In this document: in pieces, positions 1 through 64,000 of the stretch | How positions within the stretch are numbered: position 1 is the first letter of the stretch | Layout of the letters: each line of letters opens with the position of its first letter | Assembly: GCA_000002435.2 (NCBI GenBank) | Contig: CM018790.1 | Reading direction: 5' to 3' (one strand) | From: Giardia intestinalis | Taxonomy: Eukaryota | DNA length: 64,000 nucleotides | The notes under the pieces: model-generated | Seen by the model: only the letters and a program-made list of their open reading frames with translations | What the model was told of the DNA's origin: nothing | Database searches by the model: none | Made by a program: the position numbers and the translations under genes

Positions 1-212
1 GTGCTCTTTCCAGAGCATGGCGGGCCCAGTATAATGACTCTGTGCGTTGTCTTGCAGGTTGTCTTCGCAGGATCAAAGTAATTCTTCAAAAATCCGCATG
101 GGTTGTCAGGCTTATGTATGGCGAGGGCCTCCATCGCTTGCTGGAGCTTGATGTAGATCTGCCGCTCCTCTAGATATTCGACGATAGCGTCATCTGTAAT
201 TTTGGCAGCCAT
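1..212 (-). CDS. Partial CDS running off the window: a P-loop nucleotide kinase (adenylate-kinase-like) with an N-terminal DPY-30/RIIa-like docking motif. ATG at 212 on the minus strand.
   Basis: Manual reverse-complement translation gives MAAKITDDAIVEYLEERQIYIKLQQAMEALAIHKPDNPCGFLKNYFDPAKTTCKTTHRVIILGPPCSGKS.... The 'KPDNPCGFLKNYF' stretch resembles the DPY-30/RIIa helix. 'ILGPPCSGKS' resembles the adenylate kinase P-loop (GxPGxGKgT). The ORF is absent from the supplied track, probably because it is truncated by the window edge. Confidence 0.45.
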   Translation of the reverse strand, partial: MAAKITDDAIVEYLEERQIYIKLQQAMEALAIHKPDNPCGFLKNYFDPAKTTCKTTHRVIILGPPCSGKS

Positions 213-315
213 TTTTGTTTTCTGTCAACTTCTCCCTGTACAGCGGGCAATACTCGGTGCCTCAGAAAAAAGCACCCGCACAGTTTACAAGACTCAAACA
301 GGTGGTAGAAGAATG

Positions 316-576
316 TCAATCATCCGCATTGTTCTTGGCCTCTAGACGCATCCTTAACTCAGCGTTTTCCTTCTTTAGCTCATTGATCTGATTTGTAAGA
401 CTAACAATACGGTCTTCGCCAGAGCATCCAAGGTATTGTGCAATGTACTCCAACGCATTTGGTGGCTTCTCGGCCTCTTCATAAAGAGCCACAAACGCCT
501 TTGTAATAGCGTCAGACACGCCGGTCCTTTGAAGGAAGCGACGGAATTCTGCGCGGCGTAGATCAGTGTCAGACAT
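316..576 (-). CDS. c-Myc-binding-protein (MYCBP/AMY-1)-like small protein: an RIIa/DPY-30-like helix followed by a coiled coil.
   Basis: The 86-aa ORF contains AEFRRFLQRTGVSDAITKAFVALYEEAEKPPNALEYIAQYLG followed by a coiled coil. This closely parallels human MYCBP as I recall it (..REQFRRYLEKSGVLDTLTKVLVALYEEPEKPNSALDFLKHHLG..). AT-rich sequence lies immediately upstream of the ATG (taaaatatttttaaaATG). Confidence 0.6.
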   Translation of the reverse strand: MSDTDLRRAEFRRFLQRTGVSDAITKAFVALYEEAEKPPNALEYIAQYLGCSGEDRIVSLTNQINELKKENAELRMRLEAKNNADD

Positions 577-622
577 TTTAAAAATATTTTAGATTCCAGG
601 CCCACGCACCAAGATCACTCGC

Positions 623-3600
623 TCAACGATTCGATAGATGGACATAAATGCCGTTTAGTGTTACCATCTCATCTACCTCTTTGCTATAAGCAGACATCTT
701 GACATGCATGACCTCTATGCCAGCTACCCGTGACTCTCTAAGTTGGTCCACATAGAATGGAACTATTGCAGACGAGGAGAGGTGCGCCTCGTTGTCAGCC
801 GAGTACACATAAATATTCTCCAGTTGGTCGCTTTCCACATTCAAATCGATGAGGGTCCGCAACGAACAGCCCTGAAGAACACAGCTTCCAGCCTTAAGCG
901 TTATTACTGGATGAGCACGCTTATTGCAAGCTTGAGATGAGGCGACCAACTTGATACTATTGAGCTCTTGGCCCATAGCTATGCCTTCATATCTACGAAT
1001 AGCCTCAATGAATGCGGCGGGTCGTGGCATGTCTGACAGAGCGAGTTCGATCTGCGTCATGGTACTTGACTCATTGACACTCTGTCTGCAAGACTCATAT
1101 GCGCTGGCTATGCTCGAGGATGCGCTTGTCAAAAAGGTACTCAAGTACTCGAAGGGATCGCCACTGCGAAGAGTAGCTAGCTCAGGAGAGTCGTGTGGTG
1201 CTGTTGGGCAGGGCACAGCAGTTATTCCCACGCACCATCGTTCTGGTAGAATTCTACTCAGGATAAGAGAGGCAATGGCCTTGATCCGTGTGCTGGCAAG
1301 GAGATAATTGCTATGCGCCGCAGCTGCTTCCTTGAAGTCGCTTTCCAGGACCTTTCCGATTGACATTATCACATTCCCTTGTAGATGAAGCTCATCAATA
1401 ATCGGAATAATCCGCGCAATAGCTGGATCTGTTTGTTGAGCTTCGTTCAGAAAGGCTCCCATCTCCTTAAGTTTAGTGGCAAACACAGTCAGCTTGGGCT
1501 TAACGTCTTTCTCATAGATAGATGACAGTTGTAAAATTGTGTCATATATGCTGGCGATCGCGTTCCCGTCTGATGCACTTTCCTGAGTACCACTCTGTAT
1601 ACTTATTCGTGCCAACAGCGACCTAGTTGTTATGCTATTCTTTAAGCTCTGAGTTAGGAGGGCATTGGTGGGCAATCCAAGATAGTTTGGAACAGGTTTC
1701 TCGGGATAACACTGCTGCACGTAGAGCGCGATTCCGTCAATTAACTGTGCTGCATCGAAGCAGCTGCTACCTGCCAAGAGACTTTTGTTACAAAGAACAT
1801 GTGCAGGCGGAAGTAAGTATTGGATAACGGGAATGCTGTTAATAGCAGAAACTATATCGCGCGCTCCATACGATTGAGCATTGCCTTCAACTGAAACAGT
1901 GGCTGGAATAGCTTTTTCTCCCTTATCAATAAGCTCAAATATCGCCGTTATCGCCTTGCTATTATAGGATATCTTAGTAAACTCCAACAACAAAGCATTG
2001 TCTGAGGAGTCCTTCGTGGCTACACCATATATTGCATCGAGTAGCAAGCCACTCAGCCGCTTTGAGAATCCGAGTAAGTAAACATTTTCGTCCTGGCTTG
2101 CTGGAAGCCCGCGAACCATACAGTCCTGAATAATGGAAATGATAGCCGTAAGGTCGTTCTGAGACCAGCCCGGGTCTAGCGCAACACCGCGGGGGGCATA
2201 GAGGCGGCGGGCGTCCAGGATGATATGGAGTGCAGTGGAGATGTAGAGCAGGGCGTAAAGCTTTCTAATAAAGCTCTCTGTTTTGTTCTGTGAAGGGACG
2301 GTTGTTGGCCATCTCCGAACAGCATCCAGGAAGGCTTCTTTGGGAGAGCTATCAACTACCAGACATACGCGCCACCCGACCCGGCCTAAACTCTGAGGAA
2401 TGTATGGCTTTGGCTCGAGAAGAAGAACAATCTTCACGTGAGAGAGCAACTCTTCGTTATATTTCAGTTTGAAGCTAACCGAGCTCTCCATGAGCCAGCT
2501 GGGGAGAACAGAGAGCCAGTTGGCGCAGAGGTGGGCACCTTTTATAACAATCGTATGCATAACCGCAGAACTCATGGTGTCAATAGATTGCTCGCTTTTC
2601 CATGATTCGTATCTTCCCCCGAGATCTTCTAGTACGGTTTCAATAGCTTTGTTGGCCGCTTTTTCTTGGCCGGGATTTATGGTTATGGGGGTAGAGTTGG
2701 GGATGGTACTTGTAGGGTCCTGGCCTTGCAGCGTGTACAAAATGACAGGCTGGAGAAAACCGGCAGAGTGCCGTATAGCAGCAGCAATACTGTCCAGAAA
2801 TTGCAGCTCCTTAGCATAATCATTCTTGAGGAGGGTCCTACTCACTGCGAGCTGTAAAGCAGTGGAAATCAGGTCCTTTCGACACGCAGAGACAAGAGCT
2901 GCCATTTCAACGTAAGTTAAGCGTCCTGCTGCATCTGGGAAAAGTTGGTTTATGTCGTTAAGGTTGTTGCACACCTTCACCTTGGCAGGAAAGTTGCTCC
3001 AGACAGAGCTGTTTGTAATGGAAATAGTAGACAGACGTGCCGAAGAAAAGCATGACAGGACCAATCGAAACTCTTGTGTAAGGTTGGCGGGAACCCAGGT
3101 GGGAACAGATATAGAGGCATTAGAGTCAGCACGCCCTGTAAAGTACTTGAAGAGACTATCCGTGAAAATATCGGGGCAATAATTGCGCAATAAAAGAGCA
3201 GAAGCGGCGACCACATCGCTTGAGAACACGGATGTCTGGAGCCTGAGTAGAGTGTCTGAACGGAACTGTTGTTGAGTTGCAAGAACTAGATCTGCAGTGA
3301 TCTCCGACGGATTAGCAGTCGAGGGCTTATTACTTTGTAAGGCTTTAATCAGCAGCGGCATCACTGAACACTGATCTCCGATATATAAGCTATTTGCCGG
3401 TTGTAATGAAGAAAATGTTGAGACACAAGTGTCCATGTCTCTTGCCAATGGAAGAATGCGCTCTTTTACAGCATCAAGCTCCTTTTGAATGGTTTCAACC
3501 CCTTCTTGTGCTTTTTGTATTTCGAGTGTTTGCTGCTCTGCTTGCTTGAGCACGTTCATAAGAGTCACATTATCAATTATTGACAATGACTCTGAAGTTG

Positions 3601-6600
3601 TGGCAGAGTCGGTTGCAGCACTCAGGGCCGTGAGAAGGTTCTGCTCTACTTTGAAGAGTTGCTCGTTGAACGCCAGCTGAGAGTCCCTCAACTCCTCTAT
3701 TTTCTTTAAGCTTTCTGGAGACCACTCAGCTAGAATACGATCAGTGTACAGATTAGCCTGAGACTTTCGTGTGGGTGCATAGGATAGTATCAGAACATGC
3801 TGAGAAAGATCTGACGGCACAAACACATCCAAAGACGAAACCAGAATCATGCGGAACGATGGAGACACTTCACTGAACTTGAAGGATTGGACTGGCATGA
3901 TGGTTGTTGCTGTCGAGAGAAGGTAAGACGTATTCACGTACCCGGTTCCTGCAGGTGTGTCTGCTGCTGCACTCTCAGAGGCTCTATATCCACCTCCAGA
4001 ATATCTTATGTATGGGAATAGAACAGAGGGAATAGACCCACTGTCGCAGTTTAGGACGACAATTGTTTTGCCAAACCTGGCTGCAATACTAACAAGATTC
4101 GCTAGATTCTCCGAGGCAGCACTTACAAAAGTGGTTCCCTCCACAGAGACGTCTTGGTTCTTCGTTTGGTCGAAATAGTTACGTAAAAATGTGAGAACTC
4201 CTGTGGCTTCGGTGACATGAGAAAGCACTATGGTTGTGATTAGATTATAATTCCTCATGTCACGCATGTCACGAGCGTCATCGTCAGCGGCACCTCGAGG
4301 GGCACTGTTTCGCGGAAGCTTGCTACTACTGTATAGCATGTCAAAAATGGCCGTATTCTCCAACGAACTAGTTGATGCAACAAGCCCATAACTAACATAT
4401 CTATTCACGGTAACAGAATCATAAAGTAACGCGCCAAAGGCAGCTCTGACGGTCAGTCCTTTATCATCATCTTTTGCCGATACAGGGCTCCCGAAAAAGC
4501 TCTCACGCATGTCATCTGTGCTGGCACCAGCTACTACGAACAGAATGGCTGCATTAACGGCACACTTGTCGATAATATCTAGCTGCTGACTTGCTTGCTT
4601 GTACCCCTCTTCCCAGCGCAGCTTCTCTGCCCGGAGCCCGTGGAGCATCTCTTGGCCCTTCCGCTGCTTGGCTTGAATCTGCTGTAGCTCCTGCTTATAC
4701 TTGACAAGCTGCTCTGTTTTCGCATTGAAGTCATCGCGGAGGCCTGCTATCTGAGCCTCTATGGCAGCGACCTCATCATTAATCGTTTGAATCTCTTTAC
4801 GCATACTATCGAGGCTTCTGTTGGCGCTTTCCACGGCCTTCATCAGAGGCTCCATCTTAGTGCACACCTCGGCGTATTTGATATTGGCCTGAATCCACTT
4901 GGCAAGCGGTGCTGCTGCCCTGGACACGCGGCGGATGCGCTCCTGCTCAAAGCAGTCGGCGTTGTTCCTCACAACCTTGTTCACGGCATGTATGGATGCT
5001 TTGCTGGCCGTCTTCATGTCAAAGTTCGCAATTGTGCGGAGAACGCCAGACTGTGAAAGAAACGCCTTCATGCCCTTCCACGAGAGATCCTGGTGACCAA
5101 GCAGCACCAGGACTGCCTCCAGGACTACAGATACTGCAGGAGGCGGAGATTGGAAGGACTTGATCTCAGTAAGGGCGTCTGACGGGATCGCCTGGACGGC
5201 CTTTGTTGCCTCTTGAAGGACGGGCATAACAGTGCTTAGCTCGGCATCTGCTTGCTCCTTGTCCTTCATGATTCCCTGCTCTCTCTCGCTCAGTTCCTTC
5301 TGCAGAGCGTGAGCGGCCAGCTTCCTGTCGTTTGCTTCTGACATACGGCTTGAGATGTTTTCTAGCGCCTGGTTTGCCTCTTTCTGGGAAAACTCCACCT
5401 GTTTTGTGCGTTCCTGCGCCTGGGCAGCCAGAGCATCGACCTCGCTCTGCGCCTTCTGTAGCTGCTTCAGCCCCTTGGACAGGCGCTCACGCTTCCTATT
5501 TAGCATGAACGTCCACCTAGACTTGAGGAGATGGTAGATGACATAGATTTTGGTGTAGTATGATATCTGGACGGTATTGTGTGGCTTGTAGACAGACAGG
5601 TACTTACTTACGTATCCCGATGCAATCTTCAGTATCTGCTCGATCGTGTTGAGCGGCTTGAGGTTCCTACCTTCATTCGAAGCCATAGAGGCGCCAGAAA
5701 TGATCGAAACAGTTTTTGTAGGCAGCGTATGAGCAATACTTCTTATGGGTGCCTTCAGAATATCGTCGGTAGTGCTTAACTGAATAGAGGAGGAGTCGAG
5801 GTAGAGCAGTTCAAAACTGACCAACTGTATGTTGCGACGCAGGGCGGGAACGAGGGAGAAGATGCCGTCGGTGCTCCTGCGCTCTGGGTTCAGCAAGATG
5901 ACAGGCTGAACGGCTCGCACAAACAGGTTCAGAAAGAGCGTAGCCAACTCTGACTCAGACATAGAGTCGCCGTTCGGCACGCTTGACACCTCGGTAAACG
6001 TAGCAACCAAGCTCCTAAGATCTGCAGCAGAAAGTCGATTTCGGAAGTAGAGGATGTCACGGCTCGACAGCGCAGAAAGCAGGGCGTACCATTCTGGGTC
6101 TGCTTCCAAGGTGTTGCAGTCCATGAAGTAAGCAATGTGATGGTGGCCATGGGCAACCCTGTCGGCCAGGAAGCGCAGTACAAGAGGAGTAGCGTGGTCA
6201 GTGCCTGCAAACATGACCGTGCACCCTATACTTAGCGCCCCTGCAAGGGCAGTCTCCATTGAGAAATTGTGTGGCTGAGATAAGATAATAACACCTGCCG
6301 AAGACCTAAGGAAAATCTCCACAGCAGAGAGAAGCTTCAAGTATTCGTGGATGACGGTATCAATGAGTGGGGGACTCCACTGCATCATGTTCAGATAGGC
6401 ATAATAGAGGCGAAGGCCGTTGTAGGTGTCTCCAAGAGAGGATACAAGCTCTTTAAGCAGGCCGATCCGCATCTTATTTGTGACTAGCTCTAGGGAGAGG
6501 TCGGAAAAATAGGCGTCGGGTATGCCTTCATCAGACTGCAATGCGCGCTGGAGCGTCTGCGCTGTCGTCCCAAGCTTGGCATAGGTTAAAACCTTCTCGT

Positions 6601-9600
6601 CCGAAACTTGGCTTATTGTCTTGAGACACGCGCGTGCTGCCGACTTACCCTGGGAATAGGGGATTGGTACCTCAAGGAAGATCTCCAGCAGCTTTGTTAT
6701 CTTTTCCAAACTCACTTCGGACTTCTCGGTGGCAAGCAACGCCTTGATCGACGATATGGAAAACAAGGTGAGAGACCCCACTGATTTCAGGAGCTCTGGT
6801 AGAGCGATCACCTCTTGCAGATTCATGGTCCTAGTTTTGAGCTTTGCTGTCTCTGCTTCGGAAACCATTCGCATCTGCCAAGTCTGAAGGCTAGTGGAGG
6901 CCTTCATTAAGGAGGAGTACAGCTTAAATAGGTCAGGGCCGCACACAAGCTCAGCGTCTCGGGGATCTTCGTCCATGAAAACGATCCCCATTCTACGCCG
7001 CAAGCGGGCGGGGATCGCGTCCAGTGTCTTTGTGGTAAGTGCTACTTGAATGTCGGAGATATGAAGACAGGTGCCGCCCCTAGTATAGAACTTCCCGTGG
7101 GCCACCAGGGACCAGAGGAACGTGAGCGTCTCGATATGGGCGAACTCATCCGGAGCAACTATGTCGCAATCCCGCAGGATCAGCAGGATTTTTGTGCTGA
7201 CGCTCCGAGGCTTTAGGTATCTATTCCCGTCTGCACCCTGCGTCTCGGCGCACTCTGATAAGAGCAGGTCTACTATACTCTGACGCGTGGTTAGCTGGGA
7301 ACAGTCAAGTGTTAAGGCCTTATATCTCTGCCCTCTGCTGTTAGTGGTCTCTGCCACTGCTTGAAGAAGAGCCGTGTACTTCCCACATGTCTTTGAGCCC
7401 GTAACGATTATCTGTACTCCAGCTGTCAGAAAGTTCCTGACGGACAAGACGGCCCAGTGGAAGTGGGGGGCCTGGCCCGAATCCCCGTGCTTCGGCGTTG
7501 CCAATGTCCCGCGAAGATCGATGCTTCTGCCAGCAAGAACCGACGCAGCAGAACCCAGAGTGAGCTCGTTGAGTTCACCAGGGAGGCCTGCAGCCAGACA
7601 GATCTTCATCTCGGAGAAAAACGAACGTATGCACCCCGCAACGAAAGCAGTCTGAAGGTCCGATCCACTGTTCGCCATAAGAGCCGCACCCACTCCAGAA
7701 TGGAACATGTGTGTACAGACGTCGATGGCAGCTGTGCCTCTCTTCATGGACGCAGGCAGACCGGTTCTAAAAAACGCCTCGAAGCCGGCAAGACTTAGCT
7801 TGCCAGACAGATCCGTGTTAGTGTCAAGCTGATAGCGTAAATGTGCGAGTGTGTCGTCAATGGACGTATCCGGAACAACAATGATGGCAAGACGACTGAT
7901 CGTAGCAGGTGACGCATGAGCAAGCGAGTCTGTCTCAAAAAGGAACGACAAAGGCATTTGCAACGGAGCAGATAGCCTCCCGTCTACTTCTCGTGAGTTG
8001 AAGTACGCCTCCAGTGGGTTCATATTTACCGGGAAGCGGAGCCGCTCGCCGGAGCTCATTGTGAGGAGCCGGTTATCGTCCAAGACGGAATTCAAGGCCT
8101 CTATCCAAAGAGGGTCGATCGATCCATCCAGCATAATAATCGGCCACGTACATGGAAGCTCTCTGCTGTTCAACAGCTGAACAGAGAGACGGGCAGCGCT
8201 AGATAAGGCACCATCGTTCCACTCGCCGGTTGCAGGATCGACATAACCAAGAAGCTCCTGGCGAGACATCGACTTGGGGGCAATGAGAAACTCTTGGATG
8301 ACAATATTTCCCTTGGTAAGCTTGAAGACTGCGTCCTTCAGCAGAGAAAAGATGTACGACTTACCGCTTCCGGTGCCTCCAAGAAGTGCTACGCCCATCT
8401 TTGTAGTAAGTGCTCTGTAGAGCTGCAACACCGCAATGCCGTGCGGCTCACGTAGATCTGGAGGAAGAGCGCCAACCAGCTCTTCTTCGAGACTGCTCAC
8501 GGCCCCAAACTTCTTTATGGTGGACTCTGATTGCTTAATAGCCCTGGATCCGAAAACGCCGGTCAGGATCTCCTTGAAGATTTCAACCGACTTCCCTGTA
8601 ATGCGAGAAAGAGTTGCGTCTGAGATGCACTTAATTATGACGTTACTTTCCATGCCATACAGCGCTTCAGCGCTTGAGTCGGAAAGCATCTTGAATGAGG
8701 AAGCGCGTACTATTGCTGCCTGACGCAAGATAGCCTGTAAGCTACGAAGACCCCAGTCCAGATGAACTTGTTTCGGAATTCGACGAGCGCACAGGACATA
8801 TGAAAGGTCGCATTTCTCCGCTAGCTCCTTGCAATTGACAAAGCCGGATGTGGAGAGAATCGTCTCGATGATAAGGCTGGTGTCTGCTCTGCCCATGAAG
8901 CACCCGCGCAAGAGCTTGGTCAACGAAAAGGGGAGCTCAGAGCGGCCACGGTACTCGCGCGATGCAGGATTCATTGTGACGTAGATCGAGGCATAGGGAG
9001 ATATGGCCCGTATAGGAACGGTGATCTCAGAAAGAGTAAAGGTGTTCTCATCGAGGTTTATGTTCCGACAATCCCCGAATGCACAGAGGCTTGTTTTTCC
9101 AGAGCGGAGGAGGATCACTTTTTGGATTGCCTCGATGTCTGTAGCAACGGCGCTCAGCACTGAGCTATCCAAGCGATTGATTTCATCAAAGCAGCCCATG
9201 GACCCCGAGAGAATTATCCCTATGAGAAGCCTGGATAAATCTGACCGCTCGATGGATGTATCACAGTTGAAGCACACGACGGTGCGGCCAAGCTTTCCTC
9301 CAAGCGCCTTCGTGGACTCTGTTTTCCCCGTCCCAGCAGGGCCCTGGAGGACACCTCCAAGCTGAAGTGCAATAGCCTCTGATATCGTATTGTAGCAGCG
9401 AAAAGTTAGAGGCGTGTGAATGAGTTTCGCTTGGAGGCCCTGGTAGTCATAGGAGTATGGCGTTATGGAGTCTAGCGCAAAGACATACAAGTCATCGGAG
9501 TCTTTGTGTATGCGATACTTAAGTTCTCTGGTCCAGATCCACCGCCGTGAGTCAAAGCAATCTGGCGCCGACTCGTCCACGGCAAGGAGAGACCCTAAGA

Positions 9601-12600
9601 CGTTGAGATACTGATAGATATCGACAAGGAGGCCCTTTATCTTTAGTCCCAGGAGAAACTCGGGGGTTCCAAAGTTCGCTAGCGCAATCTTAGCCTCGAA
9701 GAGCTTGCTGGAAAACTTAGAAAGATACTGGTCGACACGACTCTTGCAGGCGGCCAGGGCCTGGGTCGATGCGGTGGCGTCCTTCACCTGGTAAAGGGCA
9801 TAGTCAATCTGCGCAGTCATCATGACGGCGAAAGAGATGCAGAGCATTTCTCCGGAGAGCGCGCTGATGGGAAGGGACTCAGAGATTGCCGCTTGGAAGT
9901 CTTTGAAGCCATAGAAGTCCTTGTCAGAGTAGCTATATGGAGACACCGATGCCTGCACCGAAACACACGAGGTGATAATATCAAAAGGCGAGGCTTCCGA
10001 AAGCGCAGATTGAACCATCGAGGCGTTGCTCTGTGCGGGGAACACAAGCTCATTAATAGGGAGCGAGGCAATAGGCTTGAGGCAGCCGTCGCCCCGAATC
10101 TTCAAGGCCTTCAAAAGCTGGTTGCGAAGAGTTTCTCTATGGGCGGTATCGAAACGATTCAGCCAGAGCTCCGGCTGGTCTGTAGGCAATATGGAGACTG
10201 CGGTGGATAAACTAATGTGCTCACCCTCCGAAGAAACAAAACCCTTTATGAAGTTCTGCTTTTGTCCAGTTGCCATAACCAGTGGCTCTCCAAAGACCAA
10301 CGTTTCAATGGCAGAAAAGAGCTTTTTGATGTGCGGGCGGAGGGTCTCTTCTGGCTTGGCGCTTCCAGTGGAAAGGATCTCGAGCACATCCGAGTCTGCC
10401 AGGAAGTAGAACCGGGGAAACAAAATGCGCTTTTGCTCCAGGTACTTGCGCAAGCTAGTTTGAATGTCGGCAAGGAGACAGCTGACAAGCTCAATGGTGA
10501 CAATGACGTCCTTATAGAGCCCAAGGAATGCATTGTCTGCGGTAGAAGGTGAGAGCCCAGCGGCATGTGATTGCAAGGCCCCAGCAGAGTAGGGAACCGG
10601 GGCCTTAATAATGCTGATGAGTGACAGAGTAACACCGCGAGAATGCGGAAGTTGGGCAGATGATGGGTCCTGCTCGCTGGGTGCAGAAAATGAAGACCCA
10701 CAGCATGCCACCTCAACTAGTTCGTCGCAGTCGGCTAAGAGAATGCTGTACAAAACACGCAGGCTGTCGTAGAACTTCTTCTCCTCTGCAACAAGCACCC
10801 TTCGCCCCATTACAGGCTCCAGAATACTTATCTGCTTGGCTATTGTGACCATGACATGACCCAGGCGCGTGTAGCTATCAATTATGGCGGTGCAGTCGTC
10901 GATCTGGTTCTTCAGTGACTTGGAATATGGATTGGTCGAAACAGCCATGATTATTGCTCTTTTCTCGACCAGCTGCGAAAAGAGGTGCTTCCAGACCGCA
11001 GACAGAGGGATCAGTGTTAGACCCGTCTTCTTGTTCAGACCAAGCTCAACCGAGCACAGCTCCTCTTGCGCCAAAGGCGTTAGCTCGTGGAGGGCAAAGA
11101 GGAGCTTTGCCTCCGATGCAAGCCAGTAGGAGGTCTCCTCGACCGCCGCTCGAATGCTGGTCTCATTTTCGGCACGAACACATACCTCACGAATTATGCT
11201 TATGGTCTTCTTGTACTCCGTTGTTTGAGGATTCTCTGCGGAGATATTTCCTCGGTTTGTAAACAAGCAAACTGCGGCTAGGAAAAGAACCTGGCACCCA
11301 TTCATGGTGTCCACAATTGAGGCTGCGACAGTATCGGCCTTCAAGGCAAAGTACTTTATTATGGAGCCAAGATTGGTCTTTTCGATGATCTCACGGTAAT
11401 GGGCTTGGGTCAAGGAGTTGCTACGGAGGGCTTTGAATACACTTAGTGACTGGCTAAACAATGCCGCCACAAAGGTGAGGTAGAGAGTCGCGGCCTGCTT
11501 CAAGCTGCTGATGGACTCAAGCGTCAATGCACTCCCTCGCAGGTCCACAGCCCCTAGGAGGTCGGAGATATCTGTTATCTCAGAAAGGAACTTCTCCCGG
11601 CATGCCAGGGCCTTTGTCTGGATAAAGTCTGCCATGTCAAGTCTATTTTTGACGATGCTCCACTCCAGCCGCATGAATGCAGAGCACCCCGCCTCCAGTT
11701 CAACTAGTATGGGAAGAAAGCCAGAAAACGCGTCCTTGAAGGCAGAAATTATTGCAACGCTGTTCTTGAGCTGCTTAGCGCTTTCCGTGGGAAGCATGGA
11801 CATGTAGTCGACGTTGAAGATGGAGAGAGCCTCGGACGAGAGGGTTTGCATAGTGGCAAGTATCTCGGCCACGTTCTGGCGGACCTCATCGAAGAGCAAC
11901 GAGTAAGCACACGCCGCTTTTCCGCCATAGATGACTCCATTTTCTGCGTCGGTCCTGGTGAAAAAGAGCACTTTGAAGAAGGAATTAAACTCAGCAAGAT
12001 CGGCAGGAGCACGCACGCTAGTGTTTGCATCGCAGTAGGCGGTGAACTCCTGAATGCCCGCAGTTAGCTGCGCCAGAACATCCTTGGACTTGCTCAGGAG
12101 AGAGGCCTCGCCGCTGCCGGCTAGCTTGTCCACTAAAATGTCCCAGAACTCCTTCTTCTTCGCCTCCAGCTCTGACTCGATGTTGTTCAGCCTGTTAGAC
12201 AAAGAGAGAAATGAGGCGTCTGCGGCGTCAATGAGAGAGAGCACATTTTCATAGAAGGCGCTAGAAAGCAGGATAACAGCCTTAAATCCCAGCATCTCCT
12301 CGTGCACTTTCTTCAACTTACCTTTCAGCAGGGTATGGGCGTCCTGGAAGAAGGCCGTGAAGTCTGTGAAGTCATCAGAGCTGGCAAAAGCCCCGTGAAT
12401 AGCGTCGCAACGCTTCGTGAAGCCAGAGCACTCCGTGCTTATCTTGTCGGCTGCCTGCTCAGCAAAGTAGCTCGCCGCGGCTACGGCGACGTCTAGGATG
12501 GCTGCAGGCTTCTTATTCACGAGGCGGATTGCATGCTCTATGTTAACCGTGATCACCCCGTTGGAAGGAGACACGTTGTAGATGTGCTTCTCTGACCCTG

Positions 12601-14944
12601 GCTGCGGGATCAGAAAAGGCAGGTTGGCAAGAAGAAGATCCTCGGGCTGGCTTACTTGTGACATGTAAGATTGACTCAGGTCTGCCAGCCGTTTGCAGTT
12701 TTCTAGAGTCTGGAGTCTTTCTGCACAGGCCTTCGGGTTTTGGGCGCCAGAAAGCAGGACCAGCGCGCATTCTCTTTGGATAAAAGCCTCCATTTGGTGG
12801 AGGTGCGCGGCTATCTTGCTGATATTCACCAAAGCCCCCGGAAGCGTGTTAACGGATAACGCGCGCATGTCGCTGATGAGTTTCACTAGCGCGGGGTCAT
12901 CCGACAGGTGGAAGTTCGAGTTGGCAGGAAGGTCCACGACAGACATTAGCTGCCTGAGCAAATATTCCTTGACACTGTCTGGAGAGAGGGTGAGAGCACC
13001 GGTTGTCTGGTTGATTCCGATCGGGGTGGGCAAGGGGGTTAGCAGAGAAAGGTCAGAAGACAGCGCGCCACAATACTTGGCTGCAAGTACCTTCGCCACG
13101 CATCCAGTCCAATACTGCACAACCGTGAAACCGCACGGCTCCGGTAAGTTGGCAATGAAGCCCGAGATGAGGTTTTTCAGAGAAGACATTGCCTCGGTCC
13201 AGCGCAACTGCCCAGAGATCAGGGACACTCTGGATATAGACACGAGGATATCCATACCCTTCTTGTGGAAGTCGTCTAGTTTTCCCAGGCTCTCCTTAAA
13301 CCGGGCATGGATCTTCCGGATGTGCTCACTAATCTTAGCAAAACGAGGTACAGGGTTAGAGGGATCCTGCGAGCTCTCGGCAGATGCAATGTCACATGTG
13401 ATCTGCTGGAACGGCTGGATGTTTGATTGTTGGATTGCCTTCTGTAACTCCGTGTCATAGACCTGAGCGGCTTTAAGAATGGTGGGCTTTTGATACGGAC
13501 GGATGATCTGAGAAAGTTCGTTGTAGAAGGCTGCCGCGCTCTGCAAAGTAGCGACATAGGGCGTGAGATAGGTGACGAGCTGCATGCAAGAAACAACCTC
13601 CGCGGGAAGCGCAAGCTTCTGCGGATCATACCCCAGGCCAGAAAGGAAAGTGACGAGGGCGTGGACACCCAGCATCTTCTCAGGAAACTGGGCCACCATG
13701 TGCTTTTCCTTATTCATGTAAAGAAGCAGAATGCAATTAGGCTGCGCAGACATGGTTGAAAACCCGTTTCCAGGAGACTCGGCAAAGAGCGCGATGGATC
13801 CTTGTATGGACTTCATATATGCAGAGAGCAGCTGTCGGGCACTACGCACCGCGTCCTCTTCTGCAGTCTTGAAAAACTCAACACTCGACTGGACAGACGA
13901 GGAGAAACTTGCCAGGCTAGATACATCGGCTCCGCAGAGATCCTCCATGAATGGAAGGAGATTGGTGCTACAGGCGTTTAGGATCGATCTAGTCTGTCTT
14001 ATCGTATTCAGCCTCACCATAGTGTCTGCATGGGTCCCCTCACTTAGAGAACCAAGGGTATTCCTCGCGCTGGCCATCATGTCATTAAAGGACTGGATTA
14101 TGTTGGCGACGATAGTGCTGTTTGCGGGCCGCAGTGCGTCCCTGATCGACGGGCGCTTAAAGAGAAAAGAGATCTCCGGAAATATGAAAAAGTGAGAACC
14201 AAGTGTATTCGGGTTCACAGAAGAAAGGAGCGCTAATATCTTCGTGGCAACGGGGCCTTCAAGCTTCTCCAGCCTTTTATCAAAGTCTTGCAGGATGGCA
14301 GTCAAGGTCTCTGTATGCGAGAAGAATGTGTCTGGAATAAAAAGGGACTCTAGCGCCGGTTGCTCTTCGGGCAGGAGCTTGTTGATCGCGCTCACGGTAC
14401 CGTGGAGAGCGTTAAGTCCGTCGACTCTGGCCTGAATGTCTTGAATGTCCGCATCCAGGCCCGCATCACTGACAAAGGATTGAAACGCCGGGTCACTGAA
14501 GAACAGAACTGATTGCTCGATGAGAGTAGCGCTTTGACTCAGCAAGGAGCCTGCGAAGACAGACCCCAAATAGGTCCGCAGTCCTCGGACAAGCTGCGGG
14601 GCAAAGACACGCCGCAGGAAGTCGGCCTTTCGTGCATAGGGCGGGTCCAGAGCCGAGAGAGAATTGGAGGCCTCAGTGGCGGCTGGGAGGGAGGTCAGAG
14701 GCGTCTTGCAGGCCTCTTCCATGATCTTAAGAGTCCGCAGTATTAACTGTGCTCGCTCGCCGGCAAAACCCGGCTGTTTGCTCAGGTTCGTGTAGAGACG
14801 ATACTCGCTCTGAAAGGAGACCGGAGACCCGTCAGACTCCGATGTCGGCACCCTTTCGGCTTGTTCCAGGAAAGCCATGATCTCCTCGTCAGGCTCCTGG
14901 CCGCCTGCACGAACTTGGGAAAGATACTTCGAGAGAAGATCCAT
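623..14944 (-). CDS. Dynein heavy chain, probably axonemal. One uninterrupted 4773-aa ORF.
   Basis: AAA1 P-loop GPAGTGKTE is present, with ...CFNCDTSIERSDLSRLL.. after it. Further P-loops include LLGGTGSGKS. The size and uninterrupted ORF are typical of a DHC. ATG at 14944 has AT-rich upstream sequence (aaaaaataccATG). Confidence 0.95.
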   Translation of the reverse strand: MDLLSKYLSQVRAGGQEPDEEIMAFLEQAERVPTSESDGSPVSFQSEYRLYTNLSKQPGFAGERAQLILRTLKIMEEACKTPLTSLPAATEASNSLSALDPPYARKADFLRRVFAPQLVRGLRTYLGSVFAGSLLSQSATLIEQSVLFFSDPAFQSFVSDAGLDADIQDIQARVDGLNALHGTVSAINKLLPEEQPALESLFIPDTFFSHTETLTAILQDFDKRLEKLEGPVATKILALLSSVNPNTLGSHFFIFPEISFLFKRPSIRDALRPANSTIVANIIQSFNDMMASARNTLGSLSEGTHADTMVRLNTIRQTRSILNACSTNLLPFMEDLCGADVSSLASFSSSVQSSVEFFKTAEEDAVRSARQLLSAYMKSIQGSIALFAESPGNGFSTMSAQPNCILLLYMNKEKHMVAQFPEKMLGVHALVTFLSGLGYDPQKLALPAEVVSCMQLVTYLTPYVATLQSAAAFYNELSQIIRPYQKPTILKAAQVYDTELQKAIQQSNIQPFQQITCDIASAESSQDPSNPVPRFAKISEHIRKIHARFKESLGKLDDFHKKGMDILVSISRVSLISGQLRWTEAMSSLKNLISGFIANLPEPCGFTVVQYWTGCVAKVLAAKYCGALSSDLSLLTPLPTPIGINQTTGALTLSPDSVKEYLLRQLMSVVDLPANSNFHLSDDPALVKLISDMRALSVNTLPGALVNISKIAAHLHQMEAFIQRECALVLLSGAQNPKACAERLQTLENCKRLADLSQSYMSQVSQPEDLLLANLPFLIPQPGSEKHIYNVSPSNGVITVNIEHAIRLVNKKPAAILDVAVAAASYFAEQAADKISTECSGFTKRCDAIHGAFASSDDFTDFTAFFQDAHTLLKGKLKKVHEEMLGFKAVILLSSAFYENVLSLIDAADASFLSLSNRLNNIESELEAKKKEFWDILVDKLAGSGEASLLSKSKDVLAQLTAGIQEFTAYCDANTSVRAPADLAEFNSFFKVLFFTRTDAENGVIYGGKAACAYSLLFDEVRQNVAEILATMQTLSSEALSIFNVDYMSMLPTESAKQLKNSVAIISAFKDAFSGFLPILVELEAGCSAFMRLEWSIVKNRLDMADFIQTKALACREKFLSEITDISDLLGAVDLRGSALTLESISSLKQAATLYLTFVAALFSQSLSVFKALRSNSLTQAHYREIIEKTNLGSIIKYFALKADTVAASIVDTMNGCQVLFLAAVCLFTNRGNISAENPQTTEYKKTISIIREVCVRAENETSIRAAVEETSYWLASEAKLLFALHELTPLAQEELCSVELGLNKKTGLTLIPLSAVWKHLFSQLVEKRAIIMAVSTNPYSKSLKNQIDDCTAIIDSYTRLGHVMVTIAKQISILEPVMGRRVLVAEEKKFYDSLRVLYSILLADCDELVEVACCGSSFSAPSEQDPSSAQLPHSRGVTLSLISIIKAPVPYSAGALQSHAAGLSPSTADNAFLGLYKDVIVTIELVSCLLADIQTSLRKYLEQKRILFPRFYFLADSDVLEILSTGSAKPEETLRPHIKKLFSAIETLVFGEPLVMATGQKQNFIKGFVSSEGEHISLSTAVSILPTDQPELWLNRFDTAHRETLRNQLLKALKIRGDGCLKPIASLPINELVFPAQSNASMVQSALSEASPFDIITSCVSVQASVSPYSYSDKDFYGFKDFQAAISESLPISALSGEMLCISFAVMMTAQIDYALYQVKDATASTQALAACKSRVDQYLSKFSSKLFEAKIALANFGTPEFLLGLKIKGLLVDIYQYLNVLGSLLAVDESAPDCFDSRRWIWTRELKYRIHKDSDDLYVFALDSITPYSYDYQGLQAKLIHTPLTFRCYNTISEAIALQLGGVLQGPAGTGKTESTKALGGKLGRTVVCFNCDTSIERSDLSRLLIGIILSGSMGCFDEINRLDSSVLSAVATDIEAIQKVILLRSGKTSLCAFGDCRNINLDENTFTLSEITVPIRAISPYASIYVTMNPASREYRGRSELPFSLTKLLRGCFMGRADTSLIIETILSTSGFVNCKELAEKCDLSYVLCARRIPKQVHLDWGLRSLQAILRQAAIVRASSFKMLSDSSAEALYGMESNVIIKCISDATLSRITGKSVEIFKEILTGVFGSRAIKQSESTIKKFGAVSSLEEELVGALPPDLREPHGIAVLQLYRALTTKMGVALLGGTGSGKSYIFSLLKDAVFKLTKGNIVIQEFLIAPKSMSRQELLGYVDPATGEWNDGALSSAARLSVQLLNSRELPCTWPIIMLDGSIDPLWIEALNSVLDDNRLLTMSSGERLRFPVNMNPLEAYFNSREVDGRLSAPLQMPLSFLFETDSLAHASPATISRLAIIVVPDTSIDDTLAHLRYQLDTNTDLSGKLSLAGFEAFFRTGLPASMKRGTAAIDVCTHMFHSGVGAALMANSGSDLQTAFVAGCIRSFFSEMKICLAAGLPGELNELTLGSAASVLAGRSIDLRGTLATPKHGDSGQAPHFHWAVLSVRNFLTAGVQIIVTGSKTCGKYTALLQAVAETTNSRGQRYKALTLDCSQLTTRQSIVDLLLSECAETQGADGNRYLKPRSVSTKILLILRDCDIVAPDEFAHIETLTFLWSLVAHGKFYTRGGTCLHISDIQVALTTKTLDAIPARLRRRMGIVFMDEDPRDAELVCGPDLFKLYSSLMKASTSLQTWQMRMVSEAETAKLKTRTMNLQEVIALPELLKSVGSLTLFSISSIKALLATEKSEVSLEKITKLLEIFLEVPIPYSQGKSAARACLKTISQVSDEKVLTYAKLGTTAQTLQRALQSDEGIPDAYFSDLSLELVTNKMRIGLLKELVSSLGDTYNGLRLYYAYLNMMQWSPPLIDTVIHEYLKLLSAVEIFLRSSAGVIILSQPHNFSMETALAGALSIGCTVMFAGTDHATPLVLRFLADRVAHGHHHIAYFMDCNTLEADPEWYALLSALSSRDILYFRNRLSAADLRSLVATFTEVSSVPNGDSMSESELATLFLNLFVRAVQPVILLNPERRSTDGIFSLVPALRRNIQLVSFELLYLDSSSIQLSTTDDILKAPIRSIAHTLPTKTVSIISGASMASNEGRNLKPLNTIEQILKIASGYVSKYLSVYKPHNTVQISYYTKIYVIYHLLKSRWTFMLNRKRERLSKGLKQLQKAQSEVDALAAQAQERTKQVEFSQKEANQALENISSRMSEANDRKLAAHALQKELSEREQGIMKDKEQADAELSTVMPVLQEATKAVQAIPSDALTEIKSFQSPPPAVSVVLEAVLVLLGHQDLSWKGMKAFLSQSGVLRTIANFDMKTASKASIHAVNKVVRNNADCFEQERIRRVSRAAAPLAKWIQANIKYAEVCTKMEPLMKAVESANRSLDSMRKEIQTINDEVAAIEAQIAGLRDDFNAKTEQLVKYKQELQQIQAKQRKGQEMLHGLRAEKLRWEEGYKQASQQLDIIDKCAVNAAILFVVAGASTDDMRESFFGSPVSAKDDDKGLTVRAAFGALLYDSVTVNRYVSYGLVASTSSLENTAIFDMLYSSSKLPRNSAPRGAADDDARDMRDMRNYNLITTIVLSHVTEATGVLTFLRNYFDQTKNQDVSVEGTTFVSAASENLANLVSIAARFGKTIVVLNCDSGSIPSVLFPYIRYSGGGYRASESAAADTPAGTGYVNTSYLLSTATTIMPVQSFKFSEVSPSFRMILVSSLDVFVPSDLSQHVLILSYAPTRKSQANLYTDRILAEWSPESLKKIEELRDSQLAFNEQLFKVEQNLLTALSAATDSATTSESLSIIDNVTLMNVLKQAEQQTLEIQKAQEGVETIQKELDAVKERILPLARDMDTCVSTFSSLQPANSLYIGDQCSVMPLLIKALQSNKPSTANPSEITADLVLATQQQFRSDTLLRLQTSVFSSDVVAASALLLRNYCPDIFTDSLFKYFTGRADSNASISVPTWVPANLTQEFRLVLSCFSSARLSTISITNSSVWSNFPAKVKVCNNLNDINQLFPDAAGRLTYVEMAALVSACRKDLISTALQLAVSRTLLKNDYAKELQFLDSIAAAIRHSAGFLQPVILYTLQGQDPTSTIPNSTPITINPGQEKAANKAIETVLEDLGGRYESWKSEQSIDTMSSAVMHTIVIKGAHLCANWLSVLPSWLMESSVSFKLKYNEELLSHVKIVLLLEPKPYIPQSLGRVGWRVCLVVDSSPKEAFLDAVRRWPTTVPSQNKTESFIRKLYALLYISTALHIILDARRLYAPRGVALDPGWSQNDLTAIISIIQDCMVRGLPASQDENVYLLGFSKRLSGLLLDAIYGVATKDSSDNALLLEFTKISYNSKAITAIFELIDKGEKAIPATVSVEGNAQSYGARDIVSAINSIPVIQYLLPPAHVLCNKSLLAGSSCFDAAQLIDGIALYVQQCYPEKPVPNYLGLPTNALLTQSLKNSITTRSLLARISIQSGTQESASDGNAIASIYDTILQLSSIYEKDVKPKLTVFATKLKEMGAFLNEAQQTDPAIARIIPIIDELHLQGNVIMSIGKVLESDFKEAAAAHSNYLLASTRIKAIASLILSRILPERWCVGITAVPCPTAPHDSPELATLRSGDPFEYLSTFLTSASSSIASAYESCRQSVNESSTMTQIELALSDMPRPAAFIEAIRRYEGIAMGQELNSIKLVASSQACNKRAHPVITLKAGSCVLQGCSLRTLIDLNVESDQLENIYVYSADNEAHLSSSAIVPFYVDQLRESRVAGIEVMHVKMSAYSKEVDEMVTLNGIYVHLSNR

Positions 14945-15769
14945 GGTATTTTTTAGGGAATTTTGCCTATGCCTCTTTCGGCTGGCTCTGTGGTAAGATC
15001 GCTCAGCCTAGTGGCAAGCGGGGAGCCACAAGGTAAAGAAAGGTAGGTGCGGGATGCTCTGGTAGCCCTAATGTTGAGGACGGAAGCGTTGCAGGGCTTG
15101 CTTGCAAGAAAGATCGAGTAGCAGCTCTGCTCTAGTGGGACACATGTTATGGCATGCTAAAGGCTGAATTCAATAAACCGATCATCGTGTGTACTGATGG
15201 TGGTTTGTATGTAAGTATATGCAAACTGCGGTTCACTATAGAAGTCAGCGCGTGGAAGCATCTAGAACGCGATCCGATGTTTCAATACGGTTCGCTCCAG
15301 ACTGAATCAATGTCCCCCTTAATCACTGAACGAATTCCATACCGCAGGCGTGCCGTTGCCTCCCAGTTTCTACTGGGTCTTATGCTGTTCACCTTCGGAG
15401 TAAACTCGGAAATGCCATGATCTAGGCAGCTGACTGTCGAAATACCTGAATGAAAGCCCTTGTGTTCTTCGAGCGAGACCGACGCTGCAACACAATGAGA
15501 TGCTTAGTGCGTGTTGTAAGGCTCCACTCTGACAGTAGGAGCTGCTGTGATAAGTACAGACCCTCGGGCAGCTGTCAGGCCTCTAGGTAACAGCGAGCGA
15601 CCAAATGTTGGCGGATGGACATCCGCTGCTGCCTTGTCGACTCCTCGTCGGTATAGGGGAGATGGACCGATCGGGTGACCCATAGGAGCGGCCAGGTCGC
15701 AACGGCGAGTGTACCAATCGTGTGCTTCTCAATCGGTTAAATAATCTCTTTGTTTTGCTATCCAGGGTT

Positions 15770-17410
15770 ATGGAATCGGACGATCTGCAAGGTACATGGA
15801 GCGGTGTGATCGAGGAGAAAGAGAGGGATGGCATCCTGAACGCCATGGGGTCGCCGTGTGGGCAGGGAGCTTGCTCTGTCATCTACACCCTCGACGCTCT
15901 CCCCGGCGAGGTACTAAAGGAGATTCGCACTGATATGCTTCCGAGTCATGTCCTAGAGGGCATGGAAGCGGCACTCTGCACACTGTCCCGTCTGAAACAC
16001 CCCAACCTTCCTGAGTGCAAGAGGGCATTCAGGGTCTCCGACTACCTTTATCTTCAGGTGACACGCTATCACGGGTCTCTGGAGTCGCTCATGAGACTCT
16101 ACAGACGCAGGAAGCAGTCCATGCCTCGCAGACTGATCCTGGAGGTGGTTCATCAGATTTCCTCTGCGCTTGCATACCTTCATGATCCAGACAAGACCGA
16201 TCCAACTGGTGCTTACTTGCCGATGCTTGTCCACGGAGGCATCAAGCCTGCAAACATTCTGGTCGATCGAGCCGAAACGCACTTTGTCCTTGCAGATACG
16301 TGTGTCTCAACAGAGGCGTTTCGCAGGCACTTATCTATGTATGCGCCACCAGAGGTCCTACTGGGGGAAGAGCCCACTCCAGCTTCCGATCTCTGGAGCC
16401 TTGGAGCGGTGCTTTACGAGATGAGCACAGGCAGCAAGCCCGTTGCTCCAGACGGTAGACGGGTCAATGAACTCCTTGAGAAGGGGTTGACACCAGACCT
16501 CTCGGGGGTCAAGGACGTGGTTATCCGCGGAATCCTCGAGCATATTCTTGTGCTCGATCCAAGGGAGCGGATCTCCGCCCGGGAACTCGCATGCATCGTT
16601 GATCTGGATGCCAAAGAGCTTGCGCTAGTGAGCCTTCTAGAAACCAGGTCTTTGAAGAAGGAGGTGCGCGTGTTCCAGGAGCAGCTCGCCGTCATGCAGC
16701 GCTCGACTGCCTCAAAAACTGCTTCTCGCCCAGTTATCTCCAGTCTGCTTGGAATGACCGAACTGATGCAGGCCTCCGCGAACGGAGACACGAACGCTGT
16801 GCGTGCACTGGTCGACGCTGGCTCAGATCTCCGTGCGAAGGGACCCTCGGGGATGACTGCCCTCATGCATGCCTCCAGCCATGGCCATGTGGCAGTGGTG
16901 AGGCTCCTTGTGGACCACGAGGCCCAGATGCAGGACGATAAGAGCAGGACCGCTCTAATGCTGGCCGCGCAGAACGGGCGCGTCAATGTCCTGCGCATTC
17001 TGTTAGAGCACGAGAGTTGCATGCAGGATAGTGACGGCTGGACCGCTCTGATGTACGCGGCTCACTGGGGGCACCTAGAGGCCGCACAGCTGCTTCTGAG
17101 ACACGAGGCCAAGATGAAAGATAGGCGCTGCCAGACCGCTCTCATGCTCGCAGCCGGCAATGGGAATATCCCCCTTGTGCGTCTCCTTGACCCTCTGGAG
17201 GCGGGATTCCAGGACAAGGCCGGTCAGACTGCCCTTATGAGGGCTGCAAGCAAAGGACATGTTGGTGCGGTTCAGCTGCTACTGGAGCACGAGAAGGGGC
17301 TGTGTGATGCTACTGGGAAGACGGCCTTGGGATGGGCGAGCGAGTTCAACCGCAGCGATGCTGTCCGCATCCTTGAACTGTGTCTCCAGGAGAGCACTGC
17401 GCCGCCCTAG
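15770..17410 (+). CDS. NEK-family kinase-like protein with C-terminal ankyrin repeats. Predicted catalytically dead (pseudokinase).
   Basis: A protein-kinase fold carries 'LVHGGIKPANILVD' in place of HRDLKPxN and 'LADTCVS' in place of DFG. Downstream are coiled-coil and ankyrin repeats (TALMHASSHGH.., TALMLAAQNGR..). The track ORF begins at a GTG at 15722. The first ATG (MESDDLQG) is at 15770. Confidence 0.8.
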   Translation: MESDDLQGTWSGVIEEKERDGILNAMGSPCGQGACSVIYTLDALPGEVLKEIRTDMLPSHVLEGMEAALCTLSRLKHPNLPECKRAFRVSDYLYLQVTRYHGSLESLMRLYRRRKQSMPRRLILEVVHQISSALAYLHDPDKTDPTGAYLPMLVHGGIKPANILVDRAETHFVLADTCVSTEAFRRHLSMYAPPEVLLGEEPTPASDLWSLGAVLYEMSTGSKPVAPDGRRVNELLEKGLTPDLSGVKDVVIRGILEHILVLDPRERISARELACIVDLDAKELALVSLLETRSLKKEVRVFQEQLAVMQRSTASKTASRPVISSLLGMTELMQASANGDTNAVRALVDAGSDLRAKGPSGMTALMHASSHGHVAVVRLLVDHEAQMQDDKSRTALMLAAQNGRVNVLRILLEHESCMQDSDGWTALMYAAHWGHLEAAQLLLRHEAKMKDRRCQTALMLAAGNGNIPLVRLLDPLEAGFQDKAGQTALMRAASKGHVGAVQLLLEHEKGLCDATGKTALGWASEFNRSDAVRILELCLQESTAPP

Positions 17411-17416
17411 TCCATA

Positions 17417-20400
17417 ATGTGTTCTGTCAGGATGTCTCCTCTCCCGTTTATCGTCCTTTGCACGCGAGAGCCCCTCTTCATCGTCTTTTCGCTCACCGGA
17501 AACATGGCCATCTCCGATCCCTTCCGGCTCCAGTCCCCTGGGACGTGTCTGTTCTGGCACGAAGCACGGTCCCGGCTCTACATAGGCCACGCATCTGGCA
17601 ATGTTAGCATTTACGCGCTGGCCTACGAAAGGGACCCAGACGCCCCACAGTTTGCTGACGGGATAAACCTTTCAGAAGACCCCAGCAACACGGGGAACTC
17701 CAGGCAGCCCTCTCTGGCCAGCACCACCGTAGATGCTGCCATGCAGATCCTCGGAAAGAGCCGCTCCTTCGACTCGCTGACGCGGGAGGAGCTCTTGAAG
17801 GTGTACCCGGAGCTCCGGTCGTCGTTGATAGACGTCTCCAAGAGCACCGCGGAGGCGCTGCAGAGGTCCTCCCAGGAGAAGGAGCGGCTCCGAGGGAAGT
17901 CCAAGCAGCTCATCGCCATGGCCTCCGAAGACCTTGAGGTCGTGAGCCTCATCACATCGCAGATCTTTGACGCCGGGCAGAGCACGCTTCTCAGCCACGG
18001 GATCAAGGAGACGCAGCTCATCGCCGACGACCCCCTGGCCTTTGTCAAGGCGACCGTGGCCCCAGACCCCGTCGCCGCGGCAACGCACGAGAAGCGCCAC
18101 GGGGGCGTGCATCTGACGATCCGTGCCGAGTTCGTCACCACCAAGTATGTGGTCGCGGGGAGCGTCAGGTGCATGGACGCCGGGCGCGGCCAGTGGGAGG
18201 AGGCCATGGCAGACGACCTGTTTCGACTGGCCGTCGTGGGCTCCGATGCCGCGCTCGTCATTCTGGACGAGGACCTGGGGGTCGTCTGCACGTTCTCGGA
18301 CTTGCACCCGGAGGGGATCATGCGGTGCTACGTCGTCATCGATCACATCACAACCATTGGCTTCAGCAACGTCTACCAGATTGGCCCGGAGGCGGTCCGC
18401 TCCTGCCACTTGGGGATGGCCGTGACAAAGGAGGAGCTCGAGGACGACCCTGCCCGGGTGGACGGCGAGGACGATAGGCGCGGGAAGAGGAGGCGCGAGG
18501 CCGTGCAGGTCTCTGACAAGAGGCTCGTGAAGGCCAACCTCGTGAAGTCCGCGCACCTGATCACCCTTGTCCAGCCGCCCAGGCCGGGCAAGCCTATTCT
18601 GGCGTCGTTCGCTTTCGGGAACGTTATTGGCGTTATTGACCACGACAACGTGGTGACCCTCATCCATGCACTGACGGGCGCGCACATCACGCGGATCGAC
18701 ATCGCCATCAACCTGCACGGAGTCAAGGTCGGCACCGGGGTCTATAGCCGCAAGCACGACTTCGGCTACATCCCCTTCGGGCGCCGGCTGTTCGTCCTCA
18801 AGGTGGTTGCCAACGAGGAGCTGGCCAAGGAGCAGGTGGTCTGGGACTTTGAGGACGCGAAGCGCGAGGAGGAGCAGCGGGCACTGGGCAAGCGCAGGCC
18901 GAAGGAGCTGATCAAGCACGCGCCCGAGCATCTTCCCCTGGGGTCTATCAGCAAGGAGTGCGCCGGCGTTGTCGTCAACCAGCGCATGAACGAGCTTGGC
19001 GCCGTCACAGGCCCTGGGGAAGTGACGATCTTTTCGCTCCTTACCGGCCGGCCGTCCAGGATCTACGACATTGCAAGGATCTCCAAGACGCTTCTGGAGG
19101 GCCGAGACGGCACAGGCAGCGGTGGCGATGACCCACAGGATTCCGTACTGGGTTCGGAGTATGCAAGCATCGAGACGTGCGACCTCTCGAAATTCTACGC
19201 AGAGGGCCAGAGCGAGGTGACGGAGGCCGATCTCCACTTTTCCACTCCAGACGACGAAGCCCGATACAGGACGCTCCACAAGCCACCGCAGATCCTCAGC
19301 CAGATCCCCAGCGCCCCCGACGCCCCCCAGTCTCTGCTCGACGCCCTCGGGCGGCGGATTCTGTCCCTCGCCGTCGACAGCAAGGGACGCGTTCTTTACG
19401 TCATAGGAACCCACGGTGCAGTGACACTTTACTGGAAGACCGGCTCTCTCTTCGACATATCCAACGTTGGGATTACCGGCCGGAGGACATGCGAAGACGA
19501 CATTGACATCGTCGACAACCCGTTTGATGGCCAAAGACTGGGCGACGCACAGAGGGAGCCTTCTGCAGGGGCCGACTCGCACATGTCGTCCGGAGCTTCT
19601 TCGTACAGCCTGGGGCTCAATCTGTCTCAGATCATCGTCAAGGCCAACAACGCAGCCTTTGTGAGACAGCTGCTTTCCGACAAGTCGATAATGCGCGCGC
19701 AAATCTTAGCCACCGACAGAGCGCGCGGCCTTCTCTTCCTCTGCGACAACCTCAACCCGCAAATTGTGCGCGCCATAGACATGAAGCCGAGCCACGAGTA
19801 CGTGAACAGGATAGGGCTGTCGAGGCAGCTGACAACCTTCGACATCTTTTTTGCAGGAGGAGCAGACCACTTTGCAAGGGCACGGCAGCAGCTCGCGGCG
19901 TTCTTTTCGTCGAAGCCCGTATTTGTAGGCGCAGACGACCTCTCTTCAAAGCCGGAGGTTGTAAGACGCTTTTGCCCCGAGTTCCTGTGGGCCCGAGATG
20001 TCTCTTCAGCAGGACAGCCGAATCAGGCGCCGTCTCCGATCCAGAAACTGCTCTGCGACGTTCTCTACACCGGGCATGCAAAGAAGGCTCGAAGTGACTC
20101 GTACGTGACGTGCATTGATGCCTCGGAGGAGCTGTCTCTGCTGGCCATAGGCACGTCTGACGGCCGGATTCTCGTCCACGACACGATGTCTGTCAAGCTG
20201 CTGCAGCAGGGGGTGATCCAGCCCCCGACAATCCCGTCTGTTGGCTCCCCCATAACGGCCCTCTGCTTCCTGGGACAGTGGCCCCTTCTGTTTTCTGCGT
20301 CGGCCTCTGGCGCCTGCTACATCCACGCGGTCCGCTCGCTGTACCCGAACTTTTCGCTCGTCTGCGCGTTTTACCACGGAAGCTACCATCCCCTGGGCTA

Positions 20401-22366
20401 TCCACTGAATGCAGACTTTCAGGCCGGCTGGGTCCAGACAGCTGGATTCTTGAAGCACGCCCTTCTGCCCCTCTCTGATTTCAACTCAGACGTCCAACTG
20501 TATGGGAGTAGATACGAGGACGTGGTTCGCTACCTGATAGAAAACTTTTCTCCAGATCTCCTCCACACAAAGTACTGCCCCGAACGCAAGGGCCCTGCGC
20601 CCGGGGACGAGGCTCTGCGGTCGATTGACGGGGAGTTCCGTGCCAATCGTCTGCTTTCCACGAAAACGGCCTACGGGGCGCGAGTCGGAGACCTCCAGGC
20701 GTCGACTGCAACGCCCTCCATGGACGCCTCGATGACAACCGATAGGGAGGGAGAGGCCGCTTCCGGAATGATCCAGCCTCCATCGATGTTTGAGAGGCAT
20801 ACTGCTTCCAATCGCTATGCGTACATCATGGTCCAAGAATCCACAGCGGCTACTGAAGAAGGCCAACCTCTGTGCCATCTCCAGCAGGAGACCGTCGGTG
20901 TACAGGACGACTTGGAAGAAAGGTCAGAGCGTGCGCACACCAGAATGCCGGGTCCGTCTTACCAAGAGATTGTCTCTGCAACAATGGCACTCCTTCGCCG
21001 ATACGTCCCCATTTCCCAGAACTTCCGAGGCCTTCAAGCCCGTCGGCGCAGAACGCTTATGAAGATTCGGGCTGCTGCTCAGGTGATAATGCTTGTTTCT
21101 TTCTACTTCACGCGCTTCTTAGCTGTTCCTCGGAGGGTCTACGTTGACTTCCTTCCTGTTCCGCTGGGCACCAGTCAGCCAAGGCAGGCCGCCTCTCGCC
21201 GCAAAGTGCCTCAGGGAGCGGTGAAGCTCTCCGACAAGTCCAGCAAGGTGATCGAGGACTTTTCTAAGTCGCGCTTTAAGACGTCCGGCGTTGACGTGGA
21301 GAGCCCGGCGGCTGCGCAATACGCAGACGCCCATGCGTCTCTTTATGGCACCATGATGGGGTCCTCTGTGACGCGGCCCGGGATGGAGGACGTAGAAGCG
21401 GAGGAAAACGGCATTCTCTACCAGTACGTCTTCAGGGACAGAACCAAGGTGAGAGTGCCAGTCCGGAAGGAGTCCGTTCTTGCTCTCTCCGCTCGCACCA
21501 TGCCGACAGCTGTCTGCTTTGTGGACGGCGCCCACTCTATCCTGGTCGGGGACGACGCAGGCTTTGTGACCCTCTACAAGATTCAGAATCTGATAGCTGC
21601 TCTGGGGATCACACGCAGTCTCGACACGCAGCAGCTCCCTAAGGGTCTTCTTCATGCCCCGAGCTCTGGGAAGACGTCGCCAGTCGTTCCGTCTTCGTAT
21701 CTCCGGGTACGGTACGTCCACCGTGCTCACGCCGCCCCCATTAGCCTGCTTTCTCCAGCTGGTTCCAACAGCCAGGCATACATTTCGATAGGCGGGGACA
21801 AACGAGTAGCGCTGTGGGGCTTGGACGGGGCCCAGCTCCTCGGCATTGTTCAGAGAGTCAATCTTGACCCGCCTCCGAAGGGATGGGACTCTCTTTTCGG
21901 CGTGCCTCTTACCGCACGCTCCGGGCAAAAGTCCTCAGAGAGTGGACTGGCAGATACAGCAAGGCTGTCCATCGAAGACCTCGAAGATGTGCCCAGTCAA
22001 GTCTTCCAGGACCCCCCTCCACCTATGCGTCTTGAGGCCCCGCCTGCGTGCGCATACCCGTGGACATATGCGCCGGAGAGCTCTGCAGGGGATCGCGTAG
22101 ACACAGTCATTCTTCAAAGCATGCAGCAGACAGGGACGCTGGGTAACAGTGTGGAAGAGGCGGACCTGCTCGGTGTGACCCGCCAGCTTCTGGCATCGCG
22201 GCGGCCAGTCATTGCGCCTACGTCCCAGGGCGATCCTGGAACCCTCCTCAAAGCCACAGGCCTCACGGGTCGCCTGCTTGAGCGGAAGGGGGACTCGTGG
22301 ACGGTTCGGGCCATGAAGCTTCGCGCGGCGCAGCAGCCCCTGGGATGGAGTGCAGGACCCCAATGA
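17417..22366 (+). CDS. Large hypothetical protein (1649 aa), GC-rich, no recognisable domain. Possibly beta-propeller-like.
   Basis: A continuous 4.95-kb ORF cannot arise by chance even in GC-rich DNA. The long minus-strand ORFs overlapping it (for example 17672–19702) are treated as GC-driven artefacts. The start is ambiguous: ATG at 17417 is only 6 nt past the upstream stop, and alternatives lie at 17432 and about 17504. Confidence 0.55.
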   Translation: MCSVRMSPLPFIVLCTREPLFIVFSLTGNMAISDPFRLQSPGTCLFWHEARSRLYIGHASGNVSIYALAYERDPDAPQFADGINLSEDPSNTGNSRQPSLASTTVDAAMQILGKSRSFDSLTREELLKVYPELRSSLIDVSKSTAEALQRSSQEKERLRGKSKQLIAMASEDLEVVSLITSQIFDAGQSTLLSHGIKETQLIADDPLAFVKATVAPDPVAAATHEKRHGGVHLTIRAEFVTTKYVVAGSVRCMDAGRGQWEEAMADDLFRLAVVGSDAALVILDEDLGVVCTFSDLHPEGIMRCYVVIDHITTIGFSNVYQIGPEAVRSCHLGMAVTKEELEDDPARVDGEDDRRGKRRREAVQVSDKRLVKANLVKSAHLITLVQPPRPGKPILASFAFGNVIGVIDHDNVVTLIHALTGAHITRIDIAINLHGVKVGTGVYSRKHDFGYIPFGRRLFVLKVVANEELAKEQVVWDFEDAKREEEQRALGKRRPKELIKHAPEHLPLGSISKECAGVVVNQRMNELGAVTGPGEVTIFSLLTGRPSRIYDIARISKTLLEGRDGTGSGGDDPQDSVLGSEYASIETCDLSKFYAEGQSEVTEADLHFSTPDDEARYRTLHKPPQILSQIPSAPDAPQSLLDALGRRILSLAVDSKGRVLYVIGTHGAVTLYWKTGSLFDISNVGITGRRTCEDDIDIVDNPFDGQRLGDAQREPSAGADSHMSSGASSYSLGLNLSQIIVKANNAAFVRQLLSDKSIMRAQILATDRARGLLFLCDNLNPQIVRAIDMKPSHEYVNRIGLSRQLTTFDIFFAGGADHFARARQQLAAFFSSKPVFVGADDLSSKPEVVRRFCPEFLWARDVSSAGQPNQAPSPIQKLLCDVLYTGHAKKARSDSYVTCIDASEELSLLAIGTSDGRILVHDTMSVKLLQQGVIQPPTIPSVGSPITALCFLGQWPLLFSASASGACYIHAVRSLYPNFSLVCAFYHGSYHPLGYPLNADFQAGWVQTAGFLKHALLPLSDFNSDVQLYGSRYEDVVRYLIENFSPDLLHTKYCPERKGPAPGDEALRSIDGEFRANRLLSTKTAYGARVGDLQASTATPSMDASMTTDREGEAASGMIQPPSMFERHTASNRYAYIMVQESTAATEEGQPLCHLQQETVGVQDDLEERSERAHTRMPGPSYQEIVSATMALLRRYVPISQNFRGLQARRRRTLMKIRAAAQVIMLVSFYFTRFLAVPRRVYVDFLPVPLGTSQPRQAASRRKVPQGAVKLSDKSSKVIEDFSKSRFKTSGVDVESPAAAQYADAHASLYGTMMGSSVTRPGMEDVEAEENGILYQYVFRDRTKVRVPVRKESVLALSARTMPTAVCFVDGAHSILVGDDAGFVTLYKIQNLIAALGITRSLDTQQLPKGLLHAPSSGKTSPVVPSSYLRVRYVHRAHAAPISLLSPAGSNSQAYISIGGDKRVALWGLDGAQLLGIVQRVNLDPPPKGWDSLFGVPLTARSGQKSSESGLADTARLSIEDLEDVPSQVFQDPPPPMRLEAPPACAYPWTYAPESSAGDRVDTVILQSMQQTGTLGNSVEEADLLGVTRQLLASRRPVIAPTSQGDPGTLLKATGLTGRLLERKGDSWTVRAMKLRAAQQPLGWSAGPQ

Positions 22367-23041
22367 AATAACTGGGCAAGAGATAGAGGGACACTGGGTG
22401 CTGAGCGCGGGACAGATCTGAGCATCTGCTTGGAGTAATTCGCTCAACCTAACGGCTGCTCTAGCGCTGTGCCGCTGACTTTTTGTAGGTGTGGCTCGAG
22501 CATCATTATAGACCGCTTGGTGGTCAACTGTGCCCGACAACGAGGAATGGACAAGAGGCCACGAACCGAGCAGTTCGGCCCATCCCTGATCGAGGAACGC
22601 CCAGGAGCTCTGCGGCCGTCAATGTTGCTGGCTCGGAAACGAATGCCCAACGAAGCTCGTCGGGTGACGCTCGAGAGCCGGCCACTCGCTGCCTTCCAAG
22701 CGACGCTTCCAGCCAACCTCTGTGGTCCTTGTCAAGCAGATGAGACCAATTGAGGAGAGAGCGGCCGATCAAGGTCAGCGTGACTCTAGCGCGGCGGAAA
22801 GGATGGAGACCAAGCGTTCTGACACGCACGTATCGATTGGACAGAAACAACCCAGAGATTCCAGCAGCATGCTGACGCCAGTGTGGAGCATTGATGAAGA
22901 ACCCCGGCCCTGAAGGGCGACACCCCTGTCTCTGAAGAGGCAGCCATGCTTGTGTGCGCCTCGACTACACCCGCAGAGGGCCCTATAACATAGCCTTGCA
23001 AGTACTAGTGGGCAGAGTGAACGATTTTTGAAACAAACTTC

Positions 23042-23290
23042 ATGGCCGACGGCGATGACCACACAGCCAGCTCCCCAGCAGTAGCCCCCGCCATCCCACA
23101 ATTCACTCGTAAGAAGCTCCACAGGCGGTTGGATGACGTGCTAGGAAGAGATGCCACAGATACAGTCTACTCTCTCAAGGGTTATCCAGACCTCGCTGTG
23201 AAGGAGATCCCTCTCGACGGCCTGGACAAGGGTAACATGGACGCCATCAGAATAAGATTGACCGGGGTGAGGCTGTCGCCTGCCACCTGA
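23042..23290 (+). pseudogene. 5' fragment (82 codons) of a NEK kinase gene, paralogous to the intact NEK at 53389. It is truncated upstream of GilD/Genie2 copy A.
   Basis: MADGDDHTASSPAVAPAIPQFTRKKLHRRLDDVLGRDATDTVYSLKGYPDLAVKEIPLDGLDKGNMDAI.. aligns with MADGDDHAASSQTSAPAIPQFTIRDLHEWLDSVLNESTMGTVYSLEGYPNLAVKEILLDGLGKSNVDAI.. The 20 bp upstream of the ATG are also shared (tttttgaaacaaacttcATG versus tttttggaaacaaactgtcATG). The kinase domain does not continue. Confidence 0.6.
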
Positions 23291-23865
23291 CTGGTCCCCC
23301 ATGCGAGCCACCGCCGCCCTGGGCACGCTTCTCGCATGCACGGCTGGGACCAGACGTCTGAGAGCCGAATCTCCTCGGATCCCTGCAGAAGAAGCCCGGA
23401 CGAGGGGCTGAGGGCCCCGGTACTCAGCCCAGCAAGCAGCAGACCCGCGACTGCCCGATGAGGGAACCACCGAGGAGGGCTCGCGGGGGCCCGAAGAAGA
23501 GAGTCTAGAGAGCAGCCGATAGAGTGAGCAGGGGGCCCGCACCTCCCTGTCATGGAGAGCGGCGCATGGTGGCAGGCCCCAGTGGCCATTCCTCTAGGAG
23601 ACCACCTGGCCCCACAGGATCGATTACTAACTACACGAACTGGCTCAAGAACGCCGAGGTTCACTCAAGGGGCTGCACCCTTGGGGACCTCCTACGCGAT
23701 CCACAGCACAAGGAGTCGCCACACCTCTTTCACCTCACCAGAGGGCCTCGAGCAGCACGTCTCGGGAACTCTCTCCCGTCCGGGCTCCTTCTGCAGCCTT
23801 GCGACAGACAGACGGTGCCAGCTCACGCGGGCCCTCGCCGTTGCCTGCCGTGATGCCCCGGACCA

Positions 23866-26800
23866 GTGGGTGCCGCTGGGGCCTGCCTGGAAGTATGATC
23901 CAAAGATCTCACAGGTAAGCCTCGCTCAGTCCCTGGCCAGCCCGGAGGCGGGGGCTGGCCACGGGTCGCAGTGATAGCCACAGTGGTGATAGGGAAGAGC
24001 TCCCTCCGTTTGTGGATCTGGGGCCTGTGCGTTCCTCGGCTGTTCTGCGGATGTGCACAGCTGGACTTGAGGCGAAGGAGAGCCCGCGAGGACCAGATCC
24101 GTATTACGAACGCAAGATCATACCTTTGGGCCCCAGAGAGCAAGCCGTGAGTCTCTACTCGGAGGACCACTTCGAAGACGCTTGCCCTCTCGGCAGGACA
24201 CACACGCTGGCTCTGTGGCCTGCCGTGCGAGAGCGCCAAGCAACCAACCGAGCACCTGAGAGAAGCAAACGATGACAGACACAGAGTGCTGGGCGACGAC
24301 AAGCTGATCCTTCCGGCCCACATACCGAACCAGACAGCTGCCATGCTCATCCACCAGGGTGCGCGCATGATCGCGAGCATCGAGCAGGCCGGGACTGGGG
24401 TCGCGCTCCCCGCAATCAGGGGCCTAGACGCCCTGGTGGGAAGCTGCCAGAGGGCCCCTCTGCCAGACAACACCACGGAGCAGTCCCAGAGCAAGGCAGA
24501 CCCAGACCCCGAGAAGGCGAGGCGCCGGATAGCAAACAGGGTGAACAACGCGCTGAGCTTTAATAGCTGCCAGGTCCTCTGTTCCTTGACACACCCACGA
24601 TAGACAAGCCAGAGAAGGCCAAGGCCCCCTCAGCGCGCTACACCCGTGCGTCCCCCCGAAGGCTGCGTTGGCCTTGACTACCCTCCATCGATGAACTCGA
24701 CAGGGCTGGAGTGGCAACCGAGGAGGAAATGAGGAAGGCCCTGTTTGGAACTCTCAACAAGAAGGCCTCGGGCGTGTCTGGTCTCGGGCCGGTCCAGCTC
24801 AGGCGATGAAGCAGAACGACAGCTTTGTGAAATACCTCACGCAGGCGTACAACGAGCTGACCACTCACCCCGAGGCGATACCCGAGGTGACGACCATGTT
24901 CGAGTTCCGGGCGATCCTCATCCCGAAGGAGTCCGACGGATACCCCCGATCGCGATAGGCGGACGGTCACGAACACCTTCCACCGCGTCCTGCTGAAGGG
25001 CTGATCAGGCATGCCAACTACCTCTCATGCGAGCAGATCGCCTTCAAGCAGAACGCATACGCGGTAGGCGTGAGGAGGGCCCACGAGCTCATCAGCGGGC
25101 GGGGATGCACGCCGTCTCCCTCGACACAAAGAACGCCCTCAACTCGCTCCCGAGGGCAGAGGTCGTCAGAGCCCTGAACGAGGCGGGCGTCCCGAAGGTC
25201 CTGGTCGACTACATCAGGAACTTCCTCGACCTGAGGCACAGCAAGGACGTGAAGTGCGAGGTCTGCGGCGTCCCCCAGGGCGACCCGCTCAGCACGTTCC
25301 TCTTCTGCATGGCCACCGAGCGCCTCCTGAGACGCCTCGAGGAGAGGGGCATCGCCTTCCTTGCCTATGCAGACGACATCGTGGGGTTCCACGACGAAGG
25401 GTACCCAGCAGGTGTGATAACACAGCAGACCATGGACCTGACGATCAGGAGCGACAAATGCAAGTCCACCATGGCGGGCGAGGAGGTGACCTTCCTCAAC
25501 CACCCGGCGTCCCCCACTCCTGCTAGTCTCGCCCCAAAGGCCATCGCAGGTGCCGAGACTGCCTTGAAGAAGATCGAGAATGCCCCAATAACCATCCACC
25601 AGAAGCTCATCCTGGTGTCACTCTGTGTGGTCCCGATGGTGAGCTACGCCCCCCTGGTCGAAGTAACATCGGACAAGGCGGACTACGAGGAGTTCGACAG
25701 ACGTCGCACAAGGCATCAGCACTAACCAACAGAAGCTGCGATCGCCTGGTCGACTTCCTAGCGTACCCGAAGGAGAAGGGCGGCCTGGACCTGCTCATGC
25801 CTGGATTCTACCACGACGAGCTGCGGAGGGTATGGGCCTCCTTGGACGTCAACAAGGGGGCCAGAGACCCGGTGGAGCTGTCGGTGGGCGGCCAGGCACT
25901 GCAGGGGAAGGGGCCTACTTCAACCGCCTCCTCACGCGCACACACCAGCTTCCGGACAGAGCGGCGACGTACTGTCTGCAGATGTGCGGCGTGCTGACCG
26001 AGGAGGAAAGGGCCCTGAAGGAGAAGGGCGGCTCGATCATGGCGCAGAAAGAGGCACCTGCCCGGGCTGCCACGAGGCACGACATGATCGTCGCGTGCCT
26101 GTACCTCCGCGTCTCGGGGAAGCTCAGCGCAGAGCTGGAAGTCAAGACCCACAGCCACCTCAGCGACCAGAACCAGAAGCCCGACATCTGGCTCGTCGAC
26201 AAGTGCAAGGCAGTGGACGTGGGTGTCATCCAGCCCCGCCAGATGGATACCACAGCGAGAAGGCCAAGAAGTACAGGGACGGGACGCTCCCGATCATCTA
26301 CGGGACGGACGGATCCCTCCACCCCAGTCCAAGGGGCACCTCAAGGAGCTCCACGTGGACCTCTGTCCGGGCTGCCTTCGCCATCGCCCACATGGCTGCA
26401 GAGGCGAACGAGCACCTGACGGGGCTGATCAGACGGGCCGGGCCGAAAGCCTGGCCACCCAGAGCGACCGTCTCCTGTCATCCTACTTCTGACAACCGAA
26501 TGAGTCCATCCCCGGGACCTGTCGACAACGACCGAGAAGGGGCGCAAGACTGGACACACAACCGAGTTGAATCCCAACCAGAAGAGAAAGCCCCGCTAGC
26601 TGCTGCTGATATACATGGACAGTATTGAGAATGACAACAAAGACCAGAGCTTCACCAACCGTAAAGGGAGAACAAGGAGAGGCACCCTAGTAGACCAGCG
26701 AGCCTGCAGGACGGCGTGATCTCCAAAAGGATCTATGTGCACTCTTAGACCGAGCACACACCCGCAGAACACCCGAGGAACGCAGATAGCTCCTCCCTTC

Positions 26801-26927
26801 CACCACTGTGGTCTTTATATTGATACACGACCAACCCTCGTCTCCGGACATCACCAAAAATTGAGCGGGAATTTACCAGTAAGATCTCTGGACAGCGCCC
26901 GCAGGCAGGCCCCAGCGGCACACCACA
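23866..26927 (+). mobile_element. Degenerate non-LTR retrotransposon, GilD/Genie 2-like, copy A. About 3.06 kb, flanked by ~170-bp terminal inverted repeats.
   Basis: It holds broken RT ORFs with YADD and GVPQGDPLSTFLF motifs (25027–25725). The ends are inverted repeats: the left end reads ccagtgggtgccgctggggcctgcctggaag.. and the right end reads ..caggcaggccccagcggcacaccac, with imperfect similarity extending about 170–200 bp inward. It is near-identical to the copies at 31772–34861 and 43534–46610. Confidence 0.8.
25027..25725 (+). pseudogene. Reverse-transcriptase fragment inside copy A. Frameshifted and degenerate.
   Basis: 232-aa ORF containing ..FLDLRHSKDVKCEVCGVPQGDPLSTFLFCMATERLLRRLEERGIAFLAYADDIVGFHDEGY... 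The flanking reading frames are broken. Confidence 0.75.
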
Positions 26928-27002
26928 CACTCAGTATACCTCTTTGGCAAAAGTATTCTTAATGATATCATTGGTGTTAAGACCGATTGCTCCGGAAATT
27001 CC

Positions 27003-29027
27003 TTGCTGCACAAGGCCGCTCTGGAGTGCAGTGGCCTTGAAGCTAAAGCGCTTAGCTCGTCACTAGCCTACCTTTGCCGATTACGCAATACTTCTGGAGA
27101 GACAGCCTTACAATTGGCGATAAAACATGGAAATTTGGAGCTCGCCAAACTTCTGATTGATGAGGAAGCAGGTAGCTATTCTGACACAAAAGAATCTGCA
27201 GTGGAGCTGGCCCTTCTTCGGGGTTCATGCGAAGTAGCCAGGCTATTAATTCCATTTGAAGGGAAGATACTTACTGAGCGGGGGTATACGCAGCTGATGT
27301 TAGCGGCTTCGTTTGGTGAGAGACGACTCGTTGAGAAGTACATCCAACGACAAGCAAAGAGGCAGGCAAAGAATGGGGTCACTGCGATGCATTTGGCCGT
27401 TATATCTGCAATCTCGCTTCATAAGTCTATCAAGCTTCTGCTGCAAGAAAGAGATCGCTTGGCAACTGACAGCGGCCACCTTATAGTAGAGGCAGAAGTT
27501 CCGCTGACCCACAGCTCTGTGACACCACGAAACACACGATCTCCACGGTCTATTAGTATCCTAACCAAGTCTTGCGGTAGGGGTGACTTGTTTGCGCAGA
27601 CAGCTGAAAAGGAATCAGCCTACTCTAGGCCACGTGTCACTTCGTCTAGACGCCCAATAACATCGGTACGATATCCAAGACAGACGCCGGCTCTATCTGC
27701 TAGTACACGTGTAGGAACACCAAAAAGCAGCTTCAGCTCACGAGGAGGCCAGCAAATATCTCCTAGCATTACCGTACCATCGATGCTATCCTCCTCTCCA
27801 AGAAAGAGGAGCGGAAGATGCGCGGCTTCGCGGTCTGGAGGCTCTAAAACATCTCCCATGGCGCGACCGCGCACAACCCAAATCACAGCCCAAAAGCTTC
27901 CTGCTGAAGTTACTAAGCACCGGGCCCAGAGCACGTACGGAACCCAGCTTGACGGGAGCATAAAGGTACCAGTGCTTCAGCTTGATAACCTGAGCGGAAA
28001 GCATGTGTCATTTCCAGATACTCTCAGGATAAAGGACGATGCCAGCGTTGTAGAGTGTAGAATTAGAAAGCTCAGATCTCTGTTTCAAGCCTTCGTCGAG
28101 ATTATCCTGCTCCTTATACCACTAGAAAAACAGATCTCCCAAAGGAATGGCCTCACGGTGCTCATGATAGCTGCGAAGGCTGATGTTGTAGAACTAGTTA
28201 GACTGCTTGTCAATGACGAGAAGTTGATGGTAGATGCACGCGGAGAGACTGCCTTGATGATAGCAGTTAGGAACAATGCAGCAGCATCTGTCAAAGGGCT
28301 GCTTAGCCACGAGGCAACCCGTGCATCTGCCAATCGTGAACGCTATACCGCATTGCACCTAGCAGTGCAAACGAATAACAGCATTCTTGTTGAGCAGCTA
28401 GCAACTCTAGAGAATAATATTCCACAGGCATGCTACACGTTAAAAGACTTTCCTAACAGCAGGAATGCGCACGCCTTGATCAACGTGACCGCCCTCATGA
28501 TGGCGTCTATCGGTAATGCTCCAGAATGCGCTCTGATTCTCTCCAGATACGAGGCCGGGCGCCACGAGCAGCTCTTCGGCTATACTGCGTTGATGCTTGC
28601 CGCATACTTCAATCACTCAGCCATTGTAGAGCTTCTTTTACATCCTGAATCGAGGGAGACTATGCGCAACGGCTGGACAGCGCTCATGGTTGCCAGCAGC
28701 AGAGGAAACCTTCGCTGCTGTGCTAAGCTGGCAACTTGCGAATCCAAGCTGACCGCTCAGGGGCTGACTGCGCTCATGCTAGCGTGCAAGCACAATTTCC
28801 TCAACATTGTGACGCTTCTCTATCCGCTCGAATCAAGCATCTATCACAAACGAGTAAGAAACGGGGTTGTGGAGCGTTGGTCCTGTTTAACATATGCGGC
28901 TGCAAAGGGGAGCACAGAGGTGGTAATGTTTCTCTTGGAACATCACCCCTCTCGAGAAGACATACGATTGGCTGCGAGCTGCTCACATAACCCAAAGATA
29001 TCAATCCTACTGTCAGCGCACCATTAA
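27003..29027 (+). CDS. Ankyrin-repeat protein (Giardia 'protein 21.1'-type) with a Ser/Thr-rich central linker. Appears 5'-truncated: no in-frame ATG near the ORF start.
   Basis: Ankyrin repeats are present (GETALQLAIKHGNLELAKLLID, TALMIAV.., TALHLAV.., TALMLAAYF..). The track start at 27003 is a TTG. The frame stays open back to a TAA at 26880–26882, inside the GilD copy A terminus, with no ATG. The first in-frame ATG sits inside an ankyrin 'QLMLAAS' motif at about codon 95. Confidence 0.6.
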   Translation: MLHKAALECSGLEAKALSSSLAYLCRLRNTSGETALQLAIKHGNLELAKLLIDEEAGSYSDTKESAVELALLRGSCEVARLLIPFEGKILTERGYTQLMLAASFGERRLVEKYIQRQAKRQAKNGVTAMHLAVISAISLHKSIKLLLQERDRLATDSGHLIVEAEVPLTHSSVTPRNTRSPRSISILTKSCGRGDLFAQTAEKESAYSRPRVTSSRRPITSVRYPRQTPALSASTRVGTPKSSFSSRGGQQISPSITVPSMLSSSPRKRSGRCAASRSGGSKTSPMARPRTTQITAQKLPAEVTKHRAQSTYGTQLDGSIKVPVLQLDNLSGKHVSFPDTLRIKDDASVVECRIRKLRSLFQAFVEIILLLIPLEKQISQRNGLTVLMIAAKADVVELVRLLVNDEKLMVDARGETALMIAVRNNAAASVKGLLSHEATRASANRERYTALHLAVQTNNSILVEQLATLENNIPQACYTLKDFPNSRNAHALINVTALMMASIGNAPECALILSRYEAGRHEQLFGYTALMLAAYFNHSAIVELLLHPESRETMRNGWTALMVASSRGNLRCCAKLATCESKLTAQGLTALMLACKHNFLNIVTLLYPLESSIYHKRVRNGVVERWSCLTYAAAKGSTEVVMFLLEHHPSREDIRLAASCSHNPKISILLSAHH

Positions 29028-29583
29028 TAGGAATGGAATGTGTAATATACTGTAGTGAGAGGGCATTGGCTAAGGTTGACTCGCCGCTACCCTAGGTAAC
29101 AAACATTTTGGTAGACAGTTATCTTTGCGTGATCGTCTTAGAGGCGTTAAGAAGGCTCGAAAAACGACTGAGATTCTCATTAAGAAGGAGCATTCTAGTT
29201 TGTAAGCGTTTCAACAATAAGTTCTCACAGGTAATAATGGCCACTTGTAATTAGAACGACAGGAGATGCGTTGTGGAGCTAGTAGGGATTCGGTGTATTG
29301 TGCATTGTGACATTGCTTGTGCTCTGCTATTTTTGTTAAAGCTTCAGTTGATTGCATCCCTCCTATCGTATTTACTAGAGCATACTCTGTACATTGGATA
29401 GGCCCCATTTTGCTGATTAGACAGTAGCTAGTAGTAGGGGCAGATGCATGTCAAAGACGATGCCCGAACTATTGACTGAGCACAGGAGAGCCGTCAACTA
29501 ATAAGTGCAGAAGCAGTTCACACTCTCCTGGCACAGACAGCCATCCGAGAACTTCCTGGCTGCTACACGAACTAGTACATTAT

Positions 29584-31479
29584 TCACTCAGAAAGGATCT
29601 CAATAATCTCCTCGTATATCAACTCATTAGCAATGTCGAGAGCCGTAGTACCAGCCTCGAATCCAATAAACTCGCGGGTGGATCTTAAGTCCTTTTCCCT
29701 ATCCTTAAGGAGTCTCACACACCCTGGCTCCCTGTTACACACTGCCCACATAAGGGCTGTCCATCCATATTTATCCGTCCTCTTTGTTTCCTGAATATTC
29801 CTTCTAACTGCTCCAACATCTCCAATGCAAGCAGCGCACATAAGGTTTGTCCAGCCCGAGGCATCACGCTCGCTCTTGTGCTCACAGAGCAATCTGACAC
29901 AGTCTGTATGGCCTTCCTCTGCTGCAAACATGAGGGCTGTCGAACCATCACTCTTCTGCATGCCCCCCTCCTTCTCTAGCAATAGTTTAACACAGTCTTG
30001 GTGGCCGTTCTGCGCTGCAAACATGAGGGCGGTCTTACCATCGCTATCCTTCATGCGCGCCTCTTTCTCTAGAAGCAGCTTGACGCACTCTGTGCGGCCG
30101 TTCTGTGCTGCCCACATGAGGGCTGTATATCCCCTGCCATCATGCACACCCGCTTGCTGAAGGTTACTCCTAACCGCATCAGCATCTCCAATGCAAGCAG
30201 CGCACATAAGGTTTGTCCAGCCCGAGGCATCACGCTCGCTCTTGTGCTCACAGAGCAATCTGACACAGTCTGTATGGCCTTCCTCTGCTGCAAACATGAG
30301 GGCTGTCGAACCATCACTCTTCTGCATGCCCCCCTCCTTCTCTAGCAATAGTTTAACACAGTCTTGGTGGCCGTTCTGCGCTGCAAACATGAGGGCGGTC
30401 TTACCATCGCTATCCTTCATGCGCGCCTCTTTCTCTAGAAGCAGCTTGACGCACTCTGTGCGGCCGTTCTGTGCTGCCCACATGAGAGCCGTCTTGTCAT
30501 TGCTATCCTTCATGCCCTCCTCCTTCTCCAGGAGCAGTCTGGCGCACTCTGTGCGGCCGTTCTGCGCTGCAAACATGAGAGCCGTCTTATGGTTGTTGTC
30601 ATATTTGCCACCCTCGCGACTAACTAGCAGTCGCACTACATCCGCATGGCCGTATTCCGCTGCTGTCATTAGAGCCGTCCCTCCGGTCATGCGCCATCTG
30701 TCTATCTTAACACCCCCTTCCGCTTTCTTTCTCTCTTGAAGGGGTAGCAATTCCATCATCTCTGCATCTGTATCTCCATTCTCTGCCGCATTCACGAGGG
30801 ATCTCCTCTGCATGCCACCCTCTTTCTCTAACAGTAGCTTGACACACTCCGCATGTCCACGCAGTGCTGCCATCATGAGGGCTGTCCATCCATCAGGCCT
30901 CTGCATACCCTCTTCTTTGTCAAGTAGAAGCTTAAGGCATTCTACGTGCCCATTCCTTGCTGTAGACATGAGGGCTGTTTCCCCGGCTCCGTCCTTCATC
31001 CCCCCTTGAATTGGTACAAGCAGCCTTACCATTTCAGTGTCTCCCCTGGCTGCTGCCCGCATGAGTGCTGTGACTCCATTCCTATCTGTTGGATCCTCGT
31101 AGGATATAATTACCCTAGTAACCTCTAGGCGCCCGTCGTTGAGAGCATGACGCAGGGCGCTATGATCTTGATCACCCTTCACATCCTTCCCGCGCTCCAG
31201 GACGGACTTTATCGCCTCTATGGGACTATACCCCGCCACCCACATGAGAGCTGTTTGACCATGGTTGTCCTGTCTACAGATTAGATTAAACCTAGTACCC
31301 AGTAACCCCTTGACATCTTCCGTACCATCCTTAGCGGTCTGCATGAGCTCGGTCACACCACCTGAGGGGCTCGGGGGGCCGCCAGATTCAACACGCCTGC
31401 GATCAACATCGCTCTGTGCCATTTTTATTTTCTCTCCTGGCCAAGTGCAATTTTCATTTTCTCTCCTGGCCAAGTGCAT
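29584..31479 (-). CDS. Ankyrin-repeat protein (21.1-type) with an internal, perfectly duplicated 103-aa block.
   Basis: More than 15 ankyrin repeats (TALMWAAQNGRTECVKLLLEKE...). The alternative and more AT-rich start is MAQSDVD.. at 31422 (aaaataaaaATGgca). The 3' end lies about 560 bp from the neighbouring gene. Confidence 0.8.
   Translation of the reverse strand: MHLARRENENCTWPGEKIKMAQSDVDRRRVESGGPPSPSGGVTELMQTAKDGTEDVKGLLGTRFNLICRQDNHGQTALMWVAGYSPIEAIKSVLERGKDVKGDQDHSALRHALNDGRLEVTRVIISYEDPTDRNGVTALMRAAARGDTEMVRLLVPIQGGMKDGAGETALMSTARNGHVECLKLLLDKEEGMQRPDGWTALMMAALRGHAECVKLLLEKEGGMQRRSLVNAAENGDTDAEMMELLPLQERKKAEGGVKIDRWRMTGGTALMTAAEYGHADVVRLLVSREGGKYDNNHKTALMFAAQNGRTECARLLLEKEEGMKDSNDKTALMWAAQNGRTECVKLLLEKEARMKDSDGKTALMFAAQNGHQDCVKLLLEKEGGMQKSDGSTALMFAAEEGHTDCVRLLCEHKSERDASGWTNLMCAACIGDADAVRSNLQQAGVHDGRGYTALMWAAQNGRTECVKLLLEKEARMKDSDGKTALMFAAQNGHQDCVKLLLEKEGGMQKSDGSTALMFAAEEGHTDCVRLLCEHKSERDASGWTNLMCAACIGDVGAVRRNIQETKRTDKYGWTALMWAVCNREPGCVRLLKDREKDLRSTREFIGFEAGTTALDIANELIYEEIIEILSE
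29817..30491. repeat. Two identical 309-bp segments, 29817–30125 and 30183–30491, at a 366-bp period, inside the ankyrin CDS.
   Basis: Six-frame ORF pairs are identical at both positions (29825../30191.., 29715../30069..). The nucleotide strings from 'catctccaatgcaagcagcgcacataagg' to 'gctgcccacatgag' match exactly. Confidence 0.85.
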
Positions 31480-31771
31480 AAGACCGCAATTATTTCGTAA
31501 TTTACACTACCCAAGCTACGATGCACTACAGCTATATGGCATAGGCTCCTGCATATTTTCTGTTGCATGCCGTAATGGTGTAGTGTGCAGTACTACACTA
31601 CTCCGGGCTGTTACCGACCAGAGCTCGCCGAGTAGACCAGTCGTCTGAGGCAGAGGCGGACACTTATGTAGGGACCGAGGGCCTTCTGCTCTACAGATGG
31701 ATGGCTATGAGACGCGGCATATCGCCTGCTCGTTGGTAGGGGCTTCTCGACGGCAGGGAACGCTGCTTTCA

Positions 31772-34700
31772 GTGGTGTGCCGCTGGGGCCTGCCTGCGGG
31801 CGCTGTCCAGAGATCTTACTGGTAAATTCCCGCTCAATTTTTGGTGATGTCCGGAGACGAGGGTTGGTCGTGTATCAATATAAAGACCACAGTGGTGGAA
31901 GGGAGGAGCTATCTGCGTTCCTCGGGTGTTCTGCGGGTGTGTGCTCGGTCTAAGAGTGCACATAGATCCTTTTGGAGATCACGCCGTCCTGCAGGCTCGC
32001 TGGTCTACTAGGGTGCCTCTCCTTGTTCTCCCTTTACGGTTGGTGAAGCTCTGGTCTTTGTTGTCATTCTCAATGCTGTCCATACAGATCGGCAGCAGCT
32101 AGCGGGGCTTTCTCTTCTGGTTGGGATTCAACTCGGTTGTGTGTCCAGTCTTTGCCCCTTCTCGGTCGTTGTCGTCGGGTCCCAGGGATGGACTCATTCG
32201 GTTGTCAGAAGTAGGATGACAGGAGGCGGGGTGACCAGGCTTTCGGCCCGGCCCGTCTGATCAGCCCCGTCAGGTCCTCGTTCGCCTCTGCAGCCATGTA
32301 GGCGATGGCGAAGGCAGCCCGGACAGAGGTCCACGTGGAGCTCCTTGAGGTGCCCCTTGGACTGGGGTGGAGGGATCCGTCCGTCCCGTAGATGATCGGG
32401 AGCGTCCCGTCCCTGTACTTCTTGGCCTTCTCGCTGTGGTATCCATCTGGCGGGGCTGGATGACACCCACGTCCACTGCCTTGCACTTGTCGACGAGCCA
32501 GATGTCGGGCTTCTGGTTCTGGTCGCTGAGGTGGCTGTGGGTCTTGACTTCCAGCTCTGCGCTGAGCTTCCCCGAGACGCGGAGGTACAGGCACGCGACG
32601 ATCATGTCGTGCCTCGTGGCAGCCCGGGCAGGTGCCTCTTTCTGCGCCATGATCGAGCCGCCCTTCTCCTTCAGGGCCCTTTCCTCCTCGGTCAGCACGC
32701 CGCACATCTGCAGACAGTACGTCGCCGCTCTGTCCGGAAGCTGGTGTGTGCGCGTGAGGAGGCGGTTGAAGTAGGCCCCTTCCCCTGCAGTGCCTGGCCG
32801 CCCACCGACAGCTCCACCGGGTCTCTGGCCCCCTTGTTGACGTCCAAGGAGGCCCATACCCTCCGCAGCTCGTCGTGGTAGAATCCAGGCATGAGCAGGT
32901 CCAGGCCGCCCTTCTCCTTCGGGTACGCTAGGAAGTCGACCAGGCGATCGCAGCTTCTGTTGGTTAGTGCTGATGCCTTGTGCGACGTCTGTCGAACTCC
33001 TCGTAGTCCGCCTTGTCCGATGTTACTTCGACCAGGGGGGCGTAGCTCACCATCGGGACCACACAGAGTGACACCAGGATGAGCTTCTGGTGGATGGTTA
33101 TTGGGGCATTCTCGATCTTCTTCAAGGCAGTCTCGGCACCTGCGATGGCCTTTGGGGCGAGACTAGCAGGAGTGGGGGACGCCGGGTGGTTGAGGAAGGT
33201 CACCTCCTCGCCCGCCATGGTGGACTTGCATTTGTCGCTCCTGATCGTCAGGTCCATGGTCTGCTGTGTTATCACACCTGCTGGGTACCCTTCGTCGTGG
33301 AACCCCACGATGTCGTCTGCATAGGCAAGGAAGGCGATGCCCCTCTCCTCGAGGCGTCTCAGGAGGCGCTCGGTGGCCATGCAGAAGAGGAACGTGCTGA
33401 GCGGGTCGCCCTGGGGGACGCCGCAGACCTCGCACTTCACGTCCTTGCTGTGCCTCAGGTCGAGGAAGTTCCTGATGTAGTCGACCAGGACCTTCGGGAC
33501 GCCCGCCTCGTTCAGGGCTCTGACGACCTCTGCCCTCGGGAGCGAGTTGAGGGCGTTCTTTGTGTCGAGGGAGACGGCGTGCATCCCCGCCCGCTGATGA
33601 GCTCGTGGGCCCTCCTCACGCCTACCGCGTATGCGTTCTGCTTGAAGGCGATCTGCTCGCATGAGAGGTAGTTGGCATGCCTGATCAGCCCTTCAGCAGG
33701 ACGCGGTGGAAGATGTTCGTGACCGTCCGCCTATCGCGATCGGGGGTATCCGTCGGACTCCTTCGGGATGAGGATCGCCCGGAACTCGAACATGGTCGTC
33801 ACCTCGGGTATCGCCTCGGGGTGAGTGGTCAGCTCGTTGTACGCCTGCGTGAGGTATTTCACAAAGCTGTCGTTCTGCTTCATCGCCTGAGCTGGACCGG
33901 CCCGAGACCAGACACGCCCGAGGCCTTCTTGTTGAGAGTTCCAAACAGGGCCTTCCTCATTTCCTCCTCGGTTGCCACTCCAGCCCTGTCGAGTTCATCG
34001 ATGGAGGGTAGTCAAGGCCAACGCAGCCTTCGGGGGGACGCACGGGTGTAGCGCGCTGAGGGGGCCTTGGCCTTCTCTGGCTTGTCTATCGTGGGTGTGT
34101 CAAGGAACAGAGGACCTGGCAGCCATTAAAGCTCAGCGCGTTGTTCACCCTGTTTGCTATCCGGCGCCTCGCCTTCTCGGGGTCTGGGTCTGCCTTGCTC
34201 TGGGACTGCTCCGTGGTGTTGTCTGGCAGAGGGGCCCTCTGGCAGCTTCCCACCAGGGCGTCTAGGCCCCTGATTGCGGGGAGCGCGACCCCAGTCCCGG
34301 CCTGCTCGATGCTCGCGATCATGCGCGCACCCTGGTGGATGAGCATGGCAGCTGTCTGGTTCGGTATGTGGGCCGGAAGGATCAGCTTGTCGTCGCCCAG
34401 CACTCTGTGTCTGTCATCGTTTGCTTCTCTCAGGTGCTCGGTTGGTTGCTTGGCGCTCTCGCACGGCAGGCCACAGAGCCAGCGTGTGTGTCCTGCCGAG
34501 AGGGCAAGCGTCTTCGAAGTGGTCCTCCGAGTAGAGACTCACGGCTTGCTCTCTGGGGCCCAAAGGTATGATCTTGCGTTCGTAATACGGATCTGGTCCT
34601 CGCGGGCTCTCCTTCGCCTCAAGTCCAGCTGTGCACATCCGCAGAACAGCCGAGGAACGCACAGGCCCCAGATCCACAAACGGAGGGAGCTCTTCCCTAT

Positions 34701-34861
34701 CACCACTGTGGCTATCACTGCGACCCGTGGCCAGCCCCCGCCTCCGGGCTGGCCAGGGACTGAGCGAGGCTTACCTGTGAGATCTTTGGATCATACTTCC
34801 AGGCAGGCCCCAGCGGCACACCACTGGAAGCAACCGGTGGGTGGAGTAAAGAAACTGGTAG
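31772..34861 (-). mobile_element. GilD/Genie 2-like degenerate retrotransposon, copy B, in inverted orientation. About 3.09 kb.
   Basis: Its ORF set mirrors copy A (RT fragment 32964–33662 on the minus strand, identical 232 aa). Termini are cagtggtgtgccgctggggcctgcc at 31772 and its reverse complement at about 34840. It shares the extended 5' terminus 'tttactccacccaccggttgcttccagtgg' with copy C. Confidence 0.8.
32964..33662 (-). pseudogene. RT fragment of copy B, identical in protein to 25027–25725.
   Basis: Identical 232-aa translation with the YADD motif. Confidence 0.75.
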
Positions 34862-35141
34862 AATAATCCGAAGTGCGGATTGCATTTAGAAGGATTGCCG
34901 CCCGCACCTCGTGCTTCTGAGACCACAGATAAGCAAGGACTGTTCTCTGCGGTGGCTTAAAAAGCCTATCTATCATATCAGAGGGCAGCTCGCCATACCT
35001 CGTGATGAACAGCGGAAGGACCTTGTCCCTTTGGTCTGCCGGATACCTTGATCCCAGTGCTACGGCTCCCTGAAAATCTACGAGGTTAAGCGCATTGTAG
35101 AGACTCTCTGCCAGCTCGCCTATGGGGGTCAGAACAGGCAT
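34862..35141 (-). pseudogene. Alpha-giardin (annexin-like) N-terminal fragment of about 93 codons. It ends exactly at the GilD copy B boundary.
   Basis: MPVLTPIGELAESLYNALNLVDFQGAVALGSRYPADQRDKVLPLFITRYGELPSDMIDRLFKPPQRTVLAYLWSQKHEVRAAILLNAIRTSDYSTSFF.. parallels alpha-1 giardin as I recall it (MPKVTDIANELKQAIDAKDE..YGKELPDDIKKALKGG..SDRHEVRAQHIRDALSGRNDHMAFF). Homology stops at the element terminus near 34861. The rest of the gene is absent. Confidence 0.6.
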
Positions 35142-35192
35142 TGACGGACAGTGAAAAGCCGATTATTAATTCACACCTGTTAAATGCACGCT

Positions 35193-36097
35193 TTAGTTTG
35201 CGCCTTCGGTGTCAACACGCCAAAGTGCACAAAGAGCTCGCCCGAGACGGGCGTCGTAGAGGCGCTTAAAGTCTGAGCCGAGCTTGCCGTACTTTTCATA
35301 CGCAAACTTACACTTTAATGCCTTGTCGAACATAAGAGAGGTGATGCGAACCATCCGGTCACTATCGCCCTTTTTGCCAGAGTTGGCGAGGGAGCATAGG
35401 TAGGCAGCGGCATAGCCGGGCTGTAGCAGGTAGAAGTGGGCGGTAAGCAGGGCCTCCATGTCTGTCTTCACGTAGTTGGACGCAATAAGGGTCTCCACCT
35501 CGACGCCGTACTTCTCTGTGAACACCTTATTTATCTTTTTCCACTCTCCCTCTGTGGTGTTGCACAGGAGATCGATCAGGCCATCGGGGTTGCCAGATTC
35601 CAAGTAGCCCATGAGCGCCGCGGCATCCTCACTAATAGCCTTGCGCTCGTATCTGTCGTGTTTGATCCACCCCTTGATGAGTTGCGACCACGGCTCAGAG
35701 CTGCCGATATCACTGAGCAGGGTGTCGTTGGCCACTTTCTGAAATATGCGCGTGTAGTGTGCTCCCATCTCGTACCAGTCTTCTGGGCCGCAAAAGAGGA
35801 CGACGTCTATCAGTGCAGACTTGTTGTTCTTGCCACTGAGGGCCTGGTTGAGTAGGCGTGCACGCACCTCCTGTGCATCTGTCCACGCATACATCAGAAG
35901 CGTTTCAGCAGGCCCTGACTTTAGAGCTTTCTTGATTGCATCAGCAGGGTACATCCCATAGATGGACTTGTAGTTGATTACGACTTGTCTCGGTGCTTCG
36001 ACGCATACTGCGAGGTCAACTGGACAAGAGCGGACTCGTTTTTGCTATCTATAATCTCCCTCAGCTCCGTGGTGAGGTCGGATACAGTGAGGGACAT
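35193..36097 (-). CDS. Alpha-giardin (annexin homologue) with an apparent single-nucleotide frameshift near 35990 to 36000.
   Basis: The body (35193–35954) has alpha-giardin hallmarks ([19 protein letters not shown].., [60 protein letters not shown]). The N-terminus (ATG 36097: [39 protein letters not shown]) is in a different frame and stops. The two segments join into one alpha-giardin if one base is added or removed. Confidence 0.7.
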
Positions 36098-37017
36098 CAG
36101 GTCTAGAGTGAATTTTTGACTGTTTCACTTTGATTTAATGAAAAGGGTTCACAAAAGGATTTTAAAGCGGGCGTTATGAGCGCGAAAGTCGTAAGTATCT
36201 GTGTACAGGTCGGAAAGGTGAACACAGGTTACGATCAGAAAGCGTCGCTCCGTTGCTTCGCTGCTCCGCCGCCCATATCTTACGGTGTGCACAGAATCAA
36301 ATTATTGCCAGGAGAAGGTCTAGATTGCGTTGGCTTTCTTTCTCAGTGGGGGCTGTGCCTCGTAGCTCCTGGCCCGGGGTCAAGGCTGTCTCTATGACGC
36401 TGTCGAAGCAGATGTGGTCTTCTAGGCACCATAAGTAATCTTCGTGCACAAACAGGTCCTCCCCGGCCGGAGAGGCGCTGCTTGGGAGCAAAATGTGCGG
36501 CTGATATGTTGTGCCAGCCATGATTGGTTTGTAATTCTCCGTCCACATTAGTTTTTATGTCATTACTTTTTACTTTTGCATAAAGCAGCAGCTTATTGCA
36601 GCATCAGTAGTCTTGCGCCAATTACATACTAGATTATAGCGTGCTTTTTCATACGTTAGGCATACTTTTGGGCTGCAAGTTAATTGCTGGGCTTAAAGGT
36701 TGACAATGCCAATTTGTGCACCAGATCAGATTGTACTGTGTTCTTGCTTGACAACTGGTCTAATTGTGACTCAAGCAGGGCGTGCCTTATTGCTTCAATC
36801 CGTGGATTTATATTCTTGAATTCATAAAGAGATTCCCTGCACCACAATGCCACACATGAATAGTTGTAACCAGGCAGTGTCGACCCTATCCAACCCCATC
36901 GTTGGCAGTTACCAGTTCAGCAGACTCTTGTGGCTGCTTAGCTTCAAAATTTACAGAGTCTAACAGCAATATGGATGCTCAGGGTTTGTGTTCAACTATC
37001 AAAACAGCGCTAACCCT

Positions 37018-39447
37018 TCAGAGTAGCGTTGCATTTAATGTCCTGGCCATTACGGAGTCGGTGATCACGGCCTGTTGCGCATTGGGGTTACGAGAGAGCG
37101 CATCTTTTCGAACAGCGGTCTTCGCTAGTTCATAAGCAAATAGCACGCTACGGATCGTGATAGGAATACGTCGCTTTTGCCTCTCCAAAAAGAGCTTGTA
37201 TACAGCATACGCCTCATACTCGACGGGATTGGGTTGGAGATAGTATCTCACGCTAACTTGGTGGGCAGCGTTTCGCTTTTCCTCTAGATCGAGGGCAACA
37301 GTGGCGTATTCACAGAGCGCGCAGAGGGCTTGGTCGGGGGTGAGGGATGGAATGTTGCAAACCTGATTGAAAACGCCTGCAAACCCAACGTCGCTCATTG
37401 CTTTCAAGTGCGTAGTAGTGCCGAGGACAACGAGTCGGTGATCAGGCTGGGTTGGTCTACGAATAAGAGCAGTGAGGGTCTGAAGGACAGTACTGGAGAA
37501 TCGGAAGCCAATGGGCGTATACTGTATGATGGACTCTATGCCATCCAGAATTATTAGAGCGCGCGGGACCCTGTAGGCTGCCTCAAAGATTTGACATATA
37601 AGGTCCGCACGTCCATACTCTGTCGAAGTCCTCATAACAAGCTGCTCTGCAGAGATAATTCGAACAAACTCACATCCAAGCCTCTTCGCAATAACAGAGC
37701 ATAGAGCTGTACAACCAGTTCCAGTTGCAGGCGCTGCAAGCAGCATAGCGCCGGTGGTAATACTGCTGTTTAGGACAGCCTCTCCAAAAGACACAGCCTG
37801 CTGGACGACAGACTCGTAGCCGGTAGCCTTGAGGATACCTAGAGGCGCTGCAGCATCTAGCAGCGTGCGGTCTGCCTGGCCGTATCCTGCTTTAACCTCC
37901 CCCAGGGCCCTTTCAAAATCCTTTGCCTCCACTTGGACGCCAATCATGTCCAAATAGAGTAACTTGTTAGGACCCACCGACTTTGTTTTCTCAATAGCAC
38001 GCTCCATGGCAAAGGATGTAGCAGACCTAACAAGACCTGCCAGTTCAGCGCCAGAGAAATTAGGAGTGCACTCAGCGAGGTGTGCGATATTGACATCGCT
38101 TGCAAGAGACTTGGCAGCAACCAGGTTTTTAGTGTGGATCCTCAGAATCTGCTCTCTTCCTCTGCAGTCGGGAAGACCAATCTCCAGGTGCACTTCAAAG
38201 CGGCCGGGACGCATCAGAGCCTCGTCCAGAAGCTCTTTCCTGTTGGTCATACCAACCACGAGCACGTTACCAAGCGCGTCGGGCCCGTCCATCATCGCAA
38301 GTAGCTGGTTAACCAGGCTGTCCATTGTTCCAGTGTTGTCCGACTTGCTGCCTCGTTGCTTGCATACTGCATCAAGCTCGTCGATAATGATTATGTGGAG
38401 CTCGGATGCATTCTCGCGCTCTTTCCACTCCTTAAACGCGTCGCTGAACAGATCGCGCACCTTCTGCTCCGACCCACCAATGTACTTATCTAGAAGCTCT
38501 GAACCGGAAACCATCTTTGGAGGCCGCGCGTTCAGCAACTCGCCAATCTTCCTGGCTGTCAACGTTTTTCCTGTTCCAGGTGGTCCGTACAAAAGGAGAC
38601 CCTTGACGTGTGTCTGGCCAAGCTTTGCTAACTTGTCCGGTGGAAATATTCGTGACATGAACGCGCGCCTAAATATGTCCTTAAACTGCTTATTAAGGCC
38701 CCCTATTCCTAAGCTTTCTGCGTTGATTATGCCCCCCTGCTCATTCTTCTCAGACGTGTCGCTGATGAGATTCATCAGCGCCTTAGCCACCGCAGAGACT
38801 TCTGCGATTGCGTACTCCCCGGTGAGCTCTATTTCCTTTATTTGAGTCTGGAAGATTGTTGCAGTATCGGTACAGAAAGTAAGCGTGGTCTCGTCGCTCA
38901 CTATCTCCCTGTTGTCGCCAAACATGCCAACAACCATCAAGATGAAGAAGTCAGAACCGTCACTAATGGCAAGGTCCTGACCGATAGCGAGAGGGAGGTG
39001 GACAAATTTCTCTGTAATACGGGCGTTGAGATTTGCCGTGCTTATGGTTACCGGCTTTTGTTGTTTAACCATTGGCTTGATCATGAATACCACAGCGATG
39101 GCCCTGGCAGTAGCGTCAAACTTGGACCGTGACACAGTGATGGGAGTATTGTCCAAAGGCGCCCACTTTGTCTCATGAAACGGTGATAGGAGGATCACAC
39201 CCTGAGGAACCTTGGGCACGGGGTCATGGTGGGCTGTAGCTGATCCGATGTCCTTTCCTGGTCTCACTAGGACGACGTGGCCGTTCCTCTCAAGGTAGAC
39301 GTTATCAGACTTCTCGTTGCCAAGAACTGCAGCATAGTCACTAGGACATAAGTATGCACAGTTGGTCTCGAGCAAAGAGGTGCTAGGGTACTTACCGGGT
39401 TTATTAGGGTACTTACCGGCTTTGTAGCTGAATCCCTCCCCAGACAT
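37018..39447 (-). CDS. NSF: N-ethylmaleimide-sensitive factor (NSF), a vesicle-fusion AAA ATPase with two AAA domains.
   Basis: The D1 domain reads LLYGPPGTGKTLTARKIGELLNARPPKMVSGSELLDKYIGGSEQKVRDLFSDA.. followed by ..LHIIIIDELDAVCKQRGS. This matches NSF almost residue for residue as I recall it. The D2 domain carries GAPATGTGCTAL... The likely start is MSGEGF.. at 39447 (AT-rich upstream). The track starts at 39510. Confidence 0.85.
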   Translation of the reverse strand: MSGEGFSYKAGKYPNKPGKYPSTSLLETNCAYLCPSDYAAVLGNEKSDNVYLERNGHVVLVRPGKDIGSATAHHDPVPKVPQGVILLSPFHETKWAPLDNTPITVSRSKFDATARAIAVVFMIKPMVKQQKPVTISTANLNARITEKFVHLPLAIGQDLAISDGSDFFILMVVGMFGDNREIVSDETTLTFCTDTATIFQTQIKEIELTGEYAIAEVSAVAKALMNLISDTSEKNEQGGIINAESLGIGGLNKQFKDIFRRAFMSRIFPPDKLAKLGQTHVKGLLLYGPPGTGKTLTARKIGELLNARPPKMVSGSELLDKYIGGSEQKVRDLFSDAFKEWKERENASELHIIIIDELDAVCKQRGSKSDNTGTMDSLVNQLLAMMDGPDALGNVLVVGMTNRKELLDEALMRPGRFEVHLEIGLPDCRGREQILRIHTKNLVAAKSLASDVNIAHLAECTPNFSGAELAGLVRSATSFAMERAIEKTKSVGPNKLLYLDMIGVQVEAKDFERALGEVKAGYGQADRTLLDAAAPLGILKATGYESVVQQAVSFGEAVLNSSITTGAMLLAAPATGTGCTALCSVIAKRLGCEFVRIISAEQLVMRTSTEYGRADLICQIFEAAYRVPRALIILDGIESIIQYTPIGFRFSSTVLQTLTALIRRPTQPDHRLVVLGTTTHLKAMSDVGFAGVFNQVCNIPSLTPDQALCALCEYATVALDLEEKRNAAHQVSVRYYLQPNPVEYEAYAVYKLFLERQKRRIPITIRSVLFAYELAKTAVRKDALSRNPNAQQAVITDSVMARTLNATLL

Positions 39448-39501
39448 TTGACAACCCTGTTTTTTAATAAGTTCGTTAGTAAAATTGGACAAAGGTGTGG
39501 A

Positions 39502-42500
39502 ATGGAACATCTATCCATCAGGTTCCGTGGTGTTTGCGCAGACACCACGGAAGCACCCATACCCACCAACAAGATTAAGACCCGGAAGTACAATTGGATT
39601 GTTTTTCCCTTTGTTGCTGTCCTCAAACAGTTCCGGCTTTTCTTCAACCAGTTTTTCTTGGTTCTAGCCTTTCTCCAGCTCTATCGCCCTCTTCAAGTTG
39701 GCCTCGCCTTTACATACTACCTTCCTCTATGTTTCATTGTCCTAGTCAGTGTTGGGCGCGAATTGTATGATGAGCTGAATCGAGCAAGACGTGACAAGTC
39801 AGTCAATAGTGGCAAGTACAATATCATTGGCCCCTATGGACTCGTTCCTACTAAGTCCGAAGACATTAAGGTTGGAAGCATCGTGCTTCTAGAGCCAAAT
39901 CAGAGGGTTCCCGCGGACATCGTTATCCTCCAAGCCGTGGGTCATTTGTATGTCAAGACAGTCAATCTGGATGGGGAAACAGATCTAAAGGTCAAGATGC
40001 CTTTGCTTGGTACTGTCGATAGCCCAGAAACACTGGCAGCACCGGACCTGCTCTCTGCAATCCTTGATTCCATCCACGTTACCTATGCCAAGCCATCGGA
40101 TAATCTCTATCACTTTTCCGGGGCTCTTCAAAACGCACAAACTGACGTTGTAATTGGACCCATTACAGTTTCTAATGCAATCTGGATGAATTGCAGTCTT
40201 GCGCGCGGATACGCAACGGGATTGGTTGTCTACACAGGGAAGAGCACACGCATTATGCAGAACCTTGGACGGCGACGGGTTAAACAAGGGTCTCTCGATG
40301 TTGAGCTGAACATGTTTGTCAAGGGCATGTTCATTTTCTGTCTGCTCCTGTCAGCGCTGGTTACATTTGCCACCACAACCAGAAGTATTATCGTCTTTGT
40401 TCGTTGGATCATAATCCTCAGCTCGATTATTCCGTTGGCCATGCAGGTTTCCTATAACTTCGGCAAGCTCGTCATGGCCGGAAGTATTAAGCGGGACGAC
40501 ACCATAAGTGGGATTGAGGTCAGATCAACCGATCTAGCTGAAGAGCTGGGCCGCATTAGCCATGTCTTCAGCGACAAAACAGGGACTCTGACACGGAACG
40601 AGATGTGGCTCCATGAGGTTGTTGGAGAAAAAAGCCCAGCTTGTCTGTCCACGTATTTGATAATTACGCTAGCGAATTGCAGCGCATCGTCCTCTTTGCA
40701 ATCATGACATGTCACAACGTCGAGTTGTTCCGCGAGGATCAGGATTCACCAGAGCAAGATACCGCCCTCAGGCCAAGAAGGAGGAGGCAGCCAAGGACTT
40801 GCTCAGCAAGCACTAGTCAATCATCTGAACAGAGAGTGTCTCAGGAGCCAACTAGCTTTCTCGACGCAAGCATCTCTGAGGCCATCGGGCTCGAAGATCG
40901 ATCTCAGCCTGTGCAGACGCTCTCACTTTCCGATTCACCAACAGAATTGCTCTTTACGCGCCGCGAGATTGACGAAAATCTGATCCTTAATCGATATATT
41001 GGCTCATCTCCCGACGAGGTTGCAATAATAAGAAGCATGCATGCGCGGGGCTATATACTGGAAGAAAAGTCACATAATCTTGTACGCTACACTGCTAGTA
41101 CAGGATCTCAAAAGTTTGAGCTTCTTCATACCTTTCCATTTACATCAGAGACCAAGCGCATGTCTGTCGTCACTCACCACATTGCTACCGGAACCACGTT
41201 TATTTTCGTTAAGGGAGCAGACACAACTATTGAGGCGTCTGCCAAGTACTGTCCATGGCTTCGAAACACCGTCGATGCTTTGGCAGGGCTGGGGCGGAGG
41301 ACCCTCGTGTATGCGTACCGCACGCTCGACGATGACGACCTTAGTAATTTTCATTCATCCATTACTGCTGCGTCTGCAGATCTGGCAAACCGAGATTCCA
41401 TACTCGTGAAATGCGAAGAGACTCTGCTGACAGGGGTGGAGGTCTTGTGTGTAACAGGAATCGAAGATCAGCTCCAGCTCAATGTGAAGGCAACGATCCA
41501 GGATCTGAAAAGAGCAGGAATTAAGTTCTGGATGTTGACCGGAGACAAGGTTGTGACATGTTTGAGCATAGCCCAGTCGTGCGGTTTGCTCCCAAATACA
41601 GCAGTCAAGAAGCATACCAGCAAGCTTCGTGCATCCGAGAATACCGCGCCTTTGACTACTCAGTCGCTGCATCCTGAGGCATGTAAGTATCCAACTACTC
41701 CATCTCTAGACGCTGTATCTATTCCTACAAGATCTGAGATAGAAGTGGGCCAAGAGGATAAGACACCCATGGCAATTCTCCGCAGAGCCATTCGAGATGA
41801 TCCCAATTCCTTCATGAGTGTCACCTCCAGAAGAGAAAAGCGGCTCAATAGAAAGAAACGCCCAGGGTCTCTTGTTTTAGCAAGCACGTGCTATGGGCGC
41901 TTGAGTGAGCATATCTACTTCTTGACAGAGGAGCTCACCCCTGTTGAAATAGTCTCCGTTCTGAAAGAGCTCTCTCAAATGGTTAGCTTCACACATGAGG
42001 TTACCATCGTCATAGACGGATCAGCGCTGGAGAAACTCCTCGGTAATTACCCCGTGGACTACTTCTACACACATGCAATCCATCCCATCACTGGGAACCT
42101 TCTTCCTCTGCACCCGTGTGTAAGGATCTGGAGGAGATTCACCCGCTGGTTACTTATCTACCTCACAGGACACCCCAGACGCGGCAAGGGGAGCCTGGGA
42201 CCAGATGCAGAGACGCGCGAGCTTTTTGCAAGTATTGCTAGCAAGGCAGAAACGGTCCTCTGCTGCCGCTGCACACCAACGCAGAAGGCCCTTGTTGCAG
42301 GTCTCATTTCGGTATACACAGGCAGCAAATCCCTAGGGATAGGCGACGGGGCAAATGACGTCCCCCTGATCGAAACTTGCTCTGTCGGCATAGGACTGCG
42401 GGGCAAGGAGGGCAACCAGGCGGCCAACGCAGCAGACTATGTGATGACAGAATTCCGAGGACTGAAGAAGCTTCTGCTATGGTATGGCAAGTGTAGCTAC

Positions 42501-43526
42501 GTGGGTAGTGCACAGATATGCCAGTTTATCGTCCAGCGCGGGGTTGCGCTATGCTTGCTCCAGATTTGTTTCACCTGCCTTTACTTTTTCACGTCTCTCG
42601 TTCTTCACACCGGGGTACTCCTCTTGGGATACGTGACGCTATTCACAATGTTTCCACCGTTCAACTATTATATTAACGAAGATGTGGACTACCAATTAGT
42701 ACTAAAATACCCAGAAATCTATCGGATTACGTCGCGTGGATCTATTCTGAACCTTAAGACATTTTTTCTCTGGACATTTAGTGGCTTTATTATAGCAGTG
42801 GTAGTGTTTCTTCTCGCATATATCTTCTCGTCGTTTCCCATTTCTGTCAGCGGATTTACGTTTTTCAGTTTCGCCATACTGCTGTGGAGCGAGCTCTGCC
42901 TGATCCTTGTGACTACCCATCGCTTTTCCCTTATGCTCCTCGTTGCCTTGCTTCTCAGCTACTTGATGCTATTCTTGGTTGTTGCCATTTATCCAGGCTC
43001 CTTGACTCGTAGCGAAGTATTTTCTCTAGATATGTTTTGGCGCTTATGCGTAACAAACGCAATATCGGCTGTACTGCTTTTTGTCGGTGAACGCATCGTT
43101 CGCCGGTTCTCTAAGCCAAACGTGGTCCGTATTCTCAGATCAATGAGAAAGCCAGTTTATTGTGCTACATGCAAAGTTCCACGGTGTTGCACGCGTGAGT
43201 CGCAACAGAATGTGGCTGTCATAGGCAAGCCTTCTTTCAACCAAGACCATCCTGGCCTATCTCGCAGCGTCTTACGAGATCGAAGTAAGCCCATGTATAG
43301 AGCAGGCTCTGGGATAAAAACGGAATCCGAATCTGGCTCGGGGTGGCCCTCTGGTATGGTAGTGACGAGCAGATCCTACAGGCGACCCTCTTCATCGAGC
43401 TATGTCCGTCTGCGAGGCATTTACATTCTAAGCTCCACTGGGAGACACTTCTTCAATATGCCGGAGAGTGTTTTCAACATCCTCACACTCAGGATGTGTC
43501 GTCGTTGCGTCAGAATAAATTCTTAG
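39502..43526 (+). CDS. P4-type ATPase (phospholipid flippase). The reading frame is interrupted by a +1/−1 shift at an A6 run near 40626 to 40633.
   Basis: PTNKIKTRKYNWIVFPF.. matches the P4 N-terminal signature. DKTGTLTRNEM is the phosphorylation site. Also present are TGDKVVTCLSIAQSCGLL and GDGANDVPLIE..ADYVMTEFRGLKKLLLWYGKCSY, the P4 'FRxLxxLLLVHG' box. Track ORFs 39448–40707 (frame 1) and 40641–43526 (frame 0) overlap at the homopolymer. The first ATG is at 39502. Confidence 0.8.
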
Positions 43527-43533
43527 ATTCGGA

Positions 43534-46500
43534 TTTACTCCACCCACCGGTTGCTTCCAGTGGTGTGCCGCTGGGGCCTGCCTGGAAGTATGATCCAAAG
43601 ATCTCACAGGTAAGCCTCGCTCAGTCCCTGGCCAGCCCGGAGGCGGGGGCTGGCCACGGGTCGCAGTGATAGCCACAGTGGTGATAGGGAAGAGCTCCCT
43701 CCGTTTGTGGATCTGGGGCCTGTGCGTTCCTCGGCTGTTCTGCGGATGTGCACAGCTGGACTTGAGGCGAAGGAGAGCCCGCGAGGACCAGATCCGTATT
43801 ACGAACGCAAGATCATACCTTTGGGCCCCAGAGAGCAAGCCGTGAGTCTCTACTCGGAGGACCACTTCGAAGACGCTTGCCCTCTCGGCAGGACACACAC
43901 GCTGGCTCTGTGGCCTGCCGTGCGAGAGCGCCAAGCAACCAACCGAGCACCTGAGAGAAGCAAACGATGACAGACACAGAGTGCTGGGCGACGACAAGCT
44001 GATCCTTCCGGCCCACATACCGAACCAGACAGCTGCCATGCTCATCCACCAGGGTGCGCGCATGATCGCGAGCATCGAGCAGGCCGGGACTGGGGTCGCG
44101 CTCCCCGCAATCAGGGGCCTAGACGCCCTGGTGGGAAGCTGCCAGAGGGCCCCTCTGCCAGACAACACCACGGAGCAGTCCCAGAGCAAGGCAGACCCAG
44201 ACCCCGAGAAGGCGAGGCGCCGGATAGCAAACAGGGTGAACAACGCGCTGAGCTTTAATGGCTGCCAGGTCCTCTGTTCCTTGACACACCCACGATAGAC
44301 AAGCCAGAGAAGGCCAAGGCCCCCTCAGCGCGCTACACCCGTGCGTCCCCCCGAAGGCTGCGTTGGCCTTGACTACCCTCCATCGATGAACTCGACAGGG
44401 CTGGAGTGGCAACCGAGGAGGAAATGAGGAAGGCCCTGTTTGGAACTCTCAACAAGAAGGCCTCGGGCGTGTCTGGTCTCGGGCCGGTCCAGCTCAGGCG
44501 ATGAAGCAGAACGACAGCTTTGTGAAATACCTCACGCAGGCGTACAACGAGCTGACCACTCACCCCGAGGCGATACCCGAGGTGACGACCATGTTCGAGT
44601 TCCGGGCGATCCTCATCCCGAAGGAGTCCGACGGATACCCCCGATCGCGATAGGCGGACGGTCACGAACATCTTCCACCGCGTCCTGCTGAAGGGCTGAT
44701 CAGGCATGCCAACTACCTCTCATGCGAGCAGATCGCCTTCAAGCAGAACGCATACGCGGTAGGCGTGAGGAGGGCCCACGAGCTCATCAGCGGGCGGGGA
44801 TGCACGCCGTCTCCCTCGACACAAAGAACGCCCTCAACTCGCTCCCGAGGGCAGAGGTCGTCAGAGCCCTGAACGAGGCGGGCGTCCCGAAGGTCCTGGT
44901 CGACTACATCAGGAACTTCCTCGACCTGAGGCACAGCAAGGACGTGAAGTGCGAGGTCTGCGGCGTCCCCCAGGGCGACCCGCTCAGCACGTTCCTCTTC
45001 TGCATGGCCACCGAGCGCCTCCTGAGACGCCTCGAGGAGAGGGGCATCGCCTTCCTTGCCTATGCAGACGACATCGTGGGGTTCCACGACGAAGGGTACC
45101 CAGCAGGTGTGATAACACAGCAGACCATGGACCTGACGATCAGGAGCGACAAATGCAAGTCCACCATGGCGGGCGAGGAGGTGACCTTCCTCAACCACCC
45201 GGCGTCCCCCACTCCTGCTAGTCTCGCCCCAAAGGCCATCGCAGGTGCCGAGACTGCCTTGAAGAAGATCGAGAATGCCCCAATAACCATCCACCAGAAG
45301 CTCATCCTGGTGTCACTCTGTGTGGTCCCGATGGTGAGCTACGCCCCCCTGGTCGAAGTAACATCGGACAAGGCGGACTACGAGGAGTTCGACAGACGTC
45401 GCACAAGGCATCAGCACTAACCAACAGAAGCTGCGATCGCCTGGTCGACTTCCTAGCGTACCCGAAGGAGAAGGGCGGCCTGGACCTGCTCATGCCTGGA
45501 TTCTACCACGACGAGCTGCGGAGGGTATGGGCCTCCTTGGACGTCAACAAGGGGGCCAGAGACCCGGTGGAGCTGTCGGTGGGCGGCCAGGCACTGCAGG
45601 GGAAGGGGCCTACTTCAACCGCCTCCTCACGCGCACACACCAGCTTCCGGACAGAGCGGCGACGTACTGTCTGCAGATGTGCGGCGTGCTGACCGAGGAG
45701 GAAAGGGCCCTGAAGGAGAAGGGCGGCTCGATCATGGCGCAGAAAGAGGCACCTGCCCGGGCTGCCACGAGGCACGACATGATCGTCGCGTGCCTGTACC
45801 TCCGCGTCTCGGGGAAGCTCAGCGCAGAGCTGGAAGTCAAGACCCACAGCCACCTCAGCGACCAGAACCAGAAGCCCGACATCTGGCTCGTCGACAAGTG
45901 CAAGGCAGTGGACGTGGGTGTCATCCAGCCCCGCCAGATGGATACCACAGCGAGAAGGCCAAGAAGTACAGGGACGGGACGCTCCCGATCATCTACGGGA
46001 CGGACGGATCCCTCCACCCCAGTCCAAGGGGCACCTCAAGGAGCTCCACGTGGACCTCTGTCCGGGCTGCCTTCGCCATCGCCTACATGGCTGCAGAGGC
46101 GAACGAGGACCTGACGGGGCTGATCAGACGGGCCGGGCCGAAAGCCTGGTCACCCCGCCTCCTGTCATCCTACTTCTGACAACCGAATGAGTCCATCCCT
46201 GGGACCCGACGACAACGACCGAGAAGGGGCAAAGACTGGACACACAATCGAGTTGAATCCCAACCAGAAGAGAAAGCCCGCTAGCTGCTGCCGATCTGTA
46301 TGGACAGCATTGAGAATGACAACAAAGACCAGAGCTTCACCAACCGTAAAGGGAGAACAAGGAGAGGCACCCTAGTAGACCAGCGAGCCTGCAGGACGGC
46401 GTGATCTCCAAAAGGACCGATGTGCACACCCAGTCTGAGTGTACTCCTGTAGAATAGCCGAGGAACGCAATAGCTTCTCCCTACAACCGATGTGATTATC

Positions 46501-46610
46501 GTTACGGCCCGTGACCAACCCTCGTCTCCGGACATCGCCAAAAATTGAGCGGGAATTTACTCGCGAGATTTGCGGACAGCGCCCGCAGGCGAGGGCCCAG
46601 CGGCACACAC
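43534..46610 (+). mobile_element. GilD/Genie 2-like degenerate retrotransposon, copy C. About 3.08 kb. It starts 8 bp after the flippase stop codon.
   Basis: Its ORF set is identical to A and B (RT fragment 44722–45420). It sits at a constant 19,695-bp offset from copy A. Its right terminus (..gcgagggcccagcggcacaca) is more diverged than the others. Confidence 0.8.
44722..45420 (+). pseudogene. RT fragment of copy C.
   Basis: Identical 232-aa translation with YADD. Confidence 0.75.
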
Positions 46611-49600
46611 TAAAAAACTTGAGTCAGCCGTTGCACCCGCCGCCCCCAGGACAAAGCTTCTGCACGCATGGCCAGCTGCCCTTGTCAGTCCAGCCTACTG
46701 GTCCAATAGTCTGATGACCCTCTGCCCCGCTCTCTGGTGTATGATATCTCACAACTGCTCATGGGAGTAAGCAGCATGAAAGAGGAATTGCATGTGTGGA
46801 CATTGTGCTATGCTCGTCTCAGAGGACCGAGGTGTCTAACTACAGAGCGCTGCACCGAGCCACATGTTCCATTACCCTGCACTGATGGATGCCTTCATCA
46901 CCGTGCTTGTTGCATTTAGGCTGTGCCTGCTCAACAGACTGAACATGCACTGCATCGACCCTATTTGACGTTGCATCCCGCATGACGTCCAATGGTAAAG
47001 TGGACATCGTACTGCCTGAGCTACCTGTTATCAGCGGAGAATGGCACCAGAGACGCTTCTACGTATCCACACAGTCATTATGCCTGCTTCTCCATCAGCT
47101 GTAGCGATAGCTGTATACCCGGAAGGTCCTGCAGAGCGCCCCATTGCCTTTCAAGATGAGACGTCTGCACCTAAAGCTAAAAACAGAAACCCGTGCACCA
47201 GGTGTCACGAGCCTAGTGTGCTGACCGGCCTAGATCACAATGCACCCGTCAAAGGCCTGTGCATACGTTTGGATGCTCACCGCTAGTGGCAGACGGGCCT
47301 GCGAGAAAGCTCGTCTCTGGCCGCGCTCGCCCCATAACACCTAGTCCTTGGCGACATGCTTCGGTGCGGGAGAATGCTAGGTAGACGTGCAGAGGGCCAC
47401 CTGTAGACGGCCATTTCTGGAGGACCGATTCGCATGGAGAGCGTAGGGGTGACCAGCAGATCAGTGAGGTACGACTGGGACTGGAGAGGCTGGCTGCCGG
47501 TCTGGATTGCAGCGGGGGCACCTGTGTGCCTCTCTGGCCCGCGAGTGTGGAAGGGTCTATCTACCGACAGGCCGAAGACCGCATTTTGATTTTATGCGTT
47601 TACAGCAGCACATTTGTTGGGGGCTGTTCTATCGAGAGGCGAGGATGTTCGCTTTCCCCGTATAGGGCGGGGGTCGATTGGATTGGAGAGGTATACTGTG
47701 CAGGCCAGTATCAGTCGACGCGGCTAGATCTGCAGTGCTACGCGGATGGTTACCTCCATCTTCGGCCAAAGGGTTGGTACACGCATTGCGTAGGTTGGAT
47801 TACTCATCACCCAGGGTAGCATGGCTCGCCCTTGTTCTCTGCTTGCCTACCTCGTGCAACCACTGCTGATAGCCTTCCCAGGTCAGCATGCGGATGCCTC
47901 TACGGTCCCGTAAAGGTATGCATCGTGCAGGCGGCCACCACAGGCCGTCCCGTCTACCAAGGAAAAGGGTCAATCGGTTACTGCATGGGGGTCCTCTGTG
48001 CGCCTTGCATAATCCACCAGGTCTTGTGCTCCTCACCACTCCCTCGCAAGCCCCGTCTGGCTCTCCCCGCCGCTGGAGTCCACGCGCATGTCGTTACTGC
48101 CAAGCACTCTGGCCCAATGGGTCACCTAGAGCGTCGGGTTCTTTGCCCTACGCAGTGAGTGTGCTCGACGTAGGAGATGCACAATCAATAGCAGCCTTCT
48201 CGGCTTCTGGCCTGGATAATGCTATTGTTGCTTCTCATCCGATCAGCTGGCACGAGGGCCCAGCTCATGGCCAACAAGCTGAGAAGGGTCGTTCCGGGAG
48301 GTCTTCAAGCACAGCAGTACCTCGCCAACGGGTAGCTAACAGTGACCGTGGCGCGTACCTCCGCCAAGCCACGGCATCCTGGGGCACGAAATGGGGCCCT
48401 GCCATCCTGCGGCCCTGCTGATTCCCCGGACAGCAGGGATCGGAGCAGCCCAGCTAGCGCCTCTGGGTCTCCGCTTGTCCTCGTTGCCTGAGGTGTGCTT
48501 GGCTCCAGAGACTCAGAAGGGCGCTGTACCATGATCGGGCCTGCATGCCTCAGCCAGGCAGGGCTACCCTCTTGGAGACTGCGCGAGGTAGCCACACATC
48601 CCGGGGACCTGTGGGGAACACCGCAGCCCAATGGAACCCTTACCTGTCGAATGCAGGCCGTAATTGCGGGCTCACCGGTGCAGGACTTCTTAGAATAACC
48701 GGTCGACTGTAGAGCCCCCCACTCGGTCCAGATGAGCGACATCACTCTCATCGATGGGCTACATTGCACGCCGGACAGTCCCACATGCGAGCAAGGGTCA
48801 TCCAGCCCGCAGCAATGAGCATTGGTAGATGTCCTTCACAGCAGCCGCTTTCCTATTGAGATTCGCCAGCCACTGAGGCCCAGGCCGGCCTCCTGCAGGA
48901 TCATTGGTAGGATCGTGCCCGATGCATGTCTGTGGCACTCCCCTCAAGATGCGTGCTGCTGGACTTTCGCTTCCTGCACTGGCCTGCGAACATCGAGCCC
49001 TTCTAGCGGGGCCACACGGAGATCACAAGGATATGGCGTCCTCAGAGACTATCCGGCTTCTGAGCCACACACCGGGGCCCACTTCTCGCAGCGGCATCAC
49101 AGAGAGGCGTATAGAGCCATACCACGCCCTCTGCCAGGCGACATGGTGCACGGATCAAGAGGTAGACGCTCGCACCGGTTGGCCCGAAGGCAGCGATTAG
49201 ATGTTGCTCGATGCCCTTATCAGCGGATGGGCGCCCAGCTACCCTGGTACCCACACGAGGCCACGCTGATCATGGGTCTGGTCACTGGCTATCAAACCAG
49301 CACAGTCTCCCTGGATCTCGTCTCTCATGAAGGCAGCCTAACACAGAGAGCCCTGTGTCACTCACACCAACAGGCCAAGGTACCCCGGGCCCGGGTGCTT
49401 CCGATGATAGAGCGGTGGCACCAGAGTGACTCAGGGAGTGATGGGGTCCTCTCCATCAGCTCGGGAGACAGCGCGGTCTGGGCAGTGCTCCCCCTTGGCT
49501 AGGCACGGGAGGACTGACCCGTCTCTGAGTTCCACTTAGCACTCTGTCACGCAATGAAGAACCTTAGTGGCACTTAGTACAAGAGATCAGGGCTATACAC

Positions 49601-49956
49601 ACACCAGATCAGAGCGCCCCGTGAGCCAGTCTCTGCTGATCCACATCTTCTATGGACTCGGTATCTCCTCCAGAGACTGCGAGGATCCGCTTTCGGGTGC
49701 TATCCGTCAGGCAACCGGGCCAGCAGGGGTCGTCTGGGGGGACGCCACAGGGACAGAGAGAGCACTGGCACACGGGGGTCCACAAGGGGTCGATCCGCAC
49801 AGGGAAGGCACAAGGCCCAGCTCTCCGAGGATGTAGAGACACCGGAAGAGGGACTAGCGAGAGGCTGCAGGCACGTGGGTGGTCCCGTGCCTATTCATGG
49901 ACTTTCTGTTTCCCTGCACGGTGGGCTGAGTATCACAGGCCACACGTAGTGGATGC

Positions 49957-49963
49957 GTTTACT
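49957..49963 (-). promoter_or_regulatory. AGTAAAC polyadenylation signal of the VSP gene.
   Basis: The plus strand reads gtttact. On the minus strand it is AGTAAAC, about 20 nt downstream of the CRGKA stop codon. Confidence 0.65.
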
Positions 49964-49982
49964 ACCTAAGTCATATCTAAAT

Positions 49983-52595
49983 CTATGCCTTTCCGCGGCA
50001 GAGGAACCACCAGCAGAGGAAGCCCACAAGACCCCCTACAACAACAATCACAGCGACGGAGATACCGGCTATGGCCCCCGTGCTGAGGCCGCTCTTGTTG
50101 ACGCTTCCACCAGTGCCTGCTTCTGATTCTAAGCATATGACTGAACTGCCAGATGACGACACACATTGCTTGCATCCAGAGATCTTCTCTGAGCACTTCT
50201 TGCATAACCCATCAGTGGTATCGTCACCGTTTTCCTTGTAATACCCAGTGGCACAAGTCTTACACTTATCAGCCGCATCTGCAGTCGAGCACGTAGCACA
50301 AGTAGAATGGCACTCCCCACAGGCCCCACCTTGTGCCTGTAGTCCGTTGGCACATGTCTGACATGTTCCTCCCTGTGCACTACTACAGACCTGCTTACCA
50401 GGCTGTCTATCTGTCTGATAGCAGCCGCCGTCCTTGAGGAAGTAACCCTCATTGCATTGTGTACAGGCCCCATTTGTGATTGTTGCACAGAAGGCTGCTC
50501 GTGAATTGGCCGCACAGTTGCCGTTCAAGGGGGCCTGAGTAGAGGTCTTGCACTTTGAGCAGTATGCAGTTCCTCCTATTTGGGCCCCACATGTCTCACA
50601 GCCAGTGCCATCTGCAGACACTTTGCACGCATCCCCGCAGGCGCCTCCGTTATTAGGATGGCTGTCATCTGTATATGTCAGTTTCTTGCCAGCAGGACAG
50701 GCACTGCACTGATTGTTGGCCGGCCCAACGCACTCAGCACACTCAGGGCTGCATGCCTTACACTTCTTGTCATTATCTCCGTAGTATCCGCTGATGGCTG
50801 TGCAGTCAGGTACGCATTGGTTTGTTGGAGTGAGATAATTGTTATCATTACATTCAGTGCAGGCCTCGTTGTCGGTCTTCGGGTTATCGCAGGCCTTGCA
50901 GTTGGGCGTGTTGCACGCCTTCTCGACGCACTGGCCCCCGTTCAGGACGTAGGCGGGGTCGCACGCCGTGCAGGCCTCGTTGTCGGTCTTCGGGTTATCG
51001 CAGGCCTTGCAGTTGGGCGTGTTGCACTTCCTCTCGACGCACTGGCCCCCGTTCAGGACGTAGGCGGGGTCGCAGTCAGTGCAGGCCTCGTTGTCGGTCT
51101 TCGGGTTATCGCAGGCCTTGCAGTTGGGCGTGTTGCACTTCCTCTCGACGCACTGGCCCCCGTTCAGGACGTAGGCGGGGTCGCAGTCAGTGCAGGCCTC
51201 GTTGTCGGTCTTCGGGTTATCGCAGGCCTTGCAGTTGGGCGTGTTGCACGCCTTCTCGACGCACTGGCCCCCGTTCAGGACGTAGGCGGGGTCGCACGCC
51301 GTGCAGGCCTCGTTGTCGGTCTTCGGGTTATCGCAGGCCTTGCAGTTGGGCGTGTTGCACTTCCTCTCGACGCACTGGCCCCCGTTCAGGACGTAGGCGG
51401 GGTCGCAGTCAGTGCAGGCCTCGTTGTCGGTCTTCGGGTTATCGCAGGCCTTGCAGTTGGGCGTGTTGCACGCCTTCTCGACGCACTGGCCCCCGTTCAG
51501 GACGTAGGCGGGGTCGCACGCCGTGCAGGCCTCGTTGTCGGTCTTCGGGTTATCGCAGGCCTTGCAGTTGGGCGTGTTGCACTTCCTCTCGACGCACTGG
51601 CCCCCGTTCAGGACGTAGGCGGGGTCGCAGTCAGTGCAGGCCTCGTTGTCGGTCTTCGGGTTATCGCAGGCCTTGCAGTTGGGCGTGTTGCACTTCCTCT
51701 CGACGCACTGGCCCCCGTTCAGGACGTAGGCGGGGTCGCAGTCAGTGCAGGCCTCGTTGTCGGTCTTCGGGTTATCGCAGGCCTTGCAGTTGGGCGTGTT
51801 GCACTTCCTCTCGACGCACTGGCCCCCGTTCAGGACGTAGGCGGGGTCGCAGTCAGTGCAGGCCTCGTTGTCGGTCTTCGGGTTATCGCAGGCCTTGCAG
51901 TTGGGCGTGTTGCACGCCTTCTCGACGCACTGGCCCCCGTTCAGGACGTAGGCGGGGTCGCACGCCGTGCAGGCCTCGTTGTCGGTCTTCGGGTTATCGC
52001 AGGCCTTGCAGTTGGGCGTGTTGCACTTCCTCTCGACGCACTGGCCCCCGTTCAGGACGTAGGCGGGGTCGCAGTCAGTGCAGGCCTCGTTGTCGGTCTT
52101 CGGGTTATCGCAGGCCTTGCAGTTGGGCGTGTTGCACGCCTTCTCGACGCACTGGCCCCCGTTCAGGACGTAGGCGGGGTCGCACGCCGTGCAGGCCTCG
52201 TTGTCGGTCTTCGGGTTATCGCAGGCCTTGCAGTTGGGCGTGTTGCACTTCCTCTCGACGCACTGGCCCCCGTTCAGGACGTAGGCGGGGTCGCAGTCAG
52301 TGCAGGCCTCGTTGTCGGTCTTCGGGTTATCGCAGGCCTTGCAGTTGGGCGTGTTGCACTTCCTCTCGACGCACTGGCCCCCGTTCAGGACGTAGGCGGG
52401 GTCGCAGTCAGTGCAGGCCTCGTTGTCGGTCTTCGGGTTATCGCAGGCCTTGCAGTTGGGCGTGTTGCACGGCGCTTCTGGGTCCTTGGTGCACTGCTTC
52501 GTGTCATTGTTGATGGTGTAGCCCGGGAAGCATGTGTCCTTCTCGTTGTACTTGGCCAGCACGGTTGCACAAACTAGGAGAAATCCTACCAACAT
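49983..52595 (-). CDS. Variant-specific surface protein (VSP), cysteine-rich with CXXC motifs and a tandem-repeat core.
   Basis: Start MLVGFLLVCATVLA (signal peptide) at 52595. Dozens of CXXC motifs follow. The transmembrane tail GLVGFLCWWFLCRGKA* is the invariant VSP C-terminus. An AGTAAAC polyA signal lies at 49957–49963 on the minus strand, about 20 nt after the stop. The track ORF extends to an upstream non-signal-peptide start at 52796. Confidence 0.9.
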   Translation of the reverse strand: MLVGFLLVCATVLAKYNEKDTCFPGYTINNDTKQCTKDPEAPCNTPNCKACDNPKTDNEACTDCDPAYVLNGGQCVERKCNTPNCKACDNPKTDNEACTDCDPAYVLNGGQCVERKCNTPNCKACDNPKTDNEACTACDPAYVLNGGQCVEKACNTPNCKACDNPKTDNEACTDCDPAYVLNGGQCVERKCNTPNCKACDNPKTDNEACTACDPAYVLNGGQCVEKACNTPNCKACDNPKTDNEACTDCDPAYVLNGGQCVERKCNTPNCKACDNPKTDNEACTDCDPAYVLNGGQCVERKCNTPNCKACDNPKTDNEACTDCDPAYVLNGGQCVERKCNTPNCKACDNPKTDNEACTACDPAYVLNGGQCVEKACNTPNCKACDNPKTDNEACTDCDPAYVLNGGQCVERKCNTPNCKACDNPKTDNEACTACDPAYVLNGGQCVEKACNTPNCKACDNPKTDNEACTDCDPAYVLNGGQCVERKCNTPNCKACDNPKTDNEACTDCDPAYVLNGGQCVERKCNTPNCKACDNPKTDNEACTACDPAYVLNGGQCVEKACNTPNCKACDNPKTDNEACTECNDNNYLTPTNQCVPDCTAISGYYGDNDKKCKACSPECAECVGPANNQCSACPAGKKLTYTDDSHPNNGGACGDACKVSADGTGCETCGAQIGGTAYCSKCKTSTQAPLNGNCAANSRAAFCATITNGACTQCNEGYFLKDGGCYQTDRQPGKQVCSSAQGGTCQTCANGLQAQGGACGECHSTCATCSTADAADKCKTCATGYYKENGDDTTDGLCKKCSEKISGCKQCVSSSGSSVICLESEAGTGGSVNKSGLSTGAIAGISVAVIVVVGGLVGFLCWWFLCRGKA
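50857..52468. repeat. About 14.3 tandem copies of a 111-bp (37-aa) unit inside the VSP CDS: CNTPNCKACDNPKTDNEACT[D/A]CDPAYVLNGGQCVE[RK/KA].
   Basis: The 111-bp period is visible directly: 'gtaggcgggg' recurs at 51062, 51172, and so on. Two unit types alternate in the order D D A D A D D D A D A D D A, reading N-terminus to C-terminus. Confidence 0.9.
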
Positions 52596-53388
52596 TAGCC
52601 GGAGTACACGTGCCACTGCCCTTCCGTCAGGCTGGTGCATTGGCCGCGAGCAGTGAGAGACAGCCGCTCTTGCTCTCTTGACCAGTTGGACCGGAGAAGA
52701 ACGAGATAGGAGCACGCCCACCGGAGGCCAGTTGATAGTGCAGTTTCCCTGACTTCCATAGGAACAGGATCGGTGAGGACCAGACTCAGATCGCACCTCT
52801 CTTGTGGAGTGATTGTTCGGGGTGCACTCCTGTACATTGCTGTGGGGTATTCGTCGGCTTCCTCTGCGGGGGCTGGTGTCCCGGTAGTAAACGCACCGAA
52901 GAGTCCTGCCCGTGACTTTCTGGGCACCGATTGCGAGGGAGCCCCTGGTGCGTGATGGGTTCTAAAAATGCAGTGAGCACGGGTGATCCTGTAGGGCATG
53001 CAGCCTCAGAAGAGAGCACCGACGTGGCCAGTGCTGAAAGGGCACTAGACCCTGCATGGCCCACGTGGATGAGTGGCGGAGGAGGGCAGAGAACGCGGGC
53101 GAGTGCTGCTAGATGGCCGTGCACACGTGGAATGGCCATGACTGCACAGTCGAGGGAGCTGGCGCAGAGTACTAGTAATGCGCGATGGTCACGAGTGGCC
53201 AGGACAGACAGGGACGCCATGGCATGCAAGGGCGCTCCACAAGGTACGGGACGACGTGTCTGCTGTCATGGACACAAGCTCGAGAAGCGAGGCTGGCAGA
53301 GGCCTGCGCTCTCTCGTAGCCTCTGAGGGTGCGGCCCAATCACTCGTTCAATCCGATCGCTTGGTCTTATTTTTGGAAACAAACTGTC

Positions 53389-56346
53389 ATGGCTGACGGC
53401 GATGACCACGCAGCCAGCTCCCAAACATCGGCCCCCGCCATCCCACAGTTCACCATCAGGGACCTCCACGAGTGGCTGGATAGCGTGCTTAATGAAAGCA
53501 CCATGGGGACAGTCTACTCCCTCGAGGGCTATCCAAACCTCGCCGTGAAGGAGATCCTCCTCGACGGCCTGGGCAAGAGCAACGTGGACGCTATCAAGCT
53601 TGAGCTGGCCACCCTCCCCGACCTCTCCCATCCAGGGGTTCTCAGGCACCATCAAGTAGTCGAAGACGAAAGCTTCATTTACATCGTCATGAATCGCCAC
53701 GACAAGACCCTTGAGCAAGTGTTTATCGACTGCAAGCGGAGGAAGATCCCCGTGTCTGCCGGCGTGGTCCTCTCCATTCTGAGACAGCTCTCCGCCGCCC
53801 TCGCCTACCTCCATGGCCTCAGTGGGGCAAACACTAAAGGCCTCGTCCACCGCGACCTCAGGCCTGCCAATATATTTATCAGCGCAGACGGAGAGCGCTT
53901 CATCATTGCTGACTTCGGCCTCTGCAAGGACGCCCTGAGATGCGGGAGCACCATTGCAGGCACGGCAGTATACATGGCCCCCGAGGCGCTCCTCCGTAAT
54001 GAGGCCAGCCCCGCCTCCGACGTGTGGAGCCTCGGGGTCATCATTTATGAACTAGTAACTCTGAGGAGGCCGGACTTCTTGGGGGGCAAGGAGCCGGCAG
54101 AGGTCTTCATCGATGGGTGGAGGCCCGATCTGAGCGGTGTCACTGATGGCTTCATGCAGAATGTTCTGGAGAGGATATTCGTGCTGGAGCCAGAGAGGAG
54201 GCCGACGGCCAGGGAGCTGTGCAAGATGCTCACTGCGGCTGACATCCCAATTGGTGAGCTGGGGCATCGGTATGTGGCACTAGAAGACAAATGCAGCGCC
54301 TTGGAGGCTGCTTTGAACAGTGCTAATGCTAATATCGTGCTTCTGAAGGACGAGCTCAAGGTCGAGTCGGATAAGGTCACTGCTCTTGAGGCAGCCCTCG
54401 ACGCCAGGTCTGCTGAGATTGCCTCTCTAAAGGGCGCTCTTGAGAGCAGACCAAGTGAGGTCGACGCCCTGGGACAGGAGCCCCGACTTAAGACCACCGG
54501 GATTGACGCTCTTGAAGATCAGTGCAAGGAGTATTCAGCCATGATTAAGGCACTAGAGAATAGATTCACAGAAGTTAGTGGTGGGATGAACACGAGTAGC
54601 CCCCAGAGCAACCTCTCCACGCTGCCTAGACTGATACGAGCTGCATACACGAATGACACAGAGACCGTCCGGGTGCTAATTGAAGAGGGAGTCACCGGCC
54701 AGCGCGACGAGCAGGGGATGACAGCCCTCATGCACGCGGCCCAGCAGGGGCACATTGGTCCTGTCAGGCTGCTTGTTAAGAAGGAAAAGGGTATCAAAGA
54801 TAAAAACGGCTGGACCGCGCTCATGCACGCCGCACATAACGGCCACCCTGAGGCATCTAGGATCCTCACCCCTCACGAGCATGGGCTTCAAGACTTACAT
54901 GGCCATACAGCTCTGATGATCGTCGCACAGCAGAGAAATCTTGAAATGGCCAAGATCCTCCTTGGTCGTGAAAAGGGGATGAAGGACAAGGACGGTAATA
55001 CAGCCTTCATGCACGCCCTCATGAATAAGCACACAGGCATAGCTCTGCTTCTTCGCAAGCATGAGGCACCCTCGTGGACCCCGCTCATGTGCGCGGCCTT
55101 CACTGGAAATGTTACCATGGCGAGGAGGCACCTCCATGAGAGAGACGTGAAGAACAGCGACGGCGAGACTGCGCTGACCATAGCCGCGAGGGCGGGGCAC
55201 AAGGACATCGTGGAGCTCCTCGACCCCACAGATGAGAATGGCGTCACTGCCCTCATGCGAGCTGTTGACAGAAATGATGTAGATACTGTGAAGGCCCTCC
55301 TTCCCCTCCAGGGGGGACAGAAGGCGACGGGGGATGTCGAGATAGGCAAGCTGACTATGTACGGTGGAACGGCGCTGATGAGGGCAGTAGCACATGGCTA
55401 CGCAGAGATAATGGAGATGCTTGTGGAGAAGGAGGGGGGCATGAGAGATAGGAATGGTAAGACGGCCCTTATGATAGCAGCAGAGAAAGGCCACCCAGAG
55501 TGCATTAAGCTACTGGTGAGAAACGTCCGTGAGCGTAATTCCTTGAGCTGGACAAGTCTTATGTATGCTGCTTGCATTGAGGATGCTGATGCAGTTAGGA
55601 GTAGCCTTCAGGAAGCGGGGGTAAAGGATAGTGATGGATGTACGGCTCTCGTGTGGGCTGCAAGAACTGGTCACACAGAATGTGTCAAGCTACTCTTAGA
55701 GAAGGAGGGCGGGATGCAGACAAGTTATGGTTCAACAGCCCTCATGAGTGCAGCAGAGGAAGGCCATGCAGGGGCAGTGGAGGTACTCCTGGAAAAAGAG
55801 GGACGCATGAAGGATAGTGATGGACAGACAGCCCTTATGTATGCAGCACAGAACGGCCACTCAAAATGTGTTAGACTACTAGTAAAGAAGGAGGGAGGCG
55901 TGCAGGATATTTTTGGACGGACCGCCCTCATGAGTGCAGCAGAGGAAGGCCATACAGACTGCCTTGCGCTTTTGCTAGAGAAGGAGGGAGGTATGAGAGA
56001 TGACAATGGCAAGACCGCCCTCATGCTTGCAGCAAGGTATGGTAGCACAGACTGTTTTAAGCTCCTACTAGAAAAGGAAGGAGGTATGAAAAGTAACAAT
56101 GGACAGACAGCTCTTATGGCTGCAGCAAAGGAAGGTCACTCTGCCCACATCGCGCTGCTCTTGGAGAAGGAGGGGGGCATGCAGGATAGTGACGGATGGA
56201 CCGCCCTCATGTGGGCAGTCTCCTGCAGACAGATAGAGTGCGCGAGACTCCTCGCAGAGAAGGAGAAGAACGTAAACAGGAGGAAGCTCTTGGGGATAGT
56301 CAAAAGGAGAGGCAATAGCAAGATGATGGCCCTCCTCTCAGAGTAG
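53389..56346 (+). CDS. NEK-family serine/threonine kinase with coiled-coil and C-terminal ankyrin repeats. Catalytic residues are intact.
   Basis: GTVYSLEGYPNLAVKEI, LVHRDLRPANIFIS, IIADFGLC, AVYMAPE, DVWSLGVIIYEL, then coiled coil (KCSALEAALNSANANIVLLKDELKVESDK..) and more than 12 ankyrin repeats. AGTAAAC at 56351–56357 lies 4 nt after the stop. The start was re-set to MADGDD.. by paralogy with 23042. Confidence 0.9.
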   Translation: MADGDDHAASSQTSAPAIPQFTIRDLHEWLDSVLNESTMGTVYSLEGYPNLAVKEILLDGLGKSNVDAIKLELATLPDLSHPGVLRHHQVVEDESFIYIVMNRHDKTLEQVFIDCKRRKIPVSAGVVLSILRQLSAALAYLHGLSGANTKGLVHRDLRPANIFISADGERFIIADFGLCKDALRCGSTIAGTAVYMAPEALLRNEASPASDVWSLGVIIYELVTLRRPDFLGGKEPAEVFIDGWRPDLSGVTDGFMQNVLERIFVLEPERRPTARELCKMLTAADIPIGELGHRYVALEDKCSALEAALNSANANIVLLKDELKVESDKVTALEAALDARSAEIASLKGALESRPSEVDALGQEPRLKTTGIDALEDQCKEYSAMIKALENRFTEVSGGMNTSSPQSNLSTLPRLIRAAYTNDTETVRVLIEEGVTGQRDEQGMTALMHAAQQGHIGPVRLLVKKEKGIKDKNGWTALMHAAHNGHPEASRILTPHEHGLQDLHGHTALMIVAQQRNLEMAKILLGREKGMKDKDGNTAFMHALMNKHTGIALLLRKHEAPSWTPLMCAAFTGNVTMARRHLHERDVKNSDGETALTIAARAGHKDIVELLDPTDENGVTALMRAVDRNDVDTVKALLPLQGGQKATGDVEIGKLTMYGGTALMRAVAHGYAEIMEMLVEKEGGMRDRNGKTALMIAAEKGHPECIKLLVRNVRERNSLSWTSLMYAACIEDADAVRSSLQEAGVKDSDGCTALVWAARTGHTECVKLLLEKEGGMQTSYGSTALMSAAEEGHAGAVEVLLEKEGRMKDSDGQTALMYAAQNGHSKCVRLLVKKEGGVQDIFGRTALMSAAEEGHTDCLALLLEKEGGMRDDNGKTALMLAARYGSTDCFKLLLEKEGGMKSNNGQTALMAAAKEGHSAHIALLLEKEGGMQDSDGWTALMWAVSCRQIECARLLAEKEKNVNRRKLLGIVKRRGNSKMMALLSE

Positions 56347-56350
56347 CCAG

Positions 56351-56357
56351 AGTAAAC
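56351..56357 (+). promoter_or_regulatory. AGTAAAC polyadenylation signal of the NEK gene.
   Basis: The Giardia consensus is AGTRAAY, placed 0–20 nt after the stop. Here it reads tagccagAGTAAACaac. Confidence 0.7.
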
Positions 56358-56397
56358 AACTACCGCCTCCACATCAGACCTTACACCTCACAGCCCC

Positions 56398-56652
56398 GCC
56401 ACGCAGCAGGACTCCGGGGTCAGCAGCCTCTAGCGCGGGAGCGAACGCGGCTCAGGGAAGTCGGCAAGCCGGCTCCGTAACCTCGGGAAAAGGAGTGGCT
56501 CTGACGGCGCGCCGGGTCAGAACTGGAACGGACGCGGGGATCCCGACTGTTTACTAGAAACACAGCGTCGCGAGGGCCGCACCCGGCGCTGGCGCGACGT
56601 GATTTCTGCCCAGTGCCACGACCGTCACCGTGAAGCGATCCGCCGAAGCCCT

Positions 56653-56704
<52 letters not shown>

Positions 56705-57025
56705 GGGCAATTTCCGACGTGCATGAATGGACCAACGAGGATCCCACTGTCCCGAGCCGCGCCTCCGCGAGCCTCCAGCCTCGGGAACGGGCGAGGGCCG
56801 GCCAGCGGGGCAAGAAGACCCTTTTGAGCTTGACTCCAGCCCGGGCCTGTGGGGCGGGGCGGCCGGCGCAGCGCACAGGGGAGGCCGCGCCCCTGAGACA
56901 CCCTGACGGCCGCCGCCGCCCCGCTCACCCGGTCGCGCGGGGACCCGCCCGGGCGGGGAGTTCGGCTGGGGCGGCGCGCCTGCTACACCGGACCGCAGGC
57001 GTCCCACGGCGGGCTCAGCGAGGAC
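56398..57025 (+). rRNA. Orphan internal fragment (about 630 bp) of large-subunit (28S-type) rRNA, domain IV–V region. Not a complete gene.
   Basis: Universally conserved LSU strings are present: GGGAAGTCGGCAAGCCGGCTCCGTAACCTCGGGAAAAGGAGTGGCTCTGACGG, CCGACTGTTTACTAGAAACACAGC, GTGATTTCTGCCCAGTGC, GGTAAACGGCGGGAGTAACTATGACTCTCTTAAGGTAGCCAAATGCCTCGTC, GCATGAATGGACCAACGAGGATCCCACTGTCCC, GCAAGAAGACCCTTTTGAGCTTGACTC. It ends at ..GCTCAGCGAGGACGG, where retrotransposon sequence begins. Confidence 0.85.
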
Positions 57026-59153
57026 GGAGGCGGTTTACTACGTAATATGCGCGCAAGGCGGTAAGGACATTGGAGGGGAGGCAGCCTCACGACGGAGGGG
57101 AAGGGCCCGCCCGGGGCGCCCAGCCCCCGTGCCCGCGTGGTCTCGCGGCGGGGGCGCGGCCAGGGGGGCCTTCTCCCCAGCTCCAGGGGTATGCTCCTGT
57201 GCGCGGGGGCGCGCGGGTCACGGCCAGGGGGGCCAGGCGCTGCAGGCTGTGTGTTAGTGGATCCGCGGAGAGGGCGGCCTGCGGTGTTAGGGCATAGCGG
57301 CATGCAGACATACAGGCCCGAGGGAGGCGTGCCATGTGAGGGGGAGTGGTAGGGGGGCATCCTGGAGGATCGATGGCGAAGGTGCCGATCCTCCTCCGTG
57401 GCGGCGCAGGAGTCCTGGATGAGACGTGATGGCGTGGGTGCTTGGCCTTTGCTCGAGCGCATGGTGTGGGTGGACCGATTCCCCGCATCCTCCAGGCCCT
57501 GCGGGGGCGGTCTTCAGGCCCAAATTCTGGATTTTGGAAAAAATAAAATCCACCATGAGCGTCGCCCCGGCGCAACCAGCAGGCCCTGGGCCGCGGAAAC
57601 AAAGAGACAAATAGCCCGTGGACCAAGAAGAGTGCAGGCCTGTTTGGGGGGTAGAAGACGACGCGTCGGGCCAGAAACCCAGGGATCCAGGATTCCAGTC
57701 AAAGGCAGGCCTACAGACCGGCCCACTGCACCGCGCACATACGCGAGGCACCATAATGCTGTTGCACTAAAAAGGGAAGCGCGAGCCCAGAGAACCGGCG
57801 AGGAAACAGCTTGGGGGTGGAGGGGTTTGGGGAGCCCAAATTCTGGCCCATCGACACACGGGGTGAGCTGTGGCCGGCCCAAGGGGACAGCGTGGACAGG
57901 TGTGTGCAGTGCCCCATATAAGGATGCACGATGGGGATCGGCCGGGGCCACCGATTCGGGGGACAAGGGAGACGCGTCCGGACTGTCCCCGGGAGTCCGT
58001 GAGAAGGGAGGGTGCGGACCGTGCACCATAGCTAGCCCATCCACACGTGTCGTGCTATTCCAGAATGGTGGCTCACCGGAGGCGTCTGGCCAAGATGGCG
58101 GGGGCAGCGGGGCGGTGGTCCCATACGGCCCAGGAGGCCGACAGAAGGTCACGCCTGAGAGAGCAGACTGACGGCTTAGGAGGTGGTGTGGGGAGGCACG
58201 GGTGATGGAGGAGGCCCCCTAAGGGCGGGTCCAGGCTGATGACGCCAGCTCAGGACAGACCGGCAGAGCGCCGTGGAGCCATATTCTTCTGTGCGTGCCA
58301 GTCCCATCTGTGACAAGCAACCCATGTGGTGCCAGCGCTGGTGGGAGGCATGTGGCCCAGGTATGGAGCGAAACCTGGGGGCCCGGCCGGGACTGTCAAC
58401 AGCCGTCACCGCGACTCAGCGGAGACCGAGCAGGAGAGGTAGAGAGGAGCAGGGGAGAATGGGCCAGGCAAACACAGGCGCATGAGGGATGGCCCATTGG
58501 AGGGCAAGCACCTGGAGGCCAGGGCCAGAGTGACCAGGTTCCCTGTACCGGGGCGCCCAGAGTGGGTACATGAGGGGGGGCAGTGGGGAAGCGATGCACC
58601 CGAGGGCTCAGTAGCACATAGCACCCGGCCATCCTCTCCAGGGGGCACCGGGGCGCTGCAGCAGAGGATGGCCCGAGCCAGGGCTGTGCCGCCCCGGACC
58701 GGAGGCGGCCACTGGCGGGCAGTTCCATGGGGGGATCAGCACGGCGCGGTGCGATGGTACGAATGACACACGGGGCTAGCCTCTTCCCCCAGCACCAGCT
58801 CGCCAGACTCAGCACCCAAGGACCGCCGCTGCCCGGGAGGACAGACAGACGAACACCGGGCTGCGGCGTGGGCAGATGACGAGTCCCATCGAGGAAGTGC
58901 CCAAACGTAGGCAGGGCGGGTGTCTGGCCATCCAGGGGGGCGTCCGGCCTGGCCCGGCCTGGTCGAGTGTGTATGGCATCGCGGCTAGGCATCTATCGCA
59001 CCGTGTCTGGACGTGATGCACACCCGAATGATAGGGGCAAGAGGCCTCGGGTGCGAGCGAGGAGTACCAGGGGAGACAGCTCGGCACGCAGGCCCAGGGG
59101 TCCGTTCGCGCTGTGGGGCAGCCGACAGCGGGCAGGGTGCCCAAGCATGACCA

Positions 59154-62100
59154 CTAGCGCCCCGTGTCGATGCGTTTGAAGGGGTAGAAGCCATCAGGGG
59201 CATGCGGCTTGGGAGGACCGACGCGCTTGAAGAAGGACGGCAGGGCCTTGTGCACCGGCTCGGGTGCTCCTGCATCGTCGGGGCTGTCGTCATCCAGTGG
59301 AGGCGGGGAGGGGGCCCTTGAGCACATGAAGGGGTCTGGGCGTTCGTTTGCATCCGGCTGTGCGGGGTGATCGGTGCCCCAGGTGATCGAGGAGGAGACC
59401 TCAGCAGGACCCCAGGGAGGAGGGACTGCCGCATCAGGATGCTGGCTGAGATCGGCCATGATCTCTACGGAGGGCGACGTGCCAGGGCTCCACATGGCAG
59501 GGGTGAGGGGAGTAGGAGGAGTAGCCCGAGCCTCGTTGGGAGCCGGTTCCGGCAGGGATACTGCAGGGGCGGGGCGGTGCACCGGCCTCTCCACTCGCAG
59601 CCCAGCGTACAGGAGGGCCGACAGCCTGTAGTGCCAGAGGATGACCTGCGCCGCCTCCTGCATGAAGCGCGCAAGGTCCACGCCGGCGAACGCGAGTCCG
59701 GCCGCAGACAGGTGGTGCAGGACGCCGTCAGCACCGACCACGACGGGGAGGATGTGGGCCGCCCGCCCCTGGAGCACGAGGGGGCGATACTTGGCGGCCT
59801 TCAGGGCATAGGACCGCTCCAGCCTCCACGGGACAGTGACCACCAAGTCCCCGAAGCCCCCACCGATGACAAGGTCAGGCTGGAGGTGATCCACTGGGAT
59901 CGTGGGATTGCGCACAACAGACCCAGCGCGACCGCGGGAGCACGCGAGCAGGGCGTCCAGAATCTTGTCGTGCCGCGCCACGTGAATCCCGTTAATGGCC
60001 TTGCACACCAGATGGTGCCTGGGAAGGAAGGGCTGCTTGCAGTGGCAGCACGTGCCCATCGGCCGGCCCCGCTGGTACCTCCCCGCCAAGCAGTCCCCTA
60101 TGAACAGGACCTGCGTGTTGTCCAGGGGTGCGCAGCCCAGCAATGCGAGCGGCAGGAAGGATCGGAGCGCGGCCGTGTCCTGCAGGCGCTTCTTCCTCAG
60201 CTCGCGGAAGACGCCCGCCTTCATGTCCTGGCGCTGCCTGTGCATCTCGTCGTAGTAGTGATGGGGCAGCACCAGTCCGAGGCCGTACTTCGCGCGGGGC
60301 GTCAGAGCAAGGGTCTTCGCAAGGGGTTCGGGGATCTCCAGAAGGGTCGCGACCTCCTCCACTATCTGCGCATCGACGTCGGCATAGGGGGACGGGCCCG
60401 GGTAGTCGTCAACAAGGGGTCCATAGTTAACTGCAGGGACGACGCAGGCAGACAGGAGCCTGAGGCGGTCGTGGAGTGAGAGACCCGAAGCACGGAGGAC
60501 GGCGAGATGCTCGTGGAGCCGGCGGGCCGATGTCTGCGCGAGGTTGAAGGAGGAGTGCTTGAGCACGCGGGTGCCCATGAAGGAGATCGCCCCGGCCTGG
60601 GTCGAGGAGCACTTCGAGAGCTCGACCGTGAGCCCTATGCGGGAGAGGGCAGACTGCGCGTCACTCTTCACGGTATCTATGGGAATCGCCTCCTCTGACG
60701 CAATGACGAGGTCGTCGGCGTATGCAACGACCTTGTACTGGCCGAGGTACGTCTCCACCGGCCAGACAAGGCTCTGGCAGAACATCGCCATGGACAGCGG
60801 GTCCCCCTGTGGCACGCCCGCTGGGACCGCGGGGAGGTCCGAGGAGTGCCGAGCCGCGAGGAACGACTCAATGTACGCGACGGTCGGCTGGACCACCCCT
60901 GCCCGGCGGAGCGCAAAGAGGATGACGGAATGCGGGACGCTGTTGAAGGCATTCCGCACATCCACCGTGAGCAGGTGGTGTGTCCTCTTCAGCTCCTCGG
61001 CCGCGCGGATCGCCTTCATCTGGGCGAGGTGCTCAAAGGCCAGCTGCCACGCCGGGAGCTTGCGGAGCGCGGGAGTCCGACGCAGGAGCAAGCGGTGGAA
61101 GGCGACCAGAAGCGTCTCCTGCACTGCGATAGGGCGCCATCGGCCGCCAGACTTGGGCAGAAGCTTCAGCCTGAACTCGCACAGGGGCTGGAGCTGGGCC
61201 CAGTTCCTGCTGGAGAAGAGGGTCGTCAGGACAGAGGTGAAGAGCTCCGCAGCCCCGGCGGCCCCACAAAGGTGCAGGAGGTGAGGCTTCCCCAGCCCAG
61301 AGGGTCCGGCCGCGACAGGCCTCATCGCCTGCAGCTCCTTCAGCAGCGCCTTGGCCGTTATCTTGGGCGACGGGCCGAGCACGTGATGGACGGGGGGCAG
61401 AGAGACAGGCATGGGGCGCGGGTGGAGCTCATGGACAATCGCTTCCCGCTCCTTGCCCTGGGGCTCGGGGACCCTGGCGGCAGAGGACGTCTCGCTCAAC
61501 AGCGCCTGCCATGCCCGGCCGAGCAGCCCCTTCCGGAGAAGCGACTGCGCCGGGGGGAGCCGTCCAGAGCCCTCCATGCGGCGGCACGTCGAGAGGAAGC
61601 GCGCTAGGGCCTCTACAGGAGGAAGGCGCCCCGCCATCTCTGTGAATACGTCAGTGAGGAGGCGAAGCAGCTCAGGGGACGGGCTGCCACTAGGCACCCC
61701 GATGCGCTCGGGGACTGTGGCGTCGAGCGGGAGGTAGTGGCCGAGCCTGGCGATATGGGCCTTCAGCCCCCTCTCCGTTTTGTATCGGGCCCGGCACATG
61801 CTGCATGCATACGGGAACACAGGGTCCGGCGTTGGCGAGGGAGAGGGCTCGGCGGCTGCAGGTGGAGGGGCAGACCCCGACAGCGGAGAAGGGCTGCGCG
61901 ACGGAGAAGGTGAACCGGGAGGCGGATGGTGCATCCCGATGTGGACATCGATCGCCGCAGAGTCAGGCAGCACCTCTCCGCAGCGCTCGCAGACAGTCGT
62001 ACGGCCCCCAGGAGCAGGCAGGTCTGCGCCCCGGGCCTCCTGCTCGTCCGTGATGGACGGGGAGTTGTCGTGGCCCAGGTCGTATGGGAGGCCGTCGTCG

Positions 62101-62483
62101 GGAATCGGGAGGGGCTCCTGGCCACAGGGCAGAAGGTCGTTCGACAGGCAGGGAGGAGAGGCGTCCCGGGCCACCGAGGCCCCGGAGCCCTGTAAGCCAT
62201 GGACAGGAGAAGACTCATTGGGAGAGTTGTCCGTGGCGGAACGGCTGTTGCCAGGCCCAGGCTGGGGGGATGGGGGCCCGTGGGAGCCGCAGAGGGGCTC
62301 GCAAGAGGAAGGCCGGGCCATGGCGGTCGTCGAGGCATCGTTGCCGTCACCCAGCGTCATAGGATCGGGAGTGCCCCTAGGTAGGGGCCTGTGGGAGTCG
62401 GTTGGAGCGTGGTTGGGAGGCTCTGGGCCTGAGGAAGCCCCGATCTCCGTGGTTCCCGAAGGCGCGGAAAGGGCGGAACGCAT
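59154..62483 (-). CDS. Retrotransposon ORF encoding reverse transcriptase, a CCHC zinc finger, and a restriction-enzyme-like (PD-(D/E)xK) endonuclease. 1109 aa.
   Basis: RT motifs FNSVPH, GVPQGDPLSMAMF, VAYADDLVIASEE. C-terminal CHCKQPF..HHLVCKAINGIHVARHDKILD, then QPDLVIGGGFGDLVVTVPW...KAAKY, the R2/NeSL/Genie-type endonuclease. The ATG at 62483 lies 2 nt from the A15 tail of the upstream copy. Confidence 0.85.
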   Translation of the reverse strand: MRSALSAPSGTTEIGASSGPEPPNHAPTDSHRPLPRGTPDPMTLGDGNDASTTAMARPSSCEPLCGSHGPPSPQPGPGNSRSATDNSPNESSPVHGLQGSGASVARDASPPCLSNDLLPCGQEPLPIPDDGLPYDLGHDNSPSITDEQEARGADLPAPGGRTTVCERCGEVLPDSAAIDVHIGMHHPPPGSPSPSRSPSPLSGSAPPPAAAEPSPSPTPDPVFPYACSMCRARYKTERGLKAHIARLGHYLPLDATVPERIGVPSGSPSPELLRLLTDVFTEMAGRLPPVEALARFLSTCRRMEGSGRLPPAQSLLRKGLLGRAWQALLSETSSAARVPEPQGKEREAIVHELHPRPMPVSLPPVHHVLGPSPKITAKALLKELQAMRPVAAGPSGLGKPHLLHLCGAAGAAELFTSVLTTLFSSRNWAQLQPLCEFRLKLLPKSGGRWRPIAVQETLLVAFHRLLLRRTPALRKLPAWQLAFEHLAQMKAIRAAEELKRTHHLLTVDVRNAFNSVPHSVILFALRRAGVVQPTVAYIESFLAARHSSDLPAVPAGVPQGDPLSMAMFCQSLVWPVETYLGQYKVVAYADDLVIASEEAIPIDTVKSDAQSALSRIGLTVELSKCSSTQAGAISFMGTRVLKHSSFNLAQTSARRLHEHLAVLRASGLSLHDRLRLLSACVVPAVNYGPLVDDYPGPSPYADVDAQIVEEVATLLEIPEPLAKTLALTPRAKYGLGLVLPHHYYDEMHRQRQDMKAGVFRELRKKRLQDTAALRSFLPLALLGCAPLDNTQVLFIGDCLAGRYQRGRPMGTCCHCKQPFLPRHHLVCKAINGIHVARHDKILDALLACSRGRAGSVVRNPTIPVDHLQPDLVIGGGFGDLVVTVPWRLERSYALKAAKYRPLVLQGRAAHILPVVVGADGVLHHLSAAGLAFAGVDLARFMQEAAQVILWHYRLSALLYAGLRVERPVHRPAPAVSLPEPAPNEARATPPTPLTPAMWSPGTSPSVEIMADLSQHPDAAVPPPWGPAEVSSSITWGTDHPAQPDANERPDPFMCSRAPSPPPLDDDSPDDAGAPEPVHKALPSFFKRVGPPKPHAPDGFYPFKRIDTGR

Positions 62484-62485
62484 GG

Positions 62486-62500
62486 TTTTTTTTTTTTTTT
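62486..62500 (-). repeat. A15 poly(A) tail (T15 on the plus strand) ending the upstream retrotransposon copy.
   Basis: The plus strand reads catgg-T15-acagaggcggtttactacg. On the minus strand, AGTAAAC (62510–62516) sits 9 nt upstream of the tail. Confidence 0.85.
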
Positions 62501-64000
62501 ACAGAGGCGGTTTACTACGTAATATGCGCGCAAGGCGGTAAGGACATTGGAGGGGAGGCAGCCTCACGACGGAGGGGAAGGGCCCGCCCGGGGCGCCCAG
62601 CCCCCGTGCCCGCGTGGTCTCGCGGCGGGGGCGCGGCCAGGGGGGCCTTCTCCCCAGCTCCAGGGGTATGCTCCTGTGCGCGGGGGCGCGCGGGTCACGG
62701 CCAGGGGGGCCAGGCGCTGCAGGCTGTGTGTTAGTGGATCCGCGGAGAGGGCGGCCTGCGGTGTTAGGGCATAGCGGCATGCAGACATACAGGCCCGAGG
62801 GAGGCGTGCCATGTGAGGGGGAGTGGTAGGGGGGCATCCTGGAGGATCGATGGCGAAGGTGCCGATCCTCCTCCGTGGCGGCGCAGGAGTCCTGGATGAG
62901 ACGTGATGGCGTGGGTGCTTGGCCTTTGCTCGAGCGCATGGTGTGGGTGGACCGATTCCCCGCATCCTCCAGGCCCTGCGGGGGCGGTCTTCAGGCCCAA
63001 ATTCTGGATTTTGGAAAAAATAAAATCCACCATGAGCGTCGCCCCGGCGCAACCAGCAGGCCCTGGGCCGCGGAAACAAAGAGACAAATAGCCCGTGGAC
63101 CAAGAAGAGTGCAGGCCTGTTTGGGGGTAGAAGACGACGCGTCGGGCCAGAAACCCAGGGATCCAGGATTCCAGTCAAAGGCAGGCCTACAGACCGGCCC
63201 ACTGCACCGCGCACATACGCGAGGCACCATAATGCTGTTGCACTAAAAAGGGAAGCGCGAGCCCAGAGAACCGGCGAGGAAACAGCTTGGGGGTGGAGGG
63301 GTTTGGGGAGCCCAAATTCTGGCCCATCGACACACGGGGTGAGCTGTGGCCGGCCCAAGGGGACAGCGTGGACAGGTGTGTGCAGTGCCCCATATAAGGA
63401 TGCACGATGGGGATCGGCCGGGGCCACCGATTCGGGGGACAAGGGAGACGCGTCCGGACTGTCCCCGGGAGTCCGTGAGAAGGGAGGGTGCGGACCGTGC
63501 ACCATAGCTAGCCCATCCACACGTGTCGTGCTATTCCAGAATGGTGGCTCACCGGAGGCGTCTGGCCAAGATGGCGGGGGCAGCGGGGCGGTGGTCCCAT
63601 ACGGCCCAGGAGGCCGACAGAAGGTCACGCCTGAGAGAGCAGACTGACGGCTTAGGAGGTGGTGTGGGGAGGCACGGGTGATGGAGGAGGCCCCCTAAGG
63701 GCGGGTCCAGGCTGATGACGCCAGCTCAGGACAGACCGGCAGAGCGCCGTGGAGCCATATTCTTCTGTGCGTGCCAGTCCCATCTGTGACAAGCAACCCA
63801 TGTGGTGCCAGCGCTGGTGGGAGGCATGTGGCCCAGGTATGGAGCGAAACCTGGGGGCCCGGCCGGGACTGTCAACAGCCGTCACCGCGACTCAGCGGAG
63901 ACCGAGCAGGAGAGGTAGAGAGGAGCAGGGGAGAATGGGCCAGGCAAACACAGGCGCATGAGGGATGGCCCATTGGAGGGCAAGCACCTGGAGGCCAGGG
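62501..64000 (-). mobile_element. 3' UTR, partial and running off the window, of the next GilM/GilT-type copy in the head-to-tail array.
   Basis: It is collinear and near-identical with 57028–58530. Track ORFs recur with identical translations (for example 56983–57462 versus 62499–62939, and 58176–58409 versus 63652–63885). Differences are confined to homopolymer-length changes, such as G7 versus G5 near 57645/63120. Confidence 0.8.

Follow-up and report, generated by a model that had tools for sequence, protein, structure and literature searches.

A NEK 5′ stub and a truncated ankyrin gene beside a GilD-type element near a Giardia chromosome end: probable edges of two unrelated partial duplications

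Main finding

We analysed a 64,000-nucleotide stretch of Giardia intestinalis DNA, assigned to isolate WB by exact protein look-ups (hereafter the window; GenBank assembly GCA_000002435.2, contig CM018790.1, a 1.54-Mb record), in which a short NEK-like ORF and an ankyrin ORF lie on either side of a GilD-type element (Table 1). Judging from sequence comparison, each of these pieces is very probably the broken edge of a partial segmental duplication, the two duplications being unrelated and copied from different places on another chromosome record of the same genome (4,018,654 bp; hereafter the 4.02-Mb record). Each piece has an intact parent (the best match among the sequences compared), both duplicons have defined extents and junctions, and they are present in independent assemblies.

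The first-pass annotation had offered two readings: a single NEK-ankyrin gene split by the element, or independent debris at a hotspot of duplication and insertion near the chromosome end. The former is rejected, since each piece has an intact parent of its own at a separate locus, the ankyrin ORF being best matched by an ankyrin-only 21.1 protein and the stub by a NEK other than the one at 53389. The latter is supported by what we found, namely two duplicons with different parents and three dead reverse-transcriptase elements. Further debris comprises a truncated WD-repeat gene and, at the right end of the window, a 28S fragment and a GilM-like array. The Rfam search of positions 56000-64000 retrieved only the 28S 3′ fragment, and a 5,477-bp tandem unit was identified as a GilM-like retrotransposon rather than rDNA. 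The locus, which lies about 30 kb from the chromosome end, is an ordinary chromosome-end patchwork, a known kind of feature.

Table 1. Features of the locus and related features elsewhere in the window.
Feature	Position	Strand	Description
Left duplicon	17412–~23250	+	5.8 kb; high-identity part 17412..23133; the stub is its right edge
Left duplicon contents			WD-repeat/EF-hand codons 256-1906, 676-bp intergenic region, first 92 bp of NEK CDS
WD-repeat copy GL50803_00113673	17417-22366	+	ORF; last 1,651 codons of the parent gene
Core promoter/initiator motif	23024..23041	+	ATTTTTGAAACAAACTTC; common to this NEK subfamily
NEK 5′ stub	23042-23290	+	82-codon ATG ORF; older annotation XP_001705874.1 'Protein kinase'
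Spacer	23250..23862		~0.6 kb; orphan DNA between stub and copy A
GilD-type dead non-LTR retrotransposon (psiRT), copy A	23863-26929	+	3.07 kb
Reverse-transcriptase remnant in copy A	25108..25698	+	Pfam RVT_1, E=4e-16
Right duplicon	26930..29027 (to ~29030)	+	Codons 256-953 and stop of an ARP-1/Protein 21.1 gene
Possible strongly diverged 3′ tail of right duplicon	29028..29072	+	Uncertain
GilD-type copy B	31767-34850	-	Self-BLAST
GilD-type copy C	43534-46615	+	Self-BLAST
Full-length NEK	53389..56346	+	KAE8302556.1, 985 aa; paralogue, not the parent of the stub

The NEK stub at the edge of a multi-gene block

The 82-codon stub ORF is present with its ATG start, as first annotated, and its homology with the 5′ end of the NEK at 53389, including the 18-20 bp that precede the ATG, was recovered (23024-23249 versus 53369-53596, E=1e-42). 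This paralogy had been described as perfect, but it amounts to 80.5% identity at the nucleotide level and 48/73 amino acids (66%). It stops at about codon 70-73 (~23249), the final ~10 stub codons being unrelated, and nothing significant was found between the two sequences beyond 23249, where the alignment score was reached by 487 of 500 shuffles. The absence of a kinase domain after the stub was borne out, in that no frame of 23200-23900 displayed kinase homology past NEK residue 73; the 82-aa product itself had no Pfam match. In an exhaustive search of representative sequences, 20 relatives aligned with the stub by their first ~75 residues only (32-64% identity). It is this exhaustive search that brought up the NEK family, a word-indexed search with the stub returning its orthologues alone. 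This ORF, 82-83 aa long, recurs in other isolates, where many of its amino acids differ.

Two features designate the NEK of the 4.02-Mb record, located downstream of GL50803_0060028, as the parent of the stub. First, the promoter motif ATTTTTGAAACAAACTTC is kept in the stub, in this NEK, in NEK 53389 and in the P15 NEK, and only the NEK of the 4.02-Mb record matches the stub further upstream of it. Second, the 50 bp upstream of the stub and positions 23082-23133 (codons 14-31) are identical to this NEK, and NEK 53389 differs there. Relative to its paralogues, the stub is nevertheless a mosaic: it holds 11 bp (codons GDDH) that are missing from the present NEK of the 4.02-Mb record, and a patch of 32 bp (23134-23165) that is unlike every paralogue seen. 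These two features point to a history more mosaic than a single simple copy event. We also considered whether the stub could have come from the start of a 989-aa NEK located before the intact ARP-1 gene (locus L001), and rejected this candidate for want of similarity.

The stub is part of a larger block. Window positions 17412-23230 are 97.6% identical to positions 1698-7505 of locus L015, which carries GL50803_0060028 (1906 aa) exactly, and amino acids 256-1906 of this protein match window positions 17411-22363. An exact protein look-up placed this WD-repeat parent gene, intact (1906 aa, KAE8304595.1), on the 4.02-Mb record, where it is followed by the intergenic region and then by the NEK 5′ end. 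The left junction of the duplicon is sharp and falls immediately past the stop of the NEK ORF 15722-17410; at the other edge, in the stub, identity drops to 87% and then to about 59%. At the orthologous locus of P15, the full WD-repeat gene is followed by an 860-aa NEK and a 28S fragment, so that the ancestral intact order was WD-repeat gene, NEK and rDNA end. Both the 1641-aa and the 1906-aa WD-repeat copies are present in isolate DH.

The WB genome contains 30 Nek pseudogenes, and the Nek family is rapidly duplicated and lost (Manning et al. 2011, PMC3218828). Similarly to these pseudogenes, the stub is a short 5′ Nek fragment that comprises the N-terminus of its subfamily and the core promoter without the kinase domain, but it is no decayed full-length gene: it forms the margin of a 5.8-kb duplicon that spans more than one gene. 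We infer that it is a pseudogene fragment.

The ankyrin ORF and its parent

The 674-codon ankyrin ORF, running from a TTG at 27003 to 29027, was confirmed, and so was the opening of its frame back into the element terminus (to 26883). The claim that it has no in-frame ATG was in error: there are 14, and the annotation of KAE8302551.1 (576 aa) starts at the first of them (27297), while the interval between the breakpoint and 27297 comprises four out-of-frame ATGs and no in-frame one. As for the ORF beginning in the middle of an ankyrin repeat, this is true of the arbitrary TTG only, the real homology to the parent starting at 26930 (codon 256), ~25 codons ahead of the first Pfam ankyrin match.

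An exact protein look-up identified the parent as the intact 953-aa protein KAE8305396.1 of the 4.02-Mb record, an ankyrin-only ARP-1/Protein 21.1 whose Pfam matches are Ank families only and whose source names are 'Protein 21.1' and 'Ankyrin repeat protein 1'. Positions 3765-5852 of the two loci that carry it exactly (L003 and L004) align without gaps to window positions 26930-29017 (98.37% identity, 34 mismatches in 2,088 bp). The flanks of this duplicon and of its parent are unrelated on both sides, except perhaps for a short tail (29028-29072), the anchored alignment of which to the P15 3′ flank was marginal (score reached by 9 of 1000 shuffles) and to the WB parent not significant. Using tblastn, amino acids 256-953 of the parent were placed at the ORF and no trace of residues 1-255 was found anywhere in the window. 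We therefore rejected the 253-aa ORF located beside copy B (35193-35954, minus strand), which had been considered as the missing 5′ part displaced by an inversion between copies A and B; it is an annexin/alpha-giardin-like gene. Similarly to Protein 21.1/ARP-1 (PMC7000408), the ORF comprises ankyrin repeats only, with no Pfam kinase, and ARP-1 is its name in the WB reference annotation. It differs from the intact 953-aa ARP-1 by its 5′ truncation, which removed the first 255 residues and, with them, a putative cryptic Nek-like domain.

This domain, which is absent from the window, looks like a very degenerate Nek-type pseudokinase in profile and model comparisons. The N-terminal 270 amino acids of the parent gave no Pfam match even at E<=10. 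Aligned with hhalign to the Giardia Nek kinase alignment, the parent N-terminus gave E=0.02, the catalytic-loop and subdomain IX regions being collinear. In a profile search of PDB sequences, human Nek2 accounted for the top 3 matches, but with E=1.3. The AF2 model of this region is of low confidence (pLDDT 47); its top 22 Foldseek matches are all Nek2 and its top 50 are all kinases (E from 4e-4), with a TM score of only ~0.24. The idea of a kinase-plus-ankyrin architecture thus holds in part: the 255 residues missing from the window look Nek-like, but no similarity links the parent N-terminus to the stub.

These data bear on the proposal that the 53389 gene was duplicated and that this single NEK-ankyrin copy was split by the insertion of GilD, with the stub remaining from its 5′ end and the ankyrin ORF from its 3′ end. 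The shared orientation of the two pieces on either side of the element would agree with it, as would the homology of the stub to NEK N-termini, the putative cryptic domain of the ARP-1 parent and the fact that Giardia NEKs are kinase-plus-ankyrin proteins (PMC3218828). Parentage has already refuted this proposal, which we regard as highly improbable, and other observations also oppose it: the stub lies inside a 5.8-kb block that includes the neighbouring gene, its identity to 53389 is only 80.5%, it does not resemble the ARP-1 parent at the N-terminus, and the ankyrin ORF shares only 28-33% of its amino acids with the ankyrin part of NEK 53389.

The GilD-type element, the spacer and the junctions

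Copy A of the element has a complete 3′ end and lacks, at its 5′ end, about 23 bp that are common to copies B and C. The RVT_1 match falls in one 232-aa ORF only, the remaining reverse transcriptase being degenerate and split over several frames; this remnant is 33% identical to the reverse transcriptase of the GilM-like ORF of the window (E=4e-26). The term psiRT is that of Xu et al. (2020).

The three copies lie where genes are few, close to VSP genes and chromosome ends, and the name GilD is given here on properties only (~3 kb, multicopy, degenerate non-LTR reverse transcriptase, and location). These properties are also those of GilD, a family that Arkhipova and Morrison reportedly described in 2001 as 'dead' non-LTR retrotransposons of Giardia. 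What sets the present element apart from the GilD description is its ~25-bp terminal inverted repeats and the identity of copies A, B and C over 2.5 kb.

The presence of about 0.6 kb of unrelated sequence between stub and element was verified: the spacer has no NEK homology and no other match in the window, and its ORFs have no Pfam match. It occurs at the same place in assemblies L009 (98% identity) and L007 (94.8%). On the other side, the complete 3′ end of the element abuts ARP-1 codon 256, microhomology at the junction amounting to no more than 1 bp. A repeat-rich region with three near-identical 3-kb elements might be mis-joined in a reference assembly, an explanation that is hardly credible here, because independent short-read assemblies carry the junctions: L009 spans the stub, the spacer and the GilD 5′ junction, and both L010 and L011 run from the GilD 3′ junction through the ARP-1 fragment and the next ankyrin gene to the GilD B junction. 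These junctions are real and common to independent assemblies of other assemblage-A samples.

The clean joining of a complete element 3′ end to an internal point of a coding sequence, in the same orientation, would also be expected of a chimeric retrocopy, in which reverse transcription started at the 3′ end of the ARP-1 mRNA, reached codon 256 and switched to the 3′ end of the GilD RNA. Template switching of this kind has been proposed for the U6/L1 chimeric retrogenes. In keeping with it, high identity stops within ~10 bp of the stop codon, at an AGTGAAA polyadenylation-type motif of the parent (any further homology lying within ~45 bp), and an intact GilM-like element encoding a reverse transcriptase is present in the same window. 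We nevertheless consider this origin unlikely, given that no poly(A) or A-rich tail follows 29027, and no target-site duplication is found between the GilD 5′ flank and the 3′ flank of the fragment. Furthermore, the identical dead sequence of the three GilD copies over 2.5 kb points to DNA-level copying or conversion rather than retrotransposition, and DNA-level duplication is certain at this locus, since the left duplicon contains intergenic DNA and a promoter.

Divergence and gene conversion

The truncated and intact ARP-1 copies diverge by 1.81% in WB and by 0.33% in YACH19. In the latter, all 7 differences fall in the terminal 9 and 53 bp, and the interior 2,035 bp are identical, a near-identity that comes from short-read metagenome assemblies and may include some collapse of paralogues. 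Of the informative sites in the ARP-1 block, 15 unite the copies of one isolate and 6 unite copies of the same type; the WD-repeat block shows three site patterns that are incompatible with one another, at 25, 15 and 10 sites. These patterns indicate that gene conversion has probably taken place between the truncated copies and their parents.

The ratios dN/dS between truncated and intact copies are 0.23 and 0.24, with dS values of 0.032 and 0.042 and an intergenic divergence of 4-6%, and the lineage-polarised counts of synonymous and nonsynonymous changes gave no sign of relaxed constraint on the truncated ARP-1. The low dN/dS fits conversion from a selected parent; it would equally fit a functional truncated copy. 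As dS is near the intergenic divergence, both duplicons might be recent single copy events with no conversion, the gradient of identity reflecting purifying selection on coding sequence as compared with neutral intergenic DNA. We consider this scenario unlikely. Against it stand the YACH19 interior and the incompatible patterns of the WD-repeat block, as well as two other observations. First, the isolates that share the junctions diverge by 1.4-1.6%, about the divergence of the paralogues, yet most informative ARP-1 sites group by isolate. Second, the last ~120 bp of the stub are much more diverged than intergenic DNA.

Origin of the locus

By combining these data, we propose that the duplicon pieces were joined by end-joining or ectopic recombination during the repair of breaks in a duplication-prone, subtelomere-proximal region, and would not derive from an insertion into one gene. 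The duplications are presumably older than the split of the sampled assemblage-A isolates. Inter-chromosomal gene conversion would have held the interiors of the duplicons 98-99% identical to their parents, leaving the outermost edges to diverge. The stub is the point at which the copy in the left duplicon ends. The ARP-1 fragment is most likely non-functional too, and at most an N-terminally truncated ankyrin-only protein made from ATG 27297.

A more speculative idea, to which we give little weight, is that the truncated ARP-1 is a snapshot of how ankyrin-only 21.1/ARP-1 genes arise from Nek-like genes. In this view, the breakpoint at the retroelement removed exactly the putative cryptic pseudokinase (residues 1-255). 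The 2.1-kb frame has stayed open with a dN/dS of ~0.24, and the copy may be expressed from 27297 and kept in step by inter-chromosomal gene conversion.

Implications

Our finding is consistent with the duplicated fraction of the WB genome (6.9%) and with the rapid turnover of the Nek and 21.1 families (PMC3218828; PMC7000408). Similarly to the subtelomeric duplicon patchworks of human (PMC2323237) and yeast, the locus is a mosaic of partial genes from other chromosomes, with sharp junctions and signs of sequence exchange between copies; it differs from them by its small blocks (2-6 kb), by the compactness of the genome and by the dead retroelement at the junction.

Accordingly, the stub and the ankyrin ORF should neither be merged into one gene model nor counted as a NEK disrupted by an insertion. 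GL50803_00113673 and the 576-aa ARP-1 are 5′-truncated paralogues of intact genes of the 4.02-Mb record, a status that matters for read mapping, for the design of knock-outs and knock-downs and for family counts. The ARP-1 parent is one more candidate 21.1 protein with a hidden Nek-like domain, and the locus offers a compact and well-delimited case in which to study how duplicons form and undergo ectopic gene conversion near the ends of Giardia chromosomes.

Two duplicons of different parentage

The NEK stub (an 82-codon NEK 5' fragment) and the ankyrin ORF have different parents, so that the view of the first-pass annotation that a single NEK-ankyrin gene was split here is rejected. Its alternative, independent debris at a hotspot, is supported by the finding of two duplicons of different parentage, between which lie, with clean junctions, a dead RT (reverse transcriptase) element (copy A) and an orphan spacer. 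By exact protein matches, the window belongs to Giardia intestinalis WB clone C6 (1,539,535-bp record).

Features of the window, in order from left to right
Feature	Position (strand)	Remarks
Dynein heavy chain and NEK		leftmost
Left junction of left duplicon	17408-17420	parent WD-gene homology begins 1-2 bp past TAG of NEK ORF 15722-17410
WD-repeat gene	17417-22366	GL50803_00113673, 1649 aa
Stub	23042-23290 (+)	exact protein match to old model XP_001705874.1, 'Protein kinase'
Spacer	23250-23862	
Copy A	23863-26929 (+)	
GilD-type terminal inverted repeats	23863-23890 / 26902-26929	also 31764-31796 / 34800-34832
Ankyrin ORF (ARP-1 fragment)	26930-29027 (+)	right duplicon
631-aa ankyrin gene	29584-31479 (-)	
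Copy B	31767-34850 (-)	
Annexin-like gene and AAA ATPase		
Split P-type ATPase	39448-43526	ORFs 39448-40707 and 40641-43526
Copy C	43534-46615 (+)	
VSP with 111-bp tandem repeats	49983-52796 (-)	
NEK 53389	53389-56343	exact protein match to KAE8302556.1, 'Kinase, NEK', 985 aa
28S rRNA 3' fragment	56396-57062	starts 50 bp past NEK 53389 stop
Tandem array	57024-64000	period 5,477 bp; right end

The closest relative of the ankyrin ORF is an intact ankyrin-only protein of 953 aa (P0001; 98% identity), which has orthologues of 952-955 aa in more distant Giardia lineages (an entry of the isolate P15 is named 'Protein 21.1') and is encoded in WB itself (KAE8305396.1, 4,018,654-bp record). Contigs encoding the exact 953-aa protein align to window 26930-29017 with 98.37% identity (34 mismatches, 0 gaps); outside this block, to the left or the right, they do not match the window, and parent residues 1-255 are absent from the whole window. 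The intact ARP-1 locus, with which the P15 locus is syntenic, has a VSP on its 3' side and, on its 5' side, a 989-aa NEK unrelated to the stub. At the left junction of the right duplicon, the element end ...CAGCGGCACACCAC(ACAC) passes directly into codon 256, with at most one shared base, about 25 codons ahead of the point where the Pfam ankyrin matches begin. As had been noted, the ankyrin frame is open back into the element terminus (from 26883); it was also said to contain no ATG, but there are 14 in frame, the first of which, at 27297, is the annotated start and is preceded by four out-of-frame ATGs.

On the left, the WD-repeat gene is a 5'-truncated paralogue, the intact WB copy being GL50803_0060028 (1906 aa, 4.02-Mb record), and both forms are present in the isolate DH. 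The contig with the intact WB gene is 97.6% identical to window 17412-23230, beyond which it enters a normal kinase domain. This duplicon has a sharp left edge, immediately past the stop of the NEK before it. The start ATG of GL50803_00113673 (17417) was created by a C-to-T change (CATAACG to CATAATG) found neither in the parent WD gene nor in L009, from an independent assembly.

The stub is indeed homologous to NEK 53389 (23024-23249 versus 53369-53596, E=1e-42), but the match described as perfect over 82 codons is 80.5% at the nucleotide level and 48/73 at the amino-acid level. It does not extend past 23249, and beyond it none of the frames shows homology to a kinase, in agreement with the reported absence of the kinase domain. 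In an exhaustive search, the stub matched only the first ~75 residues of one Giardia NEK subfamily. In a four-way alignment of the stub, the 4.02-Mb-record NEK, NEK 53389 and the P15 NEK, the 4.02-Mb-record NEK is identical to the stub over the 50 bp upstream and over 23082-23133 (FTRKKLHRRL), where NEK 53389 differs. Only an initiator motif of ~20 bp is common to all paralogues, including the P15 NEK, and it accounts for the "20 bp of promoter" first noticed, the match including 18-20 bp 5' of the ATG. The stub also retains 11 bp gone from the 4.02-Mb-record NEK and has a 32-bp patch unlike every copy; at the sequence level, it is a mosaic. Across isolates, many residues of its ORF vary and the ATG frame is lost in one of them, as expected for a pseudogene.

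The parent NEK 3' of GL50803_0060028 (contig L015, 7328-7420) has an 11-bp deletion just past its ATG, relative to the stub, NEK 53389 and the P15 NEK. The deletion brings an in-frame TAA after 19 codons, so that either translation must start at a downstream ATG or the parent NEK is itself a pseudogene.

P15 carries, at the same distance downstream of its full WD-repeat gene, a NEK of 860 aa, and next to it a stretch that shares 98.6% identity with the 28S fragment of the window (56396-57029); this indicates that the ancestral order was WD gene, NEK and rDNA end.

Chromosome-end setting and neighboring genes

The tandem array, with an intact 1,109-aa minus-strand ORF carrying RVT_1 (RT domain) and a C2H2 finger, is a GilM-like chromosome-end marker. 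As its period fits the GilM length of 5,474 bp (PMC7000408), the region lies ~30 kb from a chromosome end.

Several neighbors have peculiarities of their own. The 631-aa ankyrin gene, whose protein has no exact match in the protein collection, contains a 333-bp direct repeat (29788-30120 versus 30154-30486, 97.3%), and the alignment of the YACH19 contig L010 to the window is interrupted within this gene, between 29858 and 30054. The two ORFs of the phospholipid-translocating P-type ATPase overlap, its split reflecting a frameshift or else an error in sequencing, and copy C begins 8 bp beyond its stop. The VSP ORF carries ~15 tandem copies of the 111-bp unit (96-99% identity) at 50851-52479.

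The element and its junctions

Copy A encodes a degenerate RT (Pfam RVT_1, E=4e-16) 33% identical to the RT of the GilM-like array. The three copies are identical across 23870-26388 (~2.5 kb) save two sites; all other differences fall within the final ~540 bp, where ~25 sites are specific to A (26389-26623) and ~50 to C (26562-26925). This identity suggests that the dead sequence was copied or homogenized by conversion at the DNA level, rather than freshly retrotransposed. The GilD-type element has terminal inverted repeats of ~25 bp (GTGGTGTGCCGCTGGGGCCTGCCTG ... CAGGCAGGCCCCAGCGGCACACCAC), which are unusual in non-LTR retroelements. The terminal motif of copy A recurs at the ends of copies B and C, and the 3' tip is CA-rich and variable (CACACCAC, CACACAC, CACACCACACAC).

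An assembly artefact is ruled out by the recurrence of the junctions elsewhere. The stub and the spacer, together with the GilD 5' junction, lie within the 13042-24066 span of L009 (98% identical); L010 and L011, two assemblies of another sample that also carries the intact ARP-1 gene, reach from 26872 to 31826 and take in the GilD 3' junction, the ARP-1 fragment and the ankyrin gene after it, as well as GilD B. The arrangement is thus older than the divergence of these assemblage-A isolates.

We propose that end-joining, or ectopic recombination in the course of break repair, brought the pieces together in what would be a duplication-prone chromosome-end region. Alternatively, the right junction could be a chimeric retrocopy generated by template switching, which would fit the orientation, the intact 3' end of the element and the stop of the fragment near the parent's AGTGAAA motif; however, there is neither a poly(A) tail nor target-site duplications.

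Probable exchange between duplicons and parents

In the ARP-1 block, the divergence between truncated and intact copies is 1.81% in WB and 0.33% in YACH19 (short-read metagenome assemblies), where all seven differences fall in the outermost 9 and 53 bp. When P15 serves as the outgroup, the copies are grouped by isolate at 15 sites and by copy type at six, and the WD block shows three mutually incompatible site patterns (25, 15 and 10 sites). The identity of the left duplicon to its parent is 98-99% in coding and 94-96% in intergenic sequence, then 87% at 22912-23161 and ~59% thereafter. Since dS (0.03-0.04) is similar to intergenic divergence, this gradient alone is no proof of conversion; dN/dS is 0.23-0.24, and relaxed constraint on the truncated ARP-1 was not seen in polarised counts. 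We take these patterns to mean that the duplications are old and that their interiors trade sequence with the parent copies, whereas the edges are left out of this exchange.

A probable Nek-like domain in the ARP-1 parent

The 5' part of the ARP-1 parent that is absent here is distinct from the stub. A Pfam search with parent residues 1-270 gave no match, but three indications, each of them weak, converge on a Nek-type kinase. First, hhalign against Giardia Nek kinase domains gave E=0.02, and the catalytic-loop and subdomain IX regions are collinear. Second, the top matches in a profile search of PDB sequences were to human Nek2, but with E=1.3. Third, an AF2 model of low confidence (pLDDT 47) has the strand/helix order of a kinase N-lobe, and there is only Nek2 among its 22 best Foldseek matches and only kinases among the best 50 (E from 4e-4, TM ~0.24). 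From this agreement and the fit with Manning et al., the parent is probably a Nek-like pseudokinase followed by ankyrin repeats. In the Nek2-type kinase-like residues 1-255 of P0001, likely an unrecognised Nek pseudokinase, the catalytic lysine is replaced (FVSQEI versus VWKEL).

All components of the region are of known kinds, namely Nek pseudogene fragments, ARP-1/21.1 pseudo copies, psiRT/GilD elements and segmental duplication, the last representing 6.9% of the WB genome (PMC7000408). The new points are modest: the origin of each of the two fragments, evidence of conversion between chromosomes and a probable cryptic Nek-like domain in the ARP-1 parent.

Follow-up and report, generated by a model that had tools for sequence, protein, structure and literature searches.

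How do three copies of a transposable element come to be nearly identical when all of them are broken in the same way? The question is raised by a 64,000-nt stretch of DNA (the window) from contig CM018790.1 of assembly GCA_000002435.2, which lies near the end of a 1.54-Mb chromosome of the Giardia intestinalis WB C6 reference. Proteins encoded in the window match the WB C6 GenBank entries KAE8302548, KAE8302550, and KAE8302557 exactly, and the VSP and alpha-giardin domains found in the window agree with Giardia intestinalis (lamblia) as the host. A first-pass annotation, made from the letters alone, had recognized three dead GilD/Genie 2 copies and ascribed their spread to segmental duplication or gene conversion. 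Our analysis suggests that they are probably three old inactive GilD/Genie 2 insertions made near-identical by ectopic gene conversion together with crossover.

Three copies of one degenerate element

The window holds one degenerate reverse transcriptase (RT) element in three copies of 3.07 to 3.09 kb, A, B, and C, whose boundaries we refined by comparison with a full-length copy found in isolate DH. Copy A (23863..26930, + strand) is short at both termini, starting near CAGTGG at its 5′ end and stopping at ...GGCACACCACACAC at its 3′ end, and its alignment with DH copy L005, which is full length, spans positions 30-3105 of the latter at 86.7%. Copy B (31764..34856, − strand) is a mosaic with a complete canonical 5′ terminus at 34856 (GTTTC-TTTACTCCACCC...), and of the terminal extension at its 3′ end about 10 nt survive. 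Copy C (~43529/43534..46611, + strand) likewise has the canonical 5′ terminus. The spacer between the inverted copies A and B (26931..31763) measures 4.83 kb and that between B and C 8.67 kb, and A and C lie 19,695 nt apart from start to start, matching the 4.8-kb inverted and 19.7-kb direct spacings first annotated.

The same annotation had warned of a hazard for assembly, and for the inner junctions of A and B this worry is answered by an independent contig. A metagenome-derived contig of 4,860 nt from another isolate (L014) spans the whole A-B spacer plus 55 nt into both inverted 3′ arms and is 98.6-99.8% identical over 26872-31826. That the trio is an assembly artefact, with one or two real copies placed three times or homogenized in polishing, is hardly credible, even though 3-kb repeats at 99-100% identity are a known hazard and a frameshift in a neighboring gene is possibly a consensus error. 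Besides that contig, unique flanks on both sides of each copy, the substitutions and indels private to each copy, and the approximately 200x PacBio reads and optical maps from which the WB reference was built (Xu et al. 2020, PMC7000408) speak against it.

The longest RT ORF remnant of copy A (25027..25725, + strand) encodes 232 amino acids with a YADD motif and matches Pfam RVT_1 (E 4e-16), the only Pfam domain found in the element ORFs; its equivalents lie at 32964-33662 (− strand) in B and 44722-45420 (+ strand) in C. All best matches of the RT ORFs are Giardia RT or RT/endonuclease fragments, the nearest named proteins being WB XP_001705781 and XP_001705782 ("Reverse transcriptase/endonuclease") at 84-88% identity. 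The remnant of A is also 33% identical to residues 503-704 of a GilM-type RT (E 5e-28) encoded elsewhere in the window. A motif resembling the PD-D/E-x-K site of R2, KPDIWLVDKCKAVDVGV...K..KY, is visible in the ORF at 25832-26419 and in protein P0014; in an endonuclease search of GilD, neither the GilM ORF nor any solved R2 protein came up as a significant match.

The first pass noticed shared lesions, and these hold up. In A and C alike, the RT similarity to the intact GilM-type ORF passes through frames 3, 2, 1, 3, and 1, and A, B, and C have 21 identical frameshifting indels in common when compared with the family consensus. Window copies carry 21-24 such indels and each DH copy its own set of 14-16, counts that are approximate in absolute terms, as the five-copy consensus itself has no intact ORF. 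The window copies show one lesion set and four DH copies, at 86-89% identity with gaps counted, show different ones, which upholds the earlier argument for autonomous retrotransposition: the likeness is due to processes at the DNA level instead.

Mosaic structure of the copies

Pairwise identity with gaps excluded is 99.51% for A-B (15 mismatches, 3 gap events), 98.36% for A-C, and 98.86% for B-C, so that the copies are near-identical as claimed (98.4-99.5%, with no pair below 90%). The four independent DH copies, compared with the window copies or with one another, reach 86-89% with gaps counted and 92-94% over aligned positions. Identity within the trio is unevenly distributed. Copies B and C are 100% identical for 2,746 nt from the 5′ end (32105-34850 versus 43534-46279), while in the last 197 nt B equals A and C is only ~78% identical to either; counted along the B-C alignment, there are 0 mismatches in ~2,850 aligned nt and then 42 in 196 (Fisher p 1e-52). 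The 3′ arm of C (~200 nt) is instead 91% identical to DH copy L017, against 78% to A and B. B and C had been proposed as the most recent pair, which is correct for the 5′ 2.75 kb and fails for the last 197 nt. The variants said to unite them are real, the H-to-Y and H-to-D differences from A being substitutions at 26389 and 26413; the extra 30 bp at their 5′ end is not a private feature, as described below.

Reticulation extends beyond the window. Deletions of 18/19 nt, 59 nt, and 11 nt are each common to A, B, and C and to a different single DH copy, a pattern that violates the four-gamete test across the GilD family. Deletion sharing in the family is therefore reticulate, indicating family-wide recombination. 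A short direct repeat borders the 59-nt deletion, which may have recurred independently, and one of these comparisons is weakened accordingly.

Inverted termini

The claim of terminal inverted repeats of about 170 bp holds, with imperfect arms alignable over 144-162 nt at 70-74%. In copy A, the 5′ arm (23866..24010, + strand) aligns with the 3′ arm (26779..26926, + strand) over 154 nt at 72%. The 3′ arm of B (31764..31919, − strand) pairs with its 5′ arm (34679..34832, − strand) over 162 nt at 73.5%, with 97% complementarity in the terminal 33 nt; the canonical extension at 34833-34856 lies outside the pairable part. In copy C, where the extension at 43534-43558 precedes the 5′ arm (43559..43696, + strand), the alignment covers 144 nt at 70%, and the 3′ arm (46472..46611, + strand) has a sequence of the canonical type seen in DH. 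Over the outermost 25-32 nt the match is perfect in B and, but for one 1-nt gap, in A; in C it is broken by one mismatch and two gaps. Inverted repeats of the DH copies measure 173-213 nt at 88-94%, and the 5′ arm of the window subfamily is unusually diverged, being 68-72% identical to DH 5′ arms compared with 92-94% in the body.

The 23-29 nt by which B and C extend further at the 5′ end are the canonical element terminus, which is also present in DH L005 (both ends), DH L004 (3′ end), and the assemblage-B copy L016 (3′ end), so its retention in B and C is ancestral and not a shared derived trait. At the 3′ end, A, B, and C differ from one another and all lack the canonical terminal ~30 nt. 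The terminal 22-mer GTGTGCCGCTGGGGCCTGCCTG occurs five times in the window with up to three mismatches, always at copy ends, and never in shuffled sequences; no solo terminal repeat was found in the window by this search. The first-pass annotation had raised the existence of the repeat apart from the RT core, and outside the window a metagenome scan with the canonical terminal 19-mer gave two loci, both free of GilD homology and set aside as chance matches. DH copy L004 carries a ~27-nt 5′ truncation and lies between the two halves of a perfect target-site duplication of 17 bp, TCTACAGTCAAACCATA, which indicates that the inverted repeats move with the element.

A terminal hairpin (CCACCGG-TTGCTT-CCGGTGG) was considered as a functional feature and discarded, its signal being modest in canonical copies (z −2.25) and not kept in B and C (z −0.48). 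No palindromic flanks surround A, B, or C. In DH, L017 contains a 382-nt perfect palindrome that reaches the contig end, possibly an assembly artefact.

Flanks and neighboring genes

Homology stops at the element ends, all six flanks of A, B, and C are unrelated, and the three 5′ junction sequences are different. Nine pairings of 5′ and 3′ flanks yielded no target-site duplication for the three copies, only chance 8-9-mers, and self-comparison of the window revealed no other long repeat adjoining them.

The copies had been described as arranged around intact genes, a description that has to be abandoned. A truncated "Ankyrin repeat protein 1" paralogue (26931..29027, + strand) starts exactly where copy A ends on its 3′ side and retains codons 256-953 of a 953-codon paralogue, 698 codons from its 3′ part. 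An annexin (alpha-giardin) fragment (34857..35141, − strand) comprises the first 95 of 345 codons and breaks off precisely where copy B has its 5′ terminus; the missing halves of both genes are not in the window. Beside copy C, the flippase gene is split, with a stop codon (43524..43526, + strand) 1-7 nt before the 5′ terminus of the element, and an alpha-9 giardin copy near the elements is frameshifted. Duplicated, truncated paralogues are frequent in this region as a whole. Co-copying of the ankyrin fragment with copy A, suggested by paralogue homology that ends at the stop codon, was rejected on finding neither a poly(A) tract nor a duplication.

Origin of the near-identity

Identity confined to the repeat, incongruence of the mosaic along its length, and unrelated flanks together form the signature of conversion. 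Unrelated flanks and mosaic copies therefore support gene conversion or ectopic recombination and not segmental duplication, so that only the former half of the alternative first proposed stands. In the mechanism we propose, GilD/Genie 2 would once have inserted by target-primed reverse transcription, its ~170-210-nt inverted repeats moving with it. Copies already in place would then have undergone conversion and crossover, by which most of each was overwritten with one already-broken sequence, while the outermost ends and C's 3′ end stayed in an older state. Flanks would have been exchanged as well, placing the copies at breakpoints beside truncated gene fragments. We infer from this pattern that A, B, and C go back to three separate insertions, and likewise in which direction and order conversion proceeded. 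No reciprocal crossover product was seen in the window; the missing gene halves are expected beside another GilD copy outside it.

Recent retrotransposition in trans, in which one dead master was transcribed and inserted three times by the RT of another element, has a slim chance of being the explanation. Such insertion would leave identical bodies with different 5′ junctions, like the variable 5′ ends of target-primed reverse transcription, and homology ending at the element ends, and the window offers an example of a possible donor in the intact GilM-type element, with its RT ORF of 1,109 amino acids at 59154-62483. This donor RT is only 33% identical at the protein level, however, and its element has no 3′ sequence in common with GilD. 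Nor do the copies have target-site duplications, and their 3′ ends, which should be constant and complete, differ. The last ~200 nt of C, ~22% diverged from A and B, match another lineage, so that recombination is needed anyway, and A and B are flanked by non-contiguous fragments of genes. Differing 5′ junctions on identical bodies are a point against conversion in their own right, since one master RNA inserted repeatedly by target priming would be expected to give the same picture. Duplication of a chromosomal segment carrying one dead copy, once inverted and once direct, would fit a region rich in truncated paralogues and a WB genome of which 6.9% is reported as duplicated (PMC7000408), but judged from the sequence this appears already largely refuted, with a very slim chance of being right: outside the element termini, no flank of the six (0/6) is common to any two copies, no other long repeat adjoins them, and the mosaic pattern would be left unexplained.

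Significance

Conversion among old insertions would make this a small and clean case of a long-dead transposon family in concerted evolution, with a bearing on how chromosome ends are reshuffled in a polyploid, apparently asexual parasite. A broader idea, which we consider rather unlikely, is that dead GilD copies act throughout Giardia as portable homology, repeatedly driving ectopic recombination and being homogenized by the same process. If so, GilD copies would seed the breakpoints of segmental duplications at chromosome ends, such as those marked by the truncated ankyrin and annexin fragments, and fold-back at the inverted repeats would seed palindromic gene pairs around "RT remnants". 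VSP pairs with RT remnants have been noted (Xu et al. 2020, PMC7000408), and at the DH locus L003 we found an inverted VSP pair centered on a GilD copy. GilD would in that case be no inert debris but a structural driver of change in the surface-antigen repertoire.

The practical use lies in annotation and assembly of the Giardia reference. Repeats of 3 kb at 98-100% identity, both inverted and direct, can mediate inversion of the 4.8-kb or 8.7-kb spacer or a 19.7-kb deletion, and the copies flag places where neighboring "genes" are truncated paralogues. The observation is real and largely ordinary, and it reveals no new kind of element or mechanism.

Comparison with known systems

The element was reportedly described in Giardia lamblia as GilD by Arkhipova and Morrison in 2001 and as Genie 2 by Burke, Malik, Rich, and Eickbush in 2002. 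It is said to be ~3 kb long, with an RT of non-LTR type, inverted repeats of up to ~172 bp, no fixed insertion site, and only degenerate copies. As first annotated, A, B, and C fit this family in host, RT type, decay, inverted repeats (144-162 nt here), and size (~3.1 kb here), which makes the element an already known one; the family name rests on this match of features. Each of the three window copies has its own flanks, as does each DH copy for which flanks were read, indicating insertion that is not site-specific. Nothing essential sets the window copies apart from the description; local peculiarities are the diverged 5′ arm and the likeness of the trio, 98.4-99.5% with B and C identical across the body, against ~87% for independent copies.

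GilM/Genie 1, a telomere-associated element present in the same window (57024-64000), shares with GilD a homologous RT (33% over ~200 residues), the host, and the chromosome-end neighborhood. It differs in its intact ORF, in head-to-tail tandem arrays with a 5,476-nt period, and in having neither terminal inverted repeats nor nucleotide similarity to GilD. DIRS-like and some Penelope-like elements also place an RT-bearing unit between inverted repeats, whereas GilD has no tyrosine recombinase or GIY-YIG domain in Pfam searches, which gave RVT_1 only, its RT groups with Giardia R2-like non-LTR elements, and one DH copy has the 17-bp duplication. A cut-and-paste DNA transposon, suggested by the inverted repeats, was dismissed on RVT_1 as the sole domain and on window copies that lack target-site duplications.

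Ectopic gene conversion underlies the concerted evolution of yeast Ty elements, human Alu and L1 copies, and subtelomeric gene families. The window resembles these systems in identity confined to the repeat, mosaic copies, exchanged flanks, and truncated genes at breakpoints. It differs from them in that no reciprocal products were seen, the family is fully dead, and the host is a polyploid, apparently asexual protist.

Results

Repeat finding and a three-way alignment confirmed that three near-identical GilD/Genie 2 copies lie in the window, and a full-length copy of isolate DH served to fix their boundaries: A (23863-26930, + strand), B (31764-34856, - strand) and C (~43529-46611, + strand). 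Scoring of percent identity, a check proposed by the first-pass annotation that had reported the copies, gave 99.5% for A-B, 98.4% for A-C and 98.9% for B-C, and the three-copy observation holds, far above what chance would give, under a name that fits the features of the copies. Their longest ORF (232 aa) carries an RVT_1 domain in Pfam, and its database relatives are exclusively Giardia reverse transcriptase (RT) fragments, the best with 85% identity at 92% coverage and a shorter one with 97% identity over half of the query. An endonuclease domain is expected for this lineage; a candidate motif for it is visible by eye only, and searches against the GilM ORF and solved R2 proteins gave no significant match.

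The copies are broken in the same way, as had been claimed. RT homology to the intact protein of the GilM type (GilM/Genie 1, a telomere-associated non-LTR element) is broken over frames 3, 2, 1, 3 and 1, alike in A and C, and 21 frameshifting indels relative to the family consensus are identical in A, B and C, with two more in B and C and a third in C. We compared them with four independent GilD copies from isolate DH (assemblage AII; L003, L004, L005 and L017). Their identity to the window copies, or among themselves, is 86-89% with gaps counted (92-94% at aligned positions), and each has a different lesion set. Given the common lesions of A, B and C and the private set of each DH copy, the window copies derive from a single, already-broken ancestor sequence.

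Inverted termini were also borne out on each copy, albeit imperfect (144-162 nt alignable at 70-74%); in A and B the match is perfect over the outermost 25-32 nt, and the terminal 22-mer occurs five times in the window, always at copy ends, and 0 times in shuffles. The inverted repeats of the DH copies are far better, with 173-213 nt at 88-94%. A further terminal stretch, 5'-(GTTCG)TTTACTCCACCCACCGGTTGCTTCCGGTGG..., with its complement at the 3' end, is present at both ends of L005 and at the 3' end of L004, and an assemblage B copy has the same 3' terminus. This canonical terminus accounts for the "extra 30 bp" previously ascribed to B and C, which is neither flank nor a novelty common to the two. 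A perfect 17-bp target-site duplication encloses L004, whose 5' end is truncated by ~27 nt, so the unit bearing inverted repeats once moved in the way of target-primed reverse transcription. A functional role for a small hairpin within the terminus was rejected, as the hairpin is weakly supported and not retained in B and C. The 5' arms of A, B and C (23866-24010, 34679-34832 and 43559-43696) are 68-72% identical to the DH 5' arms, vs 92-94% for the bodies. Several changes in the 3' arm of A and B are matched in the 5' arm of the same copy, a hint of homogenisation between arms.

Relationships shift along the element. From the 5' end, B and C show 0 mismatches in ~2850 aligned nt followed by 42 over the final 196 nt (Fisher p 1e-52), a stretch over which A equals B, and the 3' arm of C is 91% identical to L017 and only 78% to A/B. 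The outermost 5' bases differ as well (GTTTC-TTTACTCC in B, ATTCGGATTTACTCC in C), and the next 2746 nt are identical. Three unambiguous deletions (18/19, 59 and 11 nt) are each common to A, B and C and a different single DH copy, violating the four-gamete test. Recombination among GilD copies appears to be family-wide; the 59-nt deletion, which has a short repeat at its flanks, might have recurred independently.

All six flanks of the copies are unrelated, homology ends at the element termini, and no target-site duplication was found in any flank pairing. Genes around the copies had been described as intact, which is wrong: the ankyrin gene right of A retains only codons 256-953 of a 953-codon protein, cut exactly at the element end, with a full-length paralogue on the 4.0-Mb chromosome, and an annexin gene is cut after codon 95 by the 5' terminus of B. 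The missing halves of both genes are absent from the window.

Other genes nearby are also altered. Like the ankyrin fragment (26931-29027, +), an unrelated gene at 17411-22366 (+) is a truncated paralogue, at ~98% identity in both cases, of a gene that the 4.0-Mb chromosome carries. Both start at residue 256 of the full-length counterpart, probably a coincidence. A remnant of a NEK kinase (23024-23260, +; N-terminal 79 residues) lies ~600 nt left of A, with 61% identity to the kinase at 53329-56346. An alpha-9 giardin copy (35196-36097, -) departs from the annotated 301-aa protein by a frameshift at about codon 38; many short-read contigs (L006-L013) carry the same frameshifted version and run from it into an intact annexin gene, not into B. 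Copy C begins 1-7 nt past the stop codon of a phospholipid-transporting P-type ATPase gene (39448-43526, +), whose reading frame is broken into two overlapping parts (39448-40707 and 40641-43526), through a genuine frameshift or an error in the consensus.

GenBank proteins of Giardia intestinalis WB clone C6 (GCA_000002435.2, 1,539,535-bp chromosome) match six window ORFs exactly, including dynein heavy chain KAE8302548, GL50803_00113673, NSF and an RT/endonuclease, and Pfam domains indicate a variant-specific surface protein (VSP), NEK/ankyrin kinases, an annexin-type alpha-giardin and an NSF-type ATPase. A VSP gene (49983-52796, -) holds at least 15 tandem 111-nt (37-aa) repeats within 50740-52600 at 94-100% identity. 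At the right window end (57024-64000) lies a head-to-tail array of the GilM/Genie 1 type (57024-58524 equals 62501-64000 at 99.87%) with an intact 1109-aa RT ORF (59154-62483, -), whose closest solved structure is an R2 retrotransposon protein. Its period of 5476-5477 nt agrees with the 5,474-bp GilM unit described for the same assembly (PMC7000408). Directly left of it is an isolated LSU rRNA fragment (56438-56796, +; model positions 1891-2388 of Rfam RF02543), which fits a location at a chromosome end, and together they place the region in a chromosome-end neighbourhood.

Discussion

The mosaic copies, the homology that ends at element termini and the discontinuous gene-fragment flanks point to an origin of the near-identity of A, B and C in ectopic gene conversion and crossover between copies that already existed. 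Crossover between two dispersed copies would yield mismatched flanks and a switch of parentage near one end, and a conversion tract unable to reach the extreme end would leave differing outermost 5' bases in B and C. The mechanism first proposed, segmental duplication or gene conversion, was thus half right: conversion stands, and duplication of a block carrying a copy fails because no flank is common to any copies. Repeated mobilisation of a dead master copy in trans would likewise produce identical bodies with different 5' junctions, but it leaves unexplained the variable, incomplete 3' ends, the absent target-site duplications, the non-contiguous flanks and the foreign 3' end of C. An assembly artefact is unlikely: flanks on both sides are unique to each copy, as are some sequence differences, and the whole A-B spacer is covered, at 98.6-99.8% identity, by an independent contig of 4860 nt from a different isolate, which runs from 55 nt inside the 3' arm of A to 55 nt inside that of B. 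Which way round the spacer lies with respect to the sequence beyond the copies is not readable from that contig.

GilD, reportedly described by Arkhipova and Morrison in 2001, and Genie 2, by Burke and colleagues in 2002, are said to form a dead family of ~3 kb that lacks site specificity, encodes an RT of the non-LTR type and has inverted repeats of up to 172 bp. The features of A, B and C fit these accounts, and the earlier naming holds as a match by description. Knowledge of this family, with its unusual inverted repeats, goes back more than 20 years, and the sequence comes from the published reference genome; what is modestly new is the clear mosaic, flank-exchange signature of the copies, with a hint that GilD copies are located at rearrangement breakpoints and palindrome centres. 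In isolate DH, the GilD copy of L017 (AHGT01000133.1) has inverted arms of 382 nt at 100% (1-382 and 3362-3743), comprising the terminal repeat and 310 nt of flank and reaching the contig end, which represent either a true palindrome or a fold-back assembly artefact. In L003 (AHGT01000066.1), a degenerate palindrome, with arms (1750-2140 and 7918-8307) that carry inverted VSP genes, 82-88% complementary, is centred almost exactly on GilD (3449-6520), an arrangement reminiscent of the "reverse transcriptase remnant between VSP pairs" remarked by Xu et al. 2020.

Follow-up and report, generated by a model that had tools for sequence, protein, structure and literature searches.

Alpha-9 and alpha-13 giardin copies identified as remnants in an 8.7-kb segmental duplicate in a subtelomeric region of Giardia intestinalis

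Alignment of the 64-kb stretch of DNA analysed here (the window) to WB proteins and to related contigs identifies its alpha-giardin pair as remnants of two known genes, alpha-9 giardin (GL50803_103437) upstream and alpha-13 giardin (GL50803_1076) downstream, carried in an 8.7-kb segmental duplicate. An earlier note, made from the letters alone, had seen two alpha-giardin genes head-to-tail on the minus strand; both are where it placed them, and to this the names of the paralogues can now be added. The pair very probably represents the decaying centromere-side edge of an 8.67-kb duplication (34856-43526) in the subtelomeric patchwork of WB, within which NSF would have been kept by selection and other parts later altered by conversion. 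The remnants are ordinary in kind, being pseudogenised passengers of a subtelomeric segmental duplication. Since alpha-9 and alpha-13 are kept intact at the original locus on another chromosome of WB, no functional gene has been lost, the biology of the alpha-giardins is little affected and the significance of the pair is lower than had been suggested, the implication that two of the 21 alpha-giardins are being lost having failed on this point. No published description of the block, of its alpha-giardin remnants or of its GilD-bracketed edges was found in the literature searched.

The giardin remnants and their parent locus

The upstream gene (36097-35193, minus strand) opens with a 39-codon ORF (36097-35978) that runs into a TAA, and its other 262 codons follow in another frame to 35193, the longest ORF with an ATG in that frame encoding 253 aa (35954-35193). 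Owing to the premature stop after codon 39, the copy has no intact four-repeat reading frame. The annexin-like body that had been noticed in 35193-36097 is matched by Pfam ANXE1_4th above cutoff (E=8.8e-29), the generic Pfam Annexin profile reaching 18.2 bits, under its cutoff of 25, and the frame-corrected protein of 301 aa matches the alpha-1, alpha-11 and alpha-14 giardins of the PDB at 5e-63 (alpha-1 giardin) to 8e-17, and annexin VI at 2e-5. This protein falls in the same 90% cluster as the alpha-9 giardin of WB, DH, GS and P15 and differs from that of WB at two residues, R13K and E14K. Alignment to contigs with intact genes places the lesion, a change of GG to G at the junction of GACAAG with TCG, between 35984 and 35983. 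One G is missing, and its return regains the 301-aa product. The earlier note was correct that a single-base indel breaks the frame, but not in its position, 'near 35995', which is about 11 nt off. From 35942 to the stop at 35193 the copy is identical to the native gene in the contig alignment.

The downstream ORF (35141-34791, with its ATG at 35141) lies beyond a spacer of 51 nt. Its N-terminus is conserved, as had been stated: codons 1-95 match alpha-13 giardin with one substitution relative to WB, V68I, and are followed by 21 unrelated codons that lead into filler and a GilD element. This stump was identified against related contigs, on which the gene is intact (345 aa); the 116-aa ORF searched alone gave no Pfam match and no homologue. 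With 95 of 345 codons, the alpha-13 copy likewise has no intact reading frame. In the alignments to the native contigs the match stops each time at 34856, after which come the filler GTTTC and, from 34850, GilD copy B. The note had the homology running exactly up to the terminus of copy B at 34861; the stop at the terminus of a dead element stands, but the coordinate does not. That alpha-13 never resumes past the element also stands: nothing in the 64 kb of the window matches the rest of the gene or the coiled-coil and RING genes that lie downstream of it elsewhere.

Features of the window that bear on the alpha-giardin remnants, with their coordinates and the comparison behind each assignment
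Feature	Coordinates	Strand	Basis
GilD copy A, without its first 23 nt; next to its 3' end is an ankyrin gene copy (26930-29027) truncated at the 5' side	23863..26926	+	
GilD-type dead non-LTR element, copy B, 5' end toward the alpha-13 fragment	31764..34850	-	
Read-through tail of the chimeric 116-aa ORF: 5-nt filler GTTTC (34855-34851), then 16 codons and a stop from the 5' end of GilD copy B	34791..34855	-	
Truncated alpha-13 giardin copy, codons 1-95 of 345 and one base	34856..35141	-	Identical to P0018; V68I relative to WB alpha-13 (P0020)
Segmental duplicate of the native flippase, NSF, 83-aa ORF, alpha-9, alpha-13 block, 8,671 bp (by alignment)	34856..43526	.	L021 and L024 alignments
Alpha-9 giardin pseudogene, remaining 262 codons, shifted frame	35193..35983	-	Pfam ANXE1_4th and PDB matches
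Alpha-9 giardin pseudogene, codons 1-39, original frame, premature TAA	35978..36097	-	N-terminus as in WB alpha-9 (P0005) except R13K, E14K
Alpha-9 frameshift site, one G missing, native GACAAGGTCG vs window GACAAGTCG	35983..35984	-	Aligned to L001, L002, L021
83-aa hypothetical ORF GL50803_0092957 (KAE8302553), duplicate of GL50803_0011632	36297..36548	-	
Intact NSF paralogue KAE8302554, 809 aa; old 830-aa model starts at 39510	37018..39447	-	
Flippase (phospholipid-transporting ATPase IIB) pseudogene, 1-bp deletion A7 to A6 at ~40634, split 401 + 940 aa	39502..43526	+	
7-nt filler ATTCGGA (43527-43533), then GilD copy C from 43534, 5' end toward the block	43527..46615	+	

The parent set lies on the 1,973,847-bp record (KAE8302579-85) and comprises flippase (1341 aa, KAE8302579), NSF (803 aa), alpha-9, alpha-13, coiled-coil and RING genes. 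The intact WB alpha-9 (XP_001704289) and alpha-13 (XP_001704288) are thus on a record other than that of the window, whose ORFs exactly match WB proteins on the 1,539,535-bp record: dynein (KAE8302548), a NEK kinase, KAE8302550, NSF (KAE8302554), a further NEK kinase (KAE8302556) and a reverse transcriptase (KAE8302557). The exact matches in the window include the dynein heavy chain, two NEK kinases, GL50803_00113673, NSF (XP_001703953 / KAE8302554) and a GilM-type RT/endonuclease. One contig (L021) carries, in one stretch, NSF (803 aa), the 83-aa ORF, unbroken copies of both alpha-9 and alpha-13, and the coiled-coil and RING genes, its proteins being equal to or clustering with the WB entries KAE8302580-85. 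It aligns to window 39552-34856 and the contig with the native flippase (L024) aligns to 39293-43526, the two together nowhere else, and because of these alignments 34856-43526 is read as a second copy, collinear with the other locus over several genes and the intergenic DNA included. On the flippase side the homology with L024 ends exactly at the flippase stop codon. A displaced fragment of 1.7 kb (34856-36597 alone) was considered and ruled out, since the homology with L013 and L021 continues through NSF.

Only the NSF paralogue and the adjacent annotated 83-aa ORF are intact in the duplicate, and the alpha-9 and alpha-13 remnants have no protein annotation. The split of the flippase is present both in the 2007 annotation (XP_001703952, XP_001703950) and in Logan ORFs of 401 aa, and the gene order of the old annotation agrees with the layout of the window. 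In DH, both flippases seem to be intact. Both loci probably lie near chromosome ends, judging in part from the numbering of the accessions. To the right of the block, a VSP gene whose product ends in CRGKA is accompanied by a NEK/ankyrin kinase, a piece of LSU rRNA (56438-56796) and a tandem array of GilM; these mark the right end of the window as a subtelomere and agree with the features of described Giardia subtelomeres (PMC10999387). The array has a period of 5,477 bp in the window, the length of GilM being given as 5,474 bp by Xu et al. 2020. Healing of a chromosome break by a terminal retroelement array was ruled out, since the window lacks telomere repeats and copy B of GilD is a single dispersed 3-kb copy.

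The broken reading frames, and nothing further, would fit a scenario in which the pair are the only alpha-9 and alpha-13 genes of the cell, and hence unitary pseudogenes in WB, or are processed copies derived from RNA. The likelihood of this is negligible: the intact WB genes are on another record, and the duplicate holds promoters, intergenic DNA and divergently oriented genes, for which reason it is taken to have been copied as DNA. The hallmarks of a processed pseudogene are likewise absent, as intergenic regions and genes on both strands have been copied and neither edge has an A-tract. The presence of intergenic DNA and of genes on both strands in the block also rules out other RNA-mediated origins, namely 5' transduction and a chimera formed by template switching of the reverse transcriptase.

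The alpha-9 frameshift and the collapse of the two copies

The alpha-9 frameshift is a real lesion and not an assembly error. This question, left as a choice between the two in the earlier note, is decided by Illumina assemblies made independently of one another, many of which contain the identical frameshifted ORF: the Logan index of such short-read assemblies lists the exact 253-aa ORF in 28 blocks, and 24 contigs from these were read. One of them (L003) equals window 36597-34856 at 100% over 1,742 bp, the G deletion included, and the same deletion is present in contigs L003-L012. It could be argued that the frameshift arose in long-read assembly or polishing and that the gene is intact in the cell, given that homopolymer frameshifts from PacBio reads are described for the WB draft (Xu et al. 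2020) and that the lesions are GG to G in alpha-9 and A7 to A6 in the flippase. This scenario is barely credible, as it would have to account for the occurrence of the ORF in the Illumina-based assemblies and for the perfect identity of L003; furthermore, the WB reference assembly was itself corrected for indels with Illumina reads (PMC7000408), and the window's other long ORFs, which add up to more than 35 kb and include one of 4,773 aa, are unbroken.

Twenty-one contigs of assemblage AI type are biallelic mosaics in which each variable site is either window-type or native-type. Polymorphic columns in these contigs number 56 per kb between 36597 and 35943, 0.9 per kb from 35942 to the breakpoint and 0.29 per kb in the 6.9 kb beyond the breakpoint, and most short-read contigs begin at 36597, where the copies become too different to collapse. 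The sole alpha-13 variant, present in 34 contigs (P0018), is V68I relative to WB alpha-13 and corresponds to the difference between the paralogues at 34940. The mosaic contigs are probably collapsed paralogues, and from their make-up both copies seem to be present in most assemblage AI genomes. The purely window-type contigs (L003, L008, L010 and L022) could come from isolates that have the frameshift at the native locus instead.

None of the short-read contigs breaks at 34856; all of them continue there into intact alpha-13, and the ORFs that span the junctions (116 aa and 241 aa) were looked up in the short-read collection and are absent from it. This raises the possibility that the assembly wrongly joined alpha-13 to GilD copy B at a 3-kb repeat and that no truncated copy exists. 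However, this is highly unlikely for three reasons: first, a second copy is needed for the biallelic mosaics, which include the site at 34940, 84 nt from the junction. Second, the assembly was made with PacBio reads and optical maps. Third, the independent annotation of 2007 has the flippase pieces, NSF, the 83-aa ORF and the GilD RT ORF in the same order. The junction is supported by the long-read assembly and by this matching gene order, and the short-read contigs that cross 34856 probably reflect simplification of the assembly graph where a short link leads into a high-copy repeat.

These observations are relevant to variant calling from short reads, in which reads from the body of alpha-9 and from the first 285 nt of alpha-13 have no unique assignment. 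The public short-read assemblies collapse both copies, with the result that the frameshift appears in what seems to be native alpha-9 (28 indexed blocks) and V68I in alpha-13 (34 contigs), and either might be mistaken for the loss of a gene, or for a polymorphism, in an antigen family.

GilD-type elements at the edges of the duplicate

Self-BLAST of the window identified three copies (A, B and C) of a repeat of 3.06-3.09 kb, with 97.7-99.2% identity between them. Their only domain match is a fragment of RVT_1 (profile positions 66-201, E=4e-16), which has 33% identity to residues 503-704 of the GilM reverse transcriptase, and their reading frames are broken identically. The termini are inverted, with a match of 32/33 at the terminal 33 nt and an imperfect match (72%) over ~155 bp. 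The length of ~3.08 kb, the degenerate RT, the inverted termini and the VSP-rich subtelomeric setting fit GilD, as the element had been named in the earlier note. A length of ~3 kb and inverted terminal repeats, reportedly of up to ~172 bp, characterise GilD (Genie 2), a 'dead' non-LTR family of Giardia. Between positions 50 and 2500 the three copies differ at 2 sites, and their last 550 nt are strongly diverged. Copy B is a mosaic, C-type to approximately position 2750 and A-type beyond it, and has only 2 private differences over its length; the copies therefore exchange sequence. Each of the three copies, within 23 kb, adjoins a copied gene block via 3-7 filler bases, and two copied blocks end exactly at stop codons. 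The ankyrin copy that starts 3 bases past the 3' end of copy A is without its first 255 codons, and its homology ends at the stop codon.

Copies B and C flank the duplicate in mutually inverted orientation. They share their 5' terminal nucleotide, which follows 5 unmatched bases in B and 7 in C. From the sequence of these junctions, the shared terminal base and the filler favour a 5' join of retroelement type, and the failure of the target to resume at either edge argues against a simple insertion. Consistent with the latter, the sequence on the 3' side of copy B has no relation to alpha-13, the window lacks the remainder of the gene, and no target-site duplication was found outside B and C, where that of a composite insertion was looked for. 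The earlier note had explained the truncation by insertion of the element or by a deletion at its boundary; the gene does stop at the terminus of the element, but its 3' flank, in which alpha-13 does not continue, gives no support to a simple insertion of copy B.

The most probable account starts from the core locus, in the order flippase, NSF, 83-aa ORF, alpha-9, alpha-13, coiled-coil and RING, which is intact on another chromosome record. Its duplicate, copied as DNA, extends from codon 95 of alpha-13 to the flippase stop codon. At both edges 5-7 unmatched bases separate it from a GilD-type element, which is joined by the same terminal nucleotide in either case, and these junctions may be 5'-end joins of full-length GilD copies or may result from end-joining at GilD ends. 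Alpha-9 and the flippase each have a real 1-bp deletion, and alpha-13 is a stump of 95 codons. Later conversion with the parent locus would have kept the body of alpha-9 and the start of alpha-13 nearly identical to their parents, and at a less recent time the flippase also, while the NSF region stayed diverged.

In an alternative order of events, GilD retrotransposed into a complete duplicate of alpha-13, and recombination or deletion between GilD copies then removed the 3' part of the gene, such that the truncation post-dates the duplication. The start of B and C at the same 5' nucleotide after unmatched bases is typical of a non-LTR 5' junction, and ectopic exchange among GilD copies is evident from the mosaic structure of copy B. 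Nevertheless, this alternative is somewhat unlikely: there is no target-site duplication and alpha-13 is absent past the 3' end of B, the same broken ORFs are found in all three copies (although conversion could have spread the lesions), and two separate events of insertion and loss would be needed, exactly at both edges of the block.

A wider proposal, that the ends of GilD are recurrent seams at which the subtelomeres of Giardia are built from pieces of core loci, is distinctly doubtful. If it is true, an 8.7-kb block delivered the second NSF, which was later retained and diverged, and conversion between dead passengers and the live alpha-9 and alpha-13 can move variants, even a frameshift, into antigen genes.

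Uneven divergence, NSF and comparison with known systems

The divergence of the duplicate from its parent is uneven. NSF differs at ~7% of nucleotides (dS 0.138, dN/dS 0.35, 90.4% aa identity), the intergenic DNA and the first 155 nt of alpha-9 at 3-6%, and the flippase at 1.4% (dS 0.037, dN/dS 0.17), and the body of alpha-9 together with the start of alpha-13 has 1 SNP in 1,087 nt. All the differences between the two alpha-9 copies are within the first 155 nt, and the frameshift sits 41 nt inside this zone of older divergence. Sites specific to one paralogue or the other are 36060, 36058, 36014, 35987, the deletion at 35984, 35982, 35976 and 35943 in alpha-9 and 34940 in alpha-13. Given such uneven values (a dS of 0.14 for NSF and 0.037 for the flippase, and 1 SNP per 1,087 nt for alpha-9/alpha-13), later gene conversion is suggested, and the simplest reading of the aligned copies would be that the duplication is old, that its flanks were converted afterwards and that NSF was kept distinct. 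We infer that the NSF paralogue has been retained under purifying selection; both NSF paralogues are reported to be transcribed and translated and to be present in five clinical samples (preprint, bioRxiv 10.1101/2024.08.20.608744). The block explains the source of the unusual second NSF gene of Giardia, and it provides a dated case in which divergence varies within a single duplication, consistent with conversion around a gene kept distinct by selection.

Compared with native alpha-9 giardin, the frame-corrected window copy is identical at 299/301 residues, and the window copy differs from it by a 1-bp deletion after codon 38. The alpha-13 stump is identical to its native gene at 94/95 residues, and after 95 of the 345 codons the gene gives way to a retroelement. 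The window copy shares with the native alpha-9/alpha-13 locus its order of genes, its spacer of 51 nt and its NSF gene upstream. For the NSF paralogues (GL50803_114776 and GL50803_112681), the preprint gives identities of 89.7% (aa) and 92.7% (nt), the aa identity found here being 90.4%; it is silent on their genomic context, whereas here the second NSF is identified as the only sizeable survivor of a duplicated block (10.1101/2024.08.20.608744). Multi-gene segmental duplications have been described in WB by Xu et al. 2020, where they amount to 6.9% of the genome and reach 20 kb; the present block of 8.7 kb, which lies on another chromosome than its parent, is like these in occupying a region rich in repeats and gene families. 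Finally, the three elements have in common with GilD (Genie 2) a length of ~3.08 kb, a degenerate RT as the only coding remnant, several copies, imperfect inverted termini and VSP neighbours, and the name as used here rests on these features. Their position is also in keeping with the placing of the GilD family in gene-poor regions beside VSP genes (PMC2861651).

GilD copies and the edges of the copied blocks

The three dead GilD-type non-LTR elements (A, B and C) are nearly identical over 2.45 kb, within which only 2 differences separate them, and diverge strongly in their final 550 nt. In copy B, C-type and A-type sequence form a clean mosaic. About 600 nt upstream of the 5' end of GilD A lies a 225-bp fragment (23025-23249, plus strand) with 79% identity to the 5' region of a NEK kinase gene (53371-53596). 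Compared with its 953-aa paralogue, the ankyrin gene copy is missing codons 1-255; homology between the two starts 3 nt past the 3' end of GilD A and ends at the stop codon. Two of the four copied-block edges, those at the flippase (43526) and ankyrin (29027) genes, are stop codons to the nucleotide, and no poly(A) traces were seen at either.

Features of the window, in window coordinates
Feature	Position	Strand	Details
GilD A	23863-26926
Ankyrin repeat protein 1 copy	26930-29027	+	KAE8302551, 576 aa
GilD B	31764-34850
GilD C	43534-46615
LSU rRNA fragment	56438-56796	+	359 bp; Rfam RF02543, model positions 1891-2388
GilM-type element tandem array	57024-64000		period 5,477 bp
RT/endonuclease ORF within array	59154-62483

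Window and native alpha-9, alpha-13 and NSF

The window NSF differs from its native paralogue by a 21-bp in-frame insertion (39384-39404, minus strand), which repeats KYPNKPG near the N-terminus, and by a 3-bp indel near 39160. Directly 5' of the ATG, the promoter region of native alpha-9 contains 12 bases that are missing from the window copy (36106, minus strand): TCTAGGCTCGAT, which reads TCTAGACCTGAT in another lineage. Within public short-read assemblies, Logan contigs L003-L012 and L022 show the pseudogene frameshift, a single missing G in alpha-9, together with the V68 allele of alpha-13 (V68I being the sole residue difference between the window's alpha-13 stump, codons 1-95, and WB alpha-13) at an apparently native locus. 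These contigs are probably collapsed paralogues, and their alleles could be mistaken for gene loss or polymorphism.

Right end of the window

Inside a VSP gene whose C-terminus reads CRGKA (49983-52640, minus strand), tandem repeats with a 111-bp register span approximately 1.6 kb (50851-52471); the exact product of this gene has no entry in the protein collection. Further to the right, the LSU rRNA fragment directly precedes the GilM-type array, and the two together mark a chromosome end.

Follow-up and report, generated by a model that had tools for sequence, protein, structure and literature searches.

The CRP136/VSP136 family of Giardia VSPs (CRP136, TR120 x 22, L29079; VSP136-3, AAG37860; GL50803_0050225) is organised around a common scaffold. 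Its paralogues have in common a signal peptide, a brief N-terminal segment and a C-terminal region of about 310 aa that ends in a transmembrane helix followed by CRGKA, and they differ in the cassette that is amplified just after the signal peptide. The alignment and the sequence of GL50803_0050225 place the cassette site between the N-terminal segment and a conserved CNTPNCK..NQCVPD module. GL50803_0050225 amplifies a 40-aa module there, and judging from this repeat it is likely to be the CRP136 locus. Documented repeat behaviour comes from vspA6 (CRP170) and vspC5, with units of 195 bp and 105 bp respectively, for which allelic copy-number variation and immunodominant repeats are on record; recombination among vsp genes has also been reported (Adam 2010). 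The same catalogue defines the Inr classes in a table and cautions that its repeat copy numbers are approximate owing to assembly condensation (Adam 2010).

GL50803_0050366 (XP_037901765.1) is an annotated VSP encoded on chromosome 2 of Giardia intestinalis WB. The window, that is the whole stretch of 64,000 nucleotides analysed here, comes from this chromosome in the PacBio reference, and the identity of the gene at 52595..49983 is as good as certain. Its length, Cys and CXXC counts and sequence are those of an entry in the supplementary tables of bioRxiv 10.1101/2022.03.07.483299, where it is already catalogued as a repeat-containing VSP, and the product of the neighbouring NEK kinase gene is 100% identical to XP_037901766.1 of the WB contig. 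The features of the gene outside the repeats are as follows.

49983..52595, minus strand: coding sequence of GL50803_0050366, 870 aa plus stop, from the ORF and its translation
52591..52597, minus strand: initiator element TAATGTT over the start codon (ATG = 52595..52593), read from the sequence
52554..52595, minus strand: signal peptide MLVGFLLVCATVLA, common to the CRP65-type, CRP136-type and VSP136-3 paralogues
52470..52553, minus strand: N-terminal non-repeated segment KYNEKDTCFPGYTINNDTKQCTKDPEAP, 28 aa, from the alignment and colinear with VSP136-3
49986..50075, minus strand: transmembrane segment AIAGISVAVIVVVGGLVGFLCWWFL and cytoplasmic tail CRGKA, from the translation and the TM and tail columns of the bioRxiv 10.1101/2022.03.07.483299 table
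49953..49972, minus strand: conserved VSP 3' motif GACTTAGGTAGTAAACGCAT, which holds the poly(A) signal AGTAAAC (49963..49957)

VSPs as a class have a Cys-rich ectodomain (approximately 11-14% Cys) with many CXXC motifs, and the translation of GL50803_0050366 contains 127 Cys (14.6%) and 42 CXXC. It matches Pfam PF03302 (VSP) with 274.3 bits against a gathering score of 31.4 (E=2e-81), carries a signal peptide and ends in ..AIAGISVAVIVVVGGLVGFLCWWFLCRGKA*, a VSP-type transmembrane segment followed by CRGKA, while the gene is flanked by the Inr and the poly(A) motif. These features bear out the preliminary description, which had called the gene a VSP from its letters. The signal peptide rests on sequence reading and on the signal-peptide column of the bioRxiv 10.1101/2022.03.07.483299 table; the same source enters 'taatgtt' for this gene and gives its 3' motif in Table S6. 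The window might have held another VSP copy in inverted orientation, but this was ruled out, as the conserved VSP 3' end occurs only once.

Sequence comparison assigns GL50803_0050366 to the CRP136/VSP136 scaffold subfamily. It is colinear with the VSP136-3-type P0178 at 84% aa identity over 387 aligned positions and with O97448 at 78%, and clustering at 90% groups it with VSP136-3 and a CRP65-type protein. The signal peptide MLVGFLLVCATVLAK is identical to that of the family, the N-terminal segment (TCFPGYT.N.DTKQCTKDPEAP) and the TAATGTT initiator are the same, the C-terminal region is colinear, and a six-cysteine module is amplified at the same position. In the alignment VSP136-3 retains a single 37-aa unit, and the array of GL50803_0050366 corresponds in position to the 40-aa module amplified by GL50803_0050225. 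Unlike CRP136, whose unit is 40 aa (120 nt) and of other sequence, GL50803_0050366 repeats a unit of 37 aa (111 nt), the first half of which equals the following conserved module CNTPNCKACDNPKTDNEACT, and does so in two variants. The earlier reading as a 'CRP136/CRP170-type' repeat VSP thus stands in its first half, on the strength of the signal peptide and the identity to the VSP136-3-type paralogue; CRP170 with its 195-bp repeat is an analogy only, since the scaffold is not shared.

As a tandem repeat, the array goes far beyond what chance would give. TRF reports a single array at 50854..52470 with a period of 111, 14.6 copies, 96% matches, no indels and a score of 3024, in close agreement with the 37-aa units, about 14.3 in number, that had been described at 50857-52468 and with the 111-bp period expected there. 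On the coding (minus) strand the register comprises 14 full units (52469..50916) and a further 62 nt (50915..50854) that repeat the unit start. A 42-nt unit probe has 15 exact matches, all in register and none elsewhere in the window, where 0 are expected by chance. Two DNA unit types, and only two, are present: type a, or D (..ACTDCDPAY..CVERK), and type b, or A (..ACTACDPAY..CVEKA), which differ at unit positions 60, 62, 63, 107, 109 and 110. Within each type identity is complete (9/9 a-copies and 5/5 b-copies alike), and the two variable clusters go together in 14/14 units. The unit order is DDADADDDADADDA, i.e. D D A D A D D D A D A D D A. The two types and their order are exactly those that had been noticed before.

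51804..52469, minus strand: units 1-6, D D A D A D, the first 666-bp block, from the unit table and the lag-666 comparison
51138..51803, minus strand: units 7-12, D D A D A D, the second 666-bp block, 100% identical to units 1-6
50916..51137, minus strand: units 13-14, D A, of which unit 13 keeps the period and unit 14 breaks it
50854..50915, minus strand: partial 15th copy, 62 nt of unit start, followed by the unique family-conserved module ..ECNDNNYLTPTNQCVPD
50580..52577, plus strand: antisense shadow ORF, 665 aa from TTG or 639 aa from ATG 50658

The module ..ECNDNNYLTPTNQCVPD downstream of the array is single-copy in approximately 70 homologues. Homologues found by a search with the whole protein carry the 37-aa module in a single copy only, arrays immediately after the signal peptide were seen in 17 homologues, and the other VSP arrays looked at are homogeneous, unlike the two-variant array of GL50803_0050366. 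When four units (a-a-b-a) were used as the query of a word-indexed protein search, no match reached E<=1e-5. A single scan of a metagenome, with a degenerate probe of 47 nt for the unit, produced 0 matches, and the PDB sequence search gave no match.

The unit is predicted to be a 37-aa, six-cysteine, furin-like beta-hairpin module. In the AF2 model (pLDDT 85.6) four strands recur every 37 residues, and Foldseek retrieves the furin repeats of R-spondin with a probability of up to 0.99 and a target-normalised TM of up to 0.68; the cysteine-rich domains of ErbB match more weakly. On this model the 14.6 copies would lengthen the ectodomain into a chain of identical modules, and the in-frame gain or loss of whole units would be structurally tolerated. 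By analogy with vspA6, the array probably displays an immunodominant epitope many times over.

The antisense ORF at 50580..52577, which had been flagged as one that should not be annotated, exists at its full length of 665 aa and is not a gene. A Pfam search of it finds no family, three of the six frames are stop-free across the array region, and its GC1 of 0.88 mirrors the GC3 of 0.80 of the sense frame. It is a predictable artefact that is best left unannotated.

The order of the two unit types raises the question of whether the array has a higher-order period of six units (666 bp). Since the longest period handled by TRF is 500, the 666-bp period was examined by direct lag comparison and enumeration. 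DNA mismatch at lag 666 is 6/888 (0.68%) versus 2.2-4.1% at lags of 1-5 and 7-10 units, which makes it the lowest of the well-sampled lags; lag 11 shows 0/333 from three unit comparisons only, and lags 12-13 draw on two and one. Because the units within each type are identical, the evidence for the period reduces to 14 binary characters, and the array contains no block-specific base differences that could independently confirm a duplication history. In a full enumeration of the 2002 possible orders (nine D, five A), at least 7/8 matches at lag 6 occur in 3.0% (P=0.03 for a pre-specified lag), and at most one mismatch at some lag from 2 to 7 in 15.6% (P=0.156). If only orders without adjacent A units are admitted, as observed here, the two figures rise to 5.6% and 33%. 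Six units is the size of the largest tandem square in 3.0% of the 2002 orders, and in 9.5% once adjacent A units are disallowed. The 6-unit periodicity is only marginally beyond chance, with P≈0.03 for the lag specified in advance and 0.1–0.3 after fair corrections.

Measured against higher-order repeats, block-to-block identity does exceed unit-to-unit identity, units 1-6 being equal to units 7-12, in two block copies only. The period is not kept along the whole array including the terminal partial block, as it is broken where unit 8 (D) is compared with unit 14 (A), and the trailing D A does not correspond to the D D with which a block starts. The earlier claim of a duplicated 6-unit block is upheld as far as the complete identity of the two blocks goes, with marginal statistical support, and the 666-bp periodicity that had been proposed as its check is present as the lowest mismatch among the well-sampled lags, with a significance that depends on how the question is framed (P 0.03-0.33). 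Over that same range the contention that the order arose 'rather than random interspersion' is not established, and the 'partial third' block is contradicted by the tail.

A minimal duplication history of the observed order takes four steps with unique intermediates, and each minimal path includes exactly one 6-unit step. A two-unit ancestor DA would have become DDA, then DDADDA and then DDADADDA, and one duplication of six units (666 bp) would have completed the array. This final step would be an internal duplication within the 8-unit precursor DDADADDA, of which units 13-14 (D A) would represent the right end. The nested tandem duplications may have come about when sister or homologous copies exchanged unequally, or by replication slippage. 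As all copies of a unit type are perfectly identical, the expansion must be recent or subject to continuous homogenisation. The duplication path, its molecular mechanism and the immunological role of the repeats are what we infer; what is shown is the identity of the gene, its family and anatomy, the order of its units, the unit variants that it shares with a paralogue on chromosome 5, the mosaic in its C-terminal region and the difference between assemblies. As a whole, the account of a VSP on the CRP136/VSP136 scaffold that grew by nested duplications including a single 666-bp step is held with confidence a little better than even.

Its main competitor dispenses with any block event. The array could have passed through many small gains and losses of one or two units, accompanied by short conversion tracts between D and A, and the period would then be coincidental. 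This would be in keeping with the frequency at which some period from 2 to 7 fits by chance (15.6% of all orders, 33% without adjacent A), with the break between units 8 and 14, and with the share of orders that four duplications or fewer can build, 8.4% overall and 37% where A units are never adjacent. The paralogue GL50803_00137605 moreover has a unit that is an a/b hybrid, which shows that the two variable clusters can recombine. It has to contend, however, with the P=0.03 for a lag that the preliminary description had named in advance, with the low mismatch at lag 666 and with the linkage of the clusters in all 14 units, where short conversion tracts within the array are not seen. We regard it as rather unlikely.

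The count or order of the units could also be an artefact of assembly or consensus, e.g. a blend of alleles in a tetraploid or an assembler error, and the unit order does rest on one assembly of a tetraploid organism; exact-match look-ups with the VSP (870 aa, and 886 aa when read from the upstream ATG), two further ORFs of the window and the neighbouring kinase yielded no contig. Some grounds for suspicion come from the 2010 catalogue, which used a Sanger-based assembly and lists VSP189 with TR111 x7, 626 aa, 85 Cys and 28 CXXC (Adam 2010). VSP189 fits GL50803_0050366 with seven units read from the upstream ATG, from which the present gene would encode 886 aa; an identity with VSP37 (GL50803_41626, TR111 x 9, 718 aa) is rejected because the length, Cys and CXXC of VSP37 suit GL50803_0050366 at no unit number, while those of VSP189 all fit. 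The difference between 7 units there and 14 in the PacBio reference may be assembly collapse and not biology, in line with the warning on condensed repeats in that catalogue, and the length variation that had been suggested for this VSP is seen between assemblies with the same reservation. Mapped reads likewise show higher allelic variation around VSPs, and structural variants within isolates are enriched at VSPs. Against an artefact in the present sequence, the PacBio long reads from which the reference was built cross the 1.6 kb many times, its assembly was verified by split alignments, optical maps, Quiver and Illumina correction, and the six diagnostic bases are perfectly linked into two clean types rather than a noisy blend, so that an artefact appears improbable. 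The older version differs by seven units, not six, and is not simply the array minus one block.

A true higher-order repeat amplified block by block, as had been proposed earlier, with two complete 666-bp blocks and a third that is cut short, is equally improbable. Units 7-12 do repeat the 666 bp of units 1-6 with 100% identity and unit 13 is in period, but the block is present in two copies only, the D A of the third 'block' would require an extra one-unit deletion to be reconciled with D D, and the simpler four-step history accounts for the tail without an extra event.

A close relative of the repeat unit itself lies on chromosome 5 rather than 2. GL50803_00137605 (VSP145 / 'S2', AY142123, TR111 x 3) shares the 111-nt unit in 3.6 copies versus 14.6 in GL50803_0050366, has a related terminal module and a C-terminal region that is near-identical in part, but differs in its signal peptide (MLIGF..) and N-terminal segment. 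Its units 2-3 hold all six b-diagnostic bases and are identical to type b at 110/111 positions, the one difference being a T (Val) in place of C (Ala) at position 53, and its unit 1 is an a/b hybrid; the RK-type (a) form of cluster 2 is not seen there. The six differences between a and b fall into two 4-nt clusters (P ~2e-4 for independent hits), and this clustering, together with their occurrence in the paralogue, rules out point mutation inside the array. The C-terminal region of GL50803_0050366 is in turn a mosaic of paralogue lineages, in which the 53 informative sites fall into 15 runs (P=0.0005). Given the near-identity to the paralogue and this mosaic, unit types a and b did not arise inside the array but were inherited or moved by ectopic conversion. 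An origin of the two types outside the array had been missed in the earlier reading. It is a tentative proposal, which we consider somewhat doubtful, that the pattern records nested unequal exchanges of 1, 3, 2 and 6 units and that the sharing with the paralogue and the mosaic reflect ongoing ectopic conversion between chromosomes. If true, the locus would be a natural reporter by which mitotic or inter-nuclear recombination and the turnover of repeats could be measured in a parasite that is tetraploid and rarely sexual.

Both the reference annotation and two published catalogues already contain the gene, its family and its tandem repeats, and the patterned repeat is a biologically ordinary detail with little import beyond annotation practice. 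The increase from 7 to 14 units between the Sanger-based and PacBio sequences is nevertheless a concrete warning on VSP repeat numbers in older assemblies. The two unit variants are internal markers that few VSP arrays have and could separate block exchange from single-unit slippage, and the sharing of a unit variant across chromosomes, beside a C-terminal region that is a mosaic, is one more specific instance of the known recombination among vsp genes.

Overall, GL50803_0050366 resembles the CRP65-type VSPs (O97448/AAB06228, 645 aa; KAE8301901, 1937 aa) in its signal peptide and C-terminal region (78% aa) and in an array that begins directly after the signal peptide. Their repeat, unlike the present one, is a two-module cassette of 76 aa (228 nt) that is unrelated to it and has protein-identical units, whose number differs greatly between the sequences (4 versus approximately 21), and they carry the 37-aa module in one copy only. 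With vspA6 and vspC5 it shares an ectodomain that is mostly tandem array; their scaffolds and unit sequences are different, and the likeness extends only to architecture and presumed behaviour. Satellite higher-order repeats, e.g. primate alpha satellite, are similar in that diverged monomers are arranged in a repeated block with greater identity between blocks than between monomers. In contrast to alpha satellite, GL50803_0050366 has two block copies and two monomer types within 1.6 kb, codes in frame throughout, and shows its higher-order pattern with marginal support.

GL50803_0050366 (XP_037901765.1) is an 870 aa VSP encoded on the minus strand (52595..49983); the window holds no second VSP. 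Its assignment to the VSPs in the preliminary description is confirmed by a match to the Pfam VSP family (PF03302, E=2e-81), by a start ATG at 52595 that sits inside the initiator TAATGTT, by the sequence GACTTAGGTAGTAAACGCAT after the stop, with the Giardia poly(A) signal inside it, and by the listing of the exact gene under both identifiers in supplementary tables to a 2022 preprint about cysteine-rich proteins of Giardia, as a "VSP with INR" on NC_051857.1 (chromosome 2) (10.1101/2022.03.07.483299). The gene is entered there with 2613 nt, 870 aa, 127 Cys, 42 CXXC, taatgtt and the signal peptide MLVGFLLVCATVLA, and Table S2 apparently records 15 repeats (10.1101/2022.03.07.483299). Independent counts from the window sequence agree with this entry, and the C-terminal end of the product reads ..GLVGFLCWWFLCRGKA*. 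The gene and its repeats are thus already annotated and catalogued. XP_037901765.1 is missing from a 15-billion-sequence protein collection in which its neighbour XP_037901766.1 is present, so exact-match and homology searches there are blind to the gene.

Other ORFs in the window include the following.

623..14944, minus strand: very long ORF of 4773 aa
29584..31479, minus strand: ankyrin-repeat protein ORF with a 366-bp unit x 1.8 (100% identity) at 29817..30486
44722..45420, plus strand: RT-domain ORF of 232 aa (RVT_1 E=4e-16; motif FLAYADDIV)
53389..56346, adjoining the VSP and divergent from it: NEK/ankyrin kinase, 100% identical to XP_037901766.1 / KAE8302556.1 of G. intestinalis WB
59154..62483, minus strand: RT/zinc-finger ORF of 1109 aa (RVT_1 E=3.8e-21; C2H2 zinc finger)

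XP_037901766.1 / KAE8302556.1 is located on a 1,539,535-bp WB contig from the chromosome-scale PacBio assembly that serves as reference (Xu et al. 2020, PMC7000408). About 5.7 kb downstream of the VSP (roughly 44.3-49.9 kb) are without convincing genes except for the reverse-transcriptase ORF, apparently the relic of a retrotransposon close to the VSP on its downstream side. The ORF at 59154..62483, upstream of the VSP beyond the NEK kinase, appears to be that of a full-length non-LTR retrotransposon. This setting matches the gene-poor, gene-family-rich surroundings described around VSPs (Xu et al., PMC7000408). The 366-bp ankyrin unit overlaps with an older ankyrin periodicity of 93 bp and seems to have been duplicated internally very recently.

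Tandem Repeats Finder (TRF) reports only one array in the VSP, at 50854..52470, with a period of 111, 14.6 copies, 96% matches, 0 indels and a score of 3024, and the sole long sense ORF that spans it is on the minus strand. In the coding register it comprises 14 complete 111-nt units (52469..50916, minus strand), followed by 62 nt (50915..50854) that reproduce the start of a unit exactly before unique sequence begins. A 42-nt unit probe finds 15 exact in-register matches and none elsewhere in the 64 kb. Two unit sequences occur and no further ones:

Unit type a (D): encodes ..ACTDCDPAY..CVERK, 9 copies
Unit type b (A): encodes ..ACTACDPAY..CVEKA, 5 copies

The types differ at unit positions 60, 62, 63, 107, 109 and 110, and identity within each is 100%. 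Read unit by unit, they run D D A D A D D D A D A D D A, in full agreement with the first description. As each type is invariant, the array DNA is informative only as a 14-letter binary string.

The array had further been described as a 666-bp (6-unit) block, duplicated and followed by a partial third. Since TRF was restricted to periods of at most 500, the 666-bp lag was examined by a self-comparison of the array, shifted by every multiple of 111. Lag 666 yields 6/888 mismatched nt (0.68%), every one of them between units 8 and 14, against 2.2-4.1% at lags of 1-5 and 7-10 units; lag 11 gives 0/333, from three unit comparisons only, and lags 12 and 13 provide two and one. Chance levels come from exhaustive enumeration of the 2002 ways to order nine D units and five A units, and of the subset without adjacent A units.

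Frequency of array properties among all 2002 orders and among orders without adjacent A
At least 7/8 matches at lag 6: 3.0%; 5.6% without adjacent A
Fit at any lag from 2 to 7, allowing up to one mismatch: 15.6%; 33% without adjacent A
Tandem square of 6 units present: 3.0%; 9.5% without adjacent A
Buildable in at most 4 tandem duplications: 8.4%; 37% without adjacent A

A history search finds that the shortest tandem-duplication history takes 4 steps through a single series of intermediates, and exactly one 6-unit step occurs in every minimal path. The array would have grown from DA to DDA, DDADDA and DDADADDA, and then by one 6-unit duplication. The data thus fit a single 666-bp duplication in an 8-unit precursor. 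The higher-order organisation was nevertheless put too confidently, as the enumeration leaves room for the unit order to have arisen by chance or by small steps without any block duplication. The 6-unit block reading is therefore plausible and parsimonious, yet statistically not compelling. In detail the partial third block is incorrect, since a block starts D D and the tail is D A; on the shortest-history reading the trailing D A would be the right end of the 8-unit precursor. The D/A order rests on one assembly. "Higher-order" organisation is unmentioned in the main text of the preprint (10.1101/2022.03.07.483299), which makes the block pattern a minor addition to the description at most.

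The six differences between a and b form two 4-nt clusters (unit positions 60-63 and 107-110; P ~2e-4 if hits were independent). From a to b they comprise a synonymous change in T, D to A, and RK to KA, making three amino-acid changes that leave the unit net charge at -2. In b units both clusters make the heptamer GGCGTGC, immediately preceding a Cys codon. Units 2 and 3 of the paralogue GL50803_00137605 (chromosome 5; VSP145/S2, TR111 x 3) carry all six b-diagnostic bases and are 1 base (position 53) from the b type, and its unit 1 combines the a state in the first cluster with the b state in the second. The non-repeat C-terminal part of GL50803_0050366 (49986..50915, minus strand) shows strong clustering of the amino-acid sites that separate the VSP136-3 type from the 137605 type, in that about 17 sites in a row are VSP136-3-like, after which comes a long stretch of the 137605 type (53 informative sites in 15 runs, P=0.0005). 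This clustering indicates that the gene is a mosaic of paralogue lineages, of recombinant origin. Judging from the shared bases, the a/b variants are best explained by inheritance from paralogues or exchange with them. Both readings fit the recombination reported for vsp genes (Adam et al., PMC2996952).

VSP189 is listed in the Sanger-assembly catalogue, without gene number or chromosome, as TR111 x 7 with 626 aa, 85 Cys, 28 CXXC and TAATGTT (PMC2996952). Reduced to seven units, GL50803_0050366 is computed to have 611 aa, 85 Cys and 28 CXXC, and an in-frame upstream ATG at 52640 adds 15 Cys-free residues (52640..52596, minus strand; MHQPDGRAVARVLRL) to give 626 aa. The upstream ATG accounts for the VSP189 length, and the real start is the ATG within TAATGTT. 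From the matching aa, Cys and CXXC counts it is concluded that VSP189 is GL50803_0050366, which the older assembly shows with half as many units. Repeat numbers are approximate owing to assembly condensation, as Adam et al. caution, and they refer to differences in copy number among alleles of vspA6 and vspC5 (PMC2996952). The 76-aa repeat of a CRP65-type paralogue is present in about 21 copies in PacBio WB (KAE8301901) versus 4 in the cloned GenBank O97448, and the CRP65-type VSP27 has 4 copies in the 2010 catalogue (PMC2996952); this gap has the same explanation, under-counting or variation, as that for GL50803_0050366.

An antisense ORF of 665 aa is present at 50580..52577 (plus strand); close to where it begins it has a single in-frame ATG, at 50658. 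In the array, half of the six frames are stop-free and every unit keeps the frame, which makes long open frames automatic. The antisense ORF has a GC1 of 0.88, which mirrors the sense GC3 of 0.80, and it belongs to no Pfam family, as its best match (E=0.23) misses the family cutoff by a wide margin. The preliminary description was right that it should not be annotated; it is a shadow ORF.

In an AlphaFold2 model of units 13-14 and the C-terminal region (68-sequence alignment, mean pLDDT 85.6), four short strands repeat every 37 residues. Foldseek gives weak, consistent matches to furin-like cysteine-rich repeats, among them R-spondin Fu1-Fu2 (probability 0.99, target-normalised TM-score 0.68) and ErbB cysteine-rich domains (E ~0.007), in agreement with SMART results in the preprint (10.1101/2022.03.07.483299). 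In the model each unit looks like a self-contained module, which would explain the tolerance of whole-unit gains and losses.

The best database match of GL50803_0050366 is O97448 (AAB06228, "cysteine-rich protein"), whose signal peptide is identical and whose C-terminal part aligns locally at 84% identity, but whose array is a different one of 76 aa x 4. VSP136-3 (394 aa), which lacks an array, falls in the 90% cluster of O97448, as does a WB protein of 1937 aa in which the 76-aa unit occurs about 21 times. The VSP136-3 type is colinear over its whole length with a one-unit version of GL50803_0050366 (84% identity), and has a single 40-aa module, CNVEGCETCVEGNAQQCKTCRPGYTINTDTKQCTKDPEAP, in place of the 37-aa unit. 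GL50803_0050225 (1154 aa) shares this scaffold and amplifies exactly the same 40-aa module; it probably corresponds to the CRP136 type, listed as TR120 x 22 (Adam 2010, PMC2996952). Among the retrieved homologues, 17 have an array of 35-101 aa period that starts immediately behind the signal peptide; together with the amplified cassettes of the paralogues, these arrays make the architecture a known one. The analogy originally drawn with the CRP136-type family is therefore right, as GL50803_0050366 is built on the colinear VSP136-3 scaffold and GL50803_0050225 amplifies its own module at the equivalent place.

Follow-up and report, generated by a model that had tools for sequence, protein, structure and literature searches.

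In the tandem GilM retrotransposon copies of Giardia intestinalis, the polyadenylation-signal patch and the poly(A) tail of the upstream copy probably act together as the core promoter of the next copy, which is the explanation we judge best for the junction described below. Sense transcription of each ORF plausibly depends, in consequence, on the preceding copy.

The stretch of DNA analysed (the window) is 64,000 nucleotides long. Its element is GilM, a G. intestinalis non-LTR retrotransposon that has already been described, although the first-pass annotation of this DNA did not name it. No structural difference was found between the window element and the described GilM and GilT (Genie 1), which are said to have been recognised as telomere-associated Giardia non-LTR retrotransposons by Arkhipova & Morrison in 2001 and Burke et al. 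in 2002. The literature already covers GilM, the arrays it forms, the length of its 3′ UTR and the parallel with HeT-A. The present analysis derived a comparison across 11 junctions, a map of where the 3′ UTR is conserved, and the explicit reading of signal plus tail as a core promoter. Full-text literature searches, which covered sources other than the primary descriptions of the elements, returned no statement of a promoter role for the GilM or GilT tail.

Layout of the GilM junctions

Read on the minus strand, positions 62516 to 62481 consist of AGTAAA, 10 nt, A15, CC and ATG, in that order. This is the joint of one GilM copy's 3′ end to the 1109-aa ORF of the next. The copy that supplies the tail is called distal and the copy that begins at the ATG proximal; positions with a minus sign are counted from the ATG.

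62510..62526, minus strand: AT-rich patch CATATTACGTAGTAAAC that includes the poly(A) signal, a candidate TATA-like element (about -43 to -27)
62511..62516, minus strand: AGTAAA, which signals polyadenylation of the distal copy, 28-33 nt ahead of the ATG
62501-62510, minus strand: spacer CCGCCTCTGT between AGTAAA and the tail, 10 nt
62486..62500, minus strand: A15 (-17 to -3), added to the distal copy as an untemplated poly(A) tail and proposed to serve the proximal copy as an Inr-like initiator
62484..62485, minus strand: CC, the sole element-encoded nucleotides before the start codon (2-nt leader)
62481-62483, minus strand: ATG of the proximal copy

The first-pass annotation had placed the signal 9 nt before the tail. 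AGTAAA does lie near A15, at 10 nt from the hexamer, and a distance of 9 nt is obtained only with the heptamer AGTAAAC. The 2 nt that it had counted between A15 and the ATG of the 1109-aa ORF are the CC at 62485-62484. Apart from A15, the 64,000-base window has no run of A or of T that reaches 10. AT-rich 16-mers are of four kinds only in the GilM unit: two belong to patches of the 3′ UTR, and the others to the signal patch and the tail; the scan of the whole unit placed none inside the ORF, and the ORFs of other lineages contain at most 2.

Ten further junctions with the same layout were found in nine independent loci, taken from Giardia assemblage E, another G. duodenalis assembly, metagenome contigs and SRA contigs, and all counts below refer to these ten together with the window junction (n = 11, from 10 sources). 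No contig on record was returned when the window ORF and its identical database entry (P0001, see below) were looked up by exact sequence. Ten metagenome loci (L006-L015) that matched the conserved 3′-UTR 20-mer CCGCCGCGAGACCACGCGGG were rejected as chance matches, the contigs being GC-rich and bacterial and the similarity being confined to the 20-mer.

All 11 junctions follow one pattern: [A/T]GTAAA, 8-10 nt, A7-15, then CC, CCC or CCA, and ATG. The hexamer is AGTAAA in every case except one (TGTAAA), and its start lies 24-33 nt from the ATG at all junctions. The leader before the ATG is CC at 8 of 11 junctions, CCC at two and CCA at one, and CC or CCC is kept across lineages whose proteins are 48-63% identical. 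The junction ATG opens an ORF of 1086-1160 aa in 10 of the 11. As judged from the sequences compared, the layout is not due to chance, because it recurs at ten further junctions in nine independent loci.

The A-run ranges from 7 to 15 over these homologous junctions, with lengths of 15 and 9 inside a single array, and the variation in length identifies it as an untemplated tail. The innermost copies of two arrays have no poly(A) tail. Both observations support the earlier proposal that the upstream copy is a genuine polyadenylated retrotranscript. They are joined by the leaders, CC or CCC at 10 of 11 junctions and CCA at the other, which bear out the view that the element has essentially no 5′ UTR; a proximal copy that starts with CC-ATG has neither a 5′ UTR nor space for a promoter of its own. 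A duplicated 3′-end sequence of the kind that tags the 5′ ends of HeT-A copies was absent from all 11 junctions.

The GilM unit, its 3′ UTR and its flank

The features of the unit and of its surroundings are as follows.

57024-62485, minus strand: complete (innermost) GilM copy
59154..62483, minus strand: single GilM ORF, 1109 aa, stop codon included
61737..61991, minus strand: two C2H2-type zinc-finger motifs, aa 165-185 and 227-249 (Pfam zf-C2H2_4, below cut-off)
60567..61157, minus strand: reverse transcriptase domain, aa 443-639 (Pfam RVT_1, E = 3.8e-21)
59787..60050, minus strand: CCHC and putative restriction-like endonuclease motifs (invariant columns in a 12-sequence alignment)
57024..59153, minus strand: 3′ UTR of the complete (innermost) copy, 2130 nt, noncoding
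57034..57258, minus strand (distal copy, 62511-62735): terminal conserved 3′-UTR block, GC-rich, with hairpin CCGCG..CGCGG
62486-64000, minus strand: second (distal) GilM copy, partial, including A15, interrupted by the window end
62501..64000, minus strand: final 1.5 kb of the distal copy's 3′ UTR, with 99.93% identity to positions 57024-58524 in the complete copy
56438..57028, plus strand: fragment of a large-subunit rRNA gene, truncated at both ends, in the centromere-proximal flank (Rfam RF02543, 341.8 bits for 56438-56796)
57024..57028, unstranded: junction of the innermost copy with rDNA, without a poly(A) tail (ACGGA/ACAGA microhomology)

The direct-repeat spacing of the tandem head-to-tail copies gives a period of 5476/5477 bp in the window, and the GilM unit has been published at 5,474 bp (PMC7000408). 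The unit has a G+C content of 66.5%. The two window copies share 1498 nt, which are 99.93% identical with one indel. Giardia telomere-associated elements form head-to-tail arrays of a single orientation and have a long 3′ UTR (PMC5537684). GilM arrays are subtelomeric, with subtelomeric genes or rDNA on one side and telomere repeats on the other. The first-pass annotation had spoken of an array: the head-to-tail junction is present, but the term overstates what the window holds, which is one junction, one complete copy and the final 1.5 kb of another.

The ORF is 100% identical to P0001, annotated as 'putative Reverse transcriptase/endonuclease [Giardia duodenalis]'. The zinc-finger residues C165, C168, H181 and H185, and C227, C230, H243 and H249, are invariant in 12 homologues. 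The nearest solved relatives of the reverse transcriptase are R2 proteins. In the CCHC/endonuclease region the residues are C812, C815, H824 and C827, followed by R837-H838, P869-D870, D879 and K895/K898. No profile or PDB match was obtained over 59787..60050, and the region is assigned by its motif to a putative restriction-like endonuclease.

The 3′ UTR measures 2130 nt, from 59153 down to 57024, as the earlier figure of 2.1 kb had indicated. Its length is maintained in all lineages (2.1 kb to 2.7 kb or more) and its sequence is not. The terminal ~200-225 nt have 80-87% nucleotide identity across lineages, versus about 67% for the RT core, and the remaining ~1.9 kb showed neither DNA-level nor protein-level similarity between lineages. 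The tblastn matches are confined to the terminal block and fall in every frame on both strands, which marks the block as noncoding. A second ORF in the 3′ UTR, such as the 354-aa ORF at 62564-63628, was considered and rejected, the cross-lineage tblastn similarity being limited to the terminal block. An ORF of that length is as expected in DNA of 66% G+C.

A role as an RNA element to which the reverse transcriptase responds is the likelier one for the terminal ~200-225 nt. Compensatory changes in the hairpin occur at two positions, in two related sequences (L016 and L019), and the folding energy of the terminal 220 nt is not better than that of shuffled sequences (z = 0.39); a conserved RNA structure is therefore only weakly suggested.

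At its 3′ end the innermost copy meets rDNA. The rRNA homology runs on to 57028, past the Rfam match at 56438-56796, and the GilM 3′ end TCTGT reads TCCGT at the junction. The rRNA fragment lies beyond the 3′ end of the array, on the strand opposite to GilM. At the Rfam gathering score, the large-subunit rRNA was the only family found in 44000-64000. The neighbours of the array are the truncated large-subunit rRNA gene, an NEK kinase gene and a VSP gene. The innermost copy has its 3′ end, which lacks a tail, on this gene-containing side, and the 5′ ends point to the window end, which we infer to be the telomere side; (TAGGG)n repeats are absent from the window, which stops within the second GilM copy. 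Since GilM carries a putative endonuclease, addition of copies to free chromosome ends would be no more than one possible route.

Candidate promoters of the GilM copies

The Giardia core promoter consists of two AT-rich elements, one at the start site and one at about -30. Promoters span about 50-60 bp, the proximal ~50 bp weigh most, distal elements are generally not known, and transcription starts genome-wide at any loosely defined AT-rich patch (PMC1885649). By TSS-seq, the start-site consensus is AT-rich from -5 to +5, and 5′ UTRs are mostly <20 nt with a minimum of 1 nt (PMC3792122). The GilM junction has a candidate for each element. An AT-rich, Inr-like sequence within about 20 nt of the ATG is provided by A15 at -17 to -3, and by A7-15 at every junction of the set. 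A TATA-like sequence ~30 bp upstream is provided by CATATTACGTAGTAAAC, and an equivalent patch is seen in every lineage, though its position is confounded with that of the poly(A) signal. The earlier suggestion that the A-run offers the AT-rich initiator context used by Giardia genes agrees with both published accounts (PMC1885649, PMC3792122). By comparison with Giardia core promoters (Teodorovic et al. 2007, Tolba et al. 2013), both candidate elements of the GilM junction stand in the right place, with a short leader of a few nucleotides after them and GC-rich sequence around. They differ from the usual case in that both are 3′-processing features of another transcription unit, and in that the tail is not genome-templated, being added to the RNA and then reverse-transcribed.

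Under the reading that we favour, the AT-rich patch around AGTAAA (about -43 to -27) would act as the TATA-like element and the poly(A) tail (-17 to -3) as the initiator, and transcription would most likely start in the 3′ portion of the A-run or at the CC. A start inside the tail is preferred because no junction has a HeT-A-style 3′-end tag; from a start in the A-run or CC, retrocopies would begin exactly there, without a tag of upstream 3′ sequence. A GilM copy would be expressed only if another copy lies distal to it, and what is required of that copy would be its last ~50 nt and the tail, not the 2.1-kb UTR. The terminal GC-rich ~200 nt would be recognised by the reverse transcriptase, whereupon target-primed reverse transcription would begin. 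The conservation of the AGTAAA patch and tail is fully accounted for by 3′-end formation and thus does not speak independently for a promoter. Given the 99.9% identity of adjacent copies, the array could also have grown by unequal recombination, which makes the absence of tags less telling on the start site.

A more tentative proposal, which we regard as possible, is that retrotransposition itself makes the promoter. The signal patch and untemplated tail of a new copy would then give its older neighbour a full set of TATA-like and Inr elements.

It is also conceivable, though unlikely in our judgement, that no promoter role has been selected and the arrangement is a by-product, the abutment reflecting the attachment of full-length cDNA beside the previous copy, or amplification of the array by unequal recombination, and transcription being incidental. 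The signal and tail would be required for 3′-end formation regardless, initiation at loose AT-rich patches is a genome-wide habit of Giardia (PMC1885649), and the 99.93% identity of the copies fits recombinational homogenisation; tail lengths that vary between junctions, even in one array, point instead to separate insertion events, and the ORFs are intact in 10 of the 11 junction copies. Moreover, a retrocopy takes its 5′ end from that of its transcript, and the conservation of CC-ATG between lineages whose proteins are 48-63% identical implies that the start site lies at the junction.

The first-pass annotation had proposed a promoter of the HeT-A type, with each ORF transcribed from sequence in the 3′ UTR of the preceding copy, and had described the arrangement as the same as in HeT-A and TART. 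HeT-A has a real 5′ UTR and a promoter of some hundred nt in its 3′ UTR, and is not known to encode a reverse transcriptase or an endonuclease; TART uses terminal repeats of its own. The HeT-A start site, attributed to Danilevskaya et al. in 1997 and Traverse et al. in 2010, reportedly lies upstream of the oligo(A), which leaves copies tagged at their 5′ ends. GilM and HeT-A are alike in their head-to-tail arrays with poly(A)/3′ ends toward the centromere, in the proposed use of the upstream neighbour's 3′ end as promoter source for the downstream copy, and in an unusually long 3′ UTR (PMC5537684), which in GilM retains its length in all lineages despite the loss of sequence and ends in a conserved ~200-nt block. 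A start before the tail would, however, leave a 5′ tag of 3′-UTR sequence and oligo(A) in every retrocopy, and 0 of 11 junctions have one. The GilM leader is 2 nt, the proposed start lies within the tail, and GilM encodes its own reverse transcriptase and putative endonuclease. With the tag missing, and with TART relying on terminal repeats of its own, the claim of a same arrangement is not supported. Nor is a promoter role that would explain retention of the 2.1-kb 3′ UTR: ~1.9 kb of it is unconserved, the GC-rich conserved block is situated farther upstream than the core-promoter zone, and Giardia core promoters are AT-rich and need merely about 50-60 bp (PMC1885649). We regard a start of this type as improbable.

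The nearest solved relatives of the reverse transcriptase invite a second comparison. R2 elements are inserted in the sense direction in 28S genes, are co-transcribed with the rRNA, have their 5′ end freed by an HDV-like ribozyme and are not known to have a promoter or a poly(A) tail. GilM resembles R2 also in its C-terminal CCHC/PD..D..K endonuclease motif, in having no promoter of its own, in its association with an rRNA gene, and in a conserved 3′-UTR end that may be a reverse transcriptase binding site; it differs in being antisense to the rRNA fragment, polyadenylated and arranged in arrays. A search for an HDV-like ribozyme at the 5′ junction found nothing relevant (Rfam, E up to 5, 62150-62800, including the first 330 nt of the element), nor did any other family appear there, although a ribozyme of a divergent, undescribed kind may have escaped such a search. 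Co-transcription from an outside promoter, on the telomere side or in a distal copy, with units freed by poly(A)-site cleavage or a 5′ ribozyme, would suit the R2-like protein, the adjoining rDNA and the reported in vitro self-cleavage of Genie-1 dsRNA (PMC1950533), yet we regard it as improbable, since the rRNA fragment, antisense and 3′ of the array, cannot drive sense transcription, RNA 3′ of a poly(A) cleavage site would lack a cap, and the ribozyme was not found.

Consequences for GilM and its arrays

If the upstream copy's signal patch and tail do form the core promoter of the next copy, GilM would offer a very economical example of promoting in tandem, far from the Drosophila lineage. 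Reverse transcription would have made a functional DNA promoter out of a signal for RNA processing and a tail that no template encodes, and the expression of a telomere-associated element would be tied to its membership in an array. The junction would also be a simple source for the sense, antisense and small RNAs that have been reported for the telomeric retroposons of Giardia.

Should retrotransposition itself make the promoter, elements of the GilM type would be expressed solely inside arrays, and the length of the tail (7-15 A) would set promoter strength. The A/T tract would be bidirectional, like Giardia promoters, and would send antisense RNA into the upstream 3′ UTR. Such antisense RNA would feed the small RNAs reported from these elements.

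Identity and layout of the element

The ORF carried an RVT_1 domain (E = 3.8e-21) plus C2H2 fingers, and matched, at 100% identity, a protein with the annotation "Reverse transcriptase/endonuclease [Giardia duodenalis]". At its C terminus, the restriction-like endonuclease residues CCHC, RH, PD, D and K were invariant in an alignment of 12 homologues, and the closest solved proteins were those of R2 retrotransposons, with the match confined to the RT domain. For the WB reference genome, a GilM unit of 5,474 bp has been published (PMC7000408), and the period in the window was 5476/5477 bp. These features, together with the neighbours listed here, identify the element as GilM, one of two telomere-associated non-LTR retrotransposons of Giardia.

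Neighbours of the GilM array
49983-52640, minus strand: VSP gene (Pfam VSP, E = 2e-81)
50854-52470: tandem repeats inside the VSP gene, unit 111 nt (37 aa), 14.6 copies, 96% identity
53389-56346, plus strand: NEK-type kinase with many ankyrin repeats
55351-56236: repeats in the NEK kinase gene

The kinase gene is the last ordinary gene ahead of the rDNA/GilM array; it ends 5 nt before an AGTAAA, and the rRNA fragment starts ~90 nt away. GC skew on the plus strand, whose direction is away from the gene-containing side, was positive throughout the array (0.10-0.20, 56000-64000), and the GilM sense strand is therefore C-rich (38% C), in agreement with the published placement of GilM/GilT G-quadruplex motifs on the same strand as the G-rich telomeric overhang (PMC10088271).

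Within the window the "array" is one complete unit (57024-62485) and the final 1.5 kb of a second (62486-64000), with 1498 nt common to both copies (99.93% identical). The 3' UTR of the complete copy was 2130 nt, as the first-pass annotation had it (2.1 kb). Head-to-tail arrays and this unusually long UTR have been likened earlier to Drosophila telomeric elements (PMC5537684, PMC10999387).

The junction in the window and in related lineages

Junction features in the window, all on the minus strand
62516-62511: poly(A) signal AGTAAA
between AGTAAA and A15: spacer CCGCCTCTGT
62500-62486: A15 run
directly after A15: CC, then ATG at 62483
59154..62483: 1109-aa ORF opened by the junction ATG

The A15 is the sole A or T run of at least 10 across the window's 64,000 bases. 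The claimed 2 nt between tail and start codon were read directly from the sequence; the claimed 9-nt gap between signal and tail holds for the heptamer AGTAAAC only, and is 10 nt from the hexamer.

The window was compared with two Giardia P15 contigs (L001, L002), a contig end from another G. duodenalis assembly (L003) and six metagenome or SRA contigs (L004, L005, L016-L019), whose proteins were 48-63% identical to GilM. All 11 junctions shared the same anatomy: [A/T]GTAAA, followed after 8-10 nt by an uninterrupted A-run, then by a spacer of 2-3 nt and ATG, the spacer being CC in eight, CCC in two and CCA in one. The CCA case (L001 183-185, reading A15-CCA-ATG) reflects either genuine variation or a miscalled homopolymer in the P15 assembly. 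At 10 of the 11 junctions the ATG opened an ORF 1086-1160 aa long; the exception, in L003, is a decayed copy with an early stop 35 codons past the junction ATG. Decayed RT-related pieces and a VSP gene also lie beside the tandem copies at that contig end (L003 1-1400 and 13292-15719).

The A-run measured 15 nt in the window, 15 and 9 at the two junctions of the L001 array, and 12, 7, 8, 12, 12, 15, 11 and 10 at the remaining eight. No A-run was found at the ends of the innermost copies in the window and in L001. Because its length varies by junction and it is absent where a copy was joined differently, the A-run is an untemplated tail, which bears out its first-pass reading as genuine poly(A). 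The leader encoded by GilM-type elements is 2-3 nt at all 11 junctions, so that the element has, as proposed, essentially no 5' UTR of its own. The layout is real and not due to chance, in an element that was already known.

Probable transcription start and proposed promoter

The Giardia core promoter consists of two degenerate AT-rich elements, located at the start site and ~30 bp before it, with the proximal ~50 bp carrying most weight; transcription starts from any AT-rich patch, often bidirectionally (PMC1885649). In TSS-seq data the consensus was AT-rich between -5 and +5, and leaders were mostly <20 nt, down to 1 nt (PMC3792122). The GilM unit is 66.5% G+C, and 16-mers with at least 12 A/T occurred only in the following places, with none in the 3.3-kb ORF; the other lineages followed the same pattern.

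AT-rich places in the GilM unit
-17 to -3 relative to the ATG: tail
-43 to -27 relative to the ATG: CATATTACGTAGTAAAC, the patch surrounding the poly(A) signal
57528-57556 and 57597-57613, with second copies at 63005-63033 and 63074-63090: patches about 480-590 nt before the 3' end

From these positions the junction looks like a Giardia core promoter composed of the upstream copy's 3'-processing features, and AGTAAA began 24-33 nt before the ATG at all junctions. The arrangement could nonetheless be purely incidental, as signal and tail are required for 3'-end formation regardless.

The 5' end of a retrotransposed copy would mark the point where its RNA started. HeT-A transcription begins upstream of the tail, and such a start would leave a tag of 3'-UTR sequence and oligo(A) at the 5' ends of copies. 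This tag was absent in 11/11 junctions, contrary to the proposed HeT-A-type arrangement, and the start site is therefore most likely within the A-run or at the CC. A residues belonging to a leader could not be told apart from the neighbouring copy's tail.

The 57528-57556 patch, GGATTTTATTTTTTCCAAAATCC, forms a small inverted repeat and is T-rich on the sense strand, hence A-rich on the antisense. L001, L002, L004, L005, L017 and L019 have comparable T-rich patches 300-1000 nt upstream of the 3' end. Since sense and antisense RNAs have been reported from these elements, the patches are candidate antisense start sites.

Conservation and attachment of the 3' end

Compared with the other lineages by BLASTN, the GilM unit showed ~67% identity in the RT core and no match over the C-terminal ORF part or the first ~1.9 kb of the UTR. 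The final ~200-225 nt of the UTR reached 80-87%, exceeding the RT core.

Terminal conserved block
57034-57258 and 62511-62735: the two copies in the window
L001 5770-5975, L002 5953-6117 and L004 1-182: related loci

Matches in tblastn searches of all UTR reading frames were confined to this block and occurred in every frame on both strands; its conservation is thus nucleotide, not coding. This GC-rich block is located 60-190 nt ahead of the tail, farther upstream than the core-promoter position, and the 40-50 nt adjoining the tail are conserved only as AT-richer sequence around AGTAAA. One hairpin showed compensatory changes (CCGCG..CGCGG to CCGCA..TGCGG in L016 and CCACA..TGTGG in L019), the remaining predicted stems were invariant, and the fold energy of the block was no better than that of shuffles. 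Tentatively, the block is probably an RNA element for the reverse transcriptase.

Across lineages the UTR keeps its length (2.1 kb to at least 2.7 kb), while outside the block the sequence has diverged beyond recognition. A promoter role was therefore not upheld as the reason for the long UTR, and a HeT-A-like promoter deep within it is disfavoured by this lack of conservation as well as by the missing 5' tags. What is partly supported is the narrower form, in which the preceding copy supplies signal patch and tail.

At 57024-57028 the innermost copy, lacking a poly(A) tail, meets an oppositely oriented, truncated LSU rRNA gene (56438-57028, plus). The rRNA homology extends to 57028 (…GCUCAGCGAGGACGGA; Rfam consensus …ACAGA), and the element's 3' end TCTGT appears there as TCCGT, a 4/5 microhomology. 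The tail-less joint and the microhomology suggest that an rDNA end, left by a break or nick, paired immediately ahead of the tail and primed reverse transcription. In L001, too, the innermost copy has no tail (about 11790). Two results disfavour an R2-like scheme of co-transcription and 5' ribozyme: no Rfam family matched at the junction, and the rRNA fragment next to the array lies on its 3' side and on the opposite strand.

The original GilM description reportedly discusses a promoter supplied by the upstream copy; a full-text literature search, with the primary descriptions outside its coverage, returned no statement of this. The element, its arrays, the long UTR and the HeT-A parallel are already published. 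Added here are the junction comparison across lineages, the argument from absent tags that would place the start site in the tail, and a conservation map that sets the terminal block apart from the remaining UTR.
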